DNA from: an uncultured Chloroflexia bacterium
GTDB lineage: Bacteria; Chloroflexota; Limnocylindria; Limnocylindrales; CSP1-4
DNA: 64,000 bases
Direction of reading: 5' to 3'
NCBI GenBank assembly: GCA_963724635.1
Contig: CAVRVI010000001.1
Span: 16,678-80,677, forward strand
The position numbers were made by a program, and so were the translations under genes. Positions within the stretch are counted from its first letter, which is position 1; each line of letters starts with the position of its first letter. The notes under the pieces are model-generated. The model was given only the letters and a program-made list of their open reading frames with translations. It made no database searches and was not told where the DNA came from. Below, one piece after another: positions 1-64,000 of the stretch.

Positions 1-704
1 ATATCGGAGGACAGGACATCGCTCGCCGACGCGGTGTGCGGGAAGACTCGAACGCGGGCGCCGCGATGGCGCATCGAGCGCACGATATTGGCCTTGAGCC
101 CCAGGTCCACGATGCCGATGAGCGGCCCGCCATCGGCTGCGTCGCCGACCTCGGTGACCGCGGCCGGCGAGACCTGGGAGACGAAGTCCTGGTCCTCCCA
201 GCGAGCCACCGCGCGGGCGGCGGCACGGGCGACGTCCGGGTCCACTTCGCCCGGCGCCGTGACGATCCCGCGCAGGCAGCCGTTGGCCCGCAGGTGCCGG
301 GCCAGCGCCCGGGTGTCGACGCCGGCGATCGCCGGGATGCCGTTGCCCCGCAGGAGCGACGCGAGCTGGCGAGCGTCATCGAGCACGGCAGCGGTCGCGT
401 TGGCGACGACGAGGGCACGCAGCCAGGGCCGGATCGATTGATCGTCGGCGATGAGTCGGCCGTAGTTGCCGATGAGGGGATACGTCATGACGACGACCTG
501 GCCGGCGTACGAGGGGTCGGTGCAGACCTCCTGGTAGCCGGTCTGGCTCGTGTTGACGACGAGGTCACCGCCCGATGCCAGCGGGGCGCCGAAGGCCACG
601 CCCGGGAAGACCGTCCCGTCCTCCAATGCCAACAACGCCGGACCCAGATCGCCGATCCGGGGGTCGACGATGGCACTCGCGCGCGGCGACGGGGGGACGA
701 TCAC
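1..704 (-). CDS. carA: Carbamoyl-phosphate synthase small subunit (runs off the left edge)
   Basis: Not in the ORF track; manual minus-strand translation from GTG at 704 gives ...ALLALEDGTVFPGVAFGA...DLVVNTSQTGYQEVCTDPSYAGQVVVMTYPLIGNYG, the CarA N-terminal signature. Confidence 0.92.
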   Translation of the reverse strand, partial: MIVPPSPRASAIVDPRIGDLGPALLALEDGTVFPGVAFGAPLASGGDLVVNTSQTGYQEVCTDPSYAGQVVVMTYPLIGNYGRLIADDQSIRPWLRALVVANATAAVLDDARQLASLLRGNGIPAIAGVDTRALARHLRANGCLRGIVTAPGEVDPDVARAAARAVARWEDQDFVSQVSPAAVTEVGDAADGGPLIGIVDLGLKANIVRSMRHRGARVRVFPHTASASDVLSSD

Positions 705-769
705 GCGACGGCGGTACAAAACGACCCACCCGCCGGGCTGGCGTGGTGGGCGAGGGCGTGCGCGGACAT
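701..769 (-). CDS. Putative 22-aa leader peptide (MSAHALAHHASPAGGSFCTAVA), stop overlapping the carA start
   Basis: AAGGAGG followed by ATG at 769; TGA at 703-701 overlaps the carA GTG (GTGA). Confidence 0.45.
   Translation of the reverse strand: MSAHALAHHASPAGGSFCTAVA
716..750 (-). terminator. Possible attenuator/terminator hairpin inside the leader peptide ORF
   Basis: Minus strand CCCACC-ACGCC-AGCCC-GGCG-GGTGGG followed by TCGTTTTGT. Confidence 0.4.
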
Positions 770-778
770 CGAGAGCCT

Positions 779-834
779 CCTTCGTCGGCCTCACGGGACC
801 GATACGCCGGCCTCACAGGACCGGCCATGAAAGG
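779..834 (-). promoter_or_regulatory. Tandem PyrR-binding RNA loops upstream of carA
   Basis: Two hairpins, GCCGGTCCTGTGAGGCCGGC and TCGGTCCCGTGAGGCCGA, match the PyrR loop consensus GUCCNGNGAGGC and are enclosed by CCTTTC...GAAGG; they precede a pyrimidine-pathway gene. Confidence 0.75.
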
Positions 835-904
835 ACGGCGTCAGGGTAGCACGGCCGGTGCCACCGACGTCCCGGTCGATGGCACCGCCCGTCGCGAGCG
901 ACGG

Positions 905-1399
905 TCAGTCGGCTCGCTTGATGTTGCCGCGGATCTCGCCCGACGGATAGGTCGGCGAGTGCACGTTCACGTACGTCGCACCGTTGCGCATCGCGCGGAC
1001 GAGCTCACCGAATTCACCACCGGCGATCCCCTGCCCGGCCGGTCCCACGACGTCGGTCATGACGATCGTGCCGGTCACGGTCCCGTTCGCGGGACAGGCA
1101 GGCTTGCCACCGCCGCCGCACAGGAACGCCGCGACGCCGCCGTTCACGTCCGGTCGCGCGAAGTGGATATGCGAGAACAGCGGCGCCTCCGAGAAGTCGC
1201 GGATGCTGAGGCGATAGGTCAGGGTGTCGCCCTTGAGCTCCGCCCGGAACGACGCCCGCGCGCCCGTCGAGATGGAAGGGACCTCGAGATAGCCGTTGAG
1301 GGAAGCCTTGAACTCCCGGTTGCTGTCGCCACCCACCACCGGGGCCAGCGCGATCAGTAGCAGGCCGACGCCAGCCACCACGAACAAGGATCTGCGCAT
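905..1399 (-). CDS. Exported CHRD-domain protein
   Basis: Signal peptide; FKASLNGYLEVP, SHIH, YVNVHSPTYPSGEIRG motifs. Confidence 0.85.
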   Translation of the reverse strand: MRRSLFVVAGVGLLLIALAPVVGGDSNREFKASLNGYLEVPSISTGARASFRAELKGDTLTYRLSIRDFSEAPLFSHIHFARPDVNGGVAAFLCGGGGKPACPANGTVTGTIVMTDVVGPAGQGIAGGEFGELVRAMRNGATYVNVHSPTYPSGEIRGNIKRAD

Positions 1400-1445
1400 C
1401 CCATCCTCCTTCCGTCCAGCCGCCGACGGCGGCGTTGACGGGAGA

Positions 1446-1471
1446 TACGTCAGGGATGCGCGACCGGGTTC
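1446..1471 (-). promoter_or_regulatory. Candidate ECF-sigma promoter GAACC-N17-CGTA for the CHRD gene
   Basis: Same spacing and near-identical motifs as the site at 37604-37629. Confidence 0.4.
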
Positions 1472-2420
1472 AGGTTCGCGCGAATGTCTCGAGGAGCATC
1501 GCGACGAACTTCGGCTCGTCGGCGTCGAAGGCGAAGTCGACGTTGGGCTCGCGCTGGCTGCGCTGGTTGGTATCGACCACGGTCTCGCCCACCGTCAGCT
1601 CGCCGTGGGTCTCGACATCGACATGCACGTTGCGGGTCGTGATCACCGATCGATCCACGATCGCGGCGACGGCCAGGGCGTCATGGACGGGTGCCGCGTG
1701 CGGTCGCGCCATCGGCTGGGTCGTGTCGTAGCCCTGGATCCGCCGCTCCGTGAATCGGGCGGCCGCCTCGCCGGCAGGCGTGCCGAGCGCCCGCAGCCGG
1801 GCGCAGTCCTCGAGCGAGACGAGGGCCACGTGCGTGGCATCCAGCGGCACCATCGTGATCTTGCGGACGCCGCTGGCGAGCACGACCCGGGCGGCCTCCG
1901 GATCGGCCCAGATGTTGAACTCGGCGCGGGGCGTGACGTTCCCGTGATGATGCGCGCCGCCCATGATCATGAGCTCGGGGATGCGGTCCTTGAGGCGCGG
2001 CTCCAGGGTCAGCGCCGTCGCGATGTTCGACAGCGGACCGACCGGCACGAGGATGATCTCGTCGGTGGTGGCGCGGTACGTCTCGATGAGGAACTCCACG
2101 GCGCTCGTGGTCTCCTTCACGGACCGTGACGGCGGGACATCGAGATAGCCGCCGTGGACCGCGTTCGAGCTCTGGATGTCGGGGCGTGGGATCGGGAAGT
2201 CGGCGCGGGCGATCGGTCGACGGACGCCCTCGTAGACCGGCACGGGGATCCCGATGTAGTCGAAGACACGGAGGGAGTTCTCCGTGCAGTAGTCCACGGG
2301 GACGTTGCCGTTGACCGTCGTGGCGCCGATCAGCTCCAGGTCCGGATGGAGCGCGGCGAGCATCAGGGCGACGGCGTCGTCCGTGCCCGTATCGACATCG
2401 AGGATCACCTTCTGTGCCAT
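1470..2420 (-). CDS. Inosine/uridine-preferring nucleoside hydrolase
   Basis: VILDVDTGTDDAVA, GPLSNIA, AEFNIWADPEAA, VHDALA motifs; start MAQKV at 2420. Confidence 0.93.
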   Translation of the reverse strand: MAQKVILDVDTGTDDAVALMLAALHPDLELIGATTVNGNVPVDYCTENSLRVFDYIGIPVPVYEGVRRPIARADFPIPRPDIQSSNAVHGGYLDVPPSRSVKETTSAVEFLIETYRATTDEIILVPVGPLSNIATALTLEPRLKDRIPELMIMGGAHHHGNVTPRAEFNIWADPEAARVVLASGVRKITMVPLDATHVALVSLEDCARLRALGTPAGEAAARFTERRIQGYDTTQPMARPHAAPVHDALAVAAIVDRSVITTRNVHVDVETHGELTVGETVVDTNQRSQREPNVDFAFDADEPKFVAMLLETFART

Positions 2421-2548
2421 GCCGCCGAGTGTACCGAGCGCGCATGGACGATGGAGGTCGCCAGAAGCGGTGCGCCGCGACACCACCGGCTCGAGGCGAT
2501 AGCCGAGCGCCTCGGGGGAACGCTTGCACGCCGTGCGAGGATGCCCGC

Positions 2549-2761
2549 ATGGTCGAGTACGGTCAGGGCCTCGGGAACGGACCCGCCGGGCAGGTCGGCG
2601 GAGGCGCCGGTGCCGGTAGTGGCGGTGGCGACTGGGGCGGTCAGATCGCGAACGCCGCGCAGGACGCGGTCCACCAGGTGTCGTCGCTGCCACCCGGCCA
2701 ACTGCTCCTCCTGGTCGTCGTGATCATCGTCGGGTTCTGGGTGCTGCGCCGGGCGCTCTAG
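2549..2761 (+). CDS. Small Gly-rich protein with a C-terminal transmembrane helix
   Basis: 70 aa ending LLLLVVVIIVGFWVLRRAL; directly upstream of the cNMP gene. Confidence 0.65.
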   Translation: MVEYGQGLGNGPAGQVGGGAGAGSGGGDWGGQIANAAQDAVHQVSSLPPGQLLLLVVVIIVGFWVLRRAL

Positions 2762-2774
2762 GGAGGGACCAGCC

Positions 2775-3188
2775 ATGGACGACAAGATCGCCATCCTCGA
2801 AGGGATCCCGCTGTTCGCCGGCCTGGAACGCGAGGCCCTGGAGCGGATCGCCCGCCTGGCCGACCGGGAGGAAGTCGACGCGGGCACCACGCTCACCCAC
2901 GAGGGTCGGTACGAGGGCTACTTCTACATCGTGGGCGACGGCACCGTCGAGTTCAGTCGGCGCGTGGTCGTCGCGACGTCCGGCAGCGGCAGCTTCATCG
3001 GGGAGATCTCGATGCTCGACGCCGGCCCCCGGACAACCACGGCAACGACGACCACGCCGTGCGTCCTGCTGAAGCTCGACACCCGCGGGTTCGAGGCGCT
3101 CCTCCAGGCCGACCCTTCCGTCGCCGAGGCCCTCGAGGCCGAGATGACGCGCCACCTGGAGCAGACGGACACCGGGACCGCGTCCTGA
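2775..3188 (+). CDS. Stand-alone cyclic-nucleotide-binding domain protein
   Basis: IPLFAGL, EGRYEGYFYIVGDG, FIGEISMLDAGPRTTTA; RBS GGAGG. Confidence 0.85.
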   Translation: MDDKIAILEGIPLFAGLEREALERIARLADREEVDAGTTLTHEGRYEGYFYIVGDGTVEFSRRVVVATSGSGSFIGEISMLDAGPRTTTATTTTPCVLLKLDTRGFEALLQADPSVAEALEAEMTRHLEQTDTGTAS

Positions 3189-3226
3189 AATCGGGCGGTC
3201 GGCGGGCACGGTCGGCGGCAACAAGA

Positions 3227-3252
3227 GACCCCGGCGGCGATCCGTCGGGGTC
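3227..3252. terminator. Hairpin between the convergent cNMP gene and tRNA
   Basis: GACCCCGGCGG-CGAT-CCGTCGGGGTC. Confidence 0.6.
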
Positions 3253-3270
3253 ATGTCGTGCGAGGGAGCC

Positions 3271-3345
3271 TGGTGAGCCCGGAAGGACTTGAACCTTCAA
3301 CCCAGTGATTAAGAGTCACTTGCTCTGCCATTGAGCTACGGGCCC
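3271..3345 (-). tRNA. tRNA-Lys (CTT)
   Basis: GGGCCCGTAGCTCAATGGCAGAGC...AGTGA-CTCTTAA-TCACT...GGTTCAAGTCC...CACCA; 75 nt with encoded CCA. Confidence 0.96.
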
Positions 3346-3624
3346 AGGGCCCGAGATGATATCGCACCTCGACCCGATCTGACCATGACGGCCTCGGATC
3401 GGGTGCCGCGTCGGGGCGGTCGGCCATGGCTGGCCGCCATCGATATCGGGTCGAAGACCGGTTCGTGGCCGATCGGGCGGTGGTCGTCGCCGATCTCGCG
3501 CCGGATCGGGCGGCGTCCGGCGCCTTCGATGGCGCGCCGCCATGGTTCGGCCTCCGATCGAGCGGCGCACGACCGCTGACGTCGATATCGATGGCTGCGC
3601 GTCATCGGCTACGGCGAGGCGACG

Positions 3625-3812
3625 GATCTGCGTTTGCTGCCCGCGAACGATATCGGCCGGAACGCCGCGCTGGATGCCTCCCATGCGTCATTACGTGGCG
3701 TCCACGACGCGCGACGTCCCTTTTCGAGCGAACATCGAGAGGGGAACTCCGCCCGGCGAGGCAGATCGGGTCGTGCTCGACCTGAAATCGTTCGCTGCGC
3801 GCGAACACCCTT
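3625..3812 (-). repeat. Copy A of a ~190-bp dispersed three-palindrome element
   Basis: GTTYGCT-N3-MGCGAAC copies at 3632-3648, ~3717-3733 (degenerate) and 3790-3806; reverse complement aligns to 23680-23865. Confidence 0.7.
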
Positions 3813-3978
3813 CACCCGCTCGCCGCGGGGCGACCAAGGCGTCCGCCCAGCCGCGAAAACTAAAGACCCGGAGCGCATCGAGATGCGGCTATCGCCAGAT
3901 GTGCCGTTGCGCCCGGGCAACGAACCTGCCGGGTGGGGGCACGAGCAGCGTGCCACGGATCCTGGGAGGGATGGACCG

Positions 3979-4590
3979 ATGAGACCGCCTCGCCGTCTGG
4001 CGACTTTGGGCACGTTTGGCACGTTGGCCGTCGTTGCGATCGTCACGTATGGCTGTTCCGCCGGCGGATCGGGCGCCAGCGCGGGAGCCGACACCGCGGC
4101 TTCCGCGGCGCCCGCCGCAGCCACGACGCCCGCACCGACCACCGCGCCATCGCCGACCCTGGCGCCGACCGCGACCCCCACACCAGAGCCGACCGCGACG
4201 CCCGAACCGACCCCGGATATCGCAGCGATGGCCGACGCCTACGCCGCCAGTGCCAAGATCATGTTCGACACATCGTTCGCCCTCGACGAGCGGTTCGCCG
4301 ATGCGAAGACCTACGACGACTACTCCGCCCTCTACGCGGAAGGCGCCGAGATCTACGAAGCCGGTCGGAAGCGCACCGACGCCATGGAGCTGTTGCCGAC
4401 CCTGGCGGATGCCAAGGCCGACCTGGTCGCCGCATTGGCCATCGCCCGTGACGAGTTCCTGAAGCTCGCCGATGACCCCGACTACGACCCGAAGGACAAG
4501 CTCAAGGACGCCCAGAAGGACATCCGGGACGCGGGCGCGGAGATCCGCGAGGCCCTGGGTCTGCCACCGGCACCCACACCGAAGCCGTGA
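3979..4590 (+). CDS. Putative lipoprotein with a Pro/Thr/Ala linker and helical C-terminal domain
   Basis: MRPPRR...VVAIVTYGC lipobox-like signal, APT/PEPT low-complexity linker, RBS GGAGG. Confidence 0.75.
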   Translation: MRPPRRLATLGTFGTLAVVAIVTYGCSAGGSGASAGADTAASAAPAAATTPAPTTAPSPTLAPTATPTPEPTATPEPTPDIAAMADAYAASAKIMFDTSFALDERFADAKTYDDYSALYAEGAEIYEAGRKRTDAMELLPTLADAKADLVAALAIARDEFLKLADDPDYDPKDKLKDAQKDIRDAGAEIREALGLPPAPTPKP

Positions 4591-4631
4591 TGCCCTCGTA
4601 GGACGGCGGGCGGGCCCGTAGACTGCCCGCC

Positions 4632-6542
4632 ATGCCCGACACCGCCCTGGGACCCGGTCACGGCCACATCATCGTCTGCGGCACCGAGCATCTCGGCCTG
4701 CGCACGATCGACGAGCTGCGCCGGCGTGACGAAACCGTCGTCGCCATCGGCGCCACGGTGGACGCGGCCGATGCCCTGGCCGCCATGGACGTCCGGCTCG
4801 TGGTCGGCGAGGCGATCCAGCCGCGCACGCTCCGCGAGGCGGCGGTGGATCGGGCCGCGGCCATCGTGATGACCGGTGGCGACGACCTCGAGAACCTCAA
4901 CACCGCGCTCGCAGCCCAGGAACTCAACCCCGCCATCCGGGTCGTGATCCGCATGTTCGACACCGAGCTCGGCGGCCATATCCCCGAGCTCTTTCCCGAC
5001 GGCGTCGCCCTCTCGTCGTCGGCCCTGGCGGCACCCGGGTTCGTGTCCGCCGCCATCGATGGCGAAACCGGCGGTCGATTCGACCTTGCCGGACGCGTGC
5101 TGAGCGCCCGGACGTCCGCCGATGCCGCGCGCGGCACCCGATCCGTACCGCTCGCCCGGCTGCTCCCCGACCGCTCGGTGGAGATGCTCCCGAGCGCCGC
5201 GACGACTGACCCGAACTTGATCCTCATCGACGTCGCGCTGCCGGGTACCCTCGATGATGCTGCTCTCCCCGCCACGGCGGACGCCTCCGTCAGCGGCCTC
5301 GTCCAGGGCACCGTCGGCGCCTTCCGCGATCGACTGCGAGCCCCGGAGCAACGGCTCCTGCGGTTCGGCACGATCCTCGTGCTGCTTGCCGTCGTCTCGG
5401 CGCTCTACTTCGAGTTCACCGCCGGACTCACGCCGCTCGATGCCGTCTCCTACGCGATCACCCTGCTCACGGGCGCAGCCTTGGCGACGACCATCGATGC
5501 GGCGACCGCCCCGGATGCGCTGCGGCTGTATTCGATCTTCCTGAGCCTCGTCGGGGCGGCCCTGGTCGCCATCGTCTATGCGTTCATCACCGATGCCCTG
5601 ATCCGCTCGCGTCTCCTCCAGACGCTGGGACGGCGCACGGTGCCCGGCAACATCCGTGACCACGTCGTCGTCGCCGGCCTGGGGGCCATCGGCTATCGGG
5701 TCGCCCTCCTGGTGCAGGCGCGCGGCGTGCCCGTCGTCATCGTGGAGAGCGAGGATGAAGGCCGGTTCGTGGCGGCGGCCCGGGCTGCCGGCATCCCGGT
5801 CGTCATCGGGGACGCGCGGCATCGCGAGGTGCTCACGGAAGTGCGTCTGGACCGCGCCCGCGCCCTCGTCTGTGCGACCTCGGACGACCTCGTCAACCTG
5901 TCGGCGGCGCTCAACGGCCGCTCCATCCGTCCCGACCTGCGTGTCGTGGTGCGGCTCTTCGACCCCGAGTTCGCGGTCCGCGTCCAGCGGGGCTTCGGCA
6001 TCCGCTTCACGCGGTCGGTCTCACAGCTGGCGGCCCCGGCGTTCGCGGCCGCCGCGACCCGGACCGAGGTGGTCGCCACGGTCCCGGTGGGCGATCGACG
6101 CATGGCCCTGTTCGCTCGACTCAAGGTCCCGAGTGGCTCGGCGCTCGAGGGCCGGCTCGCCATGTCGCTGGATACCGAGGGCGCCCTCCGGGTCCTCGCC
6201 GTGGCCGATCCGGGGACCGACGAAGCCCGTTGGGACATCCCCGCAGAGGAAGTCCTCGACGCCGACGAGGAGGTCGTCGTGGCCGCCACACGTGCCGGGC
6301 TCGCCGAGTTGCTGCACCTTGCCTCGATCCCGGCGGGGACGGCGCCGACGATCGCGAACCTGCCGCCGGCGGGCGGCCACGCACGGTTGCTGCCGTTCGA
6401 CGCCCAGGAGGCGGTCGCGCTCGTCCGCCGCAACGCCGGCCGCGTGATCGGGGCGATGCCCCCGCCCATCGGCGGGAAGCGGCCCGGTACGCCGGCCGTC
6501 ACGCCCTCGCAGGCCACGCCCGACAACCCCAGCGATCCCTGA
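4632..6542 (+). CDS. TrkA/RCK NAD-binding protein with two RCK_N domains flanking a channel-like membrane segment
   Basis: HIIVCGTEHLG and HVVVAGLGAIG Rossmann motifs; hydrophobic segments between them; RCK_C-like C-terminus. Confidence 0.85.
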   Translation: MPDTALGPGHGHIIVCGTEHLGLRTIDELRRRDETVVAIGATVDAADALAAMDVRLVVGEAIQPRTLREAAVDRAAAIVMTGGDDLENLNTALAAQELNPAIRVVIRMFDTELGGHIPELFPDGVALSSSALAAPGFVSAAIDGETGGRFDLAGRVLSARTSADAARGTRSVPLARLLPDRSVEMLPSAATTDPNLILIDVALPGTLDDAALPATADASVSGLVQGTVGAFRDRLRAPEQRLLRFGTILVLLAVVSALYFEFTAGLTPLDAVSYAITLLTGAALATTIDAATAPDALRLYSIFLSLVGAALVAIVYAFITDALIRSRLLQTLGRRTVPGNIRDHVVVAGLGAIGYRVALLVQARGVPVVIVESEDEGRFVAAARAAGIPVVIGDARHREVLTEVRLDRARALVCATSDDLVNLSAALNGRSIRPDLRVVVRLFDPEFAVRVQRGFGIRFTRSVSQLAAPAFAAAATRTEVVATVPVGDRRMALFARLKVPSGSALEGRLAMSLDTEGALRVLAVADPGTDEARWDIPAEEVLDADEEVVVAATRAGLAELLHLASIPAGTAPTIANLPPAGGHARLLPFDAQEAVALVRRNAGRVIGAMPPPIGGKRPGTPAVTPSQATPDNPSDP

Positions 6543-6563
6543 GCCCAGCCCGGGGCGCGGCGG

Positions 6564-8082
6564 TCAGCTCGGCTGGTTGTCGATCTGGGCGCGCTGGAGC
6601 CGGCCCGAGAAGTCGACGTAGATCGACTTCCACTCGGTGTAGGTGTCGATGGCGACGTGGCCTGCCTCGCGGTGGCCGTTGCCGGTCTCCTTCCAGCCCC
6701 CGAACGGCAGGTGCGTCTCGGCGCCGGTCGTGCCGGCATTCACGTAGACGATGCCCGTCTCGAAGTCGCGCATCGCCCGGAAGGCCAGGTTCACGTCGCG
6801 CGTGAAGATCGATGAGGAGAGCCCGTAGCGGGTCTGATTGAGGGCCAGCATCGCAGCCCCGTAGTCCTCGACCGCGATGACCGAGAGGACCGGGCCGAAG
6901 ATCTCCTCCTGGCCGATGCGGTCCATCGCCCCGACCTGACTGAAGATCGTGGGCTCGAAGAAGTGGCCGTTGGCCAGGCCATCGCCCGTCGCGCGACCGC
7001 CGCCCGTCACCAGCTCTCCCTCCCCACGCCCGATATCGATGTACGACGCGACCTTGTCGAGGGCGCCGGCGTTGATGAGCGGCCCCACATCGACCGTCTC
7101 ATCGAGCCCGGATCCGAGGCGGAGCTTGCGGGCGCGCGCCTCGAGACGCTCCAGCAGCGCGTCCTGGACCGAGCGCTCCACGATGACGCGGGAAGCGGCC
7201 GTGCAGCGCTGGCCGGTCGTCCCGAACGCGCTCCACAGGATCCCGTCGGTGGCGAGGTCCAGGTCCGCGTCGGCGAGCACGACCACGCCGTTCTTGCCCC
7301 CGAGCTCCAGCGACAGGCGCTTGAGCCTGGCGCCGGTCTTGGCCGCGATGGACCGGCCGGTCGTGGACGACCCCGTGAACGAGATGACCCCGACATCCGG
7401 GGACTCCACGATCGCATCGCCGACTTCGCTGCCGGTGCCGGTCACGAGGTTCACGACGCCTGCGGGGAACCCCGCCTCGGCCATGAGCTCCACGAGCAGC
7501 GTCGCGCAGAGCGGCGTGTCGCTGGCCGGCTTGAAGACCACGGTATTGCCGGTCACGAGCGCCGGCATCATCTTCCAGCACGGGATGGCCATCGGGAAGT
7601 TCCAGGGCGTGATGATCCCCGCGATCCCGATGGGCTGGCGGATGCTCATCGCCCACTTGTCCGGCAGCTCGGACGGCACGGTGTCGCCGAACATCCGACG
7701 CCCCTCGCCGGCCATCAGGTACGCGATGTCGATGCCTTCCTGGACGTCGCCACGGGCTTCGGACAGCACCTTGCCCATCTCGCGAGTCATGGCTCGCGCG
7801 AGGCGCTCCTTGTGGCGCGCCATGAGTTCGGCGAACGCGTACAGGATCTCGCCGCGCCTGGGGGCCGGCGTCCGGCGCCACATCGGACCGGCGGTCTCAG
7901 CAGCACGGATGGCCATCGCGACGTCGGCGGCGGTCCCTTGCTGGAACCGACCGACCACGTCGCGCGTGTCGGCCGGGTTGCGGCTCTCGAAGGTGGCGCC
8001 GCTCGTCGGAATCGCACCAGTCGCCGGCGATGAAGTGACGGTAGGTCGTGATCTCGACCGCGGGCTCGGCGGTATCGGTCAT
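6564..8082 (-). CDS. Aldehyde dehydrogenase (indel near 8010)
   Basis: [36 protein letters not shown]; N-terminus MTDTAEP...HFIAGDW in another frame. Confidence 0.93.
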
Positions 8083-8129
8083 GCCGCCGAGTGTAGCGGC
8101 GGGCGTGTCGGGCGGAGCCGGGTCGCCGC

Positions 8130-9360
8130 TCAGACCCGCTCGACCGCCATGGCGACCGAGCCGCCACCGCCCAGGCACAGCGTGGCGAGCCCGTAGCGGC
8201 CCTCGCGTCGTTGCGAGCTCGTGGAGGAGGGTCGCGACGATCCGGGCGCCGCTCGCACCGATCGGGTGGCCCAGGGCGATCGCGCCGCCGTTGACGTTGA
8301 CCCGGCCCCAGTCGAAGCCGAGCGCCCGGCCATCGGCCAGCGTCTGGGCGGCGAAGGCCTCATTGATCTCGATGAGGTCGAAGGCCTCGATCGGAAGCTC
8401 GATCCGGTCCAGCAGGCGCTTGACGCCCTCCACCGGGGCGAGGAACAGCCACTTGGGCGCCACCTCGGCCTGGGCGTAGCCGACGATGCGGGCCAGCGGC
8501 TTGAGGCCGAGCCGTTCCACGGCCCGCTCGCTCGCGACCAGGGTCGCCGCCGCGCCGTCCGTGATGCCGGGCGCGTTGCCGGCGGTGACCGTCCCGGTCG
8601 TGGCGTCACCGCGGTCCTCGCCGTCCGGAAGGGCGAAGGCCGGCTTGAGTCGCGCGAGGGCTTCCGCGGTGGAGTCGCGCCGCGGGTTCTCGTCCTCGGT
8701 GACGATGGTCTCGCGGCCCTTGGCGTCGCGGACGGTCACCGGCGCCATCTCGGCGTCGAATCGCCCGGCGTCGATCGCCGCGATCGCCTTCTGGTGGCTG
8801 GCGAGTGCGAAGGCGTCCTGGTCCTCGCGGCTCACATGGTCGCTGATCGCGACGCGCTCCGCGTGGGTGCCCATGTGGCAATCCTCGATCGCGCACCACA
8901 GGCCATCGGCGACCGTCGAGTCGACGAGCGGGGCGTTGCCCAGGCGAAGCCCGAAGCGGGCGCCATGCAGCAGGTAGGGCGCGCCGTTCATCGATTCCAT
9001 GCCGCCCGCGATGACGAGGTCGGCATCGCCGGCACGGATCTCGGCGGCCGCGAGCATGATCGCCTTGAGCCCGGAGCCACAGACCCGATTGATGGTCGTC
9101 GCGCTCGTGCTGTCGGGGAGGCCCGCCTTGAGGGCCGCCTGGCGAGCCGGAGCCTGGCCGGCCCCCGCCTGCAGGACCTGGCCCATGAGCACGTCGTCCA
9201 CGGCCGTCGTCGCGGGATCGAGGCCCGCCCGTTCGACGGCGGCGCGGATGGCGACCCCGCCGAGCTCGGTCGCCGCGACCGTGCTCAAGGCACCACCGAA
9301 CTTGCCGATCGGCGTCCGTGCCGCGCTGACGATGAAGGTCTGACCGTTGGGCTGCTGCAT
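8130..9360 (-). CDS. Acetyl-CoA C-acyltransferase (thiolase; indel near 8215)
   Basis: [50 protein letters not shown]. Confidence 0.93.
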
Positions 9361-9410
9361 GGCGATGAGTCTACCGCCGGCCCGCCGGTGTGAGGTCCAG
9401 CCCACCGGTG

Positions 9411-10570
9411 TCAGGCCCGGCGCACGCCCGCGCGCTTCAGCGTCTCGCCGGCCACGATCTCGCGGTGGATCTGGTTCGTGCCCTCGTAGATCTGGGCGCC
9501 CTTGGCATCGCGCATCAGCCGCTCGATGCCCGTCTCGCGCGAGTAGCCGGTCGCCCCGAACAGCTGGACGGCGTCGGTCGCGACGCGCATCGCCGTGTCG
9601 GAGGCCGTCCATTTCGCGAGCGACGACGCCTCGGCGATCGACTCGCCGCGATCCTTGGCCGCGGCAGCACTGCGCGTGAGTGCCCGCGCCGCCGCCACGT
9701 CGCGGGTCATCTCGGCGAGCATGAAGCGCAGGCCCTGCTGGTCGGCGAGCGGCGCCCCGAACGCCGACCGCTCGCCGAGATACGCGCGCCGCGGCTTCCA
9801 CGCCGGACCGCGCCAGCCCCACGCACGCGGCCGCGATCGAGATGCGCCCCTCGCCCAGGGCGGACAGGGCGATCTTGTAGCCCTCGCCCTCGGCGCCCAG
9901 CCGGTTCGCGGCGGGGACCTCGCAGCCCTCGAAGATCAGTTCCGCGGCCGGGCAGGCCCGGATCCCCATCTTGCGTTCGTGCGCCCCGAACCGGAACCCG
10001 GCCATCCCCTTCTCGACGAGGAATGCCGTGATCCCGCGCGACCCGGCCTCGGGATCCAGCGTCGCGAAGACGAGGTAGCGGTCAGCCTCGGGGGCGTTGG
10101 AGATCCAGATCTTGGTCCCCGTGAGTCGATAGCCGCCGTCGACTCGCTCCGCACGCGTCCGGATCGCGGCCGCGTCGGAGCCGGCGTGGGGTTCGGTCAA
10201 CGCGAACGCCCCGAGCGCGTCACCGGCCAGCATCGCCGGCAGCCAGCGCGCCCGCTGCTCGTCCGTGCCCCAGGTCACGACCGGGTACTGCGAGAGGATG
10301 TGGACGGACAGCGATACGGCCATCGCCATGTCCACTGCGCCCAGCTCCTCCATCACCAGCGTCCAGCCGAGGTACGAGAACCCGGCACCCCCGACCGTCC
10401 GCCGGGAACGGCGCGGCCGTCAGCCCCAGCTCGCCCATCGCCGCGAACAGGGACCGGTCGTAGCGCTCTGCCTCGTCGCGCTCGATGGCACCGGGCGCCA
10501 CCTCGCGCTGGGCGAACTCGCGGGCCGTCGTCTCGAGCAGCCGTTCCTCGTCGGTCAGGGGCCAGCTCAC
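9411..10570 (-). CDS. Acyl-CoA dehydrogenase, short-chain type (indels near 9785 and 10400)
   Basis: FALTEPHAGSDAA, GTKIWISN, KMGIRA, GRISIAA, RDAKGAQIYEGTNQI. Confidence 0.9.
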
Positions 10571-10577
10571 GATCGGA

Positions 10578-11445
10578 TCAGCCCCGCGGGTAGGTGTAGA
10601 AGCCGCGCCCGGTCTTCTGGCCCAGGTGCCCGGCGGCGACGAGTTCCTCGAGGACGCGCGGCGGCCGGATCTGCTCCTGGCTCAGGCCATCCTCGAGCAC
10701 GCGGATGATGCCGAGACAGACGTCCAGGCCGATGAAGTCGGCGAGCTCCAGCGGGCCCATCGGGTGATTGAGGCCGACCCGCGCCCCGGCATCGATGTCC
10801 TCGGCGGAGCCGACGCCCTGCTCGAAGGCGCGCATCGACTCGATGAGGAACGGCATGAGGATCCGGTTCACGATGAATCCCGGGCGGTCGGCCGAGACGA
10901 TGACCTGCTTGTCGAGCTCCGACGGCGACCCCCCGAACGGTCTCGACCGTCTCGTCGGCCGTCTCGTTGGCGCGGATCAGCTCGATGAGCGGCATCACCG
11001 GCACCGGGCTGAAGAAGTGCATGCCGATGAACCGCTTGCGCCGCGTCCGTTCGACGGCCTCCGCCAATCGATGGATCGCGATCGAGCTCGTGTTCGTGGC
11101 GAAGATCGCCTCGCCTGGCGCCAGGCGGTCGATGGCGCGCCAGACATCGTGCTTGACCTTGAGGTCCTCGAATACGGCCTCGATCACGAGGTCCGCGTCG
11201 CGGGTGTCGGCGAGGTCGGCGGTGATCTGGATCCGCTCGAGCGTCGCGTCGCGATCCGCGACGGAGAGCCGGCCCTTGTCGAGCGCTCGTTGCAGGTTGC
11301 CGGCGATCCGCTCGCGGCCGGCCTCGGCGCGGGCCAGGTCCGGTTCGTACAGGGTCACGTCCTTGCCCACCGCGGCATGGACCTGGGCGATGCCATGGCC
11401 CATCATCCCGGCGCCGACGACGAAGACGCGCTGGATCGACTGCAT
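10578..11445 (-). CDS. hbd: 3-hydroxybutyryl-CoA dehydrogenase (indel near 10925)
   Basis: VVGAGMMGHGIA, IEAVFEDL, ATNTSS, GMHFFSPVP, NHPMGPLELADFIGLD. Confidence 0.9.
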
Positions 11446-11512
11446 GCCCGAAGTGTAGGCCGGGCCGGGCGCGCGCCGAGGCCTGTGCCGTGCCGGGCCT
11501 GCGGCAGCCCTC

Positions 11513-11529
11513 GGCACATAACGTGTGCC
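11513..11529. promoter_or_regulatory. Possible operator palindrome upstream of the hbd-acd-thiolase genes
   Basis: GGCACA-TAACG-TGTGCC in the intergenic gap. Confidence 0.3.
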
Positions 11530-11573
11530 AACCTCGACTCGGGCGGCCGTTTGCAGTGACGAGACCTGCCCCG

Positions 11574-12800
11574 TCAGGCCTCGGCGACCGGCGCCGCGGC
11601 ACGTCCATCATCGTCAACGACCGCCGCCGCAGCGCGATCGTACCGGCGCCCATCGCCGCGACCGCGGCCGACAGCAGGAACGCGGCCGGGAACCCGCTCG
11701 CATCGACCACGACGCCCAGCACCGCCGGCGCCACCCCGAACGACAGGTCCAGGAACGCGCTCGTCGTCCCGACGACCGAGCCGCGCTCCGTCTCGTCCAC
11801 GCGCGACACGGCAACGGCGATCAGCGCCGGGAACATGAACGCGATCCCGACCGCAAAGATCGCCGTCCCGATGAGCAGCCCCGCCTCCCCCGGCACGATC
11901 CCGATGAAGGCCAGCCCGATGGCCGTCACGGTCAGTGCCGCTCCCGCCAGGCGAGCCGGCCCCATCCGATCGGGCAGCGACGCGAACGCGATGCGCAGGA
12001 CCACGACGATGATCGCGTACAGCGCCAGGGGCAGCCCGGCCGTCGACATCCCCACGTCGGTCGCCACCAGGGCGACGAACGCGAAGAACCCCGCCATCCC
12101 CCACGCGCCGGTGAGGACCAGGAGTCCCGGCAGGACGCCGGCCGGGTGGAACAGGCGTCCGCGCGGTCGCGGTCCGTCCCCGGCGGCCAGCACGCCCGGC
12201 GCCGACTCGCGCACGAACACGGCGAGCACGGTCGCCAAGACGGCCATCGCGGCCGCCGCCATCCAGACGGCGTCATAACCGGCCGCGGCCAGCACCGTCT
12301 CGCCGATGAACGGACCGACGGCCAGTCCGAGGTAGACCGACAACGACCCCAGGTTGATCGCCTCACCGCGCCGTTCCGGTGGCGCAAGATCGGTGATGGT
12401 CGCGAGCGCGGCGACGAAGAAGAACGCCTCCCCGATGCCGAGCAGCGAGCGCACCACCACGAACGCGGGCAGCGTCGTGGCCGCGAGGTGGGCGACCAGG
12501 GCGACGATGGTGATGACCCCGCCCAGGAGCAACAACGGACGACGCCCGAACCGATCGGACGCCCAGCCCACGACCGGGCGCAGCGCAAGGGCTGCGATCG
12601 AGAACGCGCCGATGCTCAGGCCAACGCCGGTCACGTCCGCCCCGAGCGGTCCCGCGGCGAACCGCGTCGCCACGGGGAGCACCGTCCCGCCCGCGGTGAA
12701 GAACGCCAGGGCTGCCGCGCAGACCGCCAGGAACGCGGGCGTCAGGAGTCGGCGGCGCCGCCATCGATCCGTCCTCGGCGGCCGCCACGCGCCCGCTCAC
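11574..12800 (-). CDS. MFS transporter (indels near both ends)
   Basis: GWASDRFGRR MFS motif A, about 12 hydrophobic segments; GTG overlaps the meaB stop. Confidence 0.88.
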
Positions 12801-13812
12801 CCGGTCGTCCGGATCATCGCCTCCAGGAGGCGGTCGGCAGCGGCATACGGGTCGAGGCGATGTTCGGCGACCTCGGTCGACGACGGACTCGTTCAGCGCC
12901 GCGAGCTCGGCACCACGGAGCCGGTCGGCCAGGCGGTCGGCGAGCACGGCCCGCACCTGCGCCGTGGCCCGCATCCGGCGGGCGGCGCCCGTCACGCCGT
13001 CCCGGTCCGACGAACGATGCCGGTCCAGCGCCACGAGGAGCTCCGGCACCCCGACACCTGTCGAGGCCGTCGTGACCAGGACCTCGGGGCGTTTCGGCCG
13101 CGGGCGATCGGTCTCCGTCCGCCCGACCGACGGGGCGAGCATCGCGCGGAGCTGGGCGGCCGTCCGCAGCGCGCCCGGCTTGTCGCCCTTGTTCACGACC
13201 ACGAGGTCGGCGACCTCGAGCAGACCGGCCTTGATGGCCTGGACCTCGTCGCCCATCTCGGGCGCCTCCAGCACGACCGTCGTGTCGGCCGCGGCCGCGA
13301 CCTCGACCTCGCTCTGGCCCGTCCCGACCGTCTCGATGAGGACGAGGTCGAAGCCCGCCGCGTCCAGCACGGCCGCTGCCGAGGTCGTCGTCGACGCGAG
13401 GCCACCGGCATGGCCGCGCGACGCCATCGATCGGATGAAGACGTCGCTGTCGCCGGCGTACGCCTGCATGCGCACGCGATCGCCCAGCAGGGCGCCACCG
13501 GTGATCGGCGACGACGGGTCCACGGCCACGACGGCCACCGGTCGGCCAGCGGCGCGGACCTCGGCCAGGAGCGCGGCGACGAGCGTCGACTTGTCCGGCC
13601 CCCGGTGGACCGGTGATCCCCACGACGTGGGCCCGACCCGCCATCGGATAGAGCCGCCGGAGCGCGGCCTCCGCGACCGGCGTCCGATTCTCGACCGCGG
13701 TCAGCAGCCGGGCCAGGGCGAGTCGATCGCCGGCGATCGCGGCATCCGCGAGGGCCTCGGCGCGAGCGGCCGCCGCCGGATCGCCGGCCTGGGCAGCCGG
13801 TTCCTGCCCCAC
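12797..13812 (-). CDS. meaB: MeaB/ArgK-family G-protein chaperone of B12 mutases (indel near 13600)
   Basis: VGITGPPGAG(K), AVDPSSP.TGGALLGDRVRM, ETVGTGQSE, GDEVQAIKAG, NKGD. Confidence 0.9.
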
Positions 13813-13813
13813 G

Positions 13814-14218
13814 TCAGTCGCGCGGTCGCGCGTTGGTCCGCAGGAACTCGGCGACGGACGCGATCGTGGTACCCGGCCCGAAGACCGCCGCGACACCGGC
13901 CGCCTTGAGGGCCGGGACATCGTCGTCGGGGATGATCCCGCCGACCGTCACGAGGACGTCGCCCATGCCCTGCTCGCCGAGGAGCTTGGTGATGCGTGGC
14001 ACGAGCGTCATGTGGGCGCCCGACAGGATGGATAGCCCGACCACGTCGACGTCCTCCTGGAGGGCGGCCGTGGCGACCATCTCGGGCGTCTGGCGGAGGC
14101 CCGTGTAGACGACCTCGAACCCTTCGTCCCGCAGGCCACGGGCGAGCACCTTGGCGCCCCGGTCGTGGCCGTCGAGGCCGGGCTTGGCGATGAGGACCTT
14201 GAGCGGTCGGTCGGACAT
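13814..14218 (-). CDS. Acyl-CoA mutase small (cobalamin-binding) subunit
   Basis: [15 protein letters not shown] (DxHxxG), [14 protein letters not shown]. Confidence 0.93.
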
Positions 14219-14276
14219 GTCGCGTATCGTACTGCCGACCGACCGCCCTCCGGTCACGGTTCCGGGAGCCGCGGCG

Positions 14277-15093
14277 CTAGGCGATGGCCCGCCCGAACGA
14301 GCGCGCCGCCAGCCACACGGCGAACACAGCGAGCACGCTGGTGATGGTGACCCCGATCATGATCTCGGGGTTGCCCCAGTCCCCGTTGAACAACGCGCGT
14401 GCCGCGTCCACCACATGGGTCAGCGGATTGAGCGTGCTCAGGAACTGGAGCCAATCGGGGGCCAGCGCCATCGGCAACAGGATGCCCGACAGCAGGAGCA
14501 GGGGCATCGCGACCGCGTTCACGAGCGGAGCGAAGGCGTCCTCGCTGCGCAGGGTCAGCGCCCCGACATACGACAGCGGGGCCATGACGAGCCCGACCAG
14601 AACCAGCAACGCGAGGACCACCGGGATCCCGGCCGCCTCGACATCGAGTCCCAGCGGGATCGCCAGGGCGATCAGCAGGATCGCCTGGAAGAGCAGGATC
14701 GACGATGTCCCGCAGCGACCGACCCAGCAGCATCGCGGTCCGGCTCATCGGGGTGACCCGCATCCGCTCGATGACCCCGCTGCGCAGCTCGGCGATGAGG
14801 CCGAATCCGACGAAGGCCGTGCCGAAGACCGCGACCTGGATGAGCAGGCCGGGCACGAACCAGTTGAAGGCGTTCGTGCCGGTCCCGGCCGCCTGCGTGG
14901 CGCCTTCCAGCAATGGCCCGAACAGGAACAGGTACAGCAGCGGCAGCATCATCCCGAACAGGATCCACGTCGGCTGACGGATGGTCAGCCAGAGCGATCG
15001 ATGGAAGATGAGCCAGGTATCGCGGAGCGTCTTCACGATGGGATGCCTCGTGGTGGAGATGCGAACGTCGGGGACGGCGACGACGGCGCTCAT
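14277..15093 (-). CDS. ABC-2 exporter permease, DrrB-like (indel near 14700)
   Basis: [43 protein letters not shown]. Confidence 0.88.
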
Positions 15094-16070
15094 GCCGCGG
15101 CCTCGTCGCGCAGCGACCGGCCGGTCTGACGCAGGAAGACGTCATCCAGGCTGGGCCGGGTGAGCGAGATCGAGCGCGCCGTGAGGCCCGCCGCGTCCAG
15201 GAGTCGAAGGACCTGCGGGACGGCGGTCTCGCCGTGGTCCACGTACAGGCGGATGAGCTCCTCTTCGGCATTCGCCTCGCGGACATAGGGCTGCTCGCGG
15301 AGCGTCGCGAGCACCACCTCGCGGTCGCCATCGACGCCGACGGTGACGACATCGCCCGCGACCTGCCGCTTCAGCTCGTCCGCGGTGCCCTCGGCGACGA
15401 TCCTGCCGTGGTCGATGATGGCGAGCCGATCGGCGAGGGCGTCGGCCTCCTCGAGGTAGTGCGTGGTCAGGAAGACGGTCGTCCCGAGCTCGCGGAGTCC
15501 GCGGATCTCGTCCCACATCCGGGCGCGCGCCTGGGGATCCAGGCCCGTCGTCGGCTCGTCGAGGAACAGCACCGCCGGTCGATGGACGATGCCCAGGCCG
15601 ATGTCCAGCCGGCGGCGCATCCCGCCCGAGTACGTGCCGGTGTACCGGTCCGCGGCCGATTCCAGGTCCAGCGCGGCCAGGACCTCCTTGGCCCGAGCCT
15701 GCGCGCCCGCCCGGTCGAACCCGTACAGCCGGGCCTGGAGGATCAGCTCCCCGCGGCCCGTCTCAGCCGGATCGGTGGAGCCGCCCTGGGGCACGTACCC
15801 GATCCGCTCCCGGACGAGCGCCGGCTGGCGACGCAGGTCCGCTCCCGCGACCGTCGCGGTCCCGCTGGTGGGCGGCAACAAGGTCGCGAGCATCCGGAGC
15901 GTCGTCGTCTTCCCTGCGCCGTTCGGCCCGAGGAACCCGAAGATCTCCCCCGCCCCCACTCGCAGGTCGACGCCGGCGACCGCCTCGACCACGCTGCCGC
16001 GACCCCTGAAGGTGCGACGCAGGTCGTTGGTCTCGATGATCGGGTCGCTCGACCCGCTCAGACCGTCCAT
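15090..16070 (-). CDS. ABC exporter ATP-binding subunit, DrrA-like
   Basis: GPNGAGKT, YSGGMRRR, LFLDEPTTGLD, TTHY. Confidence 0.93.
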   Translation of the reverse strand: MDGLSGSSDPIIETNDLRRTFRGRGSVVEAVAGVDLRVGAGEIFGFLGPNGAGKTTTLRMLATLLPPTSGTATVAGADLRRQPALVRERIGYVPQGGSTDPAETGRGELILQARLYGFDRAGAQARAKEVLAALDLESAADRYTGTYSGGMRRRLDIGLGIVHRPAVLFLDEPTTGLDPQARARMWDEIRGLRELGTTVFLTTHYLEEADALADRLAIIDHGRIVAEGTADELKRQVAGDVVTVGVDGDREVVLATLREQPYVREANAEEELIRLYVDHGETAVPQVLRLLDAAGLTARSISLTRPSLDDVFLRQTGRSLRDEAAA

Positions 16071-16135
16071 CCGATGACCTCCAGTGCCCTATCCTGCTCC
16101 CAGCGACACTTGCGCCGTTCAACGTTATCGGGCAT

Positions 16136-16154
16136 TATCTGCTCAGCGCAGATA
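16136..16154. promoter_or_regulatory. Candidate MarR operator between the divergent exporter and marR
   Basis: TATCTGC-TCAGC-GCAGATA palindrome. Confidence 0.55.
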
Positions 16155-16181
16155 TTTACCGACGCAGGAGCACCTGTCAAC

Positions 16182-17268
16182 ATGGATCGCGATCAGGCCG
16201 TCGAATCGGTCGTCAAGGCCCTTCGCCGGGTCAACTTCCAGGGCTCGATCTTCGGGCAGTCCGTCGCGCTGCGGCTCGGCCTCTCGGAGTCGGACATCGA
16301 CGCCCTCGAGCTGCTGCTGGACACCGGCGCCTCCACCGCGGGCAAGCTCGCCGAGGTCCTCGGCATGACGACAGGCGCGGTGACGCGCGTCATCGACCGG
16401 CTGGAGCAAGCGGGCTACGTGCGCCGGACGACCGACCCGGCCGATCGGCGGCGGGTCATCATCGAGGCCGTCCCCGAGCGCGCCCAAACCCTCGAATCGA
16501 TGCTCGGCGCGCTCGAGCGCGCCGCTCAGGACGAGGTCGACCAGTACACCCCCGAGCAGCTGGCGCTGATCAGCCGAGTTCCTGGGGCGTATGGCCGACC
16601 TGACCCAGACCGAGGCTGCGCGGCTGCGGACGACCGGGGACGATCCCACGGTGGCGGGTGGGCCGGCGGAACACGCTGCCCCACTGGGCGGCCTCACGGA
16701 GGCTCGGCTCACGTTCCGGGCCGGTGTCCAGGACCTGCGCATCCGCGCGGGTCGCGACACGCCCGACCTGTATCGCGGCCAATTCGACGGGGCGACGCCG
16801 CAGATCCGCGTCCGCGACGGCCGGGTGCTCGTGCAGTACCGCGGCATCCCGTTCGACTGGCGGAAGCGGACCGCCACGATCGCGCTCAACCCGGCCATCC
16901 CGTGGACGGTCGAGGTCCAGGGCGGAGTCAACCGCCTCGAGGCCGACCTCCGGGAGTTCGACCTGCGGCGCTTCGAGTTCAGCGGTGGTTCCGAGCGCTT
17001 CCAGCTGGAGCTCGGCCAGCCCAGCGGACCGGTGCCGGTGCGACTGGTCGGCGGGTCACGCACGGTCCGCATCGAGCGACCCCGTGGCGTGCCGGCGTCG
17101 ATCCACCTCCAGGGCGGCGTGAACCTGCTCGAGATCGATGGCAAGGTGCTCGGGCAGAAGGGCGGGGATCTCCGGTTCTCGGCCGGTCAGCCACAGGGCG
17201 CCCAGGATCAATTCGATATCGAGATCGTCGGCGGGACGCGGGCCGTCACGGTCGTCGAGCAGGGCTGA
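16182..17268 (+). CDS. MarR-family regulator fused to a beta-rich C-terminal domain (indel near 16575)
   Basis: GAVTRVIDRLEQAGYVRRTTDPADRRRV winged helix; removing one C restores LALISEFLGRMADL into the 16591-17268 frame. Confidence 0.8.
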
Positions 17269-17297
17269 GCGCGGCGCGGCGGACGTGCCGCCGCTGG

Positions 17298-17987
17298 TCA
17301 GGCCTCGGGGGCGCGCCGGGCGAGGTGGTCCAGGAACTCGGAGCGGGTGCGATCGCGGGTCCGGAACAACCCAAGCACGGACGACGTGGTCATCACCATC
17401 CCGGGCTTGCGGACCCCGCGCATGACCGCGCAGAGGTGGGTGGCCTCCATGACCACGCCCACGCCCTGGGGCTGCAGGTTGTCCTGCAGGAACTCGGCGA
17501 TCTGCTGGGTGAGGCGCTCCTGGACCTGCAGCCGCCGCGCGTACATCTCCACGATCCGCGGGATCTTGGACAGCCCGATGACCCGGCCGCGCGGGATGTA
17601 CGCGACCGCCGCCGTCCCGAAGAACGGCAGCAGGTGGTGTTCGCACAGCGAGTAGAACGGGATGTCCTTGACGATGACCATCTCGCTGTAGGCCACGTCG
17701 AAGACGGCCCCGTTGATGAGTCGCTCGGGGTCCACGTGGTAGCCGGCGGTCAGTTCCGTGTACATCCGGTGCACGCGTTCGGGCGTCCCCTGGAGACCCT
17801 GGCGATCCGGGTCCTCGCCGATCTCCACGAGGATCTGGTGGACCGCGGCCTCCACGCGGCCGTTGCCGTCGTGCCGGCCGGCCCCTTCGATGGCGGTCGG
17901 GGCGCTGGCCGGATCCTCGCCGATCTCGTTCTCGATCTCGTCGACGATGGCGCGGACGTGGCTGGGCAGGTCGGTCGAGCTGGACAT
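17298..17987 (-). CDS. folE: GTP cyclohydrolase I
   Basis: [40 protein letters not shown]. Confidence 0.95.
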
Positions 17988-18019
17988 GGGCCGGATGGTA
18001 CGCCGAAACCTCGCGGGGC

Positions 18020-19141
18020 CTAGACGACGCTGCCACCTGGCGTGAACCCGACGGCCGGCAGCGGCTCGAACGGGCGGCCCTCTGCGCCGCGCAGCCACGC
18101 CCGGGCATTCTCGCCGAGCGATGGGCGGTGGTAGCCGCCCTCCTGGAGGACCACGAGACGGCGACCCAGCGCCGCGACGCGCCGGCCGACCTCGTGGTAG
18201 ACATCGGTGGTCAGTGCGAACGTCGCCGATCGGATCCAGCCCGTACGTGTCGAACCCGAGCGACACGACGACGACCGGTACCGGGCACGGCGGCGATCGC
18301 CTCGCAGGCGCGATCGACTGCCACGAGGTAGTCCGCGTTGGTCGCGCCCGCTGGGCAGCGGGAGGTTCAGGTTCTCGCCGCTCCCCTCCCCTTCCCCCGT
18401 CTCGTCCTCGCGACCCAGGAAATACGGGTACTGCCGGTCGGGGTGGGCGTGGATGGAGACGTAGCGCACGTCACCGCGACGCCAGAAGATCTGCTGCGAC
18501 CCGTTGCCGTGGTGGTAATCGACGTCGAGGATCGCGACCCGCTCGCCGGTCCGGGCCGTGATCGCCTCGGCCGCGATGGCCGCGTTGTTGAAGAAGCAGT
18601 AGCCGCCGTACATGGAGCGTGCGGCGTGGTGACCGGGTGGCCGGCACAGTCCGTAGGCCGCCTGCGCGCCGCCATCGAGGACGAGGTCGACGGTGGTCAG
18701 CGCCACGTCCACGGCACCGCGCGCGGCCACGTACGTGCCGGCGACCAGGGGCGCGGCCGAATCGAGGCCCCAGAAACCGGCCCGGCCGCCGATGAACTCC
18801 GGCTCGCGCACGTGGCGCGCGACCGCGTCGTCGGTCATCCCCTCGAACATCGACCGGTTGGGGTACGTGTCCGCCGTCAGGAATGGTCGCGGGACTCCCT
18901 GCCGCCGGACCTCGGACCAGGCTTCCTCGAGGAATCGGACGAGACCAGGATCGTGGACTGCGGTGATCGGCGCCTCCCCGTGCTCGGTGGACTCCGATCG
19001 CGGGAACCCGCCGTCGGCATCGAGGGCGAGGCGGATGATCTCCGCCCGCTCGGCGACCTCGTTGGCGGGCACCAGGACGCCCATGAACGTCTCGTGGGTG
19101 ATGTCGTGACCGAGATGCGACGGCGAGTAGACGACCTGCAT
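18020..19141 (-). CDS. Histone-deacetylase-family protein, acetylpolyamine amidohydrolase-like (compensating indels ~18240-18350)
   Basis: [34 protein letters not shown]. Confidence 0.88.
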
Positions 19142-19151
19142 CGGGACCTCG

Positions 19152-20069
19152 TCAGGTGGGAATGGCCAGGATCGCGGCGGTGACGTCCTCGGGACGGTAG
19201 CGCATCAGGTTGTGCCCCACCGAGTCGAAGGACACCACCGGGATCGATGACCGACCGGCCGCGACCCGCGCGGCGGAGGCGGCGGCGAGTGACGCGGCCC
19301 GCGAGCCCTCCGCGTCGTCGCGGGCCAGGAGCGCGGAGACCGCGGCCGGGGCGGCGATCAGGCGCGCGATCGGGTCGTAGGTGAACATGGCGCGGACGCA
19401 CGCCTCTAGGGCATGCGGGCGCGTGGCCGGGACCACCCGCCCGGCGTGGGTCTCGACGACCGTCGCGCGGGCCGCCACGTCCTGGTCCTCGTCCCAGCTG
19501 GAGGGGTCGAAGCCCTTGCGGTCGGCCAGGAAGGCGCGCAGTGAACGCATGACCTCGGGCGGTTCGTCGAGGCCGCGCAGGAACTCGTCGGCATCCATGC
19601 CGAGGGACGCTTCCGCCGCCTCCCAGCCCCCATCGACGAGGACGACGCCAGCACAGCGCTCGCCCAGGGCCGCGGCGGCGAGGACCGCGACCATCGCGCC
19701 GAATCCGTGGCCGGCGAGCACGACCCGTGTCCGCCCGGCATCCAGCAATCCCGAGCCCTCCGCGACGGCGATCGCGTCCTCGGCCAGGATCGGGAGGTCA
19801 TAGGCCCCGTCCTCGGTCGGGGCGTCGGACAGGCCATGACCGCGGAGGTCCATCGCGACGGTCGCCCGCGCATGCTCGCCCGCCGCCAGCCGACGCGCGA
19901 CCGGCGCCCAGATCCAGGCGGTCTGCGACAGGCCGTGGATGAGCAGAGCGCCCGGCGGCGTGGACCCCGCCACGACGGCACCCGGCGTGGCGCCCCCGCC
20001 CCAATCGAGGAAGTGGATCCGGTCGCCCGGGTCCACGGTCACCACATAGCCAGCCGGTCCATCCGTCAC
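19152..20069 (-). CDS. Alpha/beta-hydrolase-fold protein
   Basis: LIHGLS, DLRGHGLSD; the nucleophile elbow reads GHGFG rather than GxSxG. Confidence 0.8.
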   Translation of the reverse strand: MTDGPAGYVVTVDPGDRIHFLDWGGGATPGAVVAGSTPPGALLIHGLSQTAWIWAPVARRLAAGEHARATVAMDLRGHGLSDAPTEDGAYDLPILAEDAIAVAEGSGLLDAGRTRVVLAGHGFGAMVAVLAAAALGERCAGVVLVDGGWEAAEASLGMDADEFLRGLDEPPEVMRSLRAFLADRKGFDPSSWDEDQDVAARATVVETHAGRVVPATRPHALEACVRAMFTYDPIARLIAAPAAVSALLARDDAEGSRAASLAAASAARVAAGRSSIPVVSFDSVGHNLMRYRPEDVTAAILAIPT

Positions 20070-20088
20070 GCCCGTAGGATACGGACGC

Positions 20089-20508
20089 ATGACCAAGCGC
20101 CGTCGCGGTTCGCGGACCGCCCGACTCCAGCCACGCCGCCCCGCTCGCCACCGTCCGTTCGAGACGCTCGTCGACGAGGCGCTCGCGACCATCCCGATGC
20201 CGTTCGCGGCCGCCCTTGACGAGGTCGCCATCGTCATCGCGGACGAGCCGACACCCGACCAGCTGGGCGAGAACGAGGTCCCGTCCGACGACGCGCTCTA
20301 CGGGCTCTACGAGGGCGTGCCCCGGACCGAGTGGGGCGCCGACTGGGCCGCGATGCCCAACCGCATCACGCTGTTCCGGCTCCCCCTCGAAGCGGACTTC
20401 CCGGACCCGGATGAACTGGCCGACGAGGTCTGGATCACCGTGGTCCATGAGCTCGCCCACCATCTGGGCATCGATGACGACCGGCTCCACGAGCTCGGCG
20501 TGGACTGA
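20089..20508 (+). CDS. Zincin-like metallopeptidase family protein
   Basis: LYGLYEGVP, NRITLFR, TVVHELAHHLGIDD (HExxH). Confidence 0.88.
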   Translation: MTKRRRGSRTARLQPRRPARHRPFETLVDEALATIPMPFAAALDEVAIVIADEPTPDQLGENEVPSDDALYGLYEGVPRTEWGADWAAMPNRITLFRLPLEADFPDPDELADEVWITVVHELAHHLGIDDDRLHELGVD

Positions 20509-20523
20509 TCGAGGTTCGATCCG

Positions 20524-21615
20524 TCAGGCGGTGAACGCCGCCACCGCGATCGCCAGGATCCCGGCGCCGATGGCGAACCCGGCCAGCATCGGGCGGGTCC
20601 AGGTCCGAAACCGCCGGACGCCGGGACGAGGTGGGGCATCCGGGTCGTCACGACCGCCGGGCCGCACGTGCTCGAGCCCGAGCGTCGCGTGCGTCAGTCC
20701 GACGAACATCACGACCTGCGGCGCGACGGTGATCCCGATCACGGTGTAGATGAGCGTGCCGAACGCGAACACGGCCGCCACGATGCCGCCGGTCATCACG
20801 GCCAGCCCCAGCGGGCCGGACTCCACGCCGAGACCCAGGGCGTCCAGCACCCGGATCGCGACGTCCAGCCCGACCGAGATCCCGAGGTAGATCAGCAGGA
20901 TGGCCACGGTCTCGAACGTGACGATCAGCGCGGCCGCCAGCTTGCGGGCCCCGAAGACGCGGAAGGAGCGGCGGACGGCCTCGACGGGATCGACGTCGCC
21001 CAGGACGACGCCCGCGAGCACGTAGGCGAACGGTGACCCGAGCGTGGCGGTGACGAGGGTCGTCGTGATGACCGAGAGATCGGCCGCCTCGCCGAGGATC
21101 GGCATCACGATCTCACCCACGACCGCCTGCGCGATCGCCAGCGGGATGGCCACGATGATCGCGACCAGCACGGCCGACCAGAAGACCCGCCGTGAGCGGG
21201 CGAGCGCTTGGCGCGGGGTGATGGGCCGGCCGGCCATCTGGCCACCCAGCAGGCCGGCCGCGATCGTCCGGCTCTCCACGGCAGCGACGATCAGGCCGGC
21301 GAACGCGAGGACCGCGGCGAGCGACAGCGCCACCCCGCCACCGCCCAGCAGAGCGGCCTCCATCTGTTCGGGGGTGCGATCGACCGCCACGACCTCGATG
21401 GCCCACGTCGCCAAGGCCAGCGGTCCCATCGTCCCCAGCACGATCGAGCCGATGTAGAACGAGGCCCGTCGCATGTCCTGACTGGACCGACCGAGCAGAT
21501 CGAAGGCGACCGACAGGAGGCGTCGGGTGGTGGCGAGTTCGATGGATGCGGCGGGCGATGGCGGCGCGGGCGGCGCCGGGACGACCGGCTCGGCTGTGGC
21601 GGGTTCCTCCGTCAC
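20524..21615 (-). CDS. Polytopic membrane protein of unknown function
   Basis: Multiple hydrophobic helices; GTG overlaps the upstream dehydratase stop. Confidence 0.7.
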   Translation of the reverse strand: MTEEPATAEPVVPAPPAPPSPAASIELATTRRLLSVAFDLLGRSSQDMRRASFYIGSIVLGTMGPLALATWAIEVVAVDRTPEQMEAALLGGGGVALSLAAVLAFAGLIVAAVESRTIAAGLLGGQMAGRPITPRQALARSRRVFWSAVLVAIIVAIPLAIAQAVVGEIVMPILGEAADLSVITTTLVTATLGSPFAYVLAGVVLGDVDPVEAVRRSFRVFGARKLAAALIVTFETVAILLIYLGISVGLDVAIRVLDALGLGVESGPLGLAVMTGGIVAAVFAFGTLIYTVIGITVAPQVVMFVGLTHATLGLEHVRPGGRDDPDAPPRPGVRRFRTWTRPMLAGFAIGAGILAIAVAAFTA

Positions 21616-22672
21616 GCCCCCGACCCGGGTAGCGACCCCGCGGCGGCCAACAGTTCGCCGAGTCGATCGATCGACACGTTCCCGCCGGACAGGACGACCG
21701 CGACGCGCTCGCCGTCCCGATATGGGATCCGACCCGCCAACACGGCCGCCAGGGCCGCGGCACCGGCGGGCTCCAGCACCTGCTTGAGGCGCTCCAGCCC
21801 GAACCGCAGGCCGGCGAGGATCGTGGCTGTCGTCGAGGAGCGCGATGTCTTCGAGATGGTGCTGCGCCATCGCCAGGGTCCAGGCCCCGGCGAATGGAGC
21901 GCCCAGGCCGTCGGCGACGGTCGTCGGCTGGATCGTGATGACCTGGCCAGCCGCCATCGCCAGGGTCATCGCCTGTGAACCGACCGGCTCCACGCCGTAG
22001 ATGCGTGCCTGTGGTCGCATCGCGTGGACGGCCGCGGCCACGCCGGCGATCAGCCCGCCACCGCCCACCCCGACCACGACGACATCGACCTCCGGCAGGT
22101 CCTCCACGAGCTCGAGGCCCGCGCCGCCGTGGCCGGCGATCACGGCCGGATCGTCGAACGGATGGACGAAGGTCAGACCCTCGGCATCCCGGATCCGGCC
22201 CATCTCCGCGAAGGTCTCGCCCACATGTGCGCCATGCAGGACGACCCGCGCGCCGTAGCCCAGGCAGGCGTCCACCTTCGACTGGACCGCATTCGCCGGC
22301 ATGACCACGGTCATGGGCACGCCGGCGGCCCGGCCGGCCCACGCATAGGCCTGACCGGCATTGCCGGCGGACAGCGTGATGGCGCCACGTTCCCGGGCGT
22401 CGGGCGGCAGGGTCGTGATGCGGTTGGTCATGCCGCGCGACTTGAACGACCCGGTCTTCTGGAGGTGTTCCGCCTTCAGGTACAGGCGACCGTCGCCCGG
22501 CCGCGTTCCGGTCGCCCGTGCCGCCCAATCGGCCGCCGTGGTCGACGTCAGCAGCGGCGTCCGATGGACCAGTCCGACCAGCCGTGCGCTCGCGGCCTGG
22601 ACCTCGGAGAACGGGACGAGGTGATCAGCGGCGCCAAGATCGGGGACGATCGGGGGTCGAGCGGCTGGACAT
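21612..22672 (-). CDS. PLP-dependent threonine/serine dehydratase family protein (indel near 21820; start approximate)
   Basis: HRTPLL, KAEHLQKTGSFKSRG, SAGNAG, GVGGGGLI, EPAGAAALAA, SGGNV. Confidence 0.88.
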
Positions 22673-22704
22673 CGCGCGGAGTATCGCACCCGTACCATGC
22701 GGCC

Positions 22705-23612
22705 ATGGTTCGCTTCCGACCCGGCACCCTGGCCAATTCCCGCCTCGCGTTCGACCTCTTCGTCCCCACCATCGAGGACCTGGGGCGACGCACTGGTGGC
22801 GCCGCGAACTCGACGCCCGGGACCATGGACGACGCCTGGGCGATCCGTCGGCCGATGTTCGAGCATCTCGGTGCCACCGCCGATGCCTGGTGGTTCGCCG
22901 AGGACGAGGCGACGGGCCGGGCCATCGGCTACGCGCGATCGATCCTCCGGGACGGCGTCCGCGAGTTGACCGAGTTCTTCGTCCTCCCCGACGCGCAGGG
23001 CGCCGGCGTCGGTCGCGAGCTGCTCGCCCGGGCGTTCCCCGCGGTCGGTGCCCGCCACCGGGCGATCGTCGCGACCATCGATGCGCGCGCGATCGCGCGC
23101 TACACGCAGACCGGTCTGGACGGCAAGGTGCCGATCGTGTCGGTGGAGGGCGCCCCACGGGACATCACGCTCGCGACGGACCTGACCCGCGAGGCGATCG
23201 ATCCGGGCGGACCGCCCTCGACGAGTTGGGCGCCATCGATCGGGCCGTGCTCGACTTCCGCCGCGACGCCGACCACTTGTGGCTGGCGTCACAGCGGGCC
23301 GGCTGGCTGTACCGCCGCGACGGTCGCGCCGTGGCCTACGGGTACCACCACGCCCGGCCGGCGGGCGGTGGGCCGTTCGCGGCGCTGGAGGCGTCGGACG
23401 TGCCGGTCCTGTTGGCCGACGCCGAGCGGGCGGCCATCGCCGCGGGCCACGAGACGGTCACCTTCGACATGGCGTTGACGGCGCGGACGGGTTGGGACCA
23501 CCTGCTCGGCGGCGGCTACCGCGTGGATCCGTTCGTGATGCTGTTCTTCACGGATGGCCCCGTCGACGGCCTGGACCGCTACGTCCTGACCTCGCCGCCC
23601 TTCTTCGCCTGA
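22705..23612 (+). CDS. GNAT-family acetyltransferase, double-domain (indel near 23215)
   Basis: EFFVLPDAQGAGVGRELL acetyl-CoA-binding motif. Confidence 0.8.
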
Positions 23613-23679
23613 AGCCGCCCGAGCCGCCGATCCCGGCCCGTAGCCGCGCGTTCTGCTGAGCCATCACCACGGACGTCCG

Positions 23680-23865
23680 CCAGGTCGTTCACTCGCAGCG
23701 AACGTTTTCGCATCGAGCGCGCACCGTCACGACCAGACTGGCGTCGTCACCATGATCTCGTTCGCTCGGAGCGAACGACAGGCGACCAGGGCGACCTGCA
23801 CGACACCGGATCCGACCCGGCGCGGCCCTCACCCCGAGATCGTTCGCTGGCGGCGACACGGGGGC
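23680..23865 (+). repeat. Copy B of the ~190-bp dispersed three-palindrome element
   Basis: GTTCRCT-N3-RGCG palindromes starting at 23687, 23760 and 23842; flanks homologous to copy A. Confidence 0.7.
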
Positions 23866-23920
23866 GGTCGATCCGTGTCGACGCGGTCGCCCTCAGGGGC
23901 GGCCAGAGAGCCCCAAGCAC

Positions 23921-23950
23921 TTGCGTGTTTGCGCAAACACTGATAGTGTT
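23921..23950 (+). promoter_or_regulatory. Promoter TTGCGT-N17-TAGTGT with an internal operator palindrome
   Basis: Perfect GTGTTTGCGCAAACAC (23925-23940) plus AACACT-GAT-AGTGTT; GTG start 7 nt after the -10 element. Confidence 0.7.
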
Positions 23951-23956
23951 CTCGTC

Positions 23957-24256
23957 GTGTTGGACTACCTGCCGGTCTCCGCTGATGTCGATCGCGAGCG
24001 CTACGCCGCCGTCGGTCGAGCGTTGGCGGACCCCAAGCGCCTGTGCGTCCTCGAGTCGCTTGCCATCGGCGAGCTCTCGGTCAGCGACCTCAGCCTGCGG
24101 GTCGGCTGTCAGGTGCCCAACATGAGCCAGCATCTCGCGGTCCTCCGCCGAGCGGGGCTCGTGACCAGCCGGCGTGACGGCAACACCATCCTCTATCGCC
24201 TCGCGGACCCCCGGGTCCTCGAGGCCTATCGACTCATCCAGGACCTGGCCCGCTAA
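23957..24256 (+). CDS. ArsR/SmtB-family regulator
   Basis: RALADPKRLCVL, NMSQHLAVLRRAGLVTSRRDG, YRL. Confidence 0.9.
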   Translation: MLDYLPVSADVDRERYAAVGRALADPKRLCVLESLAIGELSVSDLSLRVGCQVPNMSQHLAVLRRAGLVTSRRDGNTILYRLADPRVLEAYRLIQDLAR

Positions 24257-24328
24257 GGGCCGGAGCACCCGCTCGTATGGGCGGACAGACATCCCGCAGG
24301 AGGCAGGCGGGAGAAAGGACTCATCCCC

Positions 24329-24673
24329 ATGGCGGAGATCAAGCACGCGACGGACGCGAATTTCGAGGAGCTCGTCCTCAAGGCGGAGCGGCCGGTCGTC
24401 GTGGACTTCTGGGCGGCCTGGTGCGGGCCGTGCAAGATGGTCGCCCCCGAGATGGAGAAGCTCGCCGCGAAGTACGACGGGGCCGTCGATGTCGTCAAGG
24501 TCGACGTTGACGCGAACCCGCGCCTGTCGCAGGCCTTCAACATCATGAGCATCCCCACGATCGCGTACTTCAAGCCGGGCGCGCAGCCGCAGGGCGTGGT
24601 GGGCTTCCGCCCGCTCGAGCAGCTGGAGCAGCAGTTCAACCTGACCGAGTTCGCGGCCGTCAAGGCCGACTGA
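24329..24673 (+). CDS. trxA: Thioredoxin
   Basis: VVDFWAAWCGPCKM, SIPT. Confidence 0.96.
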   Translation: MAEIKHATDANFEELVLKAERPVVVDFWAAWCGPCKMVAPEMEKLAAKYDGAVDVVKVDVDANPRLSQAFNIMSIPTIAYFKPGAQPQGVVGFRPLEQLEQQFNLTEFAAVKAD

Positions 24674-24695
24674 CCCCGGCGGACACCGCGCTTCC

Positions 24696-24727
24696 ACGGC
24701 CCTGGTCTTCGGACCGGGGCCGTTTTG
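24696..24727 (+). terminator. Intrinsic terminator after trxA
   Basis: ACGGCCCTGGTC-TTCG-GACCGGGGCCGT followed by TTTG. Confidence 0.8.
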
Positions 24728-24738
24728 TCGTTGCCGGA

Positions 24739-25050
24739 TCAGCCCCGGGCGCGGCGAGCGGCGGCGGCGAACCAGGCCCGGGCGCGGTCCTCGGCGTGGC
24801 CGTCCAGCGTCTTCGGCCGGAATGACGCCCACTCCGGGCCGCGCGGGGAGGCGCTCGTGTCCGGCGTCCGTCGCGCGGCGTCGGCGATAACGGTATCCAG
24901 GCGAAAGGCCGCCGTCAGCCCGTCCGCGTCGAGCGTGGCGAACGGTCGGCCGGCGATGGCCCATGCGGTCGACCCGTCGGCGTCGGTCGTCGCGTCGATC
25001 CCGTCGTCCTCGTCGGCGGCCGCCGACGCGAGGATCTCCTCCAGGCTCAC
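24739..25050 (-). CDS. Small hypothetical protein (weakly YjbR/TfoX-like)
   Basis: WAIAGRPFATL...AFRL...RGPEWASF pattern; start overlaps the upstream stop. Confidence 0.6.
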   Translation of the reverse strand: MSLEEILASAAADEDDGIDATTDADGSTAWAIAGRPFATLDADGLTAAFRLDTVIADAARRTPDTSASPRGPEWASFRPKTLDGHAEDRARAWFAAAARRARG

Positions 25051-25532
25051 GATCCGCGCGCGGCCGCCAGGATCGCGGCCAGGTCCGGGACGTGCTCCTC
25101 GTAGTGCGCGATCGTCTCGTCACTGAGTGTCCGCAGGTGGTCGGCGTTCTTGAGCCAGCGGACCTCGGGGACGACGGTGAGGTAGCCCCGCAACTCGCCC
25201 GGCTGGGTCCGGAAGCGCTCGCGCAGGTCGGCCATGGGTCGCTCGGACCAGGTGCGCGTCAGCTCCTCGTTGACGACATCGCCGCCGCGGGTCTCCCAGT
25301 CGGCGTCGACCCGGGCGATGGTCGGGCTCGTCTCGTTGACGGCGAGCTCGGTGGCGATCTCCAGGGCGATCCCCTGCCAGGCCAGCATGTGCGCCATGAG
25401 GTCGCGTCCCGACCAGCCGTGGGCGGCTTCGACCGGGCGATCGAGCGTCGCGTCATCGAGGGCAGCCAGGGCCTCGTACGGCGTCCACGCGTCGCGTTCT
25501 TCCTCCAGGAACTCCATCGCATCGAGGTACAT
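25047..25532 (-). CDS. DinB-superfamily four-helix-bundle protein (ClbS/DfsB-like)
   Basis: GWSGRDLMAHMLAWQ and C-terminal AHYEEH. Confidence 0.72.
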   Translation of the reverse strand: MYLDAMEFLEEERDAWTPYEALAALDDATLDRPVEAAHGWSGRDLMAHMLAWQGIALEIATELAVNETSPTIARVDADWETRGGDVVNEELTRTWSERPMADLRERFRTQPGELRGYLTVVPEVRWLKNADHLRTLSDETIAHYEEHVPDLAAILAAARGS

Positions 25533-25581
25533 GCCCGCATGGTAGTCGGGCGCACCGGGGCGCGATGGTAGAGTCGCGGCG

Positions 25582-26319
25582 ATGACCGCCGACGAACCCG
25601 GTCCCCGCCTGCCACCGGTCGATCCCGAGGTCGCGGATCGCGTACCCGGCGACACCCTCAGCCCGGAGCTCCTCGCCGGCCTCCTCGCGGATGGCGACGA
25701 CGAGCTCGCGGCCTGGACGCTCAGCCATGCGCTTCGGGAGTCGTCGCGCGCCGAGGTCTACGACGGCCTGCTCGCCGAGGCGATGCGGCTGGTCGGTGAG
25801 CGCTGGCAGAGTGGCCGCTGGTCCGTGGCCGAGGAACACCTCGCCAGCCAGACGCTGCTCCGGGCGCTGGATCGCATCCGGCCCGACCTGGGTCCGGACG
25901 GCCGGGTCGGGCCGCTGGCGGTCCTTGCGGGCGTCGCCGACGAACATCACATGATCGGGCTCGTGTGCCTGGACCACGTCCTGCGCGAACTCGGCTGGAC
26001 GGTGGCCGTGCTCGGAGCGGATGTCCCGACGGCGGACCTCGCCACGTTCGTGGAACGGAACGACGCTCGCCTCGTGGCGTTGACGGCCTCGCATGCCGAT
26101 CGGACCGGCACCGTGGCCGAGGCGATCAACGCGGTCCGTGAGGCCGCCGCCTCCCGCGGCGGCGCGGGTCGGGCGGTGCCCGTCATGCTGGGCGGACGGC
26201 TCGCGGCCACGCCCGGCGTCGGTATCGCCGTCGGCGCGGACTGGAGCGGCAGTTCGCTCGTCGCCGCGGCCGCCTATGCGGATGGCGTGGTCCGGCGGCT
26301 GGGTCCCATCGAGGCCTGA
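25582..26319 (+). CDS. Stand-alone CarH/AerR-type cobalamin-binding protein, no HTH
   Basis: W-x9-EH (WQSGRWSVAEEH), ExHxxG (EHHMIG), LGADVP. Confidence 0.82.
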   Translation: MTADEPGPRLPPVDPEVADRVPGDTLSPELLAGLLADGDDELAAWTLSHALRESSRAEVYDGLLAEAMRLVGERWQSGRWSVAEEHLASQTLLRALDRIRPDLGPDGRVGPLAVLAGVADEHHMIGLVCLDHVLRELGWTVAVLGADVPTADLATFVERNDARLVALTASHADRTGTVAEAINAVREAAASRGGAGRAVPVMLGGRLAATPGVGIAVGADWSGSSLVAAAAYADGVVRRLGPIEA

Positions 26320-26356
26320 TCCCCGGCCGGGCGAGCCCCGTCCGACTCAGGCCCCG

Positions 26357-28021
26357 TCAGACCGAGACCGGCTCGCGGTACTCCCCGAAGACGCCGCGCA
26401 GGACCGCGCACTGTTCGCCGAGCGTGGCGTAGGCCTCGGCGCACCGCAGGAAATGCGGCATGAGGTTCGTCTCGCTGCTGCCCGGTCGTTCGGCCGCCTC
26501 GCGGAGCCCGCGCAGGGCGCTCTCGACGGCCGACGCGTCCCGCTCGCGACGCGTTCGCTCGAGGCGGGCCAGATGGCCCTCCAGCGAGCCAGTCGGCACG
26601 CTCAGGACCGGCACCCGGGTCACCTCGTCCTCGTCGACGTAGGCGTTCACGCCGACCACGTGGCGCTCCCCGGCATCGAACTCGCGCTGGTAGCGGTACG
26701 CGGCGTCCGCGATCTCGCGCTGGGGATAGCCCTCCCCCACGGCGGCCACCATCCCGCCGCGGCGATCGATCTCGTCGATGTAGCGCCAGACCTGGCGCTC
26801 CGTCTCATCGGTGAGCGCCTCGACGAACCACGACCCGCCGAGTGGGTCCACGGTCGCGTCCACGCCGCTCTCCTCCGCGATGACCTGCTGCTGGCGCAGC
26901 GCCAGGAGCGCGGCCTCGGCCGTGGGGACGGCGAGTGCCTCATCGAACGCGTCCGTGTGGAGCGACTGGGTCCCGCCCAGGATCCCGGCCAACGCCTGGA
27001 GCGCGACGCGAGTGAGGTTGTTGAGCGGCTGCTGCGGGGTCAGCGAGACGCCGGCGGTCTGGGTGTGGAACCGCATCCACGCGCTCCGCTCGTTCTCGGC
27101 GCCGTACCGCTTGGTCATGAGGTCGTGCCAGATCCGCCGGCTCGCGCGGAACTTGGCGATCTCCTCGAAGAAGTCGGAGTGGCTGTTGAAGAAGAAGCTC
27201 AGGCGCGGCGCGAAGTCGTCGACGCGCAGGCCCCGCTCCAGGGCCGCCTCGACGTACGCCATCCCGTCGGCGATGGTGAACGCGAGCTCCTGGACCGCGG
27301 TCGAGCCTGCCTCGCGGATGTGGTAGCCGCTGATCGAGATGGTGTTCCAGCGCGGCAGCTCGCGCGTCCCGAACTCGATCGTATCGGTGACGAGGCGCAT
27401 CGACGGCTCGGGCGGGAACAGGAACTCCTTCTGGGCGATGAACTCCTTGAGGATGTCGTTCTGGGTCGTGCCCTCGAGCCGGTCACGCGGAACGCCCGTC
27501 TTCTCGGCGGCCACGATGTACATCGCCCAGATCGGCGCGGCCGGCGAGTTGATCGTCATCGAGGTGCTGACCCGGTCGAGGGGCAGGCCATCGAGGAGGA
27601 CCTCCATGTCGGCCAGGCTGCTGACGGCGACGCCGCACGTCCCGAACTCGCCCTCGGCCTCGGGATCGTCGGTGTCGTAGCCGTACAGGGTCGGCATGTC
27701 GTAGGCGATCGAGAGTCCGGTCTGGCCGGCGGCGAGGAGCTGATGGAAGCGGCGGTTCGTGTCCTCGGCGGCCCCGAAGCCCGCGAACATCCGCATCGTC
27801 CACAGCCGCGACCGGTAGCCCGTGGGGTGGATGCCGCGGGTGAACGGCGGCTCGCCCGGTAGGCCGACCTTCGCCTCGACGTCGGCGCCCAGCGACCACG
27901 GCCCATAGAGCCGCTCGATGGGCATGTCGCTGAGGGTCGAGAACTGGCCCTTGCGCTCGGGGGCGCGGCGCAGGGCCGGGTCCAGGCGTTCGCGTTCCCA
28001 GGCGTCGCGCCGGTCGCTCAT
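26357..28021 (-). CDS. B12-dependent acyl-CoA mutase large subunit, isobutyryl-CoA-mutase (IcmA) type
   Basis: [49 protein letters not shown]. Confidence 0.92.
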
Positions 28022-28051
28022 GGCCGCGACTCTAGCACCGCGGCCGGTCGA

Positions 28052-28630
28052 TCAACGACCACCGAACGCCGCCACCGCCGACTCGATCTTCGGGTCGGGC
28101 AGGTCATTGGTGATCACGACATTCACGACGTCCGGGTCCGCGGCCGGCCAGACCACGACCGTCTGCTGCCGGTCCCCGGTCTTCGAGTCCATGCGCCGGA
28201 CGGTCTCGCCCCCCATCTCGACCTCCGCCTCGCCGGTGACCTGGGTACGGTTCGCGGCCTTGGCACTCTCGGTGTAGAACTGCGCGATCGCGTCGGCCGT
28301 CAGGCCGGGCGCCGTGAACACGACGAGCGCCGCCGCCCGATTGCCGCCGAAGTCCCAGGTCCCGCCCGAGAACCGGATCTCGTCGAAGCCCGCCGCGGCC
28401 AGGCTGCCAAGGTTCACGGCCGTGCAGTGCCGGCCGGAATCGAGCGTGGTCGGACCGCGGTCCTCGTAGCTCGTGGGGATGCGGGCCTCGAGATCCGGAT
28501 AGGCGCCGGACGCGGCCCCGTCGCCGCTGCACGGCCCCGTCGGATCGAAGGAGGGAGGCGTGCCCCCGCCACAGCCCACGACCGTGATGAGGAGGGCGAC
28601 GACGACGGCGAGGAGCCCGCGTGGATGCAT
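28052..28630 (-). CDS. Putative lipoprotein
   Basis: MHPRGLLAVVVALLITVVGC lipobox-like signal; two further Cys. Confidence 0.72.
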   Translation of the reverse strand: MHPRGLLAVVVALLITVVGCGGGTPPSFDPTGPCSGDGAASGAYPDLEARIPTSYEDRGPTTLDSGRHCTAVNLGSLAAAGFDEIRFSGGTWDFGGNRAAALVVFTAPGLTADAIAQFYTESAKAANRTQVTGEAEVEMGGETVRRMDSKTGDRQQTVVVWPAADPDVVNVVITNDLPDPKIESAVAAFGGR

Positions 28631-28819
28631 CACCGAAAGGGTACGGGAGGTCGGCCCGGGACGCCGTCGCGACCCGCGCTCACGATCGAGCGTGCCGTGG
28701 CGAGCGGCGTCCGATGCGCCCCACCGTGTGGTGCGTCCGGACACCTGGTACGGGCGTCCGGGGGTGGTGCGCCGGTGCGCCCGACCATCGAGCCCGGCAC
28801 CGCTGGGAGAAGGGTGCCA

Positions 28820-28849
28820 TTGCCTTTGCCGCAGGTCGAGGCCTAACGT
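28820..28849 (+). promoter_or_regulatory. Sigma70-type promoter TTGCCT-N18-TAACGT for the putative ncRNA
   Basis: Points into a gene-free interval that folds as a long rod. Confidence 0.5.
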
Positions 28850-28856
28850 TCTGCCT

Positions 28857-29084
28857 ACGCCGACCCGCGATCGCTCTGGGAACACAACCTGGGGTGTCGG
28901 TCACGGACCAGGGAACGGACGCTCGCCGGAGGAGGTTCCGACGGGGGATCCCGGACCCAGGTCACGAGCCGAGTAACAGGATCTTTCGGCCATCGGGCCC
29001 GGACGGACGTAGGGACGGCAGGACTGATCACACAGGCGCGGATCCATCAGAGCATCGATCGCCCTCCGGTATCGGGGGGCGATC
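28857..29084 (+). ncRNA. 6S RNA-like long hairpin with a central bubble
   Basis: 5' arm 28867-28902 pairs with 3' arm 29022-29062; purine-rich unpaired strands; apical stem GGGGATCC/GGATCTTT; 196 nt; followed by a hairpin at 29057-29084. Confidence 0.6.
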
Positions 29085-29107
29085 TCGCGTCTCCGGGGTT
29101 CTGACCC

Positions 29108-29852
29108 TCAGGCGGTCCGGCCCGGACGCACGGGCGTCGGGTGCGATCGCCGATAGATCCCGCGCGCATCCAGGTCGGCCTGGATGACCCGGGCCGCGGC
29201 CACGAGCTCAGGGTCGCGGGTCACGGTGCCGGCCACCCAGTCGATGTACGACGGCTCGAACGCGGCGATCTGGCCGAGCGTGTGGCCATGGAACTTGCCG
29301 AACTCGATCTCGTGCGCGCGGGCGGCATCGAGGGTCGGTGGCTTGGGCCGGCGGAAGTCACGCAGCCGGTCGCGTTCCAGGGGACCGGTGGGCGTCGAGG
29401 CTCGGGGCGGCTCCTGGCTGACCCGCTCGCCCGCGCAGCGGAGGCTGGCCGGGCAGGGTGGTCGCACGTCGGCCGGTGCGCGCCCCTGTGGCATCCGGGC
29501 CGGTGGTCTGGTTGCGGGGCTGGAACGTCCCGCTCGTATCGACGCGCCCGGTGACGGGTCGGCTGGGCTTGGGTCGTGGCGGGCCGCCGCGGCGCGGCAC
29601 CCCGTCCGCATCGGTGAAGTCGGCGCGCTCCTCTGCGGCGCGACGACGGGCTTCCTCGTTGCCTCGGGTCAGAGCCGCATAGGCGTCGTTGATCTCGGCC
29701 ATGCGCCGGGTGGCCGCGCGAGACGCCGCGGGATCGTCACCGGTCAGGTCCGGGTGATTGCTCCGGGCCAGCCGCCGCCAGGCGGCCTTGATCGCGGCGG
29801 GATCGGCGCCGACATGGACGCCGAGGACATCGTGCGGATCGCGCTTGACCAC
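29108..29852 (-). CDS. J-domain protein with a C-terminal DUF3820-like domain (indel near 29430)
   Basis: DPHDVLGV...IKAAWRRLARSNHPD; C-terminus IEFGKFHGHTLGQIAAFEPSYIDWV. Confidence 0.8.
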
Positions 29853-29871
29853 GTCTGCGAGTGTAGCGACC

Positions 29872-30591
29872 ATGACGAGGCAAGCCGGGTCCGCACGGAT
29901 CGTCGATGCCAGGGGGTGGGCGGCGTTCCTGGGCGCCGGCGCCACCCTGGTCCTCGCGGGGTGCGGACCACTCGGCATCGCGGGGCCGACACCGACGATC
30001 TACGACGAGGCCGGCATGCCGCTCTGGGCGAGCGTCACCGTGACCGGTGAGCCGCCGGTGGCCCAGCGCGACCTGGACCTGGCGCTGCTGACGCTCCCCG
30101 ATGCGGCCCCGCTGCGGACCATCATCATTCCGGCCGGCACGGTCATCCGCTGGGACGAAGGCCTGTCGGAGGGTGCCTATCGGCTCGTCGGCCCTGAACG
30201 CGCGTGCCAGCTGGACGTCGAACTCCCGCCGGAGCAGTCGACGGCCGTGATCCTTGCTGTGACCGACAGCGGTTGCTCGCTGCGCGTCGCTGGGCCTGAC
30301 GAGACACCAGCCACCGTGGCCAGCGGCTCCGTCTCGGTCACGGTCACCGCGCGACCGTGGGCGGGCCTGTTCGTCGACGCCATCTCGCTCGATGAGCCCC
30401 GGCAGCCGGTCCCCGAACCGGTGCCACCGGATGAGGGTGGGCTCGCGATCGTCGACCCGCTGTACGTCGGCCGCTACGACATCCGACTCCGCCGCGGCGA
30501 CGAGGTCCTCGAAACACGGACGATCGCGATCGAGGACCATGGCGCGCCCGGCCATCTCGTCCAGCTCGACCTCGACGGCGTCCCGGACTGA
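29872..30591 (+). CDS. Putative lipoprotein/exported beta-rich protein
   Basis: LGAGATLVLAGC lipobox-like signal. Confidence 0.62.
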   Translation: MTRQAGSARIVDARGWAAFLGAGATLVLAGCGPLGIAGPTPTIYDEAGMPLWASVTVTGEPPVAQRDLDLALLTLPDAAPLRTIIIPAGTVIRWDEGLSEGAYRLVGPERACQLDVELPPEQSTAVILAVTDSGCSLRVAGPDETPATVASGSVSVTVTARPWAGLFVDAISLDEPRQPVPEPVPPDEGGLAIVDPLYVGRYDIRLRRGDEVLETRTIAIEDHGAPGHLVQLDLDGVPD

Positions 30592-30657
30592 CGGGGCCGG
30601 CCACCCCGAACCGGACGGCGCTTGACAGGTCGACCGGTTGTGCCGTCCCCTTGGCGT

Positions 30658-31797
30658 ATGGGACTCGTTCGACGAGCGGGCCTGGTCGCCGCCATCGCCG
30701 CGGCACCGCTGGGGCTCGCGTACCGCTTCGCGCTGGCGTATCGCGCCCGCGCCGGCTACCCGCGTCCCCATCCGCCGCTGACCACGCCCGCGGACCTCGG
30801 CCTGCCGTACGAGACCACGACCGTGCGCTCCGGGACGCTGACCCTGCCGGCCTGGTTCATCCCGGCGCGTGACGGGGCCCCGGGACCGGGCGTCGCCCTG
30901 GTCCACGGCTGGGAATCCGCGCGCGACCGGACGCTGCCCAACGCCGTGTTCCTCCATGCCGCGGGCTTCCACTGCCTCACCATCGACGTTCGAGGCCATG
31001 GCGCCAATCCGCCCGAGACGCTGCCGATCAGCGCCGGCGAGTTCGGGCTCGATGCGCTCGCGACCTTCGAGGCGCTCGTCGACCGGCCCGAGGTGACCAT
31101 CGGGGCCGTCGCCGGGCACTCGATGGGAGCGATCGGAGCCATCCTCGCGGGCGCAGCGGATCCACGCGTGGCGGCGATCGTCGCGACGTCCGCCCCGGCC
31201 GATCCGCTGCGGCTCACGCGCCAGACGTTCCGCCTCGCCAAGCTGCCGATCCCGGACCTGATCGCCTACCCCCTCGCGTGGCTGACGACCCGCGTCTATC
31301 TGCGACCGCGCGGCCACCGCGTCCCCGAGATCAGCGCCACGGCAGCCATCGCCCGGTACCGCGGCCCGGTCCTGCTGACCCACGGCTCCGAGGACACGGT
31401 CGTGCCGCCGAGCCACATGACGACGACTCGCGGCGGCCGCCCGCGCGGCGCGCGACCACGACCCGGACGCGGCCACGGTGGAGTCGGTCGTCATCGACGG
31501 GGGCCAGCACTCGTGGCTCTACGAGGACGCGGGCTATCGCGAGGTCGTGGCCCGGTTCCTCGCGACCTCGTTCGGCGGTCCGCTCGCCCCCGACGAGGCA
31601 GGGCGCATCGCGGCAGCCACACCGGCCGAGCGAATCCCCGACGGCGAGGCCAGGTTCGACGCCGTCGCGGCGACGCCGGGTGGTCTCCGCACCCTCGCCC
31701 AGGTCGCCCTCCCCGGCGCGACGAAGGTGCCGACCATCGCGGTGCCGGCCGTTGCGGCGCCCGACCCGGCCCACCGCCCGCCGAGTCGGCTTCGTGA
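30658..31797 (+). CDS. Alpha/beta hydrolase with an N-terminal anchor (indels ~31415 and ~31770)
   Basis: LVHGW, DVRGHG, GHSMG, LTHGSEDTVVP. Confidence 0.82.
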   Translation: MGLVRRAGLVAAIAAAPLGLAYRFALAYRARAGYPRPHPPLTTPADLGLPYETTTVRSGTLTLPAWFIPARDGAPGPGVALVHGWESARDRTLPNAVFLHAAGFHCLTIDVRGHGANPPETLPISAGEFGLDALATFEALVDRPEVTIGAVAGHSMGAIGAILAGAADPRVAAIVATSAPADPLRLTRQTFRLAKLPIPDLIAYPLAWLTTRVYLRPRGHRVPEISATAAIARYRGPVLLTHGSEDTVVPPSHMTTTRGGRPRGARPRPGRGHGGVGRHRRGPALVALRGRGLSRGRGPVPRDLVRRSARPRRGRAHRGSHTGRANPRRRGQVRRRRGDAGWSPHPRPGRPPRRDEGADHRGAGRCGARPGPPPAESAS

Positions 31798-32329
31798 CGC
31801 AGCCCGATCCGGTCTGGACCGCCATCGCGAGCAAGCGCGCGATCCGCGCCTTCGCCGACCGGCCCCTCGAGCCGGCGCACCTCGAGCGGATCCTCCGCGC
31901 CGGCCGACGCGCGCATTCCTCCAAGAACCAGCAGCGCTGGTCGTTCATCGTCGCGCGGGACCGATCGCATCTGCGCGAACTGGCCCAGCTCGGGCCGTTC
32001 ACGGGCCATCTCGCGGGCGCCGCGGTCGCCATCGCCCTGGTCACGCCAGACCCACGAGCGGCTGGAGTCCCGCCATCGGTCATGTTCGACCTGGGTCAGG
32101 CGGCGGACGCGATGATGCTCGCGGCCTGGGAGCTGGGCGTCGGGAGCTGCCCCGCGACCGTCTACGAGCACGACCGGGCCCGCGAGCTGCTGGGCTATCC
32201 CGCCGACCAGCACTGCGAGTTCCTGTTGTCGTTCGGCTATCCGGCCGACCCCGCCGATCTCGACGAGGCCGTCGCGTCCCGGGGGTCGACTGACCGCTCG
32301 ACGACCTCGTCCACGACGAGCGCTGGTAG
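31794..32329 (+). CDS. Nitroreductase family protein (indel near the C-terminus)
   Basis: AIASKRAIRAF, AHSSKNQQRWSF, FDLGQA...MMLAAWELGVGSC, SFGYPA. Confidence 0.88.
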
Positions 32330-32334
32330 CCGAC

Positions 32335-33430
32335 CTACTGCCAGCGGAACTTGCGCGCGGCGATCGCGAAACAGACGACGAGCCAGCCGAGCAGGACGGC
32401 CGCGCACACATAGAGCGGCGCGAACGCGGCACCACCGACCATCACCTGGCGCAACGCGTCGGACAGGTAGGTCAACGGGATCACCCGCGCCACGGTCTGG
32501 AGACGTGGGGCATGGCCTCGATCGGGAAGAACGTGCCCGACAGGAACATCATCGGGAACTGGATGACGCTGATCATCCCGTTGGCCGAAATCCTCGGTCT
32601 TCGCGAACGAGGCGACGACGTACCCGAGCGCCAGGAACGCGACCGCGCCCAGCGACGACGAAGACGATCGACAGGGCGAACGGCCCGGTGATCACCACGC
32701 CGAAGACGACCACGCCGACGCCGATGATGATCACCGACTGCACGAGGGCGATCAGCAGTCGCATCAGGACGTTCGAGCCGACGAGCTGCCAGCGCTGGAG
32801 CGGGGTCGCGGCCAATCGCTTGAGGATCAGCTTCTCGCGGTCGGCGACGAGCGGGATCGCGGCGAAGATGCCCGACCTGCATGATCGAGAGGCCGAGCAT
32901 GCTGGGCACGAAGTAGCTGATGAAGTTGATGTTCTCGGTCTGCAGCGTCTCCGCCTGCAGGGTGACGAGCGGCGGCCGCCCACCGAGGTTGACGACCCCG
33001 AGGACCGCCCCGACGGCCTGGTAGACCGAGGCCACGAGGTTGGACCGCGAGGGGTCGGTGTACACGATGACGGGCGTCGGCGGACCCGTGCCAGCCTCAC
33101 CGGCCGCGAGCCCCGTGCCATATCCAGCCGGCACGACGATGACGGCATCCACATCGCCCTCGCGCATGCTGCCGAGCGAGCCGTCGCGGTCGCCGTCGGT
33201 GAGTTCGGTGCCTTCCTGGGCCACGAACGCCGCGCGCAGCGCGGTCGAGGCCGCCGAGCCATCCTCGTCGACCCAGCCGAGGGTCAGGCCGGCGCTGCCA
33301 CTCCGCCCTGGAAGATGAACCCGAACATGAAGATGAAGATCAGCGGGAAGGCGAGCGTCCAGAACAGGGCCGCACGATCGCGGGTGTAGCTCCGGATGTT
33401 GGCGGACGTAAGGGCAAGGAGGGCGTGCAT
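32335..33430 (-). CDS. ABC-2 transporter permease (several indels)
   Basis: ALFWTLAFPLIF, YFVPSMLGLSIMQ, REKLILKRLAATP, PMMFLSGTFFP. Confidence 0.85.
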
Positions 33431-33434
33431 CGGG

Positions 33435-34368
33435 TCAGTCGCGCAACGCCCGACCGGTCAGGTCGAGGAACACGTCTTCGAGGGTCGCCCGGCGGATCCC
33501 CAGGTTCTTGGGCTCCAGTCCGCGTGAATCGGCGAGGGCCAGCAGACCGCCGATGGTCGGGCCGACGTCGCTGGTATAGACGAGCACGGCGCCGTCATCC
33601 TCCTTGACCGAGGACACGCCGGGCAGGGTCTGGAGGTCGTCGGTCGACAGCCCCATCGAGCGCGTCGAACTGCACGGCACGCTCCTTGAACCGCTTGCTC
33701 ACGAGCTCATCGACCGTGCCCATCTCCAGGATGCGGCCGTGGTCCATGATCGCGATGCGGTCGCAGAGGATCTCGGCCTCCTCCATGTAGTGCGTGGTGA
33801 GCAGCACGGATCGACCGGCCGCCTGGAACCCGCGGACCAGGTCCCACAACGAGCGCCGAGCCGCCGGGTCCAGGCCGGTCGTCGGCTCATCGAGGAAGAC
33901 GAGCTCGGGGTCGTTGACGAGGGCCAGGGCGACCGCGAGGCGCTGCCGCTGGCCACCCGACAGGACCTGGCTCTGGGCGTGGCGGCGCTCCCCGAGCTCC
34001 AGCGCGTCGATGAGCTCGGCGGTCGGGCGCGGGTTCGGGTAGAAGCTGCGAAACAGGTCCACGAGCTCGGTGACGGTGAGCTTCGGGTACATGGCCGCGG
34101 TCTGCAGGCTCACCCCGATGCGCGGCTTGAGGGCGTTCGCATCCTTGACGACGTCGAGTCCCAGCACGGAGACCTCGCCCCCATCGGGAGCCCGCAGCCC
34201 CTCGAGGATCTCGACGGTCGTGGTCTTGCCCGCACCATTGGGTCCCAGCAGCCCGAAGATCTCGCCGCGCGCGACCTCGAAGTCGATGCCGGCCACCGCC
34301 TGCACGTCACCGTATCGCTTGGTCAGCCCGCGAACCCGGACGACCGGATCGCTCGTCGTCATCGTCAT
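33435..34368 (-). CDS. ABC transporter ATP-binding protein (indel near 33655)
   Basis: GPNGAGKT, LSGGQRQR, FLDEPTTGLD, TLEDVFL. Confidence 0.92.
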
Positions 34369-34440
34369 GCGCTCACGATGGTGCCACCGCGCGGCCGGGA
34401 TAGCCAATCGGCGCGAGGCCGATCGGCGCGCGGCCCTCGA

Positions 34441-35868
34441 TCACGAGTCGCTCGGGAGCGCGGCGGCGTCGTCATCCTCGTCGACGACCTCGCCATCGAA
34501 TCGCTCGTCCTCCGGGCCAGGTTCGAGCCCGGTCTCCCAGCCCGTCGACCAATCGATGTCGAGGCCGGTGAGGGTCGCGGGCGCCGTGGAGTCCAATTCA
34601 GGCGCCGGTGCGCCGAGACCGATGTACGCGTCGATCGCGGCGCGCAGGCCGACGTCCGTGCCGGCGAGCTCGGACAGGATCCACTTCTCCTCCAGGACGT
34701 CGCAATACGCCTGGAGGGGATCGCGCAGGCCGCCGATCGCCGGGAGCAGCTCCGCCAGGGTCGGCTCGAGCACGTCGTCCACCCAGCGCTCGGCAGCGGT
34801 CGCCTCGTCGACCGGGTGCCCGCCGTTGAATTCGAGCCAGGTCCGGTACTCGCGCAGGTCGTTGAGGAGCAGCTGGGCCTGGCCTTCCAGGGCCGAGATG
34901 CCGGTCAGGCGCTGGAGCTCGCGTGCATGGAACCGGCGATTCGCCACCGTGACCTTGAGGCGGACGACCTCTTGCCGGCCGTCGGCCGGTTCGAGCGAGA
35001 TCTCGTCGACCGCGAAGCCGAGGTCGTTGAGACGACGGATCCGTGCCCGGACCGCATGTCGATCGTCGGGGTGGAGCTCGGGTTCGAGTCGGAGCTCGTC
35101 CCAGACGGCCGCATAGCGTGCGCGGACGGTCTCGGCTGCGTCCACGGCGTCGTCGGCGGCGTCCGGGCGTCCCTGCATCGCCCCGAGGTCGGCGAGGCCG
35201 AAGGCCACGTTCTCCACCAGGATATCGAGGTCGTACGAGCGCTGGCCGTCGGACAGGGCCGGGTAGATGGCGCTCGTCTCGGCATCTACGAGGAAGGCCT
35301 GGATCTTGTCGCCGTCGCGGCGGAACAGGGTGTTCGCGAGCGAGCAGTCGCCCCAGAACACGCCCGCCCGGTGGAGGTCCACGAGCAGCCACGCCATCGC
35401 GTCGAGCAGGCGGTCGCGGTACGGACCGGGGCCCAGCGGGAAGCGCATCAGCAGGCGCCGATACTGGATGGAGAACTCGAGGTATTCGGTCACGAGGATC
35501 GCGGCCCCGCGCTCCGGGGCTTCGGCCAGGCCCACCGCCTTCACGGCGGGCAGCCCCAGGTCGGCGAGGTGGCGGAGGACCTCGAACTCGCTCCGCGCGA
35601 CGTCCAGGGGCTCGTCCTTGAGGGCGTAGGTCCGGCGGTCCGTGACAAGGAAACGGACGAGGTGGCGCGACGGTCCGACCGGCAGCTCCCGGAAGCGCAT
35701 CCCGCCGAGCGAACCGTCGTCACCGGGAGCCCAGTCCTCGAGCGGGTCCTCCCACGGCAGGTCCAGGAGCTCGGCAGCTCCCTCCCGCAGGCGGAGTCGA
35801 GGGAACCCGGCTGGCGCCCGCGCGGCCGGTGGCGCGGACGGATCGAGCGGCGTCCGGGGCTCGGTCAG
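34441..35868 (-). CDS. DUF4032-family protein (kinase-like fold; start approximate)
   Basis: LLDLPWEDPL, SRHLVRF, YALKD, GVFWGDCSLANTLFRRD, LVDAETS, LEEKWILSE. Confidence 0.8.
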   Translation of the reverse strand: MTEPRTPLDPSAPPAARAPAGFPRLRLREGAAELLDLPWEDPLEDWAPGDDGSLGGMRFRELPVGPSRHLVRFLVTDRRTYALKDEPLDVARSEFEVLRHLADLGLPAVKAVGLAEAPERGAAILVTEYLEFSIQYRRLLMRFPLGPGPYRDRLLDAMAWLLVDLHRAGVFWGDCSLANTLFRRDGDKIQAFLVDAETSAIYPALSDGQRSYDLDILVENVAFGLADLGAMQGRPDAADDAVDAAETVRARYAAVWDELRLEPELHPDDRHAVRARIRRLNDLGFAVDEISLEPADGRQEVVRLKVTVANRRFHARELQRLTGISALEGQAQLLLNDLREYRTWLEFNGGHPVDEATAAERWVDDVLEPTLAELLPAIGGLRDPLQAYCDVLEEKWILSELAGTDVGLRAAIDAYIGLGAPAPELDSTAPATLTGLDIDWSTGWETGLEPGPEDERFDGEVVDEDDDAAALPSDS

Positions 35869-36302
35869 AGCTTCTTCCGGAGGTAGGCCGCGACGGAGCC
35901 GTCGTAGCCCGCCGATTCGTAGAGCCGGCGCGCCTCGGGCCGATGATGGCCGGCCGTGATCTCGATGAAGGCCGCACCGAGCTCCGTGGCGACACGCTCC
36001 GCGTCGGCCATGAGCGCTCGCCCCACCCCGCGTTCGCGCGCGCCGGCATCCACCACGAGCGCGAGGATGCGCACGATCCGGTCGTCGTGCTCGAAGCGCG
36101 GCATCGCGTGCAGGGCGATGAACCCCAGGATCGCCCCGTCGTGCTCCGCGACGAGGACCTGGGAGTGCGCCGACGCGAACCGGCCGAGCCGCTCCACGAT
36201 GTCGCTGGGGCCGGCCGGGTAGCCCTCGTCGGTGAAGAGGGCGGCGATGGCATCGGCATCGGCCGGGACGGCGGGGCGGATGGACAGCACGGGTTCGGTC
36301 AT
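35865..36302 (-). CDS. GNAT-family acetyltransferase
   Basis: LVVDAGARERGVGRALM, RRLYESAGY. Confidence 0.88.
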   Translation of the reverse strand: MTEPVLSIRPAVPADADAIAALFTDEGYPAGPSDIVERLGRFASAHSQVLVAEHDGAILGFIALHAMPRFEHDDRIVRILALVVDAGARERGVGRALMADAERVATELGAAFIEITAGHHRPEARRLYESAGYDGSVAAYLRKKL

Positions 36303-36757
36303 GGCCGGATGGTAGCCGCCTGCACCAGGATGTGGTGCGGTCCATCCACCGGCCCGTCGAGGACCAGGCGTTCCGGCCCGAACGGCCCATCGCGGACCAC
36401 CGAGAGACGGTGCATGGACGGCACGTCGCGGCCGGGATCGACATCGACCCCGGGCGGTGGTCCGTGCCCGGCCTCCCACGTGGCACACCAGGACTCGCCA
36501 TGGCGAGCGAGCGTGACCGCCAGGCGGCCCTCCGTGCTGGGTTCCAGGAGCACGACGAGGGGTGCGCCGGCGACCGTCGCGTCAGCGGCGCGGCCGACCA
36601 GGCAGCGCGCCCCGAGGAGGATGCAGTCCGGGGCGACCTCGAACCCCGACCCGGATGCCAGCAGCGGCGCCAGTTCCCGGGTCGCGCGCTCGAGTTCCAC
36701 GGTCGCCCAGCCGACGGCACGAAGGTTCGCGGGATCTGGGCCGCGGCGTTCGATCAT
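36299..36757 (-). CDS. Hypothetical protein (VOC-like?)
   Basis: GWATVELER, LLEPSTEGRLAVTLARHGE; ATGA-coupled on both sides. Confidence 0.6.
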   Translation of the reverse strand: MIERRGPDPANLRAVGWATVELERATRELAPLLASGSGFEVAPDCILLGARCLVGRAADATVAGAPLVVLLEPSTEGRLAVTLARHGESWCATWEAGHGPPPGVDVDPGRDVPSMHRLSVVRDGPFGPERLVLDGPVDGPHHILVQAATIRP

Positions 36758-37587
36758 CCGATGAGCAGCATGTCGGGCGCAGGGTCACCGACGTAGGCGA
36801 AGCCGAGTCGCTCGTAGAGCGCCTTGGCCGGGGCATTGTCCGCGAAGACACCCAGGTGGACCATCTCGCTCCCGGCCGCGAACCCGTCCACGGTCGCTGT
36901 GGACGTGACGAGCCGGCCGAGGCCCCGGCCGCGCGCCGCGGCCACCGTCCCGATCGAGGACAGGTAGCTGAGACCGTCGAACGTCGCTCGCCGGGCGACC
37001 GCGGCCGGCGCCCCGTCAAGGCGGACGAGATAGTGGGTGAACCGGGGGTCGCCGAGCGAGGCGAGCGTCTCGGCGATGATGCCGGGACGCCGGTCCCAGC
37101 TCACGGTGAAGGCCTCCCCGAGGACCCCGACGATCGCGGTCGCCACGGTGAACGCCGCCTCACCGTCGAGGTGGCGGTATCGCTCGACCGACACTCGGGC
37201 GTCCGGTCCGGCGGCGACCACTGCCTGCGCCGGTGCGGGATCGGTCGAGACCATCAGGTGGCCGGGCCCGGCATCCTCGAACCCGTTCGCGACCAGCCGG
37301 TCGAGCAGGTCGGTCGGGGTGTCGTACGGCGGCAACAGCCAGATGTGTGGCTGACGGCCGATGCTGGCGAACAGGATCCGGATCTCCGCAAGCCGCTGGT
37401 CGAAGGCATCGGGGTCCGTCGGGAAGCGGACCCCTTCGAGTCGATTCCAGAACGGCTCCGGGTCGTGCGGATCGTGGAGCAGCAATGCGTCGCCGAGGTC
37501 GCGGACCTCGCGGCCCGGCACCGCGTGCACGGTGGCCTCGTGCCGGAGCAGACGGATCACCGTCGGGAGGTCCACACTCGCCCGCAT
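36754..37587 (-). CDS. GNAT-family acetyltransferase
   Basis: IGTVAAARGRGLGR, NAPAKALYERLGF. Confidence 0.85.
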   Translation of the reverse strand: MRASVDLPTVIRLLRHEATVHAVPGREVRDLGDALLLHDPHDPEPFWNRLEGVRFPTDPDAFDQRLAEIRILFASIGRQPHIWLLPPYDTPTDLLDRLVANGFEDAGPGHLMVSTDPAPAQAVVAAGPDARVSVERYRHLDGEAAFTVATAIVGVLGEAFTVSWDRRPGIIAETLASLGDPRFTHYLVRLDGAPAAVARRATFDGLSYLSSIGTVAAARGRGLGRLVTSTATVDGFAAGSEMVHLGVFADNAPAKALYERLGFAYVGDPAPDMLLIG

Positions 37588-37603
37588 GCGTCGATGGCCC
37601 TAC

Positions 37604-37629
37604 GAAACCGGCCGCGTCGAGCGAACGTA
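37604..37629 (+). promoter_or_regulatory. Candidate ECF-sigma promoter GAAAC-N17-CGTA
   Basis: Upstream of the cupredoxin; matches the CHRD upstream motif. Confidence 0.45.
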
Positions 37630-37675
37630 CCGGGCGATGACGGCACCGGCCGCCAGCCTGCCCCGAGGAGTCGAC

Positions 37676-38149
37676 ATGTCCCGTCGTCCGATCCCGGTCG
37701 TGGTCGTCGGTATCGTCGCGCTGTTCGCGATCGCGGCCTGCAGCAGCGGCGGAGGCGGCAGCGGGGCGTCCAGCCCGGAAACGGTCGGGGGCGGCCGATA
37801 CGGCGACGCGCCGACCACACCGGCTCCGGCGTCCGTCGCCCCCGCGGCCGGAGGGTCCGCGGCGGCGGGCGGCGCCTGCACGGCCTCCACGGCGGCGGGG
37901 ACCGTCCAGGTGGCGATCGCGGAGCGGGCCTTCGATCCGGCCACGATCAAGGCCAAGGTCGGCGACGTCATCGCGTTCACCAACGCGGACGCCGTCCCCC
38001 ACACGGCGACCCTCGACGACGGATCGTGCACGACCGAGAACCTCGGCAAGGACCAGACGGGATCGCTGACCTTCTCGGCGCCGGGCACGTACCCGTTCCA
38101 CTGCAAGATCCACGCCAGCATGACGGGGTCGTTCGAGATCACGAGCTGA
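37676..38149 (+). CDS. Lipoprotein cupredoxin (type-1 blue copper)
   Basis: IAAC lipobox; N.DAVPHTAT and YPFHCKIHASM (His, Cys, His, Met ligands). Confidence 0.9.
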   Translation: MSRRPIPVVVVGIVALFAIAACSSGGGGSGASSPETVGGGRYGDAPTTPAPASVAPAAGGSAAAGGACTASTAAGTVQVAIAERAFDPATIKAKVGDVIAFTNADAVPHTATLDDGSCTTENLGKDQTGSLTFSAPGTYPFHCKIHASMTGSFEITS

Positions 38150-38189
38150 ACCTGGGCGTCGCCGGCGGGATCCCGCGTCGGTCCGATGC

Positions 38190-39203
38190 TCAGGCCTGGC
38201 GTTCCGCCACGAACGCCATGGCCCCCGAGGGCAGATCGATGGCGATCGGGGTCGGGAGGCCGGCATCGGCGAACCAGGCCACGTACTGGTCGCGCGGGAC
38301 GAGCGCCGTGCCCTGATAGAGCTCGTCGAGCTGCATCCCGGCGATCAGTTCGCCGTGCCGGGTCCGGAACTCGTCGGGCTCCACGGGCAGCGGCCAGTCC
38401 AGGACGAGGATCCGACCGCCCGGGCGCAGGGCGGCCCACGCGGCGCTCAGCACCGACGGCGCATCGGAGAGCTGGTGGAGCGCGTACTGGAAGTAGGCGA
38501 GGTCGTAGGTGCCCTTGTCGCCCGGCTGCGTGGCGCGGGCCTCGCGGATGACGATGCGGTCGGTCAGGCCCTCCTCGGCGATCGTCGCTCGCGCACGGGC
38601 GACCGAATCCGACTCGAATTCGACGCCGACGAGCTCGAGCGCCGGGAAGCGCCGGGCCATGGCGACGAGCCAGCGACCGCCGCCGCAGTGCACGTCGACC
38701 ACGCGGCCGCCGCCGGACAGGTCGGCGGCCAGCTGCGGAAGCGCCGCCAGGACCTCCTGGAAGAAGACCGCGATGTCCTGGCGTGTCAGGCGCTCGATGG
38801 CCACGCGGTAGCGATCGGGGCGCTCCTGGAGCGGGGCGCCCGTCCGGAAGAAGGCGGTCATGCCGGCCCAGTCCAGCGACGCGACCGCGGCGTGGACGAA
38901 CTGGCCGCCGAGGTAGTCGGCTCGGTCGCCATCGAGGAGCATCGCCGCGACCTCGTCGTCCATGGACAGGTGGCCATCCTCGTACACGACCAGGTCGTGC
39001 GCGTCAGCCGCCCAGGCCCAGGTGGCGATGGCCGGCTCGTGGGTCCCGGTCGCGGCGGCCAGGGCCGCGGGCGCGATCCCCGCCCGGCCGGCCGCGCGGA
39101 CGGCGGCGAACAGGCCCGTCTCCAGACCGAGGTAGACCAGCCACGTCCGGTGGAACCCGCCGAGGCTGGCGATGAGGTCGTCGAAGCGGTCGTCGTGGCC
39201 CAT
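38190..39203 (-). CDS. Class I SAM-dependent methyltransferase with an N-terminal winged helix
   Basis: VVDVHCGGG, YDLAYF..ALH, LRPGGRILVLD. Confidence 0.85.
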   Translation of the reverse strand: MGHDDRFDDLIASLGGFHRTWLVYLGLETGLFAAVRAAGRAGIAPAALAAATGTHEPAIATWAWAADAHDLVVYEDGHLSMDDEVAAMLLDGDRADYLGGQFVHAAVASLDWAGMTAFFRTGAPLQERPDRYRVAIERLTRQDIAVFFQEVLAALPQLAADLSGGGRVVDVHCGGGRWLVAMARRFPALELVGVEFESDSVARARATIAEEGLTDRIVIREARATQPGDKGTYDLAYFQYALHQLSDAPSVLSAAWAALRPGGRILVLDWPLPVEPDEFRTRHGELIAGMQLDELYQGTALVPRDQYVAWFADAGLPTPIAIDLPSGAMAFVAERQA

Positions 39204-39302
39204 CGGGCCGATTGTCGCACGGCCGGACCTGCCCGCATGGCACGCGCCGGGTACCGTTACGGTCATGCAACGGTCCGGCGCCAGCGCTGGTTCTGGGTGG
39301 TG

Positions 39303-39935
39303 ATGGACACGACCGACACGCTCCGCACCGACCATCACGAGGGCGACGCGCGCCTTGTGGCGGCCCTTGCCCGGGACCTGGACGGCACCTTTCCCGAGCT
39401 CGTCACCGAGCACCAGGACCGGCTCTACTCGATCGCCTTGCGCATGCTCGGCGATCCCCACGACGCCGAGGAGGCGGCCCAGGACGCCATGGTCAAGGCC
39501 TATCGGGCGCTGGCCGGTTATGACGCGACGCGGATCGCCGAGCTGCGACTGCGAGGCTGGTTGGCGACGATCGTCCTCAACGGCTGCCGCACGCGGCTCG
39601 GGCGGCGGGCGGGGCGCGGCCTTCCGCCAGCCTCGCTCGACGACGCCGTGCCGGGGCGGATGGAGCCGCGCAGTCCCGACGGCGGTTCGCCCGAGGCGGT
39701 CGTCCAGCGGCGTGACGAACGGGAGGCGTGGGGAGCCCGCCTCCTGCAGCTGCCACCCGCCTACCGGGCCGCCGTCGTGCTCCGGCACGTCGACGGCCTG
39801 TCCTATCCCGAGACCGCCGCGGCCCTTGGCCGGCCCGAGGGCACCGTCAAGGCCCAGGTCCACCGGGGGATCGCCCTGTTGCGCACGATGCTCGAGGCCG
39901 AACGCCGGTCCGAGCGCCAGGAGATGACCGCATGA
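39303..39935 (+). CDS. ECF RNA polymerase sigma factor
   Basis: LYSIALRMLGDPHDAEEAAQDA (region 2), WLATIVLN, LSYPETA...EGTVKAQVHRG (region 4). Confidence 0.92.
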   Translation: MDTTDTLRTDHHEGDARLVAALARDLDGTFPELVTEHQDRLYSIALRMLGDPHDAEEAAQDAMVKAYRALAGYDATRIAELRLRGWLATIVLNGCRTRLGRRAGRGLPPASLDDAVPGRMEPRSPDGGSPEAVVQRRDEREAWGARLLQLPPAYRAAVVLRHVDGLSYPETAAALGRPEGTVKAQVHRGIALLRTMLEAERRSERQEMTA

Positions 39936-40735
39936 CCACGACTGACCCCACCATCGAGGCCGCACTCGGCGGGCTCGTCGTCCCGGCCCCCGCGACCCTG
40001 CGACCGGGCGTTCTCGTCGCCACCGGACTGGCCGACTTCTACGCCCGGGTGGGATCCCCGATCGGCTCGATCGTCGTGGCCTGGAACGGCCTGGGCGTCT
40101 CGCTGGTCGATGCCGAAGCGGACGACGCCGCGTTCGAGACACGCCATGCCGCCGTGACCGGCCGTCCTGCCTTCCACGCTGAGGACGGCGTGCCCGATCG
40201 ACTCGCCTCGGCGATCGCGCGTCGCCTCGAGGGCGACCGGCGCGTCCGCATCGACCTCGACCTGCGCGGCCATACCCCATTCGAGCGCGACGTGTGGCTG
40301 AAGGCGCTCGAGATCCCCCACGGCGAGGTCCGGCCGTACGGCTGGATCGCCGGGGAGATCGGTCGCCCCCGGGCGGTCCGCGCGGTGGGTACGGCGCTGG
40401 GCCACAACCCGGTCCCGCTCATCGTCCCGTGCCACCGGGTCGTGCGGACGGATGGCACCATCGGGCAGTACTCGCTGGGCGGGCCGGCCAACAAGCGGAC
40501 CATCCTGCGCAGCGAGGGCCTGGACCCCGACGGCCTCGAGCATCTCGCGGCCGCCGGCATCCGCTACATCGGCTCGGACACGACCCACGTGGTGTGCCTG
40601 CCGACCTGCCACCACGCCCGGCGCATCACCGACGCGCATCGCGTCCCGTTCCGCTCGATGCGGGCCGCGGAAGGGGCCGGCTATCGGCCCTGCCACGTCT
40701 GCCGGCCCGACTCGGGAGTCGCGGTCGCGGCCTGA
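39932..40735 (+). CDS. O6-alkylguanine DNA methyltransferase fused to a C-terminal Ada Zn-binding domain
   Basis: VRAVGTAL, VPCHRVV; C-terminal CLPTC...GYRPCHVC; ATGA overlap with the sigma gene. Confidence 0.9.
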   Translation: MTTTDPTIEAALGGLVVPAPATLRPGVLVATGLADFYARVGSPIGSIVVAWNGLGVSLVDAEADDAAFETRHAAVTGRPAFHAEDGVPDRLASAIARRLEGDRRVRIDLDLRGHTPFERDVWLKALEIPHGEVRPYGWIAGEIGRPRAVRAVGTALGHNPVPLIVPCHRVVRTDGTIGQYSLGGPANKRTILRSEGLDPDGLEHLAAAGIRYIGSDTTHVVCLPTCHHARRITDAHRVPFRSMRAAEGAGYRPCHVCRPDSGVAVAA

Positions 40736-40774
40736 CACGCCAGGGCGTATCCTGTGCCCTTGGACCAGACCCCT

Positions 40775-41789
40775 ATGCCAAGTCGCCACCAACCTGCCCC
40801 TGATCGCGGGGCGATCTGGCTCGGCATGCTGGTGCTATACGTGGTCTGGGGCTCCACGTATCTCGGGATCGCGATCGCGGTCGAGACGATCCCGCCGTTC
40901 CTCATGGCGGCGATCCGTTTCGTGCTCGCCGGGCTGATCCTGCTCACCTGGTCGGTCGCGCGCGGGGGACGTTCGTTCCAGGCCCCCAGCCGGCGCGAAT
41001 GGCGCGACAGCGCGATCGTGGGCGCCCTGCTCCTGGGCGGCGGGATGGGCATGGTCGCCTGGGGGGAACAGACGGTGCCGTCGGGGATCGCCGCCCTGCT
41101 CGTCGCGATGGTGCCGGTCTGGATCGCGATCTTCGGGCGCATCTTCCTGGGCGAGCGACTGCCCGCGACTGGCGGTCGCCGGGATCGCGATCGGGTTCGT
41201 CGGCGTGGCCGTCCTCGTCGGGCCGACCGCCCTGGGCTTCACCGGGTCGCTGGAGCCAGCCGGACTCGCGGCCATCATCATCTCCCCCATCTGCTGGTCG
41301 CTCGGCTCCCTGTTCGCCTCCCATCGGGCGAGTCTGCCGCGCCAGCCGCTCGTCGCGACGGGCGCCCAGATGCTGACCGGCGGCCTGGTGCTCGCGGCGA
41401 TGGGAGCGCTGGCCGGTGAGTTCGGGGCATTCGACCTCGCCGCGGTCTCGACCGATTCGTGGTGGGCGCTCCTGTACCTCACGGTCGTCGGCAGCCTGCT
41501 CGCGTTCACCACCTTCGGATGGCTGTTGCGCGTCGCACCACTCCCCCTCGTTGCGACGTATGCCTACGTCAACCCGGTGGTGGCAGTGATCCTCGGGGCG
41601 ATCGTCCTGCAGGAGCCGATCGAGCCCAGGACGATCGTTGCGGGCGCGATCATCGTGTTCGCGGTGGCGCTCATCGTCACGGCGCGCAGCCGGATGCAGG
41701 CCCCGCGCTCGCGCGACACCGTCACGTCTCCGCCAGCACCGTCCGGGTCACCCGTCGAGCCAACGCCATCGCGGTCAGCATCGGGTTGA
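40775..41789 (+). CDS. EamA/DMT transporter (indel near 41170)
   Basis: YVVWGSTYL, PPFLMAAIRF, YAYVNPVVAVILG. Confidence 0.88.
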
Positions 41790-43762
41790 CCCCAAGCCCG
41801 GTCGGGAACAGCGACGTGTCCGCGACGTAGAGGCCGCCGATGGGCGTGTCGTTGCGATCGCCGGCCCGGACCCGTCCGGCCAGGTCGCAGACATGGTCGC
41901 GCGGGTCGGCGCCCATCCGGGCCGTCCCCATCTGGTGGGCGGACAGCACGGTCCCCCGATTCGGGCTGAAATCGAAGACCGCGAGCTCAGCGAGATACCG
42001 CTGGAACGCGGTATCACCACCACCGGCTCCCGCGCGGAACCAGGCCGGCGACGTGCCGGCGGCCATGATGTCGATGGCCCCGCCGGCGCGCGCCATGCGC
42101 GCCATGCTGCCCAGGGCGTGCCGCAGGGTCGCCACACCGGTCCCGTCGAGTCGGTAGTCGATGCGGACGCGCCCCGCCCTGGTCATGGTCGTGCGTCCCT
42201 CGCCCCCGTCACGGGTGACCGCGACGAGGGCGCCGAGATGGCGCAGATCCCCGAGGATCGCGGCGTGCTGCGCGGCGCCCTCCCACGGCACCGCCAGGGC
42301 GACGAGACCGGGGTGCCCCGGAGCCGAATTCGATGACGTAGCCGGCCCGCCCGGGCACGGCGTCCACGAACTGGATCGAGCGGGCGCCCTGCATGGTCCC
42401 GCGCCACAGCTCGACGGGGTCGGGCATCCGGGTCAGGACGCCGGCGACCGGATGGATGCGCAGGTACCGCCCGATGGCCGGATGGCCAAGGCCGCTCCCC
42501 TGGAGGACCGCCGGCGTCCGCAACGCACCCGCCGCGACGACGACCTGCCGGGCGTGGACCCGCAGCGAACGGACCCGAACGCCGCCGGCGGCGGAGGAGT
42601 CCTCGATCGGCTCCCCGGTGACCGGATCCGGCACGAGGGCGAGGCCCTCCACGCCAACGGCGCGCCCACCCTCAAGGAGCACCCGCGTCACGCGGACCCT
42701 CGGCACGATCCGCGCACCCGCGGCGTGGGCCTGCGCGAGGTGGGCGCGGATCCCGCTTTGCTTGGCACCGCGGCGACAGCCGAACCCGCAACTGCCGCAA
42801 TCGTCGCAGCCAGTGCTGTTCCGACGGGTGGGTCCCGCCTCCCAGCCGAGCGCCGCTGCCCCCCGCAGGATGACCTGGTCCTTGGGCGGCACGTACGTCG
42901 TTTGGGTCACGCCCAGCTCCACCTCCAGGGTCGCGACGTCAGCGCCCCACGCCTCGTCGTCGCCGAGGTCGTCGAGGCCGTGCTCGACCCGCCAGGCGTC
43001 GCGGACGCTCGCCGGGGCCGCGATCGTCGTCATCCAGTTGACGAGCGTGCCACCACCCACGCCGGAGCCGGCGAGGAGCGTGGCCGCGCCGTCCCACGTC
43101 GCGAGCAGACCATGGTTGAGGTACAGCCGCGCGAACGCGTCCAGCTCGTTGTCCGGCATGGACGCCTCGTCGACGAATGGACCGGCCTCCAGCACCACGA
43201 CGGAGCGGCCGGCCGCGGCAAGACCGGCCGCCAGGACGCCGCCACCGGCGCCGGAGCCCACCACGACGACATCGGCGTCCAGGGTCATCGGTTCGTCGGG
43301 ATCTCCCTCTGCGAAGGGCAGGACGGTCGGGACGATCGACGTCCGCTCCACCGCGATCGGCGGCCATTCCGCCTGATAGCCGATCGCCGCGTGCCGGCGA
43401 TTCGGCGCGCCGTCCACACCGGGATCGGCGTAGGCCAGGAACGTCAGGAGCGTGCGCAGGCTCCCGAAGGCGGTCCGTCGCTGGGCGACGCGTGAGTGGG
43501 CCCAGCTCAGCAGGTATCGCTCACGGGCGGCTGACGACATGGCCGAGAACGGCGTGGGTCCAGCGCCCAGCGCCGCGTTCGCCGCCCGGGACTCCATGGC
43601 GCGCAGAACCAGTCGGAGCAGCCCCACCTGGCTCGGATCCGCCGCCCGCTCCAGGGCCTGGGTCACGAGCTGCGCGCGTCGTTCGCCGTCGTCGCCGGGC
43701 ACGAAGGTCGTGGCCAGGATGGCCAGCGTCGAGCGCTCGCGCGGGGTCCAGGATGGCGCCAC
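41722..43762 (-). CDS. GMC oxidoreductase, long-chain-alcohol-oxidase-like (indel near 42330)
   Basis: DVVVVGSGAGGG, VLEAG, GSGVGGGTLVNW, SAHQMGTARMG, ADTSLFPT..GVNP. Confidence 0.88.
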
Positions 43763-43975
43763 GGGTCCTCCAGCTCGTCGGTCCGGTCGCGGGAGCGTTC
43801 TCCCTCGGATACAGACCCGATGCGATCGGGTACGGGGCCGTCCGAGCCCTTGTCCCGGCGATCGACGGCTGCCTACGCTCACTGTGCGCCAGCGATGACG
43901 ATCCGTGCTGGTCATATCCGCCGGGCTCGTCCACCGACGGCGCCGCCCGCTCCCGAGCCAGCGAAGGAGTCGCCC

Positions 43976-45967
43976 GTGACCATCGAGGCCAGGCGGGACG
44001 GCGTGCGGCGCCGCCCGACGCGACGGACGGCGGACCCATCCGCCACGGAGCCAGCCTCGGGCTCTCCGGTCGCCCTCCAGGGCGTGATGGCCGACCCCGA
44101 CCTGGGGTCGCCCGCTCCCGCACTGCCCCTGACCCCGGCCCCGCTGGCCCGACACCTCGGCCGCATCCATGATCGTCACCGCCGGGCCAGCGATGGTGCG
44201 GTGGCCACCTACATCCCGCAGCTCGGCCGGGCCGATCCATCGTGGTTCGGGATCGCCGCGGTGACCCTCGACGGTCGCGTTCACGCGGTGGGCGATGCGT
44301 CGATCCCCTTCAGCGTCCAGTCGATCTCGAAGCCGTTGACCTACGGCCTGGTGCTCGACGACCTCGGCGAGGACGCCGTCCGGGCGCGGATCGGGGTGGA
44401 GCCGACGGGCGAGCCGTTCAATGCCATCACGCTGGCCCCGGGCACCGGGATGCCGCTCAACCCGATGGTCAATGCCGGGGCGATCACCGCGGCTGGCCTC
44501 GTCGGGACGCGTGACGGGCGCCCGCCGCTGCAGCACCTGCTCGACGGCTATGCGCGGTTCACCGGTCGCCCGCTCGCCATCGACCCGGCGGTCTTCGCCT
44601 CGGAGCGGGAGACCGGACATCGGAATCGGGCGATCGGTCAGCTTCTGCGCGCCTCGGGCGCCATCGATGGCGACCCGGACCTCGTCGTCGAGACGTACTT
44701 CGCCCAGTGCTCCGTGGCGGTCACCACGGAAGACCTCGCGGTCGTCGCCGCCACCCTGGCCAACGGCGGCGTGAACCCCGTGACCGGGGAGCGGGCACTC
44801 TCGGCGGGCGCGACCCAGGCCGTCCTCGCGGTCATGGCTTCGTGCGGCATGTACGACGGCGCCGGCGAATGGCTCTACGCGGTGGGCCTGCCCGCCAAGA
44901 GTGGCGTGTCTGGCGGCCTGCTGGTCGTCGTCCCCGGACAGCTCGGGTTCGCCATCTTCTCGCCGCCCCTGGATGCCAACGGGAACACGGTCCGTGGCGT
45001 GCGCGTCTGCCGTGACCTCGTGCGCGACCTCGGCCTGCATCCGCTCCGCGGCGACGGCCCGCGACCCGGACCGATCCGGGCGACCCATCGCCTGTCCGAG
45101 ATCAGCTCCAAGCGTGGTCGTTCCCCGGCCGAGCGGGCGGCCCTCGGGAGCATCGGGTCACGCTGTCTCATCGTCGAGCTGCAGGGCGCACTGACCTTCC
45201 TGGCGCCCGACGAGATCGCGGTGGTCGTTGACGAGGCACGATCAGACGCCGAGGGCCTGGACCTGCTGGTCCTGGACATGGGTCATGTGGAGCGGGTGGA
45301 TCCGGCGGCCGTGGACCTGCTGGGCAGCCTGCTGGCCGGTCTGTCGGCTGGGGGCCTCGAGATCGTCGTGGCGGGACGGCATCGGGTCGCCTCGTGCGCG
45401 GCCGCCATCGAGCGGGCCATCGCCCTCGAGGGCGGCGGGCTGCTGCTGACCGCCGACGACCTCGACACCGCGCTCGAGGTCGCCGAGGAGCGCCTGCTCG
45501 CGGCCGCCGATCTCCCGACCATCGCGAGCGTCCCGCTCACGGAACAGGCGCTCGTCCGGGGCCTCGACGACGACGGGCTGCTTGCCCTCGCCGAGCGCCT
45601 CGAGGTGCGTTCCTACCCGCAGGGATCGCGCATCGTCACACGGGGCGATGTCGCGTCCGGGCTGTTCCTCATCGAGCGTGGCCGGGCGAGCGTGACGGTG
45701 GACCTGCCCGGCGGTGGACGACGACGCCTCTCGACGCTGGGGCCCGGGATGACGTTCGGCGAGGCTGCCCTGCTCGATGGCGGGCATCGAACAGCCGACG
45801 TCCACGCCGACTCCGACGTCGTGTGCCGGATGCTCCCCAACGCCGCGTTCGACGCCCTGCTCATCGAACAGCCCGTCGTGGCGGCGACGATCCTGCGCAA
45901 CCTGTTGCGGACGGTCGGAGCGACCGCCGCGCGGTTGACCCGCGAGGTGGCCGTCCTCGCGAGCTAG
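43976..45967 (+). CDS. glsA: Glutaminase with C-terminal STAS and cNMP-binding domains
   Basis: YIPQL, FSVQSISKP, NPMVNAGAI, PAKSGVSGG; then STAS-like LDMGHVERVD and cNMP FGEAALLDGGHRTA. Confidence 0.9.
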   Translation: MTIEARRDGVRRRPTRRTADPSATEPASGSPVALQGVMADPDLGSPAPALPLTPAPLARHLGRIHDRHRRASDGAVATYIPQLGRADPSWFGIAAVTLDGRVHAVGDASIPFSVQSISKPLTYGLVLDDLGEDAVRARIGVEPTGEPFNAITLAPGTGMPLNPMVNAGAITAAGLVGTRDGRPPLQHLLDGYARFTGRPLAIDPAVFASERETGHRNRAIGQLLRASGAIDGDPDLVVETYFAQCSVAVTTEDLAVVAATLANGGVNPVTGERALSAGATQAVLAVMASCGMYDGAGEWLYAVGLPAKSGVSGGLLVVVPGQLGFAIFSPPLDANGNTVRGVRVCRDLVRDLGLHPLRGDGPRPGPIRATHRLSEISSKRGRSPAERAALGSIGSRCLIVELQGALTFLAPDEIAVVVDEARSDAEGLDLLVLDMGHVERVDPAAVDLLGSLLAGLSAGGLEIVVAGRHRVASCAAAIERAIALEGGGLLLTADDLDTALEVAEERLLAAADLPTIASVPLTEQALVRGLDDDGLLALAERLEVRSYPQGSRIVTRGDVASGLFLIERGRASVTVDLPGGGRRRLSTLGPGMTFGEAALLDGGHRTADVHADSDVVCRMLPNAAFDALLIEQPVVAATILRNLLRTVGATAARLTREVAVLAS

Positions 45968-48339
45968 GCGACCCCGGCGACGACCCCGGCCGTGGCACCG
46001 ACGTAGGCCGCCAGGTGCTGGCCGGTGAGCGTGGATCGCGCCGCCACGAGGTCGGCCGGCGGGCCCTCGAACACGATCCGACCGCCGTCGCGGCCGGCGC
46101 CGGGACCGAGATCGATGATCCAGTCCGCGTGCGCCATCACCGCCTGGTGATGCTCGATGACGATGACCGATTTGCCGGCGTCGACCAGCCGGTCGAGCAG
46201 GGCGAGCAGTTGCTGGACATCGGCGAGGTGGAGGCCGCTCGTGGGCTCGTCGAGGACGTAGATGCCGCCCTTCTCGCCCATGTGGGTGGCGAGCTTGAGT
46301 CGCTGCCGCTCGCCGCCGGACAGCGTCGGCAGCGGCTGGCCGAGGCGCAGGTATCCGAGGCCGACGTCGATGAAGCGCTGGAGGATCGTATGCGCGGCCG
46401 GGGTGCGCGCCTCACCGTCGCCGAAGAACGCCTCGGCGTCGCTCACCGACATCGCGAGCACCTCGCTGATGTCGCGTCCACCCAGCCGGTACTCCAGCAC
46501 GCTCGCCTCGTACCGCTTGCCTTCGCAGTCCTCACAGGTGGTGGCGACCGTGTCCATGAACCCGAGTTCGGTGTAGATGACGCCGGCGCCGTTGCAGGCC
46601 GGGCAGGCGCCTTCCGAGTTGGCGCTGAACAGCGCCGGCTTGACGCCGTTGGCCTTCGCGAAGGCGGTGCGGATCGGGTCGAGCAGGCCCGTGTAGGTCG
46701 CCGGGTTGCTGCGCCGTGAACCCTTGATCCCGCTCTGGTCGATCGACACCACGCCGTCCCGGCCCGCGACCGAGCCGTCGATGAGCGAGCTCTTGCCCGA
46801 TCCGGCCACGCCGGTCAGCACCACGAGCACGCCGAGCGGGATATCGACATCGACGTCCTGGAGGTTGTTCGTACTGGCGCCGCGCACCTCCAGCAGCCCC
46901 TTAGGCGTCCGAACCGATGGCTTCACGGACGCGCGGTCGTCCAGGTGTCGACCGGTCAGGGTCGGGCTGGCCCGGAGGCCCTCCACGCTGCCTTCGAACA
47001 CGACCTCACCGCCGCCGGTCCCGGCCCCGGGGCCAAGGTCGACGACGTGGTCGGCGATGGCGATGACCTCGGGCTTGTGCTCGACGACGAGCACGGTGTT
47101 GCCCTTGTCGCGCAGCCGTCGCAGGAGCCCGTTCATCCGGGTGATGTCGTGCGGATGGAGTCCGATCGTGGGCTCGTCGAAGACGTATGTGACGTCGGTC
47201 AGTGACGAGCCGAGGTGGCGGATCATCCGGGTGCGCTGGGACTCGCCGCCCGACAGCGTGCCCGACGGTCGATCGAGCGAGAGATAGCCCAGGCCGATCT
47301 CGACGAAGGAATCGAAGGTGTGCTGGAGGCCGGCGAGCAACGGCGCGACCGACGGCTCGTCCAGGCCGCGCAGCCACGCGGCAAGGTCGTCGAGCTGCAT
47401 CGCACAGGCGTCGGCGATGTTGATCCCATCGATCTTCGACGATCGGGCCGGCTCGTTGAGTCTCGTGCCGCCGCAATCGGGACACGAGGTGAAGGTCACG
47501 GCCCGCTCCACGAAGGCCCGGACATGCGGTTGGAGCGTGTCGATGTCCTTCGACAACATCGACTTCTGGATCCGCGGGATGAGCCCCTCGAAGGTCAGGT
47601 TGACCCCGTCGACCTTGATCTTGGTCGGCTCCTCGTGGAGCAGATGATCGAGCTCCTTCGGGGTGTAATCGCGGATCGGCTTGTCCATGTCGAAGCCGGC
47701 GCCCGCGAAGATGCGGCCGTACCAGCCGTCCATGCTGTAGCCGGGGACCTTGAGCGCGCCCCCGCTGAGCGACTTCGTGTCGTCGTAGAGCTGGGTCAGG
47801 TCCATGTCGTTGATGGACCCCATGCCCTCGCAGCGGGGGCACATGCCCCCGTGGTAGATCGCGTCGCGCACGACGATCCGCTCGCCCTTGCCGCGGTCGA
47901 CGGTCATCGCCCCGCTTGCCTTGCGCTGCGGGATGTTGAAGGAATAGGCCGTCGGCGGGCCGATATGGGGCTGCCCCAGGCGGCTGAAGAGCAGGCGCAG
48001 GAGCGCATTCGCATCGGTCGCGGTGCCGACGGTCGAGCGGACGTTCGCGCCCATCCGCTCCTGGTCGACGATGATCGCGGTCGTCAGCCCATCGAGCGCA
48101 TCGACGTCGGGGCGGGCCAGCGTCGGCATGAAGCCCTGGACGAAGGCGCTGTACGTCTCGTTGATCAGCCGCTGCAATTCCGCCGCGATCGTGCCGAACA
48201 CGAGCGAGCTCTTGCCCGAGCCGGAGACCCCCGTGAACACCGTCAGTCGGCGCTTGGGGATCTCGACGCTGACGTCCTTGAGGTTGTTCACCCGCGCGCC
48301 CTGCACGCGGATCAGATCGTGGCTATCGGCGGTGTCCAT
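45964..48339 (-). CDS. Class II UvrA / DrrC-like ABC ATPase
   Basis: Two ABC modules ([17 protein letters not shown]; [17 protein letters not shown]) and Zn fingers; 791 aa, shorter than canonical UvrA. Confidence 0.9.
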
Positions 48340-48421
48340 GAAGGGGATGATAGGTTCGGCCCCGCGAGGGGCGCTTCTCCATTCCTGATGGATCGGGCCT
48401 TGGCGCCCTGTCGGCGACCGA

Positions 48422-48842
48422 TCAGGCGGGCTCGCCGGACGTCGGCGATGACCGCAGTCGCCTCGATCTCGATGAGGAACTCCGGGTCGGCCAGCCCGCG
48501 GACGAGGATCCAGGTGGCCGCCGGGCCGGTCCCCGCGCCGAACGCTTCGAGCAGGGCCTCGCCGACCCCGGTCAATGGGTCGCCACGTTCCGCGACGAGG
48601 TAGATCCGCAGCTCGACGACATCGGTGAGTCGTGCGCCGGCGGCCGTCAGGACGCGCTCCAGGTTGCGCAGGCTCATGCGCGCCTGCGTCGCGAGATCAC
48701 CCGCCCCGATGGCGCGCCCCGGGTCCCAGGCGACCTGACCGGAGATGTGGACGGTCCGACCCGCACCGGCCACGACGGCCTGCGAGAACCCGTGCGGGGT
48801 GCTGTCCCAGACGTCCGGCGGGTTGACGTAGCGATGGGCCAC
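48422..48842 (-). CDS. RidA/YjgF-family protein (end approximate; track ORF runs to 48312)
   Basis: FSQAV, ISGQV, LADPEFLIEIEATAV. Confidence 0.85.
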
Positions 48843-48876
48843 GGGCTGCTCCAGATCCGGCTCGGCGACCGTCGGC

Positions 48877-50085
48877 CTACGCGCTCGGCCGCTGCCAGCC
48901 CTGCGCGGGCCATGGCTCGCAACGAAGCGGCCGATCCTCGCGATAGCCGAGGGCGTAATCGGCCTGGATGAGCGTATGCAGCTGGCTCGTGCCCTCGTAG
49001 ATCACCGCGGCCTTGGAGTTGCGCAGGTAGCGCTCCACGGGAAACTCGTTCGAGTAGCCGTTGGCGCCGTGGATCTGGATGGCGTCGAGCGCCGCCTGCA
49101 CGGAGTGGTCCGTCGCGTGCCACTTGGCCAGCGACGTCTCACGGGTGTTGCGCAGGCCCTGGTTCTTGAGCCAGCCGGCGCGCCACACGAGCAGCCGACC
49201 GATCTCGGTGCCGCGGACCATGGTCGCGATCATCTGCTTGACGAGCTGGTGTCGCCCGATCTCCTCGCCGAAGGTCTGTCGCTCGTGGGCGTACTTGACG
49301 CTGGCATCGACGCACGCCTGGGCGAGGCCGACCGCACCGGCGGCCACGGTGTAGCGCCCCTGGTCGATGGCGGACATCGCGATGAGGAACCCCTCCCCTT
49401 CCTCACCGATCCGATTCTCGACCGGGACGCGCACGCCATCGAGATTGATGAGACCGGTGTTGCCGGCGCGGATGCCCAGCTTGCCGTGGAGCGTCCCGGT
49501 GGTCAGGCCGGCCATCCCGCGCTCCAGCACGAACGCGGTCACGCCCTTGTGCTTCTTCTCGCGATCTACGGTGGCGAAGACCAGGAAGTGGTCGGCCAGG
49601 TCGGCGAGGCTGATCCACAGCTTCTGGCCGTTGAGCACGTAGCTGTCGCCGTCACGACGCGCGGTGGTCTGGAGGGCCCCGGCATCGGTGCCGACGCCGG
49701 GCTCCGTCAACCCGAACGTCGCGACCTTCTCGCCGCGGGCCTGCGGGACGAGCCAGCGCTGGCGCTGCTCTTCGGTGCCCCACTGGAGCAGGGTCAGCGA
49801 GTTGAGGCCGACGTGCACGCTCTGGATGACCCGGAACGAGGTGTCGGCACGTTCCAGCTCCTCGCACAGGATCGCGAAGCTGAGGTAGTCCATCCCCGAC
49901 CCGCCGTACGCCTCCGGGATCGGGGCGCCCAGGAAGCCGCTTTCCGCCAGCTTTCCGAACAGCTCGCGGGGGAATCCGCCGTCCTCGTCCCAGCTCCGGA
50001 TGTGCGGCAGGATCTCCGCCTCGGCGAACGCCCGGACCGCGTGCTGGACGAGCTTGTTCTCGTCGGAGAGGGTGAAGTCGACCAT
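48877..50085 (-). CDS. Acyl-CoA dehydrogenase
   Basis: FGLTEPGVGTD, GQKLWIS, GKLGIRA, YEGTSQL. Confidence 0.93.
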   Translation of the reverse strand: MVDFTLSDENKLVQHAVRAFAEAEILPHIRSWDEDGGFPRELFGKLAESGFLGAPIPEAYGGSGMDYLSFAILCEELERADTSFRVIQSVHVGLNSLTLLQWGTEEQRQRWLVPQARGEKVATFGLTEPGVGTDAGALQTTARRDGDSYVLNGQKLWISLADLADHFLVFATVDREKKHKGVTAFVLERGMAGLTTGTLHGKLGIRAGNTGLINLDGVRVPVENRIGEEGEGFLIAMSAIDQGRYTVAAGAVGLAQACVDASVKYAHERQTFGEEIGRHQLVKQMIATMVRGTEIGRLLVWRAGWLKNQGLRNTRETSLAKWHATDHSVQAALDAIQIHGANGYSNEFPVERYLRNSKAAVIYEGTSQLHTLIQADYALGYREDRPLRCEPWPAQGWQRPSA

Positions 50086-50147
50086 GGCGGCATCCTACGC
50101 GGCCTCGCGAGACGTCGCCGCGATGTTGCGGCCGATACACTCCGGCC

Positions 50148-51423
50148 ATGGACATCGCCCCGAATCTGACGCCGGTGCTGGGCCGCTATTTCCAGCGTGA
50201 ATGGAGCCACGGGCAGGGTCATCGGCTCGTCGATACCGACGGCAAGGCCTACCTGGATTTCGCCAACGGGATCGCCGTCACGGCGCTCGGCCACACCCAT
50301 CCCCGGGTGACCGCGGCGATCCACGCCCAGGTCGATCGACTCATCGGGCCGATCTCGGCCATCGGCTTCACCGAGCCGATCTCGCGCCTTGCTACGGAGA
50401 TCGCGGCCACGTTCCCCGATCCGCTCGACTCCGTACTGTTCCTGAATTCGGGGTCGGAAGCCATCGATGGCGCGCTCAAGCTGGCCCGACGGGTCACCGG
50501 CCGGCCCGGGATCATCGCGTTCCGCGGCGGCTTCCATGGCCGGACCTGGGGCGCCACCTCGGTGACGAGCTCGGCACTGAACTACCGGACCGGCTACGAG
50601 CCGTTGCTGCCCGGCGTCCACCTCACGACGTACCCGGCCGCGTATCGCGGGTTCGGTGGCGACGACCAGGCGGCCGTCTCAGGGGCGATGCACGACCTGC
50701 GCGCCCTGACGTCGAGCGTGATCCCGCCGTCGGCGGTCGCGTCCATCCTCATCGAGCCGGTCCAGGGCGAAGGCGGCTTCACCCAGGCGCCGCCCGCGTT
50801 CCTGCGTGAGCTCCGGGCGTTCTGCGACGAGCACGGGATCCTGCTGATCACGGACGAAGTGCAGTCCGGCTATGGCCGCACCGGCAGGATGTGGGCGTTC
50901 GAGCACGCCGGGATCGTGCCGGACGTGGTGGTCCTGGCCAAGGCGGTCGCCAATGGCCTGCCGCTCTCGGCGATCGTCTCGTCGCGCGAGCTGCAGGAGC
51001 GCTGGGGCCGAGGCGCGCATGGCTCCACCTATGCCGGCAATCCTGTGGCGTGCGCGGCCGGGCTCGCGGTCCTCGAGACCATCCGCGAGGAGGGCCTGCT
51101 CGCGAATGCCGTCGCCCGTGGCGCCGAACTGAAGGCCGGTCTGGAACGCATCGCGGCCGAGGATGACCGGATCGGGGACGTGCGCGGACCGGGGCTGATG
51201 ATCGGCGTGGAATTCGTGCGCGACCGGACGACCCGCGAACCGGACGGCGACCTGCCCGATCGATTGATGGCCGCGACGGCCGACGCCGGCCTGCTCGATC
51301 CTCACCTGCGGCCGACAGCACGAGGTGGTCCGCTGGATCCCGCCACTCGACGTATCGGCGGCCGAGATCAGCGAGGCGGTCGAGATCTTCGGCGAGACGC
51401 TGGCGTCGATGCCGCGGGCCTAG
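50148..51423 (+). CDS. Class III PLP aminotransferase, GABA/putrescine-type (indel near 51300)
   Basis: NSGSEA, GGFHGRT, IEPVQGEGG, DEVQSGYGRTG, LAKAVANG, HGSTYAGNP. Confidence 0.92.
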
Positions 51424-51574
51424 GTTTGACCGTGCCCGGAGTCGGGCGGCCCAGCGGACCGGCGACCCGCACGCCGGGCACGCAACGAGCGCTCGGGGAG
51501 GGCCGAGCGCTCGGAGAAGCGTCGCAGATACGGGAGCCGGCGGCCGCCCCAGCGGCGCCGGCGATCAGCGTTGC

Positions 51575-51769
51575 CTAGCGGTTCTGGGCCAGGAACTTCA
51601 TCACGTCGTCGAGGCGAAAGCGGCGATCGCCTCGCTTGCAGACGCGATAGAAGGGCAGCTCACCACGGTCGCCCAGGCGCTTCACCGTGTTGACATGCAG
51701 GTGGAGCATCTCGGCGACCTCGGTCGCAGTGAGCATCGGTCCCAGTTCATTGACGGCCATCGATGCCAT
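51575..51769 (-). CDS. Small BldC/excisionase-like HTH DNA-binding protein
   Basis: MLTATEVAEMLHLHVNTVKRL...GELP..R...GDRRFRLDDV. Confidence 0.85.
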   Translation of the reverse strand: MASMAVNELGPMLTATEVAEMLHLHVNTVKRLGDRGELPFYRVCKRGDRRFRLDDVMKFLAQNR

Positions 51770-51810
51770 GTGGTCGTTGCCTCAGTTCTGCGCACTTCTC
51801 GGCGGTTCCG

Positions 51811-51919
51811 GTTCCCTGGGGTACTCAGGGGTAGGGTCCGGCCCGCTGCGAGGCAGACTGTAGGAGTCGCTCAGGGCACCCTCCAAGCCGTACTTTGGGG
51901 TAGCCGCCAGTACCACGAC
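51811..51919. repeat. Helically phased GTA(C/G) direct repeats upstream of the HTH gene
   Basis: GTA at 51821, 51831, 51860, 51890, 51900 and 51910. Confidence 0.5.
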
Positions 51920-51996
51920 CCCCGAAAGCTCGCGTTCTGAGCGTGGGATGCGCACCGTCGGCCATTCCCCGGACCGCCGCCCGCCGGGTCCGGCGG

Positions 51997-53187
51997 TCAG
52001 TCGCCGCGGCCCACCTGGTACGGATCGGTCGTCTCGCGGGACTCGGCGACGATCGAGACCTCGAGCGAGGGCATGGCCTCGAGGACGCGGTCGGCCACGG
52101 ACGAGCGGCGCATGCGATCCAGGGTCGAGGTCGTCCGATGGGGCAGGATCAGGCGCGTCGCCCGTCGGCTCGTGGCCACGGTGACGATCCCGGCGGCGAC
52201 GTCGGGCGCCTCGATCGTCACGATCTCGGCGCCGAGGTCGGTGGCGTCATCCAGGTGCTCGCGGATCCGTCGCACGCGCTCCGACGACGCGCTCGTGTCG
52301 GTCGGCGTCACGACCACGACCGCCAGCAGGGGCGCACGCATGATGGCGGCCATGGCGGCCGCCCGGCGCAGCGCTCGTGGTGCCGCGGGCGACTCATCGA
52401 CGAGGACCAGGACGCGTTCGGTCACGGACTGGAACGGTCGGCTCGAGGCGATCCCCTCCAGCTGGGCATCGACCCGCCCGGTCACGAACCGAAGTGCCAG
52501 CTCGCGCAGCGCCGTCAGGTTCGACTCGGTGAAGAATTGGTCGAGCGCGATCCTCACCCGGTCCTCTGGATAGACGTTCCCATGGCGCATCCGCTGGCGC
52601 AGGGCGAACGGACTCATGTCGACGAGCTCGACTTCGTCGGCGGCGGCCAACACCTCATCGGGGATCCGCTCGTTGACCGGCGCCCCGGTGATGGTCGCGA
52701 CCGCATCGGCCACGGAGTCCAGATGCTGGATGTTGCACGTGCTCACGACATCGATCCCGGCGTCGAGCAGGATGTTCACGTCCTCCCAGCGCTTGGTCCG
52801 CGCCGACCCTGGGGCATTGGTATGAGCGAGCTCGTCGACGAGTGCGACCGTCGGGGCCCGCGCGACGATCGCGTCGGTATCCATCTCCTCGACCACCACG
52901 CCGCGGTACTCCACCCGGCGGCGCGGCACGATCTCGAGGCCATCGAGCAACTTCTCGGTCTCGGGCCGCCCGTGCGACTCCACGAACCCGACGACGAGGT
53001 CGGTCCCGCGATTCGTCCGTCGATGGCCTTCCTCGAGCATCCGGTACGTCTTGCCGACACCGGGCGCCATGCCGAGGTAGACGCGCAGGCGGCCTCGCTC
53101 GCGCTCACCAGGCGCCCCGCGTGTCCTCGAGAGCATCTCCTCGGCGGTCGGACGATCGTCCATCTCGTCGCGACGCAGGTCGGTCAT
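51997..53187 (-). CDS. kdpD: Stand-alone KdpD N-terminal sensor + USP domain
   Basis: LRVYLGMAPGVGKTY, LVDELAHTN, KRWEDV, LRELAL; USP-like C-terminus; no TM segment or kinase. Confidence 0.9.
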   Translation of the reverse strand: MTDLRRDEMDDRPTAEEMLSRTRGAPGERERGRLRVYLGMAPGVGKTYRMLEEGHRRTNRGTDLVVGFVESHGRPETEKLLDGLEIVPRRRVEYRGVVVEEMDTDAIVARAPTVALVDELAHTNAPGSARTKRWEDVNILLDAGIDVVSTCNIQHLDSVADAVATITGAPVNERIPDEVLAAADEVELVDMSPFALRQRMRHGNVYPEDRVRIALDQFFTESNLTALRELALRFVTGRVDAQLEGIASSRPFQSVTERVLVLVDESPAAPRALRRAAAMAAIMRAPLLAVVVVTPTDTSASSERVRRIREHLDDATDLGAEIVTIEAPDVAAGIVTVATSRRATRLILPHRTTSTLDRMRRSSVADRVLEAMPSLEVSIVAESRETTDPYQVGRGD

Positions 53188-53206
53188 CGACACCACCCCC
53201 TCGCGC

Positions 53207-53809
53207 TCATGACGCCAGCAGACCGTCCAGGTCCAGGTTGAGGAGCAGGACATGCACCCGCGCCTGCCCGAGGAACCCGAACATCGGCTGCTCCGTGTGG
53301 CGGGCGACCGCCGCGCGGACATCGTCCTCCGACATGCCGCGAGCCGAAGCCACGCGAGCGACCTGGTACTCGGCCGACGCGGGGCTGATGTCCGGGTCGA
53401 GCCCGGAGGCCGACGTCGTGACCATGTCGACCGGGATGGGCTGGTCGCCATTCGCGGCTCGAAGCGCCGCGACCTGTTCGGTGATGCGGTCGATCAGGTC
53501 CGCGTTCGTCGGCCCGAGTTGCGAGCCGGCCGAAGCGGTCCCGTCGTAGCCATCCGGGTTCTCGTCGGTGACCCCGGCCGCCGAGAGCCGACCCCAGAAG
53601 TACGTCGGATCGCTGAAGGCCTGACCGATGAGGCTAGAACCGATGGTCCGCCCGTCCGCAGTCTGGATGAACGAGCCGTTCGCCTGGTGGTTGAAGGCGA
53701 TCTGTCCGACGGCCGTCACCGCGAGTGGGTAGAGGAAGCCGGTCACGACCGTCATCGCGATGAGCAACGCGATGGCGGGCCAGAGTCGCTGTCGAAGGAA
53801 GGTGGTCAT
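53207..53809 (-). CDS. kdpC: K+-transporting ATPase subunit C
   Basis: [39 protein letters not shown]. Confidence 0.95.
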
Positions 53810-53819
53810 CGATGTCGTC

Positions 53820-55983
53820 CTATGCGAGGTTCAGGGCGGTGACGATCGACGTCGATCGCCTTGATCCCGATGAACGGGGCGATGATCCCGCCGAGGCCGT
53901 AGATGAGGAGGTTGCGCTGCAGGAGCACGCTCGCCGGGGCCGGCTTGAACGAGACGCCGCGCAGGGCGAGCGGGATGAGCGCGACGATGATCAGGGCGTT
54001 GAAGATGACCGCCGAGAGGATCGCGCTCTGCGGCGTGGACAGGCCCATCACGTTGAGGGCGTCGAGCTCCGGGTAGACCGCGACGAACATCGCCGGCACG
54101 ATCGCGAAGTATTTCGCCAGGTCGTTCGCGATGGAGAAGGTCGTGATCGACCCTCGCGTGATGAGCAGCTGCTTGCCGATCGCGATGACCTCGAGCAGCT
54201 TGGTCGGATCCGAATCGAGGTCGACCATGTTGGCCGCGTCCTTGGCCGCCGACGTGCCACTGTTCATGGCCAGGCCGACGTCGGACTGCGCCAGCGCGGG
54301 CGCGTCGTTGGTGCCGTCGCCCGTCATCGCGACGAGGTGCCCCTCGGCCTGCTGCGCCCGGATGAATGCGATCTTCTCCTCTGGCGTGGCCTGCGCGATG
54401 AAGTCATCGACGCCGGCCTCCTTGGCGATGGTCGCCGCGGTCCGCGGGTTGTCGCCGGTGATCATCACCGTCCGGATTCCCATCCGACGGAACTCGGCGA
54501 ACCGCTCCACGAGCCCTTCCTTGACGGTGTCCTTGAGTTCGATCACGCCGAGGACGCGGCCCTCGCTTTCGAGGACGAGCGGCGTCGCACCGAGATCGGC
54601 GATCCGGTCGGCCTCGTTGGCCACGCCCTCCGGCAGCGTGCCGACCTTCTTCTCGATCGCGTCGACGGCGCCCTTCAGGATCGTGACGCCAGCCGTGGTC
54701 CTGACCCCGCTGGTGCGGGTCTCCGCACGGAAGGCGATCTCCTCGGCGATCGTCGCGCCCAGCTCCGCGAACGCGGCGTCGTCACCGACACCCCCGGGCC
54801 TGCCGAGCTCGGTGAGGCGCTTCCGTGCCAGATCGACGACGGAGCGGCCCTCCGGCGTCTCGTCCCGGATGGAGGACACGAGCGCAGCCTCGGTCGCCTC
54901 CGCCTCGCTGACGCCGGCAGCCGGCGTGATGGAGGCGGCCAGGCGGTTGCCATAGGTGATGGTGCCCGTCTTGTCGAGCAGGATGACGTCGACGTCGCCG
55001 GACGCCTCGACGGCTCGACCGCTCATGGCCAGCACGTTGAACCGCGCGACGCGGTCCATCCCGGCGATCCCGATGGCGGACAGCAGCCCGCCGATCGTGG
55101 TCGGGATAAGGCAGACGAGAAGAGCGACGAGCGCTACGGTCTGGACCGCCGTTCCGGCGAATAGCCCGAACGGTCGAAGCGTCACTGTCGCCATGAGGAA
55201 GATGACCGACAGCCCCGCGAGGAGGATCGCGAGGGCGATCTCGTTCGGCGTCCGCTGACGCTTCGCTCCCTCGACGAGGGCGATCATCCGGTCGAGGAAG
55301 GTCTCGCCCGGATCGGTCGTGACGAGCACGACGATCTGGTCGCTCACCAACGTCGTCCCGCCGGTCACGGAGCTGCGGATATCGGTCCCGGGCTCCTTGA
55401 GGACGGGCGCCGATTCCCCGGTGATCGCCGCCTCGTTGACGAACCCGATCCCCTCGATGACGTCGCCATCACCGGCGATCGTCTCGCCCTCCCTGACCAC
55501 GATGATGTCGCCCTTGCGAAGTTCGGAGGAGCCGACGTCCTCCAACGTTCCGTCCGCGGCGCGGCGGTGGGCCGTCGTCGCCGAACGCGTCTTGCGAAGG
55601 GTCGCTGCCTGGGCGCGACCGCGAGCTTCCGCCACGGCCTCGGCATACGTCGCGAAGAGCACCGTGAACCAGAGCCAGACGGCGATCTGGATCGAGAAGC
55701 CGAGGCCGGCGCTGTCGTCGGCGGGCGCCGTGCCCGTGATGTCGGCGATGGCGATCAGCGTCACGAGGACGGCCGTGATCTCCACGACGAACATGACCGG
55801 GTTCTTGATCAGCAACCGCGGGTCGAGCTTGCGGAAGGCGTGCGGGATGGCGGACCGAAGCAGGTCCGGGTCCAGGATGCCCTTGGGGCGGGGCGCTTCC
55901 CCGCCCGGCTTCACGCCCCCGAGCGTGACGAAGCGCTGGAAGCGGCGCGTGCCACGACCCAGATCGACAGACATGAGAGCCAT
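53820..55983 (-). CDS. kdpB: K+-transporting P-type ATPase subunit B (indel near 53862)
   Basis: [43 protein letters not shown]. Confidence 0.96.
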
Positions 55984-57695
55984 CAGGAGACCTTCCCCGC
56001 ATTCTGGATGAGCTGCTCGACGATCGGACCCAGCGCGAGCGCCGGGAAGAACGTGAGCGCGCCCACGATGATCACGACCCCGATGAGCAGGACGACCCAC
56101 AGGACGCCCGTCGTCGGGAACGTGCCGAGCGACGGGGCGACCCGGCGCTTGGCCGCCATGGAGCCGGCGAGCGCCAGGATCGGCACGATCATCCCGTAGC
56201 GACCGATGAGCATCGCGAGGGCGCCGGTGACGTTGTAGAAGGGCGTGTTCCCCGTCAGGCCGCCGAAGGCCGAGCCGTTGTTGGCGGTCTGACTGGAGTA
56301 GGCGTAGAGGATCTCGCTGAACCCGTGCGGGCCCGGGTTGAGCGGGCCGGCCGTCCCTTCCGGGAGCACGCTCGCGAGGGCCGTGAACCCCAGGATGCTG
56401 GCACCCAGCACGAGGGCGACGAGCATCGCCATCTTGATCTCGAAGGACTCGACCTTCTTGCCCAGGTACTCCGGGGTCCGGCCGACCATCAGGCCGGCGA
56501 TGAACACCGCGAGGATCGCGCCGATGACGAGCATGCCGTACATGCCGGCACCGATCCCGCCAGGCGAGATCTCGCCGAGCTCCATGTTGAAGAGCGGGAC
56601 CAGCCCGGCGATGGGCTGGAGGCTGTCATGCCAGGCGTTGATGGCGCCGGTGCTCGTGCCGGTCGTGACCGCGGCGAACAGGCCGCCGAGCGCCGCCCCG
56701 AAGCGGACCTCCTTGCCTTCCATGTTGCCGAACCCGACCTGGTCGACCTGCGTCGGGAAGAGCGGGTTTCCGACGAACTCGTGGTTCATCGCGACGACGG
56801 CACCGACGACCAGGATCAACGCCATCGCGCTCGCGATGGTCCAGCCCTGGCGCTGGCTGCCGGCATACCGGCCGAAGGTGTAGGTCAGGGCGAACGGCAT
56901 CATGAGGATGGCGAACATCTCGAGCCAGTTCGTCAGTGGCGTCGGGTTCTCGAACGGATGGGAAGAGTTGGCATTGAGGAACCCGCCGCCGTTGTTGCCG
57001 AGCTCCTTGATGAACTCCTGCGAGGCGATCGGACCGAACGCGATCGACTGCTGACCGCCCTGCAGGGTGGTGACGGTCTGGTTCGGATCCCACGTCTGCG
57101 GGACGCCCTGCCAGACGAGGACGATGGCGCCGACGATGGCGATCGGCAGCAGGATGTACAGGATGCCGCGGGTGAAGTCGACCCAGTAGTTGCCGATGGT
57201 CGTCGACGTCCGGCGGGTGAGGCCGCGGAAGAGGGCGATGGCGATCGCCATGCCCGTGGCGGCTGACGTGAAGTTGCGGACGGCGAGCATCGCTGACTGC
57301 GTGAGGTACGTGGCGCCCGTCTCGCCCGAGTAGTTCTGCCAGTTGGTGTTCGTCTCGAAGCTGACCGACGTGTTGAACGCGAGATCGGGCGACATCGCGG
57401 CGATGCCGCCCTGGTTGAGCGGCAGGATGTCCTGCAGGCGGAGAACGACATACCCGAGGATGATCGCGCTGAAGGCCAGGACGAGGACGGCGACCGCGTA
57501 GCCCTTCCAGGTCTGCTCGGCGGTCTCGTCGACCCCGGCGAAGCGATAGACGAGTCGCTCCAACGGTCGCACGATCGGGCTGAGGAAGACCCGCTCACCC
57601 TCCATCACCCGGTGGATGTACCGACCGAGGAACGGTGTCGTGATGAGCACCGCCACAGCCAGTGTGGCGAGCGTCAGGAAATCATTGATGGCCAC
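55983..57695 (-). CDS. kdpA: K+-transporting ATPase subunit A
   Basis: [40 protein letters not shown]. Confidence 0.96.
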
Positions 57696-57697
57696 GC

Positions 57698-57787
57698 TCA
57701 GAAGTCCTCAGGGCGAAGCAGCGCCCACAACAGGTAGACGAAGGTGAACAGGGCGGCGACGCCGGCTACGACCTCGATGACGTTCAT
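57698..57787 (-). CDS. kdpF: KdpF (MNVIEVVAGVAALFTFVYLLWALLRPEDF)
   Basis: 29-aa hydrophobic peptide with YL..ALLRPE.F directly before kdpA; manual translation. Confidence 0.88.
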   Translation of the reverse strand: MNVIEVVAGVAALFTFVYLLWALLRPEDF

Positions 57788-57873
57788 CGTCCGACCCGCT
57801 CGCACAGCAGCAGATATCCCGAGAAGAACGCGATGCAGGCGATGAAGATCGCGACGATGTGCAGGTCGGTCAT
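57784..57873 (-). CDS. Second 29-aa membrane peptide upstream of kdpF (MTDLHIVAIFIACIAFFSGYLLLCERVGR)
   Basis: ATGA overlaps at both ends; hydrophobic core with a CER tail. Confidence 0.72.
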   Translation of the reverse strand: MTDLHIVAIFIACIAFFSGYLLLCERVGR

Positions 57874-58262
57874 GACTCCGTGGACTCCTTGGGCTCCGTG
57901 GTCAGCAGCCGATCGAGCGTCGACCGGAGCGTGTCAAGCGCGAATGGCTTGGGCAGGTATCCGGCAACACCGAATTCGCGAAGACGGCCTGGACTGACCG
58001 CCATCGCACTCGCGACGACGACCGGTGGGTGTCCAGCGGCCGCGAAGGCCTCGCTCCGCAGGACCGACCAGCCGGTCTCGCCGGGCAGGTTGATATCGAG
58101 CAGGATCAGGTCGGGGCGTGCACCGTCGGCGAGCGACGCCTGGGCCGCCTCCGCCGTCGGGGCGACCGTCACGACATACCCGTGTGCCACCAGGTGCGCC
58201 GACAGGAGGCCGGCGAGTGGCTCGTCGTCCTCGATGAGCAGAAGGTGGGCGCCACCGCTCAT
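57870..58262 (-). CDS. Single-domain response regulator (receiver only)
   Basis: LLIEDD, DLILLDINLP, YLPKPF; no output domain. Confidence 0.88.
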   Translation of the reverse strand: MSGGAHLLLIEDDEPLAGLLSAHLVAHGYVVTVAPTAEAAQASLADGARPDLILLDINLPGETGWSVLRSEAFAAAGHPPVVVASAMAVSPGRLREFGVAGYLPKPFALDTLRSTLDRLLTTEPKESTES

Positions 58263-58513
58263 GCGGGCACCTCACGCCGGACCCGGACGTCGTTGGTCGT
58301 CTCGTCCGGGCCCCACAGACGTTCGATGACGACGCCTCGCTCGGCGGCGATCGGACCCACGAGATCGACGACGACGTCGGTCAGCCGAAGGCCGCCGACC
58401 GTGGTCGACGGGGCGCCCCCCGAGGCCACGAGGTCGATCGCGCTCATGACGAGCTCGACCTCGCGGTCGATGGCGTCTCGGACGTCGCGCGTGGACGCTT
58501 CCTGATCGGTCAT
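58259..58513 (-). CDS. Hypothetical 84-aa protein, first gene of the kdp transcript
   Basis: MTDQEAST...; ATGA-coupled to the receiver gene. Confidence 0.6.
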   Translation of the reverse strand: MTDQEASTRDVRDAIDREVELVMSAIDLVASGGAPSTTVGGLRLTDVVVDLVGPIAAERGVVIERLWGPDETTNDVRVRREVPA

Positions 58514-58566
58514 GCCTTCACATTCCCGCACGGCCCCAAGAGGCGGACGGGCCGTCAGGCCCATCC

Positions 58567-58587
58567 ACCGCTCAAGGACCGCTCAAG
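58567..58587 (-). promoter_or_regulatory. Candidate KdpE-binding direct repeat
   Basis: CTTGAGCGGT-C-CTTGAGCGGT (11-bp period) between kdpE and the structural operon. Confidence 0.6.
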
Positions 58588-58595
58588 AACGGCGA

Positions 58596-59321
58596 TCAGG
58601 GGGCGACGATGCGGTACCCCACCCCGGGTTCGGCCACGATCAGGCCGGCCAGGGACCCGTCCGGGTCGACAGCGGCGATCTTGCGGCGGATCTGGCTGAC
58701 GTAGACATGGACGTAATGGGCCTCGTCGCTGTACGCGGTGCCCCAGACGGACCGCAGGAGCCGGCCATGCGTGACCAGGCGACCGGCGTGGGTCAGCAGC
58801 ACCTTGAGCACTTCGTACTCACGCGGCGTCAGGTGCACGGTGCGCCCATCCACCGCGACCCGGCGCTGAGCGATATCCAGCGTCAATGGCCCGATCCTGA
58901 TCTCACCCGCGGCGTCGGCGGCGGGGCCGGCCGCGCGCCGCAACAACGCGTCGATCCGGGCTCGCAGCTCGGTCATGCCGAACGGCTTGGTCACGTAGTC
59001 GTCGGCGCCGAGGTCCAGCGCGGCCACCTTGTCGCCCTCCCGATCCCGGGCCGACAACACGAGGATCGGGGTCGTGGCCTCGCGGCGGATGTGGCGGATG
59101 ACCACGAGGCCATCTTCATCGGGCAGTCCCAGGTCCAGCACGATGAGATCGGGCCGGGCACGTTCCCATGCCGCGGTCGCCGATCGCGCGTCGCCCGACT
59201 CCGTGACGTCGTGGCCATGGCCGTGCAGGAATGTCGCGATCGACCGCCGCGTCGCCTCGTCGTCCTCGACGAGGAGGATCGAGGCCGCGTCCTGCATCCG
59301 GGTCGTGGTCGGAGTCGTCAA
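58596..59321 (-). CDS. kdpE: OmpR-family response regulator
   Basis: LVEDD, DLGLPDEDG, ALDLGADDYVTKPF, LTPREY, LLRSVWG, EPGVGYR. Confidence 0.9.
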   Translation of the reverse strand: MTTPTTTRMQDAASILLVEDDEATRRSIATFLHGHGHDVTESGDARSATAAWERARPDLIVLDLGLPDEDGLVVIRHIRREATTPILVLSARDREGDKVAALDLGADDYVTKPFGMTELRARIDALLRRAAGPAADAAGEIRIGPLTLDIAQRRVAVDGRTVHLTPREYEVLKVLLTHAGRLVTHGRLLRSVWGTAYSDEAHYVHVYVSQIRRKIAAVDPDGSLAGLIVAEPGVGYRIVAP

Positions 59322-60907
59322 ACCCCGTCCCCCGTCCGCTCCGCGGCTGCCAGCGGGACCTCGAACTCGATGGCGAGTCCGCCGAGCTCGCTCCGTCGCG
59401 CAGTGACCGCACCGCCCATCGCCTCGACCAGTCCGCGAACGACCGCCAGGCCGATACCGGTTCCCCGTCGCGAGCCCTCACCCTTGCGAGGCAGCCGGTA
59501 GAACTTCTCGAACAGGCGTGGCAGCGCGTCGTCCGGCACGCCCTGGCCACCATCCTCGACGACGATGCGGACGCGGGGCTGCGCCGTGAGCGCCGCCGTG
59601 ATCCGGATCGGAGCGCCCGGGCCGGCGTACTTCGCTGCGTTGTCGATCGTGTTGGCCAGCACCTGGCCGAGCAGGACCTCGTCAACGAGGACGGGGGGCA
59701 GGTCGAGAGGCACCTCCACGATGACCTCGTGCCCGACCAGGACGGCCGCCGCACGCTGGACGGCCTCCTCGACGAGATCCGCGATGGGGATCGCGGCAAG
59801 ACTCGGTCGGAGTTCGCCGGCATCCACGCGACTCATGTCCAGCAGATTCGTGACCAGCCGGTTGAGCCAATCCGCCTCGCGATCGATCGAGGCGGCGATC
59901 TCGCGACGCTGCTCGGCCGGCCAATCGACGTCGGGGTCCATCAGGGTCCCGGCCGCGGCCCGGATCGACGCGAGTGGCGTCCGGAGGTCGTGGGAGACCG
60001 AATCGAGCAGCGCCGACTTGAGCGCGTCGCTCCGCCGGGAGATCTCGGCGGTCGTCGCCTCGCGTTGCAGCCGTTCGCGCTCGAGTGCGCCGCCGATCTG
60101 GTCCGCGGCTGCGGCCAGGACACGCGTCTCGCCGGGGTCGGGGTCCCCAAGATCGCGAGCGCGGCTGACCCACACGGACCCGTAGACCTGGTCGCCGGCG
60201 GTGATGGCCACCCGGTACGGGATCTCGTTCGACGCGCCGGCGGAACGGCCGCCGCGGGTCGGGGCGTGGACGCGGACCCACTCGGCCGGCTCGTCGCCCG
60301 GCCGCCGCCGCAGGACCACGTGGACGGCGGGCACCGGTGTCGCGGTCGTGGCAGGCGCCGCCGTGTCCGCCGTGACCGCTTCCCCCACGGTGATCCATGC
60401 CCGCCCGGAATCGGTCTCATCGCGGACGATCTCCGCGATCCGCCCCAACGTCGCCGAGGTGTCGCGGTCGCTCGCGAGCGTGAAGCTGATGTCGAACATC
60501 GCCGACGCCTCGCGCTCCCGCTCCAGCGCGACCACGGCGCGATCTCGCTCCTGACCAGCGAGCCGGCCGACGACGACGCCGACGACGAGGAGCAGGAGGA
60601 GGTTCAGCCACTCGGCGGGATCGCGGACGGTGAACGTGTAGGTCGGCTCGATGAAGAAGAAGTCGTAGGCGAGGAATGCGCCGACGGCTGTGAGGATCGC
60701 CGGTCCCGTCCCGCGGAGTACCGCAACGCCCACGACGGCCAGGAGATACGCCGGTGAACCATCGGCCAGACCCGCCGCTTCGAGGATCCTGATCGCGCCA
60801 CCGCCGACCACGAGGGCCGCCACGATGATGGCGCCGGTCCCCAGGTTCCGTCTGAGCTGGCGACCGGGCACGAGGCGGGATCGGATGGTCGTGGGCGAGT
60901 CCGTCAT
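59318..60907 (-). CDS. kdpD: Membrane histidine kinase = C-terminal half of KdpD (TM/DUF4118-GAF-HisKA-HATPase)
   Basis: AYDFFFIEP.YTF, LLDSVSHDLRTPL, NTIDNAAKY, DGGQG, GTGIGL. Confidence 0.88.
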   Translation of the reverse strand: MTDSPTTIRSRLVPGRQLRRNLGTGAIIVAALVVGGGAIRILEAAGLADGSPAYLLAVVGVAVLRGTGPAILTAVGAFLAYDFFFIEPTYTFTVRDPAEWLNLLLLLVVGVVVGRLAGQERDRAVVALEREREASAMFDISFTLASDRDTSATLGRIAEIVRDETDSGRAWITVGEAVTADTAAPATTATPVPAVHVVLRRRPGDEPAEWVRVHAPTRGGRSAGASNEIPYRVAITAGDQVYGSVWVSRARDLGDPDPGETRVLAAAADQIGGALERERLQREATTAEISRRSDALKSALLDSVSHDLRTPLASIRAAAGTLMDPDVDWPAEQRREIAASIDREADWLNRLVTNLLDMSRVDAGELRPSLAAIPIADLVEEAVQRAAAVLVGHEVIVEVPLDLPPVLVDEVLLGQVLANTIDNAAKYAGPGAPIRITAALTAQPRVRIVVEDGGQGVPDDALPRLFEKFYRLPRKGEGSRRGTGIGLAVVRGLVEAMGGAVTARRSELGGLAIEFEVPLAAAERTGDGV

Positions 60908-61614
60908 GGCTCGCCGCGCACGATCCGGCGAGCGTGCCGGGTCACCCGGACGAACTCCGTGAAGTGCCGCAACGGCTGGATGTGCGAGGGCTCTCCGGCG
61001 TAGATGGTCCGGATGGGGACCCAGGCGATCGGCAGGCCCAGGGCGATGCACCGGGCGATCATCTCGACCTCGAACTCGAAGCCGGCCTCCTCGCTGCTCA
61101 GCAGGTTGCGCATCAGCGTTCGCCCGATGAGCCGATAGCCCGACTGGTTGTCCGGCACGGACCGGCCGACCGCCGCGGACAGCGCCCAGCCACCGAGCGT
61201 GTTGGAGAGCCGCCGGACTGGGGGCATGGCCGAGAAGTCGCGCCTTCCGATGACGAGTTCGGGGCGGGCCGCGGCGAACGCCTCGAGGAACGCCGGGATC
61301 TCGTCGGGATCGTGCTGCCCGTCGGCGTCGAGCGTGACGACGGCGTCGGCGCCTGCATCGAGGGCATGGCGGAACCCGGCGCGCAGGGCGGCCCCCTTGC
61401 CCGCGTTGGGGTCCTGGCGCAGGACGGTGGCGCCCGCGGCCTCCGCGATGGTCGCCGTGTCGTCCGTCGAGCCGTCATCGACCACGACGACGGGCAGGTG
61501 GCGACGGGCGGCCGTCACGACCGGACCGACGCGCGGTCCCTCCTGGAACGCCGGGATCAACGCGATGACCGTCGCCCCCGGTCGTGGCGGCTCCGGCGTC
61601 CCTGGCTGGCTCAT
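60904..61614 (-). CDS. GT2-family glycosyltransferase (DPM1-like)
   Basis: IPAFQE, VVDDGSTD, GKGAAL, LDADGQH, DNQSGYR, FEFEVEM. Confidence 0.9.
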   Translation of the reverse strand: MSQPGTPEPPRPGATVIALIPAFQEGPRVGPVVTAARRHLPVVVVDDGSTDDTATIAEAAGATVLRQDPNAGKGAALRAGFRHALDAGADAVVTLDADGQHDPDEIPAFLEAFAAARPELVIGRRDFSAMPPVRRLSNTLGGWALSAAVGRSVPDNQSGYRLIGRTLMRNLLSSEEAGFEFEVEMIARCIALGLPIAWVPIRTIYAGEPSHIQPLRHFTEFVRVTRHARRIVRGEP

Positions 61615-61644
61615 GTGCGCAGTATCGCGCCCCGGTCGCCGATT

Positions 61645-61662
61645 CTCAGGACCGACTCAGGA
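61645..61662 (+). promoter_or_regulatory. Candidate OmpR-family (MprA-like) direct repeat
   Basis: CTCAGGA-N4-CTCAGGA, 11-bp period. Confidence 0.4.
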
Positions 61663-61729
61663 AGGCCCGCCAGGGTGACGACAGATCCGACGCTCCCACC
61701 CGTCGCAGACACGCCATACGGAGGCCTAC

Positions 61730-62929
61730 ATGACCACACCGCACGATCAGGATCCCTCCATCGACCTGCCGATCGCCGAGCCGCTCCGGCCGGCGAGCGC
61801 GCCGACCTGGACGGCGGTCCTCGACGCACCCGAGCGCATCGCCCCGGCGGCGACCACCGATGCCGTCGCGTTCTCCACCCGCAACGCCGGACCGGGCAAG
61901 CTGCGCGCCGGCGTGGTCGCCGGGGCGGCGGTCGCCCTTGCGGTCGGTGCCGTCGCGACCTCGTTCGCGGCTTCGCCGACCCCCGCGCCGACCACCACCG
62001 CACCCTCGACCACCACGGGCAACGTCGGGAACATGGGGGCCATGATGGCTCCCGCCCTCGTCGCCGATCCCGAGATCGGCGTGGGCGACACCTTCGATCA
62101 CGGCCGGATGAGCGGTCACGGCTTCAACGACATCACGATCACGTCCATCGACGGCACCAGCGTCGCGCTCAAGACCGCCGACGGCTGGACGCGGACCGTC
62201 ACCGTGACCGATTCGGTCAAGCTCACCAAGGGCGGCCAGGAGATCGCCCTGTCCGACCTCGCCGTCGGTGACGAGGTCCGGATCGAGCAGACGCGCAACG
62301 ACGATGGGACCTACACGGTCACCGGCCTCGCCGTGGTGGTGCCGAGCGTCCAGGGCACCGTCAGCGACCTCAGTTCGAGCGGGTTCAAGGTCACTGGCCG
62401 CGATGGCTCCGTTTGGACGATCACGGTCAACGGTTCGACCCAGTACCAGTTCGGCGCCGGAGACGGGACGCTCGCCGACGTCACCAACGGCGCGATCGTC
62501 GGGGTCCAGGGCGAGTCCACCGGCGACAACGCCCTGACCGCGCTGACCGTCCACGTCGCCGCGGATCGCGTCTCGGGCACGGTCAAGTCCAAGACCTCCG
62601 ACACCATCGTCATCACCCAGCGTGACGGCACGACCTTGACGGTCCATGTGGACGCCGACACGACCTATCGAGTCGGTGGTGTGGATACCGCCGATCTCGG
62701 CGACATCACGGTCGACATGGCCATCGGGGTCTCCGGCCGCGAGCGCTCCGACGGCTCCATCGACGCCGACGTGGTCATGGCCGGTGACGGCCACGGCCTT
62801 CGTGGGGGTCCCGGCGACGGTTTCTTCGGTGGAGGACCGGGTCGCGGCGGCTTCGGTCCGGGCAAGGGCGACGACGACGGAGCCGCGCCGGCAGCCACAC
62901 CGACGCCGTCACCGACCAGCGCCTCGTAG
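61730..62929 (+). CDS. Membrane-anchored protein with repeated DUF5666-like beta (OB-fold-like) units
   Basis: One TM helix, then repeats such as L.VGDEV.I, G.V, L.DVT.G..V.V.G; Gly-rich tail. Confidence 0.75.
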   Translation: MTTPHDQDPSIDLPIAEPLRPASAPTWTAVLDAPERIAPAATTDAVAFSTRNAGPGKLRAGVVAGAAVALAVGAVATSFAASPTPAPTTTAPSTTTGNVGNMGAMMAPALVADPEIGVGDTFDHGRMSGHGFNDITITSIDGTSVALKTADGWTRTVTVTDSVKLTKGGQEIALSDLAVGDEVRIEQTRNDDGTYTVTGLAVVVPSVQGTVSDLSSSGFKVTGRDGSVWTITVNGSTQYQFGAGDGTLADVTNGAIVGVQGESTGDNALTALTVHVAADRVSGTVKSKTSDTIVITQRDGTTLTVHVDADTTYRVGGVDTADLGDITVDMAIGVSGRERSDGSIDADVVMAGDGHGLRGGPGDGFFGGGPGRGGFGPGKGDDDGAAPAATPTPSPTSAS

Positions 62930-62982
62930 GCTCGTCGACCCCCCCGCGGGCGGCCACGCCGCCCGAGCAACCTCTCGACCCC

Positions 62983-63013
62983 GTCGTCTCCCCGACCCGG
63001 ACGACGGGGTCGA
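62983..63013. terminator. Hairpin between convergent genes
   Basis: TCGACCCCGTCGTC...GACGACGGGGTCGA; coordinates approximate. Confidence 0.55.
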
Positions 63014-63033
63014 ACCGTGTCCGGCGGCCTGGA

Positions 63034-63955
63034 TCAGGCCGAGGCGCCGTGGGCCATGGTGCCGCTCACAGGGCTCCCGACCGGCTGCGGCCGGGCGTCG
63101 ATGCTTCCGTAGACGCGGACGCCCAGGGCGACGCTGACCCCGGAGACGGCCAGGAACAGCACGATCGGCGCCACCTGAAGCTCGTCGGTCACGAGGCGCC
63201 TCGACCACGAGCATCGCGGCGATGCCGGCACCCATGGCGGCGCCCTTGACGACGACGATGGCCGCGAGGACGTATCCCACCGGGAGCCGGCGCCACACGG
63301 TCACCGCCGTGAAGATGCCCAGCGGGACGAGGAACCCAAGGTCGAAGGCCTGGACCACGAGGGTCGTGGCCCCATCGAGTTCCGCGACGACGGCCTCGCC
63401 CGCGGTCCTGGCGATGAGCGGGAGCCACAGGCCGGCCAGCAGCACGGCCATGAAGACCCCGAACCCGGCGGCGCCACGTCGCGGGAATTGTTCGCCGACC
63501 CCGGCCGCGAGGCGACGCAGGTCCAGGTCGGAGAGCAGGATCGCGATCGAGGACAGGCTGAGCGCGAAGGTCGTGACGTAGAGCGGGAAGAGCGGACCGT
63601 AGGCCAGGAACATCGCGTACTCGGCGTACTGGTAGAGGAAGTACGTGAGGACACCGGTCGCGAAGAGCAGCGCCCGGACCGAACCACGCCGCAGGGCCGG
63701 GAGGGTCACCAGCAGCGCCGGCACCACGAGGAAGAGGGTCACCCCGTCCCAGCCGACGCCCTCGGCAGCCACGGCCACCCCGTTGAAGCGGTACGTGCCG
63801 CCGGTCAGGACCTCCACGTCCTCGCCCCGGACCGTCGTGAAGAGCTGCGTCGCGAGATCGCCGCGCAGGAAGACCCCCGCCGCGCTCGCGAAGGCAGCCA
63901 ACACGCCGGTCAGGGCCACCAGGCCGACGAGCGGCCAGTTCCGGGGCTGTTCCAC
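63034..63955 (-). CDS. Polytopic membrane protein (indel near 63200)
   Basis: About 8 hydrophobic helices; YQYAEYA, FPLYV, DLGFLVP. Confidence 0.75.
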
Positions 63956-64000
63956 GGGTCCCTCCTAGGGATGCGTGCCGATGAGGTGGTGGCCGGTCCG

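Follow-up and report, generated by a model that had tools for sequence, protein, structure and literature searches.

The window, the whole stretch of DNA analysed here, comprises 64,000 nucleotides, and all positions are counted from its first letter. At its start, the minus strand carries the 5' part of carA (704-1), which encodes the small subunit of carbamoyl-phosphate synthase and was assigned through its match to NF009475 / TIGR01368. The gene runs beyond the window start, and in the genome it is followed by carB, with CarB domains encoded downstream. All features of the leader described below lie on the same strand. A putative extended -10 box, TGCTACCCT (851-843), resembles TGnTAC(C/G)CT and occurs at the same distance in the leaders of genus g1. 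Transcription is predicted to start near G836, so that the 5' strand of a lower stem would form the 5' end of the mRNA. This strand, GUCCUUUC (836-829, including CCUUUC at 834-829), is a candidate anti-Shine-Dalgarno sequence. It is followed by two upper hairpins of the PyrR type, both recognised by folding and in an alignment of 31 leaders. Hairpin 1 (825-806) reads GCCGGUC-CUGUGA-GGCCGGC with the loop UCCUGUGAGG, while hairpin 2 (802-785) reads UCGGUC-CCGUGA-GGCCGA with the loop UCCCGUGAGG, and the linker GUA separates the two. The lower stem's 3' strand, GAAGGAGGC (783-775), is also the Shine-Dalgarno sequence serving an upstream open reading frame (uORF); it contains GAAGGAGG (783-776) and is located 6 nt before the ATG at 769. 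The uORF (769-701) consists of 22 codons and a TGA stop (703-701), and encodes the peptide MSAHALAHHASPAGGSFCTAVA. It contains a terminator-like element (750-716), composed of a hairpin (750-725) and the short U tract UCGUUUUGU (724-716), and its stop overlaps the GTG start of carA (704-702) in a GTGA (704-701).

In silico folding of the 67-nt leader (836-770) yields a three-way junction as the minimum-energy structure, in which both hairpins lie inside the lower stem and GUCCUUUC pairs with GAAGG-A-GGC. The leader has a G+C content of 71%, and its fold energy is not better than that of shuffled sequence (z -0.6 to 0). As a z value of -0.6 is ordinary for this G+C content, the energy alone provides no evidence, and the case for the structure rests on comparison. 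An alignment of 31 related leaders was evaluated with 500 shuffles and with a control in which the pairing partners were slid. Among the 31 leaders, 93.5% of the cells are paired in hairpin 1 and 96.2% in hairpin 2. The lower stem reaches 79%, despite register shifts and problems of alignment register at the flanks. None of the 500 shuffles matched the observed pairing values, and sliding of the partners lowers pairing to 38-55%. Double-sided changes occur at 10 pairs across the 31 leaders. These include G-C to A-U changes at two pairs of hairpin 1 and a C-G to U-A change at the basal pair of hairpin 2, the latter present in the window genome and in G007. The purine run at the uORF Shine-Dalgarno sequence is kept in all aligned leaders. 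The motif GGTCCNGTGAGGCC occurs twice in the whole 2.9-Mb genome, both times within the carA leader.

Two further pairings were noted during the folding work. A helix between the uORF start and the carA start is present in single-sequence folds; it was not recovered by RNAalifold and was dropped. A downstream anti-Shine-Dalgarno element, either CCCCUUCCC or CCCUCCC, was seen to pair with the Shine-Dalgarno sequence in leaders of types B and C.

The identity of the hairpins was assessed against the Rfam PyrR model RF00515, whose consensus reads CCUUuUAAa-ucAGUCCaGaGAGGCUga-aAAAGG. Both hairpins carry a GUCC-NGNGA-GGC core and are flanked by CCUUUC and GAAGG, and the lower stem together with the doubled upper stem reproduces the consensus layout as GUCCUUUC ... 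GGUCCUGUGAGGCC ... GGUCCCGUGAGGCC ... GAAGG. The exact sequence GGUCCAGAGAGGCC is found in some of the relatives. The setting is likewise that of RF00515 sites, namely the leader of a pyrimidine operon, carA-carB, in a genome that encodes PyrR. The first-pass annotation, made from the DNA of the window, had described two back-to-back PyrR-consensus hairpins closed by CCTTTC/GAAGG. Both the hairpins, with the core present twice and the same module recurring before pyrR, and the closure are indeed there. The closure is no additional clamp: since the RF00515 consensus itself has a CCUUU/AAAGG lower stem, CCUUUC/GAAGG corresponds to the lower stem that is canonical for PyrR sites.

The search with RF00515 that had been proposed as a check found nothing at the gathering threshold (54 bits) or at E values up to 10, whether run on the window, on two sub-windows or on the complete genome. 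Of 14 control genomes, 6 have pyrR, yet the model reaches its cut-off in only 2; outside the Firmicutes, the failure to match a leader thus says little. Single-hairpin leaders of other Chloroflexota score 53.9, 47.7, 40.4, 36.6, 32.4, and 30.9 bits with RF00515. These leaders are weak matches of the lineage-specific model R1 described below, and they carry a leader ORF and a terminator that overlap the start of pyrR, pyrB or carA. The miss in the present leader can be attributed to the 22-nt insertion formed by the second upper stem and to the missing antiterminator helix. Judged by its sequence and layout, the Limnocylindrales site is best classified as a PyrR site with a duplicated upper stem.

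The genome is a metagenome-assembled genome (MAG) of Candidatus Limnocylindrales with a size of 2.9 Mb on 21 contigs and an estimated completeness of 61%. CarA proteins of 75-89% identity occur in named records of MAGs that bear the label Candidatus Limnocylindrales, Chloroflexota or Chloroflexia. As noted from the outset, pyrR is not encoded in the window. A search of the genome located it on contig 6, with 250 bits against NF003549 (cut-off 138 bits), at the head of a pyrR-pyrB-pyrC cluster on a contig other than that of carA. Nearly all related genomes (30 of 31) encode the protein as well. Among solved structures, the closest to the PyrR of this genome is that of Thermus thermophilus (1UFR, 232 bits), and the segment DRGHRELPIRAD is conserved. 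The assembly shows apparent frameshifts in carB and pyrB, which are most likely assembly indels. Single-base errors in the leader are therefore possible; the relatives nevertheless share the reading frame of the leader.

The leader of pyrR in the same genome has the sequence CCCUUC-GGCCA-CGGCCCCGUGAGGCCG-...-GGCCCAGUGAGGCC-GGGAAGGAGCGAUG and shares its lower stem with the carA leader. GGYCCNGNGAGGCC occurs in it twice, and the pyrR ATG is immediately preceded by a Shine-Dalgarno sequence. This module is conserved throughout the genus. The covariance model R1 was built from the 31 carA leaders only and run against 31 whole genomes. Its best match is the carA leader in every one of them, scoring 76-89 bits for leaders of the genus, 48-60 bits for the two-hairpin leaders of family f2, and 25.6 bits for the single-hairpin f2 leader of G028. 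The second-best match is the pyrR leader in all 17 genomes of the genus that have a pyrR gene (32-42 bits, E values of 1e-6 to 1e-10), and all other matches score below 27 bits. The pyrR leaders align to the model with the same topology as the carA leaders. Overall, R1 matches are confined to the leaders of carA, carB and pyrR. Genus g5 has the tandem module also before a separately located carB, whereas in the genus of the window the second tandem site is found at pyrR rather than at carB.

The coupling between the uORF and carA depends on the correct assignment of the carA start. GTG 704-702 is in frame with carA, and the N-terminal extension of CarA that begins there (VIVPPSPRASAIVDPRIGDLGP...) aligns from residue 1-5 in relatives. 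The extension is conserved at the protein level as far as another family at 70% identity, and substitutions within it are either silent or conservative, among them a serine codon switch between AGT and TCG. The alternative starts TTG 635, 632, and 626 were rejected on account of the protein-level conservation of the 22-residue extension that begins at GTG 704. No purine run precedes GTG 704, the upstream sequence being UUUUGUACCGCCGUCGC.

In 37 leaders, the first start codon past the Shine-Dalgarno sequence was read to its stop. An NTGA overlap between the uORF stop and the in-frame carA start is found in about 23 of the 29 leaders outside family f2. In five others of the 29, the uORF ends 2, 3, 3, 10 or 11 nt before the carA start. 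The leader start codon of L048 is fused in frame to carA; for G016, no in-frame carA start was tabulated due to an offset of the alignment frame, and the overlap ACGUGAUCG is seen by eye. Across the order, the geometry is found in no fewer than five uORF families that are unrelated in sequence and range from 13 to 46 codons, with the patterns MSAHA...AGG[SF], VP.PIGG..., MH.RLPAAG..., VSAQ..., and M[IV][AV]C..NHRA.... At about 2% stops per codon for this G+C content, the repeated placement of a stop at the same codon and in the same frame in several independent families is estimated, rather than computed in a test, to be far beyond chance. Stop and start thus overlap or abut, the downstream start has no Shine-Dalgarno sequence of its own, and the geometry is kept while the sequence varies. 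In family f2, whose genomes measure 1.1 Mb, the codon at which the Shine-Dalgarno sequence would start translation lies in the reading frame of a longer CarA, and the predicted switch is a direct Shine-Dalgarno-occlusion device. What stays constant across the order is that carA has a single good ribosome-binding site, which lies within the lower stem of the PyrR site.

The terminator-like hairpin has the stem CCCACC(A)CGCC / GGCGGGUGGG, arranged as CCCACCACGCC-AGCCC-GGCGGGUGGG (750-725), with a folding energy of -19.2 kcal/mol (z -2.45), or -21.3 kcal/mol with its upstream context. In a terminator scan, the element at 750-716 was the only terminator-like site within 500-1500. Two sub-types of the stem exist, CCACC-A-CGCC/GGCG-GGUGG and CCACCG-A-GCC/GGC-CGGUGG, which are related by a compensating register shift. 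Inspection of the sequence and the folds revealed no upstream segment able to pair with the 5' arm of the hairpin, and hence no antiterminator. In a genome-wide census, the strict version missed the bulged stem, and a looser version using ViennaRNA was employed. The element belongs to the approximately 36 strong sites of the genome found in this way, and the chance of such a site falling in a given 70-nt leader is estimated at about 4 in 10,000.

Several claims of the first-pass annotation concern this part of the leader, and they agree with the data. GAAGG does begin the ribosome-binding site of a 22-codon ORF, as GAAGGAGG lies 6 nt before ATG 769. This ORF crosses a terminator-like hairpin at 716-750, which combines -19.2 kcal/mol with UCGUUUUGU, is flagged by the scan and is conserved in many lineages. 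The proposed GTGA overlap with carA is supported by the in-frame GTG 704-702 and by a geometry kept in at least five uORF families. The suggested alignment of carA leaders from relatives gave uORF lengths of 13-46 codons and a conserved overlap in about 23 of the 29 non-f2 leaders.

Taken together, the leader is interpreted as a PyrR-controlled switch of the carA-carB operon with a transcriptional and a translational arm, a reading to which a probability of roughly 0.7 is assigned. The occlusion of the Shine-Dalgarno sequence and the coupling to carA are highly probable on comparative sequence grounds, and the terminator arm is slightly favoured over a hairpin of no such function. According to this model, the mRNA would start at about G836, and its first bases, GUCCUUUC, would pair with GAAGGAGG to form the lower stem of the PyrR site. 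At high pyrimidine levels, PyrR with bound UMP or UTP would occupy both upper stems and stabilise the junction, and the locked junction would block ribosomes from the 22-codon uORF. In the untranslated uORF, the hairpin with its U-rich tract would form and transcription would stop. Transcripts that escape by read-through would yield little CarA, as the GTG would be reached only by ribosomes terminating at the overlapping TGA. At low pyrimidine levels, the Shine-Dalgarno sequence would be free and a ribosome would trail the polymerase through the uORF, prevent folding of the terminator and then re-initiate on carA. The ribosome itself would thereby be the anti-terminating agent. Against this explanation, which is the best of those considered, counts that the three-way junction alone folds at -27 kcal/mol. 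Two extensions of the model are more tentative. The tandem three-way junction might serve every member of the regulon found, namely carA, pyrR and, in one genus, carB. It is equally conjectural that the rigid 22-nt spacing of the hairpins in family f1 allows both stems to be clamped by a single PyrR tetramer or by a cooperating pair of dimers.

The main competitor, considered unlikely, is a purely translational switch. PyrR would likewise hide the uORF Shine-Dalgarno sequence, and carA expression would fall through the loss of termination-reinitiation coupling. The hairpin at 750-725 would then be no working terminator, and Rho-dependent polarity on the untranslated, C-rich leader would perhaps contribute. 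In line with this, type-B leaders (four species of the same genus) retain the uORF and the overlap and have no terminator-like element; more generally, the PyrR module is retained, together with a uORF or an in-frame fusion, by leaders of type B, type C and family f2, in which no hairpin plus U tract is recognisable. The U tract is short in the window (UCGUUUUGU) and weak in many type-A relatives, where it is degraded to sequences such as UUCGUCGUCUCC. Furthermore, canonical terminators are not enriched in the genome, with about 36 hairpin-plus-T-tract sites at or below -20 kcal/mol compared with 29 in shuffled sequence. The uORF region is also C-rich and G-poor and would in this respect resemble Rho-loading sites. 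However, 17 type-A leaders share the stem CCCACC.../...GGUGGG without variation, and homologous hairpins whose U5 tails are clean recur in L043, L044, and G198. Cleaner tails are a feature of distant members, with CGUUUUUGU in L043 and L044, and CCUUUUUGUGUGA and CGUUUUUGUGUGA in genus g5, where the U tail extends into the GTGA. Homologous leaders elsewhere in the phylum have terminators with U6-U7 tails, which RF00515 aligns as its own terminator helix. These observations count against a purely translational switch.

A second alternative dispenses with PyrR as the sensor. UTP would be sensed as in pyrBI, where a polymerase slowed at U-rich sites by scarce UTP allows a ribosome on the leader ORF to catch up and block the terminator, and the hairpins would be structural only. 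The position of the terminator inside the leader ORF and the missing antiterminator are indeed as in pyrBI. This mechanism is nonetheless very improbable here: the sequence upstream of the terminator lacks a U-rich pause region, the hairpins fit the PyrR consensus and recur before pyrR, and the leaders of family f2 and of pyrR have the hairpins with neither uORF nor terminator. That the hairpins are a chance occurrence, a repeat element or the site of a factor unrelated to pyrimidine control would suit the missing Rfam match and the unremarkable fold energy, but is effectively refuted on comparative grounds by the uniqueness of the motif to the carA leader in the genome, by the compensatory changes that conserve the hairpins and by the restriction of model matches to the carA, carB and pyrR leaders.

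The dual control of the preferred reading has a close counterpart in Thermus. In the pyr leader of Thermus ZO5 and T. thermophilus, the subject of a study by Van de Casteele and colleagues (1997, J Bacteriol 179:3470), the PyrR site reportedly lies at the ribosome-binding site of a leader ORF. The terminator is said to be located inside this ORF, with no antiterminator, and a translating ribosome was reportedly proposed to prevent termination. The present leader is alike in that the Shine-Dalgarno sequence GAAGGAGG of a short leader ORF lies in the PyrR site and a candidate terminator lies inside the ORF, here with the short U tract UCGUUUUGU and a conserved hairpin. An antiterminator is again absent, and the PyrR protein is nearest to that of Thermus among solved structures. 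It differs in its target, which is carA-carB here and pyrR-pyrB in Thermus, in the two upper hairpins held in one lower stem as a three-way junction, and in the GTGA overlap to a carA without a Shine-Dalgarno sequence, which would add a translational arm. The first-pass annotation had offered a hybrid switch as a possibility. This reading is supported by comparison with relatives, but the switch is not new in kind, as the model reportedly proposed for Thermus ZO5 is the same. The leader is thus best regarded, by analogy, as a doubled-hairpin version of the design proposed for Thermus, involving no new principle. The new element is the presence of two upper stems inside one lower stem, and a further difference is the stop-start overlap, documented across the order, that would relay control to a gene lacking a Shine-Dalgarno sequence.

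Occlusion alone reportedly suffices in Mycobacterium smegmatis, for which Fields and Switzer (2007, J Bacteriol 189:6236, PMC1951914) are said to have described PyrR-dependent translational repression through a hidden Shine-Dalgarno sequence and no antiterminator. The two systems would share a PyrR loop that sequesters a ribosome-binding site and the lack of an antiterminator. The occluded site is that of the regulated gene itself in M. smegmatis, whereas here it belongs to the uORF, which would relay the decision to carA. The lineage itself also has a direct arrangement like that of M. smegmatis, in the pyrR leader of this genome and in the carA leaders of family f2.

In Bacillus subtilis, pyr attenuators control the pyrimidine genes, including the carA homologue pyrAA. 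The features shared with these attenuators and RF00515 are the CCUUU/AAAGG lower stem, the GUCC-aGaGA-GGC upper-stem loop and a downstream terminator-like element. The present leader differs in having no antiterminator/anti-antiterminator logic, a tandem upper stem and a leader ORF, and it is not scored by the Rfam model. The pyrBI operon of Escherichia coli, with its leader gene pyrL, has a leader ORF that crosses an intrinsic terminator, where termination is prevented by a ribosome that closely trails the polymerase. The sensor there is UTP-dependent pausing of the polymerase, in contrast to the proposed hiding of the leader Shine-Dalgarno sequence by PyrR.

The tandem form is invisible to RF00515, and such sites are consequently missed by current annotation. 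With the leader described here, PyrR control would extend to an uncultured, widespread lineage of soil and freshwater Chloroflexota, in which it would take the ribosome-dependent form of Thermus and not the antiterminator form of Bacillus. If the tentative extensions of the model hold, the double clamp would make the response to pyrimidines steeper than at single-loop sites, and the uORF would be a general relay that turns one protein-RNA decision into transcriptional and translational outputs. The order holds a series of designs, comprising the single hairpin, the tandem, the uORF-coupled leader and the in-frame fusion, as well as leaders that have or lack the terminator-like element. This series could serve to separate the transcriptional and the translational contributions of one switch.

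Upstream of carA in the window lies a near-perfect palindromic hairpin of 13 bp (852-891, both strands), for which fold computation gives -37.7 kcal/mol and a z-score of -4.24. It is placed between the carA -10 box and the stop codon (905) of the upstream gene, which encodes a secreted protein of 164 amino acids, and it carries no U tract. The hairpin may serve as a terminator of this upstream gene and overlap the -35 region of the predicted carA promoter. In a census of the whole genome (G000), hairpin-plus-T-tract sites were not more common than in shuffled sequence, which suggests that the organism makes little use of canonical intrinsic terminators.

The minus strand that carries carA also encodes, two genes further upstream, a homologue of uridine-preferring or pyrimidine nucleoside hydrolases (UriH/RihA/RihC; 1470-2693, match about 1e-69), so that pyrimidine salvage adjoins pyrimidine synthesis. 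Further upstream, a tRNA-Lys(CUU) is located at 3274-3345 (minus strand). In the small-genome family f2 (leaders L017-L024), the carA leader follows this tRNA gene directly, and approximately 20 nt separate the CCA end of the tRNA from the anti-SD strand downstream. In the genus of the window, two or three genes are inserted between the tRNA gene and carA. Elsewhere in the same MAG, pyrB (locus L003, 6733-9196) and carB (locus L004, 6749-10234) each appear to be divided over two reading frames; these splits are probably assembly indels and not true pseudogenes.

Leaders lacking the terminator-like hairpin are found in type B (L007, L009, L011 and L015) and type C (L040, L041 and L112). They contain a downstream CCCCUUCCC or CCCUCCC complementary to the SD, with which it is paired in single-sequence folds. 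In another genus of the order, g5 (L201, G198:C17; L202, G234:C27), carA and the separately located carB are each preceded by their own tandem module. The two modules are nearly identical, and each of the two genes also has its own uORF, of the pattern MV[AV]C..NHRA..AGG.FV, and the GTGA overlap. G234 harbours an additional, degenerate copy of the module 5' of a Tat-signal lipoprotein gene.

Other families of Chloroflexota have predicted single-hairpin PyrR sites, scoring 31-54 bits with the Rfam model RF00515, upstream of pyrR (L190, L199 and L200), pyrB (L193 and L194) or carA (L192). In each of these sites, the AAAGGAG of the 3' strand is the SD of a leader ORF, and this ORF overlaps the beginning of the gene that follows it (pyrR, pyrB or carA). 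Several of these leaders have a clean predicted terminator within the leader ORF, with U6-U7 tails in L190, L199 and L200. The Thermus-type design, in which a PyrR site covers the SD of a terminator-containing leader ORF, seems to be the default of the phylum Chloroflexota.

Follow-up and report, generated by a model that had tools for sequence, protein, structure and literature searches.

The window analysed here, a 64,000-nt stretch of DNA from an uncultured Chloroflexia bacterium, contains two non-coding elements (copies A and B) that each carry three spaced palindromes. An earlier note on this DNA had described the element as occurring twice, in opposite orientation, and had offered three choices for its nature: a dispersed repeat that is mobilised in trans, a platform with several protein-binding sites or a structured RNA. 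Which of these is it? The palindromes were re-found at the positions and spacings given in that note, and a module of a second family was located beside copy A. The relevant features are as follows.

3426..3605, unstranded: family-2 module next to copy A; palindromes 3426-3440, 3529-3543 and 3591-3605; spacing 103 and 62 bp
3632..3806, unstranded: copy A, family-1 module; palindromes 3790-3806, 3717-3733 (degenerate) and 3632-3648; spacing 73 and 85 bp
23613..23686, unstranded: additional 74 bp that separate copy B from the stop codon upstream; also missing from the empty site in the congener G042 (see below)
23687..23858, unstranded: copy B, family-1 module; palindromes 23687-23703, 23760-23776 and 23842-23858; spacing 73 and 82 bp
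23859..23904, unstranded: about 45 bp to the right of copy B; also missing from the G042 empty site

Read on the (+) strand, the copy B palindromes are GTTCACTCGCAGCGAAC (at 23687), GTTCGCTCGGAGCGAAC (at 23760) and GTTCGCTGGCGGCGACA (at 23842), the last of which is degenerate. Read on the (-) strand, those of copy A begin at 3806, 3733 (degenerate) and 3648. The palindromes of the adjacent family-2 module (C1 20103-20282, corresponding to window 3426-3605) have the form (C)ATGGC-N5-GCCAT(CGAT), and the inner motif CGAT(a/t)TCGG(n)TCGAAG is common to its arms and those of family 1. The 74 bp at 23613-23686 represent either inserted DNA or a decayed older repeat, and the stretch at 23859-23904 is followed by a conserved ArsR operator/promoter (TTGCGTGTTTGCGCAAACACTGATA).

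The note had claimed from hand alignment that homology between the copies continues past the palindromes, and gapped blastn confirms this with 111 of 177 identities (63%; E = 8e-12 for the pair). Third-position GC frame analysis places both copies in non-coding gaps that no coding frame overlaps, in agreement with their assignment as intergenic. The pairwise identity alone is modest, and the finding draws its significance from the genome-wide picture.

Family size, anatomy and helical phasing

The host genome is a Candidatus Limnocylindrales (Chloroflexota) MAG of 2.9 Mb that is about 61% complete and has 70% G+C; because of this incompleteness and of homopolymer errors, copy counts and 1-bp spacing differences are approximate. 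The exact sequence GTTCGC-N5-GCGAAC occurs 32 times in the MAG, compared with 1.15 occurrences expected from hexamer frequencies (28-fold enrichment), and GTTCGC is the only hexamer stem that is strongly enriched. Furthermore, 29 of the 32 exact palindromes fall in 14 three-palindrome clusters. The modules number at least 14-15, each intergenic, without genes and with three palindromes, and 45 or more sites are organised in triplets. The search for further copies that the note had proposed thus returns at least 14, all with the same architecture.

With an identity of just 63% between copies A and B, their resemblance might have been a chance or compositional likeness in a G+C-rich genome, or the copies might have been remnants of a protein-coding gene. 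Triplet clustering, enrichment of a single stem and helical phasing (see below) refute this reading, as do the recurrence of one architecture in 14 clusters, its conservation across many MAGs and the lack of a coding frame signal over the modules; we give it virtually no weight.

The distance between the outer palindromes of a module is about 150-185 bp (typically ~175 bp). Alignment of the copies reveals two inverted arms of ~45 bp around a central palindrome, ATCGTTCGC-N5-GCGAACGAT, such that the element is two-fold pseudo-symmetric. The arm consensus is cGGT-GTTCGC-N5-GCGAAC-GAT(t)TCGG(n)TCGAAG. Of the claim that the element occurs twice in opposite orientation, the element itself is real, but the number is too low and, because of the pseudo-symmetry, the orientation has little meaning. 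This symmetry, the copy number, the second family beside copy A and the helical-repeat spacing are points beyond the earlier note.

The palindrome is 17 bp long, its half-sites are separated by one helical turn, and it is a site of the HTH type. Centre-to-centre distances cluster at 61-62, 71-75, 81-85, 92-94 and 103-104 bp (n=100, four data sets). At a period of 10.5-10.6 bp the Rayleigh R for these 100 distances is 0.90, compared with a 99.9th-percentile null of 0.32. Family-1 spacings correspond to 6, 7 or 8 turns, and those of the sister family reach 10. In contrast, the spacer cores cannot be aligned (50.7% identity versus 48.2% in shuffled sequences), and conservation is limited to the palindromes, the bases directly beside them and the count of helical turns from one palindrome to the next. 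A CRISPR array is ruled out by the varying palindrome loops, the inversion of the outer units relative to each other and the presence of only three units per locus.

Several related families were found. A second family in this MAG, CATGGC-N5-GCCATG, is built in the same way, and at six loci, that of copy A included, its modules lie directly against those of family 1. TTCAC-type modules occur in G042 and G046; GATCGC, GATGCC and ATCGG palindromes are present at a shared hotspot in other MAGs; GTTCC palindromes follow the same design in related MAGs; and GTTCGC triplets recur in further Limnocylindrales MAGs. At the sequence level, the sister families share the architecture and differ in the palindrome. 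Exact GTTCGC pairs were absent from 40 relatives, which first suggested species specificity, an idea that was undone by the TTCAC and other palindromes and by the GTTCGC families of other Limnocylindrales. The shared inner-arm motif was too degenerate to serve as a search key. Matches to the paired pattern outside Chloroflexota are heterogeneous and include CRISPR-like arrays, simple hairpin repeats and AAATCGTTCGCC-N3-GGCGAACGATTT pairs of Bacteroidales. We read many of these matches from other phyla, with their identical loops and flanks and regular periods, as resembling CRISPR arrays or other tandem repeats; the Limnocylindrales triplets lack these features. The modules are an undescribed, lineage-specific family of gene-less intergenic DNA in uncultured soil Chloroflexota, and literature searches returned no description of these repeats.

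Three palindromes spaced by whole helical turns give the modules the look of insertable docking platforms for a DNA-binding protein, and set them apart from RNA genes and from ordinary operators. We consider it probable, though far from settled, that copies A and B are members of a set of lineage-specific, gene-less modules that serve as double-stranded DNA platforms for three HTH-protein dimers. Specifically, the modules would act as duplex DNA on which three dimers of a sequence-specific HTH protein bind one helix face and assemble a looped or wrapped higher-order complex. The restriction of conservation to palindromes and helical-turn number points to a defined three-dimer nucleoprotein particle, which could be reconstituted and solved.

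Known cooperative multi-operator complexes offer a parallel. Ss-LrpB recognises three 15-bp boxes at 4-turn spacing, resolvase res sites contain three dimer-binding subsites, and the operators of restriction-modification C proteins can be added to this group. Such complexes resemble the modules, on our proposed reading, in having three dimer-binding palindromes on one helix face, an extent of ~150-190 bp and a variable half-site centre. However, they are control or recombination regions of single loci, whereas the modules are dispersed in 14 or more copies and have their sites 6-10 turns apart.

Genomic context and hairpin-forming potential

The genes flanking the modules are divergent in three cases, convergent in three and tandem in eight, as expected at random, and module position is independent of gene orientation. 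No recurrent gene family was found beside the modules. Their neighbours are unrelated genes in convergent, tandem and divergent arrangements rather than clp or lon promoters, and the MAG contains no solitary promoter-proximal operators.

A structured non-coding RNA, or single-stranded DNA hairpins of the REP/REPIN type mobilised by a RAYT-like HUH enzyme, would account for some features of the modules. Hairpins of 6-9 bp are possible at each palindrome, long-range pairing could join the arms, and target duplications are missing from REPs as well. Single-strand folds of individual copies have mostly negative z-scores (-0.1 to -6.7), largely because the arms are inverted. However, the only match at the Rfam gathering threshold over the whole window is a tRNA at 3274-3345, leaving the modules without a match. 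When 14 copies were analysed with RNAalifold, the stems were invariant, with a single compensatory pair and a covariation term near 0; the covariation check suggested in the note gives no evidence for RNA structure because the stems do not vary within the genome. The co-occurrence with RAYT that the note had also suggested checking is not seen, as the Y1 transposase domain (PF01797) is detected in none of 31 genus genomes and in 6 of 14 control genomes. Moreover, the element is strand-symmetric and is found in every transcriptional context, and unconserved spacers quantised at 10.5 bp have no basis in the function of an RNA or a single-stranded hairpin. The structured-RNA option of the note is thus disfavoured, and we hold the RNA or REP-type reading to be very improbable.

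Small dispersed repeats such as REP/BIME, Correia and ERIC elements have been well studied in proteobacteria, and to our knowledge those of uncultured soil phyla are essentially unexplored. The REP/BIME elements of Enterobacteria and Pseudomonas (REPINs included) resemble the modules in being extragenic and species-specific and in having short palindromes that cluster at regular intervals and alternate in orientation. Neither kind of element shows target-site duplications, and both are known or proposed to dock proteins (gyrase and IHF in the case of BIMEs). The modules differ in the absence of a RAYT/Y1 gene from the 31 genus genomes, a low copy number (~15-25 per family), exactly three (or two) sites, unconserved loops, helically quantised spacers and the existence of several specificity types within one architecture.

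Occupied and empty sites

Modules are present or absent between species. The orthologous site of copy B is empty in the congener G042, where ~27 bp separate the stop codon from the ArsR operator, compared with ~315 bp here. At the hotspot, the intergenic region is 38-56 bp long where no module is present, 231 bp where there is one and 435-442 bp where there are two, and different palindrome types have been inserted at one 40-bp intergenic site. The empty sites that the note had proposed to look for therefore exist, both for copy B and at the hotspot, where 0, 1 or 2 modules are found. The hotspot in L101 and L118 holds insertions of ~1 kb in which an XRE-nuclease-like gene and a MarR gene were found.

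Target-site duplications, which the note had also proposed to look for, are not above background in 14 copies; no combination of offset and length gave matches in more than five of the 14, and those matches were 2-mers only. Long direct repeats in the flanks do not exceed non-cognate controls. A flank duplication of 16 bp (about 42 bp if imperfect matches are included) is seen at a single G046 locus, where it is part of a complex indel of 727 bp that includes a lipoprotein gene, and we rejected it as a target duplication. Given the lack of target-site duplications or defined ends, mobility is read from presence and absence between species with ~90% protein identity, and the modules may spread or be lost as insertable units. 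Two of the choices in the note, a dispersed repeat family mobilised in trans and a multi-site protein platform, are supported by the 14 or more copies, the empty and filled sites and the phasing, and probably both apply.

These observations also bear on whether the modules are conventional MITEs, that is, internally deleted derivatives of DDE-type insertion sequences mobilised by a transposase that binds terminal inverted repeats. The inverted arms of ~45 bp would suit such an origin, as would the small size, lack of coding capacity, multiple copies and presence/absence polymorphism of the modules. However, no target-site duplication appears at any offset or length, and direct repeats in the flanks are at background. 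Self-BLAST of the G000 assembly uncovered no multi-copy insertion sequence, the only repeats being a tuf duplication, contig overlaps and strain-variant contigs. Interiors that cannot be aligned while palindromes are kept in phase would not be expected after recent bursts from one master copy, and neither a third central site nor helical quantisation is a MITE feature. We therefore regard a MITE origin as improbable. Correia/NEMIS elements of Neisseria, ERIC/IRU and RUP are likewise gene-less elements of 100-200 bp with inverted arms that lie between genes and are insertion-polymorphic. The modules are unlike them in having no detected target duplication, unconserved interiors and no cognate DDE transposase found, and in that what they conserve is a set of three identical, helically phased palindromes of HTH type.

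Candidate protein partners

The XRE-nuclease-like gene in the hotspot insertions provided the lead to a multi-copy, lineage-specific gene family in which a ClgR/C-protein-like XRE HTH is fused to a PD-(D/E)XK nuclease. Of the 31 genomes of the genus, 26 have a match; copy number ranges from 0 to 10 per genome and is at least five in G000, and the E..D..ExK residues are conserved. Among the best 80 matching loci, nearly all are in MAGs of Limnocylindrales or other Chloroflexota. An AF2 model (pLDDT 80) comprises a ClgR/C.BclI/HipB-like HTH and a restriction-like endonuclease domain, and the HTH can be overlaid on ClgR (3f51) with a deviation of ~0.8 A for 57-59 residues, about 30% of which are identical. 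Searches of these proteins with NCBIfam and PADLOC gave matches at the level of the HTH only, and literature searches returned no description of the HTH/PD-(D/E)XK fusion.

Upstream of the HTH-nuclease genes are paralog-specific palindromes in the format 5/6-N5-5/6, and several of the genes have phased palindrome pairs of matching type on both sides. One G000 paralog (C20:216859) is flanked on both sides, by a family-2 pair and by a GATCGC/GCGAAC pair, and a TTCAC module lies 176 bp upstream of one G046 paralog. In G014, a predicted phased GATCGC pair was not found as an exact pair, and a single GATCGC palindrome lies upstream of the paralog. Adjacency of paralog and module is exceptional, and some cases may reflect chance or orthologous synteny counted repeatedly.

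For family 1, no cognate HTH-nuclease gene was found. The exact palindrome is absent upstream of all five G000 paralogs, and no family-1 palindrome lies within 1.5 kb of the paralogs at 11 loci in three other GTTCGC-bearing genomes or within 1.2 kb of further paralogs at 80 loci. A member of this fast-diverging family is nevertheless our proposed candidate for the partner protein, as yet unproven for GTTCGC.

The lack of a cognate nuclease gene for GTTCGC would also be expected if the modules were places on the host chromosome where an HTH protein with an architectural or regulatory role binds, for instance a ClgR-like XRE regulator or a factor that organises the nucleoid, with no relation to the HTH-nuclease genes. 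In sequence, the palindrome matches the ClgR operator motif GTTCGC-5N-GCG (PMC9775585) exactly, and its 6-N5-6 format is that of the ClgR operators of Actinobacteria (Streptomyces, Corynebacterium and Mycobacterium). Strong phasing and purifying selection on sites rather than spacers fit this reading as well. However, the modules differ from ClgR operators in forming triplets instead of single sites, in lying outside clp/lon promoters next to genes of any orientation and in belonging to a different phylum. Sites also lie between convergent genes, with neither promoter bias nor solitary promoter-proximal operators. With the ClgR equivalog model (NCBIfam NF041677), the XRE proteins tested reach 16.5 bits, far below the cut-off of 170, and no ClgR equivalog was detected. 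Furthermore, the palindrome type shifts between congeners, several types coexist per genome and one 40-bp intergenic site receives different types, all of which is hard to reconcile with a conserved regulon. We judge host sites of this kind to be rather unlikely, and hold the same of the accompanying proposal that host-level selection keeps the sites while ordinary indels or recombination bring about gain and loss.

If the HTH-nuclease link fails, the modules become candidate chromosome-organising sites in Chloroflexota. If it is true, they would represent a new kind of mobile or selfish element with a new type of mobilising enzyme. Within a single architecture, the families offer naturally occurring, matched site specificities that could help in studying HTH-DNA recognition and its co-evolution.

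Returning to the three-dimer platform that we favour, we propose that the gene-less modules are non-autonomous relatives of palindrome-bracketed HTH-nuclease cassettes. A more far-reaching version, which we put forward tentatively and with well under even confidence, is that modules and HTH-nuclease genes together constitute an unrecognised bacterial selfish element, in which a small HTH-nuclease protein would read the helically phased palindromes on either side of its own gene and would mobilise derivatives in trans. Three dimers would wrap 13-16 turns of DNA into a synaptic complex, the gene-less derivatives would carry two or three palindromes, and the HTH-palindrome pairs would diversify fast into non-cross-reacting specificities (GTTCGC, CATGGC, TTCAC, GATCGC, GATGCC, GTTCC and others) within one order. 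A gene with module-like bracketing was found for GTTCC and for the family-2/GATCGC combination, and not for GTTCGC. In several MAGs, GTTCC pairs 104 bp apart bracket one HTH-nuclease subfamily, and among 343 loci GTTCC palindromes are nearly confined to this subfamily. The genomes that hold these GTTCC-bracketed genes also hold gene-less GTTCC pairs elsewhere.

Copies A and B and a genome-wide family of intergenic modules

Re-measurement of the palindromes in the two intergenic elements of the window confirmed the spacings given in the earlier note, which are 73 and 85 bp in copy A and 73 and 82 bp in copy B.

Window 3632-3806, minus strand: copy A, palindromes starting at 3806, 3733 and 3648
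Window 23687-23858: copy B, 17-bp palindromes of GTTCAC/GTTCGC type with starts at 23687, 23760 and 23842

A gapped pairwise alignment gives 63% identity between the copies over 177 nt. This value alone is unimpressive, and the significance of the resemblance comes from the genome-wide count of the palindrome. In the assembly under study (G000; 2.92 Mb, 21 contigs, 70% G+C, with the window at C1:16678-80677), exact GTTCGC-N5-GCGAAC occurs 32 times against 1.15 occurrences expected from hexamer frequencies, and GTTCGC was the only strongly enriched hexamer stem when every loop length from 3 to 9 was screened. All but three of the exact sites (29/32) fall in 14 clusters, each with three palindromes if one or two mismatches are allowed. 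These clusters, together with a partial 15th copy at C10:9182, provide the additional copies that the earlier note proposed to seek, and we refer to them as family 1. Because G000 is an incomplete long-read metagenome-assembled genome (MAG; 60.7% complete by a CheckM-type estimate) with homopolymer errors, copy counts are lower bounds and spacing differences of ±1 bp are without meaning.

Alignment of the 14 copies, with left arms compared to reverse-complemented right arms, shows that the module is two-fold pseudo-symmetric. Going inward, the outer palindromes read cGGT-GTTCGC-N5-GCGAAC-GAT(t)TCGG(n)TCGAAG, and the inner flank appears on either side of the central palindrome (ATCGTTCGC-N5-GCGAACGAT). 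The ‘opposite orientation’ ascribed to copies A and B therefore means very little. Outer palindromes are almost always intact, and the central one is degenerate in four or five of the 14 copies. The 5-nt palindrome centers show no conservation, and spacer cores resemble one another no more than shuffled sequences do (50.7% versus 48.2% identity, 231 pairs). At L045-L047 (G046:C1:2251702-2251921) and L210, whole units of 133 bp and 83 bp, each a palindrome plus its spacer, are duplicated in tandem as near-identical copies, indicating that modules can grow by unit duplication.

Sister families and helical phasing

Clustering of pentamer stems in G000 revealed one further family, (C)ATGGC-N5-GCCAT(CGAT), which we call family 2. 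Its approximately 11 loci are triplets or pairs with spacings of 62, 72, 83, 93 or 104 bp, and the inner motif of its arms, CGAT(a/t)TCGG(n)TCGAAG, also occurs in the arms of family 1. The two families adjoin at six loci in G000, one of which includes copy A.

Window 3426-3605: family-2 module beside copy A

None of 40 related genomes has an exact GTTCGC pair. Two congeners with about 90% protein identity (G042 and G046) have the same architecture built from (A/G)TTCAC-N5-GTGAA(C/T), along with some TTCGC/TTCAC hybrid palindromes, and GTTCGC triplets occur in further Limnocylindrales MAGs, where the inner flank differs (GCGAAC-AAAnCG). At one intergenic hotspot, located between a conserved 538-aa gene and an MFS gene, other MAGs of the order carry palindromes of the following types.

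GATCGC-N5-GCGATC: hotspot palindrome
GATGCC-N5-GGCATC: hotspot palindrome
ATCGG-N5-CCGAT: hotspot palindrome

In yet another MAG, a GCACG-N5-CGTGC pair with 73-bp spacing is found upstream of the same hotspot gene. In its general form, the half-site is ATCG + WTSSC.

Center-to-center distances were collected in four sets: G000 family 1 (n = 28), G000 family 2 (n = 19), the two congeners (n = 18) and other Limnocylindrales MAGs (n = 35). The 100 distances cluster narrowly at 61-62, 71-75, 81-85, 92-94 and 103-104 bp, classes that correspond to 6 to 10 multiples of about 10.4 bp, the helical repeat of B-DNA. In a Rayleigh scan of periods from 7 to 16 bp, the strongest signal is at 10.5-10.6 bp (R = 0.90, n = 100), whereas distances drawn uniformly give a maximum R whose 99.9th percentile is 0.32. 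Taken separately, the four subsets have R values between 0.84 and 0.96.

Pairs of palindromes were also observed in four Bacteroidales MAGs (L136, L156, L206 and L207), where an extended palindrome, AAATCGTTCGCC-N3-GGCGAACGATTT, with variable centers recurs 78 bp apart, and in haloarchaea (L147, L177 and L190), where GATCGTTCGC-N5-GCGAACGATC-like pairs lie 63-64 bp apart.

Genomic context, gain and loss

All modules lie in non-coding gaps according to frame analysis, and their flanking gene pairs (3 divergent, 3 convergent, 8 tandem) match random expectation. Across 44 loci from several genomes, no protein family recurs beside the modules, and they are therefore not operators of neighboring genes. 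Furthermore, no solitary promoter-proximal copies of the palindrome were found.

Spacers that are unconserved and yet whole-turn in length argue for a constraint on double-stranded DNA that places the sites on one face, and argue against function as an RNA or single-strand hairpin. Single-strand folds of the modules exceed shuffled sequences in stability by only a moderate margin, for which the inverted arms are mainly responsible. An Rfam search of the window matches no module, and the stems are invariant in RNAalifold, giving no sign of covariation. When strand symmetry, context independence and quantized spacing are also considered, the structured RNA offered as one option in the earlier note is disfavored, and we judge an RNA or single-stranded DNA role to be very improbable. 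The modules are probably a phased double-stranded DNA platform for a helix-turn-helix (HTH) dimer, within an insertion-polymorphic repeat family.

Mobility is suggested by presence or absence between species, including empty sites of the kind that the earlier note had proposed to look for. Seven MAGs have an empty hotspot, with an intergenic distance of 38-56 bp. In contrast, the G042 hotspot measures 231 bp and holds one TTCAC module, which is also present at the G046 locus; two MAGs have 435-442 bp with two modules (ATCGG type and GATCGC type); and G000 has one family-1 and one family-2 module. Similarly, the copy B site is empty in G042, where about 27 bp separate the stop codon of the upstream gene from the conserved ArsR operator versus about 315 bp in G000. 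Besides the three palindromes, the additional DNA at this site takes in about 74 bp on their left and 45 bp on their right.

Two other proposed signs of mobilization did not appear. Neither flank comparison (similarity is no higher between cognate than between non-cognate flanks) nor a scan for short direct repeats (no consistent offset and length combination) revealed target-site duplication, and a RAYT/Y1 transposase is absent from 31 of 31 genomes of the genus, with control genomes scoring. G000 also has no multi-copy insertion sequence. An imperfect duplication of about 42 bp does occur at one G046 locus, inside a complex 727-bp indel.

REP/BIME elements are the closest known kind. They share with the modules species-specific extragenic palindromes, regularly spaced clusters, alternating orientation, a lack of target duplications and a role as protein docking sites, which for the modules is predicted. 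The modules differ by the absence of the defining RAYT, and in copy number, fixed triplet design, variable loops and helical quantization. Inverted arms, small size and lack of coding capacity are features of MITEs, but no target duplication or conventional transposase was found.

Several details of these loci were recorded. Copy B is inserted just upstream of a palindromic ArsR-type operator/promoter, TTGCGTGTTTGCGCAAACACTGATA (window 23905-23950), that is conserved with G042 and lies directly upstream of an ArsR-family gene (23921-24256). The 727-bp indel (L042 948-1674; G046:C1, ~1.532 Mb; relative to G042) comprises a 154-aa lipoprotein gene, a TTCAC module and the imperfect ~42-bp copy, which derives from the 3′ end of the neighboring HMG-CoA-lyase-like gene; it adjoins a GTTCAC-N11-GCGAAC sequence present in both G046 and G042. 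At the hotspot (L047-type; e.g. L049 3320-3331 and relatives), GGTAGCATCC is conserved in many MAGs 7-9 nt upstream of the MFS start codon (ATG), suggestive of a -10-like element and of an mRNA with a very short leader or none. G000 also contains a 1.2-kb tuf (EF-Tu) duplicate of 99% identity next to tRNA genes (C20:84115-85320 and 100710-101915), one copy of which reads with a frameshift.

A candidate binding protein

The palindromes are 17-bp sites in which one helical turn separates the 6-bp half-sites and the center is unconstrained, the classic format of an operator for a dimeric HTH protein. The family-1 palindrome equals the ClgR motif of Streptomyces, GTTCGC-5N-GCG (PMC9775585), and matches ClgR operators, but nothing else of the ClgR regulon applies to the modules.

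In another MAG, the hotspot contains an insertion of about 1 kb, which led to a protein family that joins an XRE HTH (PF01381) to a C-terminal PD-(D/E)XK restriction-like nuclease domain in which E..D..ExK residues are conserved. In an AlphaFold2 model (mean pLDDT 80), the N-terminal domain matches C.BclI, HipB and ClgR (3f51; ~0.8 Å over 57-59 residues), and the C-terminal domain matches restriction-like endonuclease folds, with the R2 retrotransposon protein on top, followed by Upx. The family is multi-copy and fast-diverging, with 0-10 copies per genome and a match in 26 of 31 genomes of the genus; almost all of the best 80 matching loci of the genome collection are from Limnocylindrales or other Chloroflexota MAGs. 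G000 has at least five copies, two of the five being frameshifted in the assembly, in agreement with homopolymer errors.

C20:461739-462344: paralog, outside the window
C20:335410-335922: paralog, outside the window
C4:28255-28803: paralog, outside the window
C6:23360-24098: paralog, outside the window
C20:~216859-217583: paralog, divergent and frameshifted, outside the window

Upstream of the paralogs are a conserved module, GATAAGCG..GGTAAGCG..TGCTTGACT, and paralog-specific 5/6-N5-5/6 palindromes (GTTCC, GCCAC, CACGA, GCGCC, GATCGC, TTCAC). In several MAGs, one gene subfamily has GTTCC-N5-GGAAC pairs 104 bp apart, either upstream or flanking the gene, and across 343 loci (~1.2 Mb) this palindrome is almost confined to that subfamily. 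Gene-less GTTCC sites elsewhere in the same genomes number nine on seven contigs in G002 and five in G041. Among them is a pair with a 105-bp separation, located where a dehydrogenase gene and a peptidase gene converge. A paralog in G046 has a TTCAC module 176 bp upstream. At C20:216859 in G000, a family-2 palindrome pair precedes the paralog and a GATCGC/GCGAAC pair follows it, the first member of the latter pair bearing the family-1 inner flank.

No paralog has a nearby GTTCGC palindrome in G000, in three other GTTCGC-bearing genomes or among 80 further loci, and G014 has no exact phased GATCGC pair, though its paralog has an upstream GATCGC palindrome. For these reasons, we regard the HTH-nuclease family as a possible but somewhat doubtful specific partner of the modules, and place more confidence in the general reading of an HTH platform.

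Several HTH-nuclease genes carry short tandem repeats (12-13-bp units, e.g. CGCTCCGACGCGC or GGCTCGGCGG) between the palindromes and the promoter module, as at L226 1965-2080 and in the upstream regions of L228, L246 and L235.

Follow-up and report, generated by a model that had tools for sequence, protein, structure and literature searches.

An ECF sigma factor gene coupled to an Ogt-AdaZn alkyltransferase gene in Chloroflexota: a candidate alkylation-responsive sigma/anti-sigma pair

The locus

The window analysed here is a stretch of 64,000 nucleotides of DNA, in which two overlapping genes encode an ECF sigma factor and a protein, hereafter the partner, in which an Ogt alkyltransferase is followed by an Ada-type zinc domain (Ogt-AdaZn). 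The features of the locus are as follows.

39265-39293, + strand: ECF-type promoter, with TGCAAC (-35, 39265-39270), N17 and GGTTCT (-10 region, 39288-39293)
39303-39935, + strand: ECF (group IV) sigma gene, 210 aa, sigma-2 and sigma-4 domains only
39932-39935, + strand: ATGA overlap of the sigma stop codon and the partner start codon (translational coupling)
39932-40735, + strand: Ogt-AdaZn partner gene, product of 267 aa, proposed to repair DNA and to act as an alkylation-sensing anti-sigma factor
39932-40039, + strand: N-terminal extension of the partner, aa 1-36, with helices at 6-13 and 23-30; ZAS remnant according to hhalign
40040-40522, + strand: Ogt alkyltransferase core, aa 37-197, from PF01035 and the alignment to 4BHB
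40550-40711, + strand: Ada-type zinc methyl-acceptor domain, aa 207-260, PF02805
40754-41789, + strand: EamA/DMT transporter gene, 18-40 nt after the partner gene; both halves match Pfam EamA

The first-pass annotation had described an ECF sigma gene overlapping the next gene by ATGA, a product of that next gene with an N-terminal extension, an Ogt domain (PCHR), a C-terminal four-cysteine Ada domain and no AraC helix-turn-helix, and the absence of a separate anti-sigma gene. All of this holds: the genes have the boundaries listed above, Pfam recovers the layout with an extension of 36 residues, and the neighbours are a divergent SAM-methyltransferase gene and the downstream EamA transporter gene, with no separate anti-sigma gene at the locus. 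The transporter gene is split into two frames in the window; it is a single frame in Chloroflexota relatives (for example at locus L002), and in 22-23 Chloroflexota loci it is the next gene after the partner gene, in the same orientation. It may possibly be co-transcribed as the third gene of the operon.

The sigma factor and its pairing with the partner

The sigma protein matches Sigma70_r2 (57.3 bits) and Sigma70_r4_2 (57.8 bits) of Pfam, and the NCBIfam model TIGR02937 for sigma70-ECF factors with 76.6 bits against a cut-off of 42.9. With about 200 residues and only the sigma-2 and sigma-4 domains, it has the composition of ECF group IV. It groups with other sigma factors whose genes are linked to a partner gene, in a clade with an SH-aLRT value of 98, and none of the 19 other ECF sigma factors of the same genome falls inside this clade. 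As judged from their sequences, the partner-linked sigma factors are a lineage of their own, co-inherited with the Ogt-AdaZn partner.

The sigma gene is found directly upstream of the partner gene in every Chloroflexota and Actinomycetospora locus with upstream DNA, and in all 22 sampled Actinomycetota loci. When 41 such pairs of Chloroflexota and Actinomycetota are compared, at least 34 have the 4-nucleotide overlap. The strict adjacency across two phyla that emerges from these gene orders is a new observation. The pair is widespread: of 201 Actinomycetota genomes sampled, 23 contain it, and full-length homologues of the partner are encoded by about one-sixth of the sampled Chloroflexota and one-ninth of the sampled Actinomycetota genomes. 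At one locus (L099), only a TAG separates the two genes, which share a reading frame. Four apparent sigma-Ogt fusions (P0236, P0211, P0162 and P0237), candidates for Rosetta-stone proteins, were discarded as frameshift artefacts of error-prone assembly, because in-frame and out-of-frame stretches alternate in them.

The promoter and a second candidate target

The motif GCAAC-N17-GGTT, pointed out in front of the sigma gene by the first-pass annotation, is an ECF-type promoter. Its core consists of GCAAC at 39266-39270 and GGTT at 39288-39291, separated by a 17-nucleotide spacer, and every one of the 25 related loci for which upstream DNA is available has GC(A/C)AC-N17-(G/T)GTTCT with the spacing unchanged. 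Because motif and spacing are identical in all of them, the conservation is far beyond chance. The motif is also present at Actinomycetota loci. The start codon of the sigma gene follows about 8-9 nucleotides after GTTCT (7 in Actinomycetospora); given this fixed short distance, the sigma messenger is probably leaderless, or nearly so. With an AAC-type -35 element and a GTT/CGT-type -10 element in front of the sigma factor's own gene, the arrangement is that of ECF promoters, and autoregulation is predicted. A position weight matrix (PWM) trained on the sigma promoters only gives the window site the best score of the 2.92-Mb genome (25.9 bits). The strict promoter pattern matches once or twice per genome in the relatives, and the reversed control about zero times.

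The same promoter stands before a second alkyltransferase gene at another place in the genome.

C10:27398-27925: stand-alone ogt gene, encoding a canonical 176-aa Ogt, with the same promoter upstream

This site scores 23.5 bits and has an 8-nucleotide spacing to the start codon, as at the sigma gene. All seven ogt orthologues in congeners have the promoter at the same position (15.8-31.1 bits), and it is retained while the genomic neighbourhood of the gene differs from one congener to another. As one promoter type precedes both the sigma operon and the stand-alone ogt, the predicted regulon consists of two alkyltransferase operons. The ogt gene as a second target under a sigma-type promoter is new here, its control by this sigma factor being a prediction. 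The strict pattern revealed no other conserved target in the genomes scanned; with the window genome at a completeness of only 61%, more may exist. No promoter sites were found at alkA, alkB or aidB, and a search of 17 Actinomycetota genomes with the strict leaderless pattern returned the promoter of the sigma operon itself in four of them and no further targets. The second-best PWM match of the window genome (C13, 25.4 bits) is inside an open reading frame, has the variant GCCAC and no properly spaced start codon, and was taken as a chance match. Extra matches to the strict pattern in genomes G003, G005 and G019 (L069, L072 and L073) were rejected, being unconserved and at the wrong distance from a start codon.

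We also searched for an Ada-box-like element common to the sigma and ogt promoters; none was found upstream of the -35 element or overlapping it, beyond the promoter itself. Conserved GGTACCGT(A/T) and GATTGTCGCA boxes are present only beside the divergent methyltransferase gene, at a variable distance from the -35 element. The two promoter classes thus share nothing upstream of -35, which argues against an activator that binds an Ada box.

Alkyltransferase and zinc domains of the partner

In the partner, Pfam places PF01035 at residues 116-196 (E-value 2e-29), TIGR00589 scores 93 bits against a cut-off of 46, and residues 37-195 align to residues 4-153 of the Mycobacterium tuberculosis OGT structure 4BHB with an E-value of 1.5e-24. 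The active-site cysteine of the PCHR motif is Cys167, encoded at 40430-40432. Across 66 diverse members of the family, Asn159, Cys167, His168, Arg169, Lys188 and Glu195 are invariant, and Tyr136, Arg150 and Tyr180 are at least 90% conserved. The PCHR cysteine, the surrounding residue network and the helix-turn-helix DNA-binding domain of Ogt/MGMT proteins are all there; the alkyltransferase is therefore intact in sequence, and alkyl transfer is predicted.

The C-terminal domain matches PF02805 (Ada_Zn_binding; E-value 3e-9, 37.3 bits against a cut-off of 23). The cysteines of its CLPTC...CHVC motifs, Cys222 (40595-40597), Cys226, Cys254 and Cys257, align to Cys38, Cys42, Cys69 and Cys72 of E. 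coli Ada (N-Ada, 1ADN, residues 31-76), and all four are invariant in the 66 members. They form the Cys-X3-Cys...Cys-X2-Cys pattern of Ada zinc domains, the first being the putative methyl acceptor. An AlphaFold2 model of the partner (pLDDT 95.2, pTM 0.88) was compared with known structures using Foldseek, which retrieved C-Ada (1SFE, TM-score 0.80 on the target) and 4WX9, as well as N-Ada (1U8B, probability 1.00). The architecture is not the E. coli one, in which an N-terminal zinc domain is followed by an AraC helix-turn-helix: in the partner the zinc domain comes after Ogt, Pfam finds no AraC/HTH_18 domain, and the score to the NCBIfam Ada model PRK15435 (102.9 bits) is below the cut-off of 345. 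Among the genomes of the genus examined, none encodes a canonical Ada; the single Ada_Zn domain per genome is the one in the Ogt-AdaZn partner.

Methylated E. coli Ada contacts sigma-70 and the alpha subunit and thereby stimulates transcription. By analogy, methylation of the zinc-bound cysteine might make the partner bind DNA or the sigma-RNA polymerase holoenzyme, so that it would stimulate transcription and inhibit nothing. The domain that makes Ada an activator is present here with its four cysteines invariant, and a helix-turn-helix for DNA binding is available in the Ogt domain. We nevertheless regard such co-activation as quite improbable: the AraC-type helix-turn-helix is absent, the sigma and ogt promoters lack the common upstream element looked for above, and the homologous N-terminal domain of relatives, described below, is an anti-sigma domain and as such inhibitory.

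The N-terminal extension and its anti-sigma ancestry

Residues 1-36 of the partner precede the part that can be aligned to the M. tuberculosis OGT. The window protein lacks PF13490 (zf-HC2) and its HxxxCxxC motif, both according to Pfam and to a motif check, and so lacks this hallmark of class I ZAS domains; of the anti-sigma domain, it has neither helices I-II nor the zinc site. Longer homologues have it: in P0167, P0168, P0172 and P0186, PF13490 is matched with 24-28 bits (cut-off 22.2), N-terminal to Ogt and Ada_Zn. HxxxCxxC is present in 10 of the 16 long homologues, and two of them for which upstream DNA is available directly follow an ECF sigma gene. In hhalign comparisons, residues 6-30 of the window partner fall on the segment right after HxxxCxxC of the zf-HC2 homologues. 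By this alignment, the extension derives from a class I (ZAS) anti-sigma domain of which only the C-terminal part has remained; the alignment, and the fusion of zf-HC2 to Ogt-AdaZn in the longer homologues, are new here. Among 71 representative clusters, 11 keep HxxxCxxC and the other 60 have lost it, making the window-like form the majority. The remnant is conserved to the same extent as the N-terminal domain of Ogt (identities of 0.46 and 0.44, respectively, in alignment A3), which the C-terminal tail is not. AlphaFold2 assigns it a pLDDT of 80-95 and places both of its helices confidently against the body of the protein; because they are packed in this way, they may be structural and not a free sigma-binding arm.

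The ZAS motif is used by redox-sensing anti-sigma factors of the RsrA type. With this motif in the relatives and a second, Cys4 zinc site in the partner, one could imagine a switch in which a cysteine-zinc site senses thiol oxidants or electrophiles, alkyl transfer being incidental. Against it, the ZAS zinc site has been lost in the majority form to which the window protein belongs, both alkyl-acceptor sites are invariant, and the predicted targets are alkyltransferase genes only, with no thiol-stress genes among them; we consider a redox switch highly improbable.

Proposed mechanism

The first-pass annotation had suggested that the partner is both a repair enzyme and a regulator of the sigma factor. 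The zf-HC2 homologues encoded after ECF sigma genes, the homology of the extension and the inseparability of the pair speak for it; the window protein having lost the zinc-finger half of the anti-sigma domain speaks against it. The wider proposal of a sigma-based adaptive response gains from the promoter of the sigma gene also preceding a second ogt.

The loss of the HxxxCxxC half and the confident packing of the remaining helices are also what one would expect if the partner were merely a repair enzyme with a relic at its N-terminus, the sigma factor being controlled otherwise, by transcription, another protein or low constitutive positive feedback. A regulon of repair genes only would not need a sensing role of the partner, and an autoregulated promoter with a co-transcribed enzyme is equally expected from a mere cargo protein. 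Such an explanation, however, has to contend with the strict adjacency and the 4-nucleotide overlap conserved in two phyla, with a sigma lineage co-inherited with the partner, with relatives in which this position is occupied by an entire anti-sigma domain and with an extension that is conserved like a folded domain. Moreover, a sigma factor that activates its own promoter needs a brake, and there is no other candidate for one at the locus. We therefore think it unlikely that the partner is just cargo.

The reading we prefer is that the sigma factor is inhibited by the repair protein, which loses this activity once it is itself alkylated. We judge it to be on balance probable, because a repair gene that overlaps the sigma gene carries an anti-sigma remnant and the promoter is repeated at a second repair gene. 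We infer the binding of the sigma factor and its release upon alkylation, as well as the choice of Cys167 or Cys222 as the trigger. In this mechanism, sigma factor and partner would be produced in fixed proportion from a single, probably leaderless, self-activated messenger, owing to the 4-nucleotide overlap. In undamaged cells, the partner would keep the sigma factor bound via its N-terminal helices, the residue of the ZAS-type domain. On damage, it would repair alkylated DNA by irreversible transfer of alkyl groups to itself, those of O6-alkylguanine to Cys167 and the methyl groups of methylphosphotriesters, as in Ada, to zinc-bound Cys222. The alkylated partner would be altered or destabilised, releasing the sigma factor, which would then direct transcription from TGCAAC-N17-(G/T)GTTCT promoters; in the genus, these are those of its own operon and of the stand-alone ogt, so that the consumed alkyltransferase would be replaced. 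Fresh, unalkylated partner would turn the circuit off again.

A more specific version, which we put forward tentatively, is that the suicide enzyme serves as a consumable anti-sigma factor: one alkyl group, on Cys167 or Cys222, would spend one inhibitor and free one sigma factor, and lesions would therefore be counted stoichiometrically. The last helices of the anti-sigma domain would suffice for inhibition, and a minimal leaderless regulon of alkyltransferases only would take the place of Ada.

If self-alkylation does release the sigma factor, evolution has arrived twice at an adaptive response to alkylation, here with both suicide methyl-acceptor modules of Ada wired by sigma/anti-sigma sequestration in place of an AraC-type activator. 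Known routes to the inactivation of anti-sigma factors are proteolysis, partner switching and oxidation, and covalent self-alkylation would join them. With two genes, at least 25 aligned promoter sites, a predicted second target and two mutable candidate trigger cysteines, the system should lend itself to direct tests in a heterologous host, and the sigma/Ogt-AdaZn pair could serve as a compact alkylation biosensor.

Comparison with known systems

The pairing of a sigma gene with an alkyltransferase gene is already catalogued, as ECF122, which makes the novelty of the locus smaller than the first-pass annotation implied. ECF122 comprises ECF sigma factors associated with a 6-O-methylguanine DNA methyltransferase, with the mechanism listed as unknown (Casas-Pastor et al. 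2021, PMC7826278, as summarised in PMC8999054); an example is WP_057211282.1 of Cellulomonas sp. Root930 (PMC8999054). Like ECF122, the window locus has the methyltransferase as conserved neighbour and no recognisable separate anti-sigma gene; by this neighbourhood it is a candidate member of the group. It differs in belonging to a Chloroflexota genome (a Limnocylindria-like MAG). The published summary of ECF122 does not mention an Ada zinc domain, an anti-sigma remnant, a promoter or a second ogt target (PMC8999054), and our literature search found no mechanistic study of an ECF sigma/Ogt-AdaZn pair. The proposed mechanism, if correct, would explain this group, which is listed without a known regulator.

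Stand-alone Ogt/MGMT proteins (4BHB, C-Ada 1SFE) have the same fold and the same complete set of active-site residues as the Ogt part of the partner; they lack its 36-residue N-terminal extension, its C-terminal Ada zinc domain and its obligatory coupling to a sigma factor. With the class I ZAS anti-sigma factors (zf-HC2: RsrA, RsiW, ChrR) the partner has in common a gene directly after, and overlapping, the sigma gene, an extension homologous to the last part of the ZAS domain and relatives with HxxxCxxC. Unlike them, it is soluble and without zinc-binding helices, its "sensor" consists of two DNA-repair suicide enzymes, and release would be by covalent self-alkylation and not by proteolysis or disulfide formation.

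Like E. coli Ada and Bacillus subtilis AdaA/AdaB, the partner combines two suicide modules, one with a Cys4-zinc site that accepts from phosphotriesters and one with a PCHR site that accepts from O6-alkylguanine. In either case self-methylation is presumed to be the signal, and what is made in response is further alkyltransferase. The domain order, in contrast, is reversed and the AraC-type helix-turn-helix is missing; the regulon apparently contains alkyltransferases only; and whereas Ada acts as an activator on the Ada box, the output of the window system would be the release of a dedicated sigma factor.

The sigma factor gene and its partner

Two overlapping genes form the core of the locus, flanked by a divergent SAM-methyltransferase gene and, downstream, an EamA transporter gene. 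There is no separate anti-sigma gene among the neighbours of the pair.

39303-39935, + strand: ECF sigma factor gene, 210 amino acids; Pfam Sigma70_r2 and Sigma70_r4_2, TIGR02937 above cut-off
39932-40735, + strand: Ogt-AdaZn partner gene, 267 amino acids; its ATG and the sigma TGA share the sequence ATGA

Residues 116-196 of the partner are the Ogt DNA-binding/active-site domain (PF01035, E 2e-29) and residues 207-260, C-terminal to it, an Ada zinc domain (PF02805, E 3e-9); the Pfam domain search found no AraC-type HTH in the protein. The closest solved relative, M. tuberculosis OGT, aligns with residues 37-195 only, and residues 1-36 are therefore an extension. The C-terminal domain aligns on residues 31-76 of E. 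coli N-Ada, its four cysteines corresponding to Ada Cys38, Cys42, Cys69 and Cys72. All four, like the Ogt site residues N159, C167, H168, R169, K188 and E195, are invariant in 66 diverse full-length members of the family. Judged by its sequence, the partner is a bona fide Ogt with a bona fide Ada zinc domain. The AlphaFold2 model, with 66 diverse homologues as input, has a pLDDT of 95.2 and a pTM of 0.88, and places two short helices (6-13 and 23-30) in the extension. Foldseek matched the model to C-Ada/OGT structures and to the N-Ada-DNA complex; none of the matches was a solved protein combining both folds. The first-pass annotation had described the sigma factor, the partner, their overlap and domains and a promoter motif, and Pfam, TIGR02937, the alignments and the neighbouring genes bear it out in every element.

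Full-length partner homologues are present in about 26 of the 151 Chloroflexota genomes sampled and in 23 of the 201 from Actinomycetota. Coupling to the sigma factor is strict: an ECF sigma gene lies directly 5' of the partner gene in every locus having upstream DNA, and at least 34 of 41 pairs overlap by 4 nt. Of the 47 partner-linked sigmas in the tree, 38 group in a single clade (SH-aLRT 98), the window's among them; the window's genome has 19 other ECF sigmas, all of them outside this clade. Next to it, a weakly resolved cluster holds the remaining nine along with three long-branch ECF sigmas of that genome. Save for one exceptional genome, the partner's is the sole Ada zinc domain per genome in the genus, and the genomes of the genus examined contain no canonical Ada. 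One congener (G001, contigs C1:416404 and C8:43096) carries the sigma promoter twice in identical form, apparently together with the operon, through either duplication or assembly redundancy.

Promoter and predicted regulon

The GCAAC-N17-GGTT motif noticed upstream of the sigma gene (39266-39291) recurs, its spacing unchanged, in each of the 25 related loci with upstream DNA, 20 from Chloroflexota (window included) and five from Actinomycetospora. The consensus is TGCAAC(C/G)G-N-(G/T)GTTCT, with GCCAC instead of GCAAC in the Actinomycetospora loci. The distance from GTTCT to the sigma start codon is always 8 nt, or 7 nt in Actinomycetospora, where the start is GTG, and leaves no room for a ribosome-binding site. 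Many Actinomycetota loci sampled later share the design, with TG(C/A)AAC-N17-GTGTTCT followed by ATG. The constancy of this distance suggests that the sigma mRNA is probably leaderless.

A weight matrix trained on the sigma promoters only was used to scan the whole 2.92-Mb assembly, which is only about 61% complete, so that further targets may be missing. The top score was the window's own promoter (25.9 bits); a site with 23.5 bits and the same 8-nt spacing to ATG precedes a second alkyltransferase gene:

G000 (the window's own assembly) contig C10:27398-27962, - strand: stand-alone ogt with sigma-type promoter; outside the window, just downstream of tRNA-Gln(CTG)

It encodes a canonical 176-residue Ogt with PCHR, having neither N-extension nor zinc domain. 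Seven further genomes of the genus have orthologues (64-73% identity), each preceded by this promoter at an identical position (15.8-31.1 bits), with unlike upstream neighbourhoods. Since these neighbourhoods vary among congeners, the promoter-ogt unit seems to have travelled as a cassette. The tRNA-Gln(CTG) placement is common to this genome and two congeners (loci L034 and L039); elsewhere the neighbourhoods differ.

The strict pattern TGCAAC-N17-KGTTCY has one or two matches per genome in the genus, those of the sigma and ogt promoters, and its reversed control almost none. The few remaining matches are not conserved and were rejected as regulon members. Together, the matrix scan and the strict pattern predict a tiny regulon made of alkyltransferase genes. 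This predicted regulon is the most direct support in our analysis for a sigma-based alkylation response. That the partner is an Ada-like co-activator, stimulating rather than inhibiting, we consider quite improbable, as the sigma and ogt promoter classes have no upstream element in common and the partner has no AraC HTH.

Flanking genes and intergenic boxes

Three further features adjoin the pair:

40754-41789, + strand: EamA/DMT transporter gene, directly 3' of the Ogt-AdaZn gene; two overlapping frames, 40754-41419 and 41205-41789
39211-39220: box GATTGTCGCA, minus-strand reading TGCGACAATC, 7 nt before the methyltransferase ATG
39250-39258: box GGTACCGT(A/T), half-palindrome of TACGGTACCGTA

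The EamA gene follows the partner gene directly, on the same strand, in 22-23 Chloroflexota loci (L001-L023, L032), with identity down to 51-57%. None of the Actinomycetota loci has it there, and it is possibly a third operon gene specific to the lineage. In relatives such as locus L002 the gene has a single frame; its split in the window apparently comes from a surplus base in a short C-run near 41160-41170, through either a mistake in the assembly or recent decay into a pseudogene. On the minus strand (41722-45088), an ORF with a GMC-oxidoreductase C-terminal domain (41722-42291) adjoins a 959-residue ORF (42209-45088).

The window and many congeners share the two boxes (39211-39258), which lie in the interval separating the sigma promoter from the divergent methyltransferase gene, at a variable spacing of 28-41 nt. 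TGCGACAATC looks like the extended -10 of another leaderless gene, the methyltransferase. The GGTACCGT(A/T) box shows no enrichment across the genome, with 35 copies where about 100 would be expected; it may serve the divergent gene as an operator.

Ancestry of the extension and proposed mechanism

A library-wide HMMER search with the partner gave 217 representative clusters with E < 1e-30. Four longer homologues (P0167, P0168, P0172 and P0186) carry at their N-terminus zf-HC2 (PF13490), the zinc domain of ZAS-type class I anti-sigma factors, at 24-28 bits against a Pfam cut-off of 22.2. The HxxxCxxC motif is present in 10 of 16 long forms, and those with upstream DNA have an overlapping ECF sigma gene directly 5'. 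In profile-profile alignment, residues 6-30 of the window partner fall on the segment right after the zinc motif of the zf-HC2 homologues; by this match, its extension is what remains of the C-terminal part of a class I anti-sigma domain. We take it to resemble the end of helix III plus helix IV of RsiW-type domains, with the pattern 'AP..L...V...L'. It is conserved to the level of the Ogt N-domain; the C-terminal tail is not. As the zinc motif is kept in only 11 of the 71 representative clusters having Ogt plus AdaZn, the window partner represents the majority, truncated form. In an alignment of sigma N-termini with partner extensions, MAFFT put the extension ('L..AL..L...AP..L...VL') on the sigma N-terminal segment ('L...LA.DLDG.FP.LV..H') consistently enough to derail the alignment. 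The likeness is weak and may merely reflect two amphipathic helices.

Loss of the zinc-finger half, together with helices that the AlphaFold2 model packs confidently against the partner body, would suit a partner that is merely cargo, its extension a relic, which we regard as unlikely. A general thiol or zinc stress switch is very improbable, given that the ZAS site is lost in the window partner and the predicted regulon consists of alkyltransferases only. The most economical reading, towards which we lean, is that the two form a sigma/anti-sigma pair, with a suicide alkyltransferase as the anti-sigma factor. Unalkylated partner would sequester the sigma factor; alkyl transfer to Cys167 and/or Cys222 would inactivate or destabilise the partner and free the sigma factor, which would then switch on its own operon and the stand-alone ogt. 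Freshly made partner would reset the switch.

Comparison with known systems

The partner is not an Ada: it lacks the HTH, its domain order is reversed, and it scores 103 bits with PRK15435 against a cut-off of 345. Nor, lacking zf-HC2, is it a ZAS anti-sigma factor by its own sequence. The sigma-methyltransferase association is already catalogued: ECF sigma factors paired with 6-O-methylguanine DNA methyltransferase constitute group ECF122, which a 2022 review (PMC8999054) places under 'unknown mechanism'. The main text of the ECF classification paper (PMC7826278) does not discuss this pairing, and our full-text literature search turned up no study of an alkyltransferase acting as anti-sigma factor, or of an adaptive response run by an ECF sigma. 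The locus is real, well defined and widespread, and its gene association is known; what the window adds is an exact definition of the promoter, a second conserved target, likewise an ogt gene, a probably leaderless layout, and evidence for a common truncated form keeping only the tail of the anti-sigma domain.
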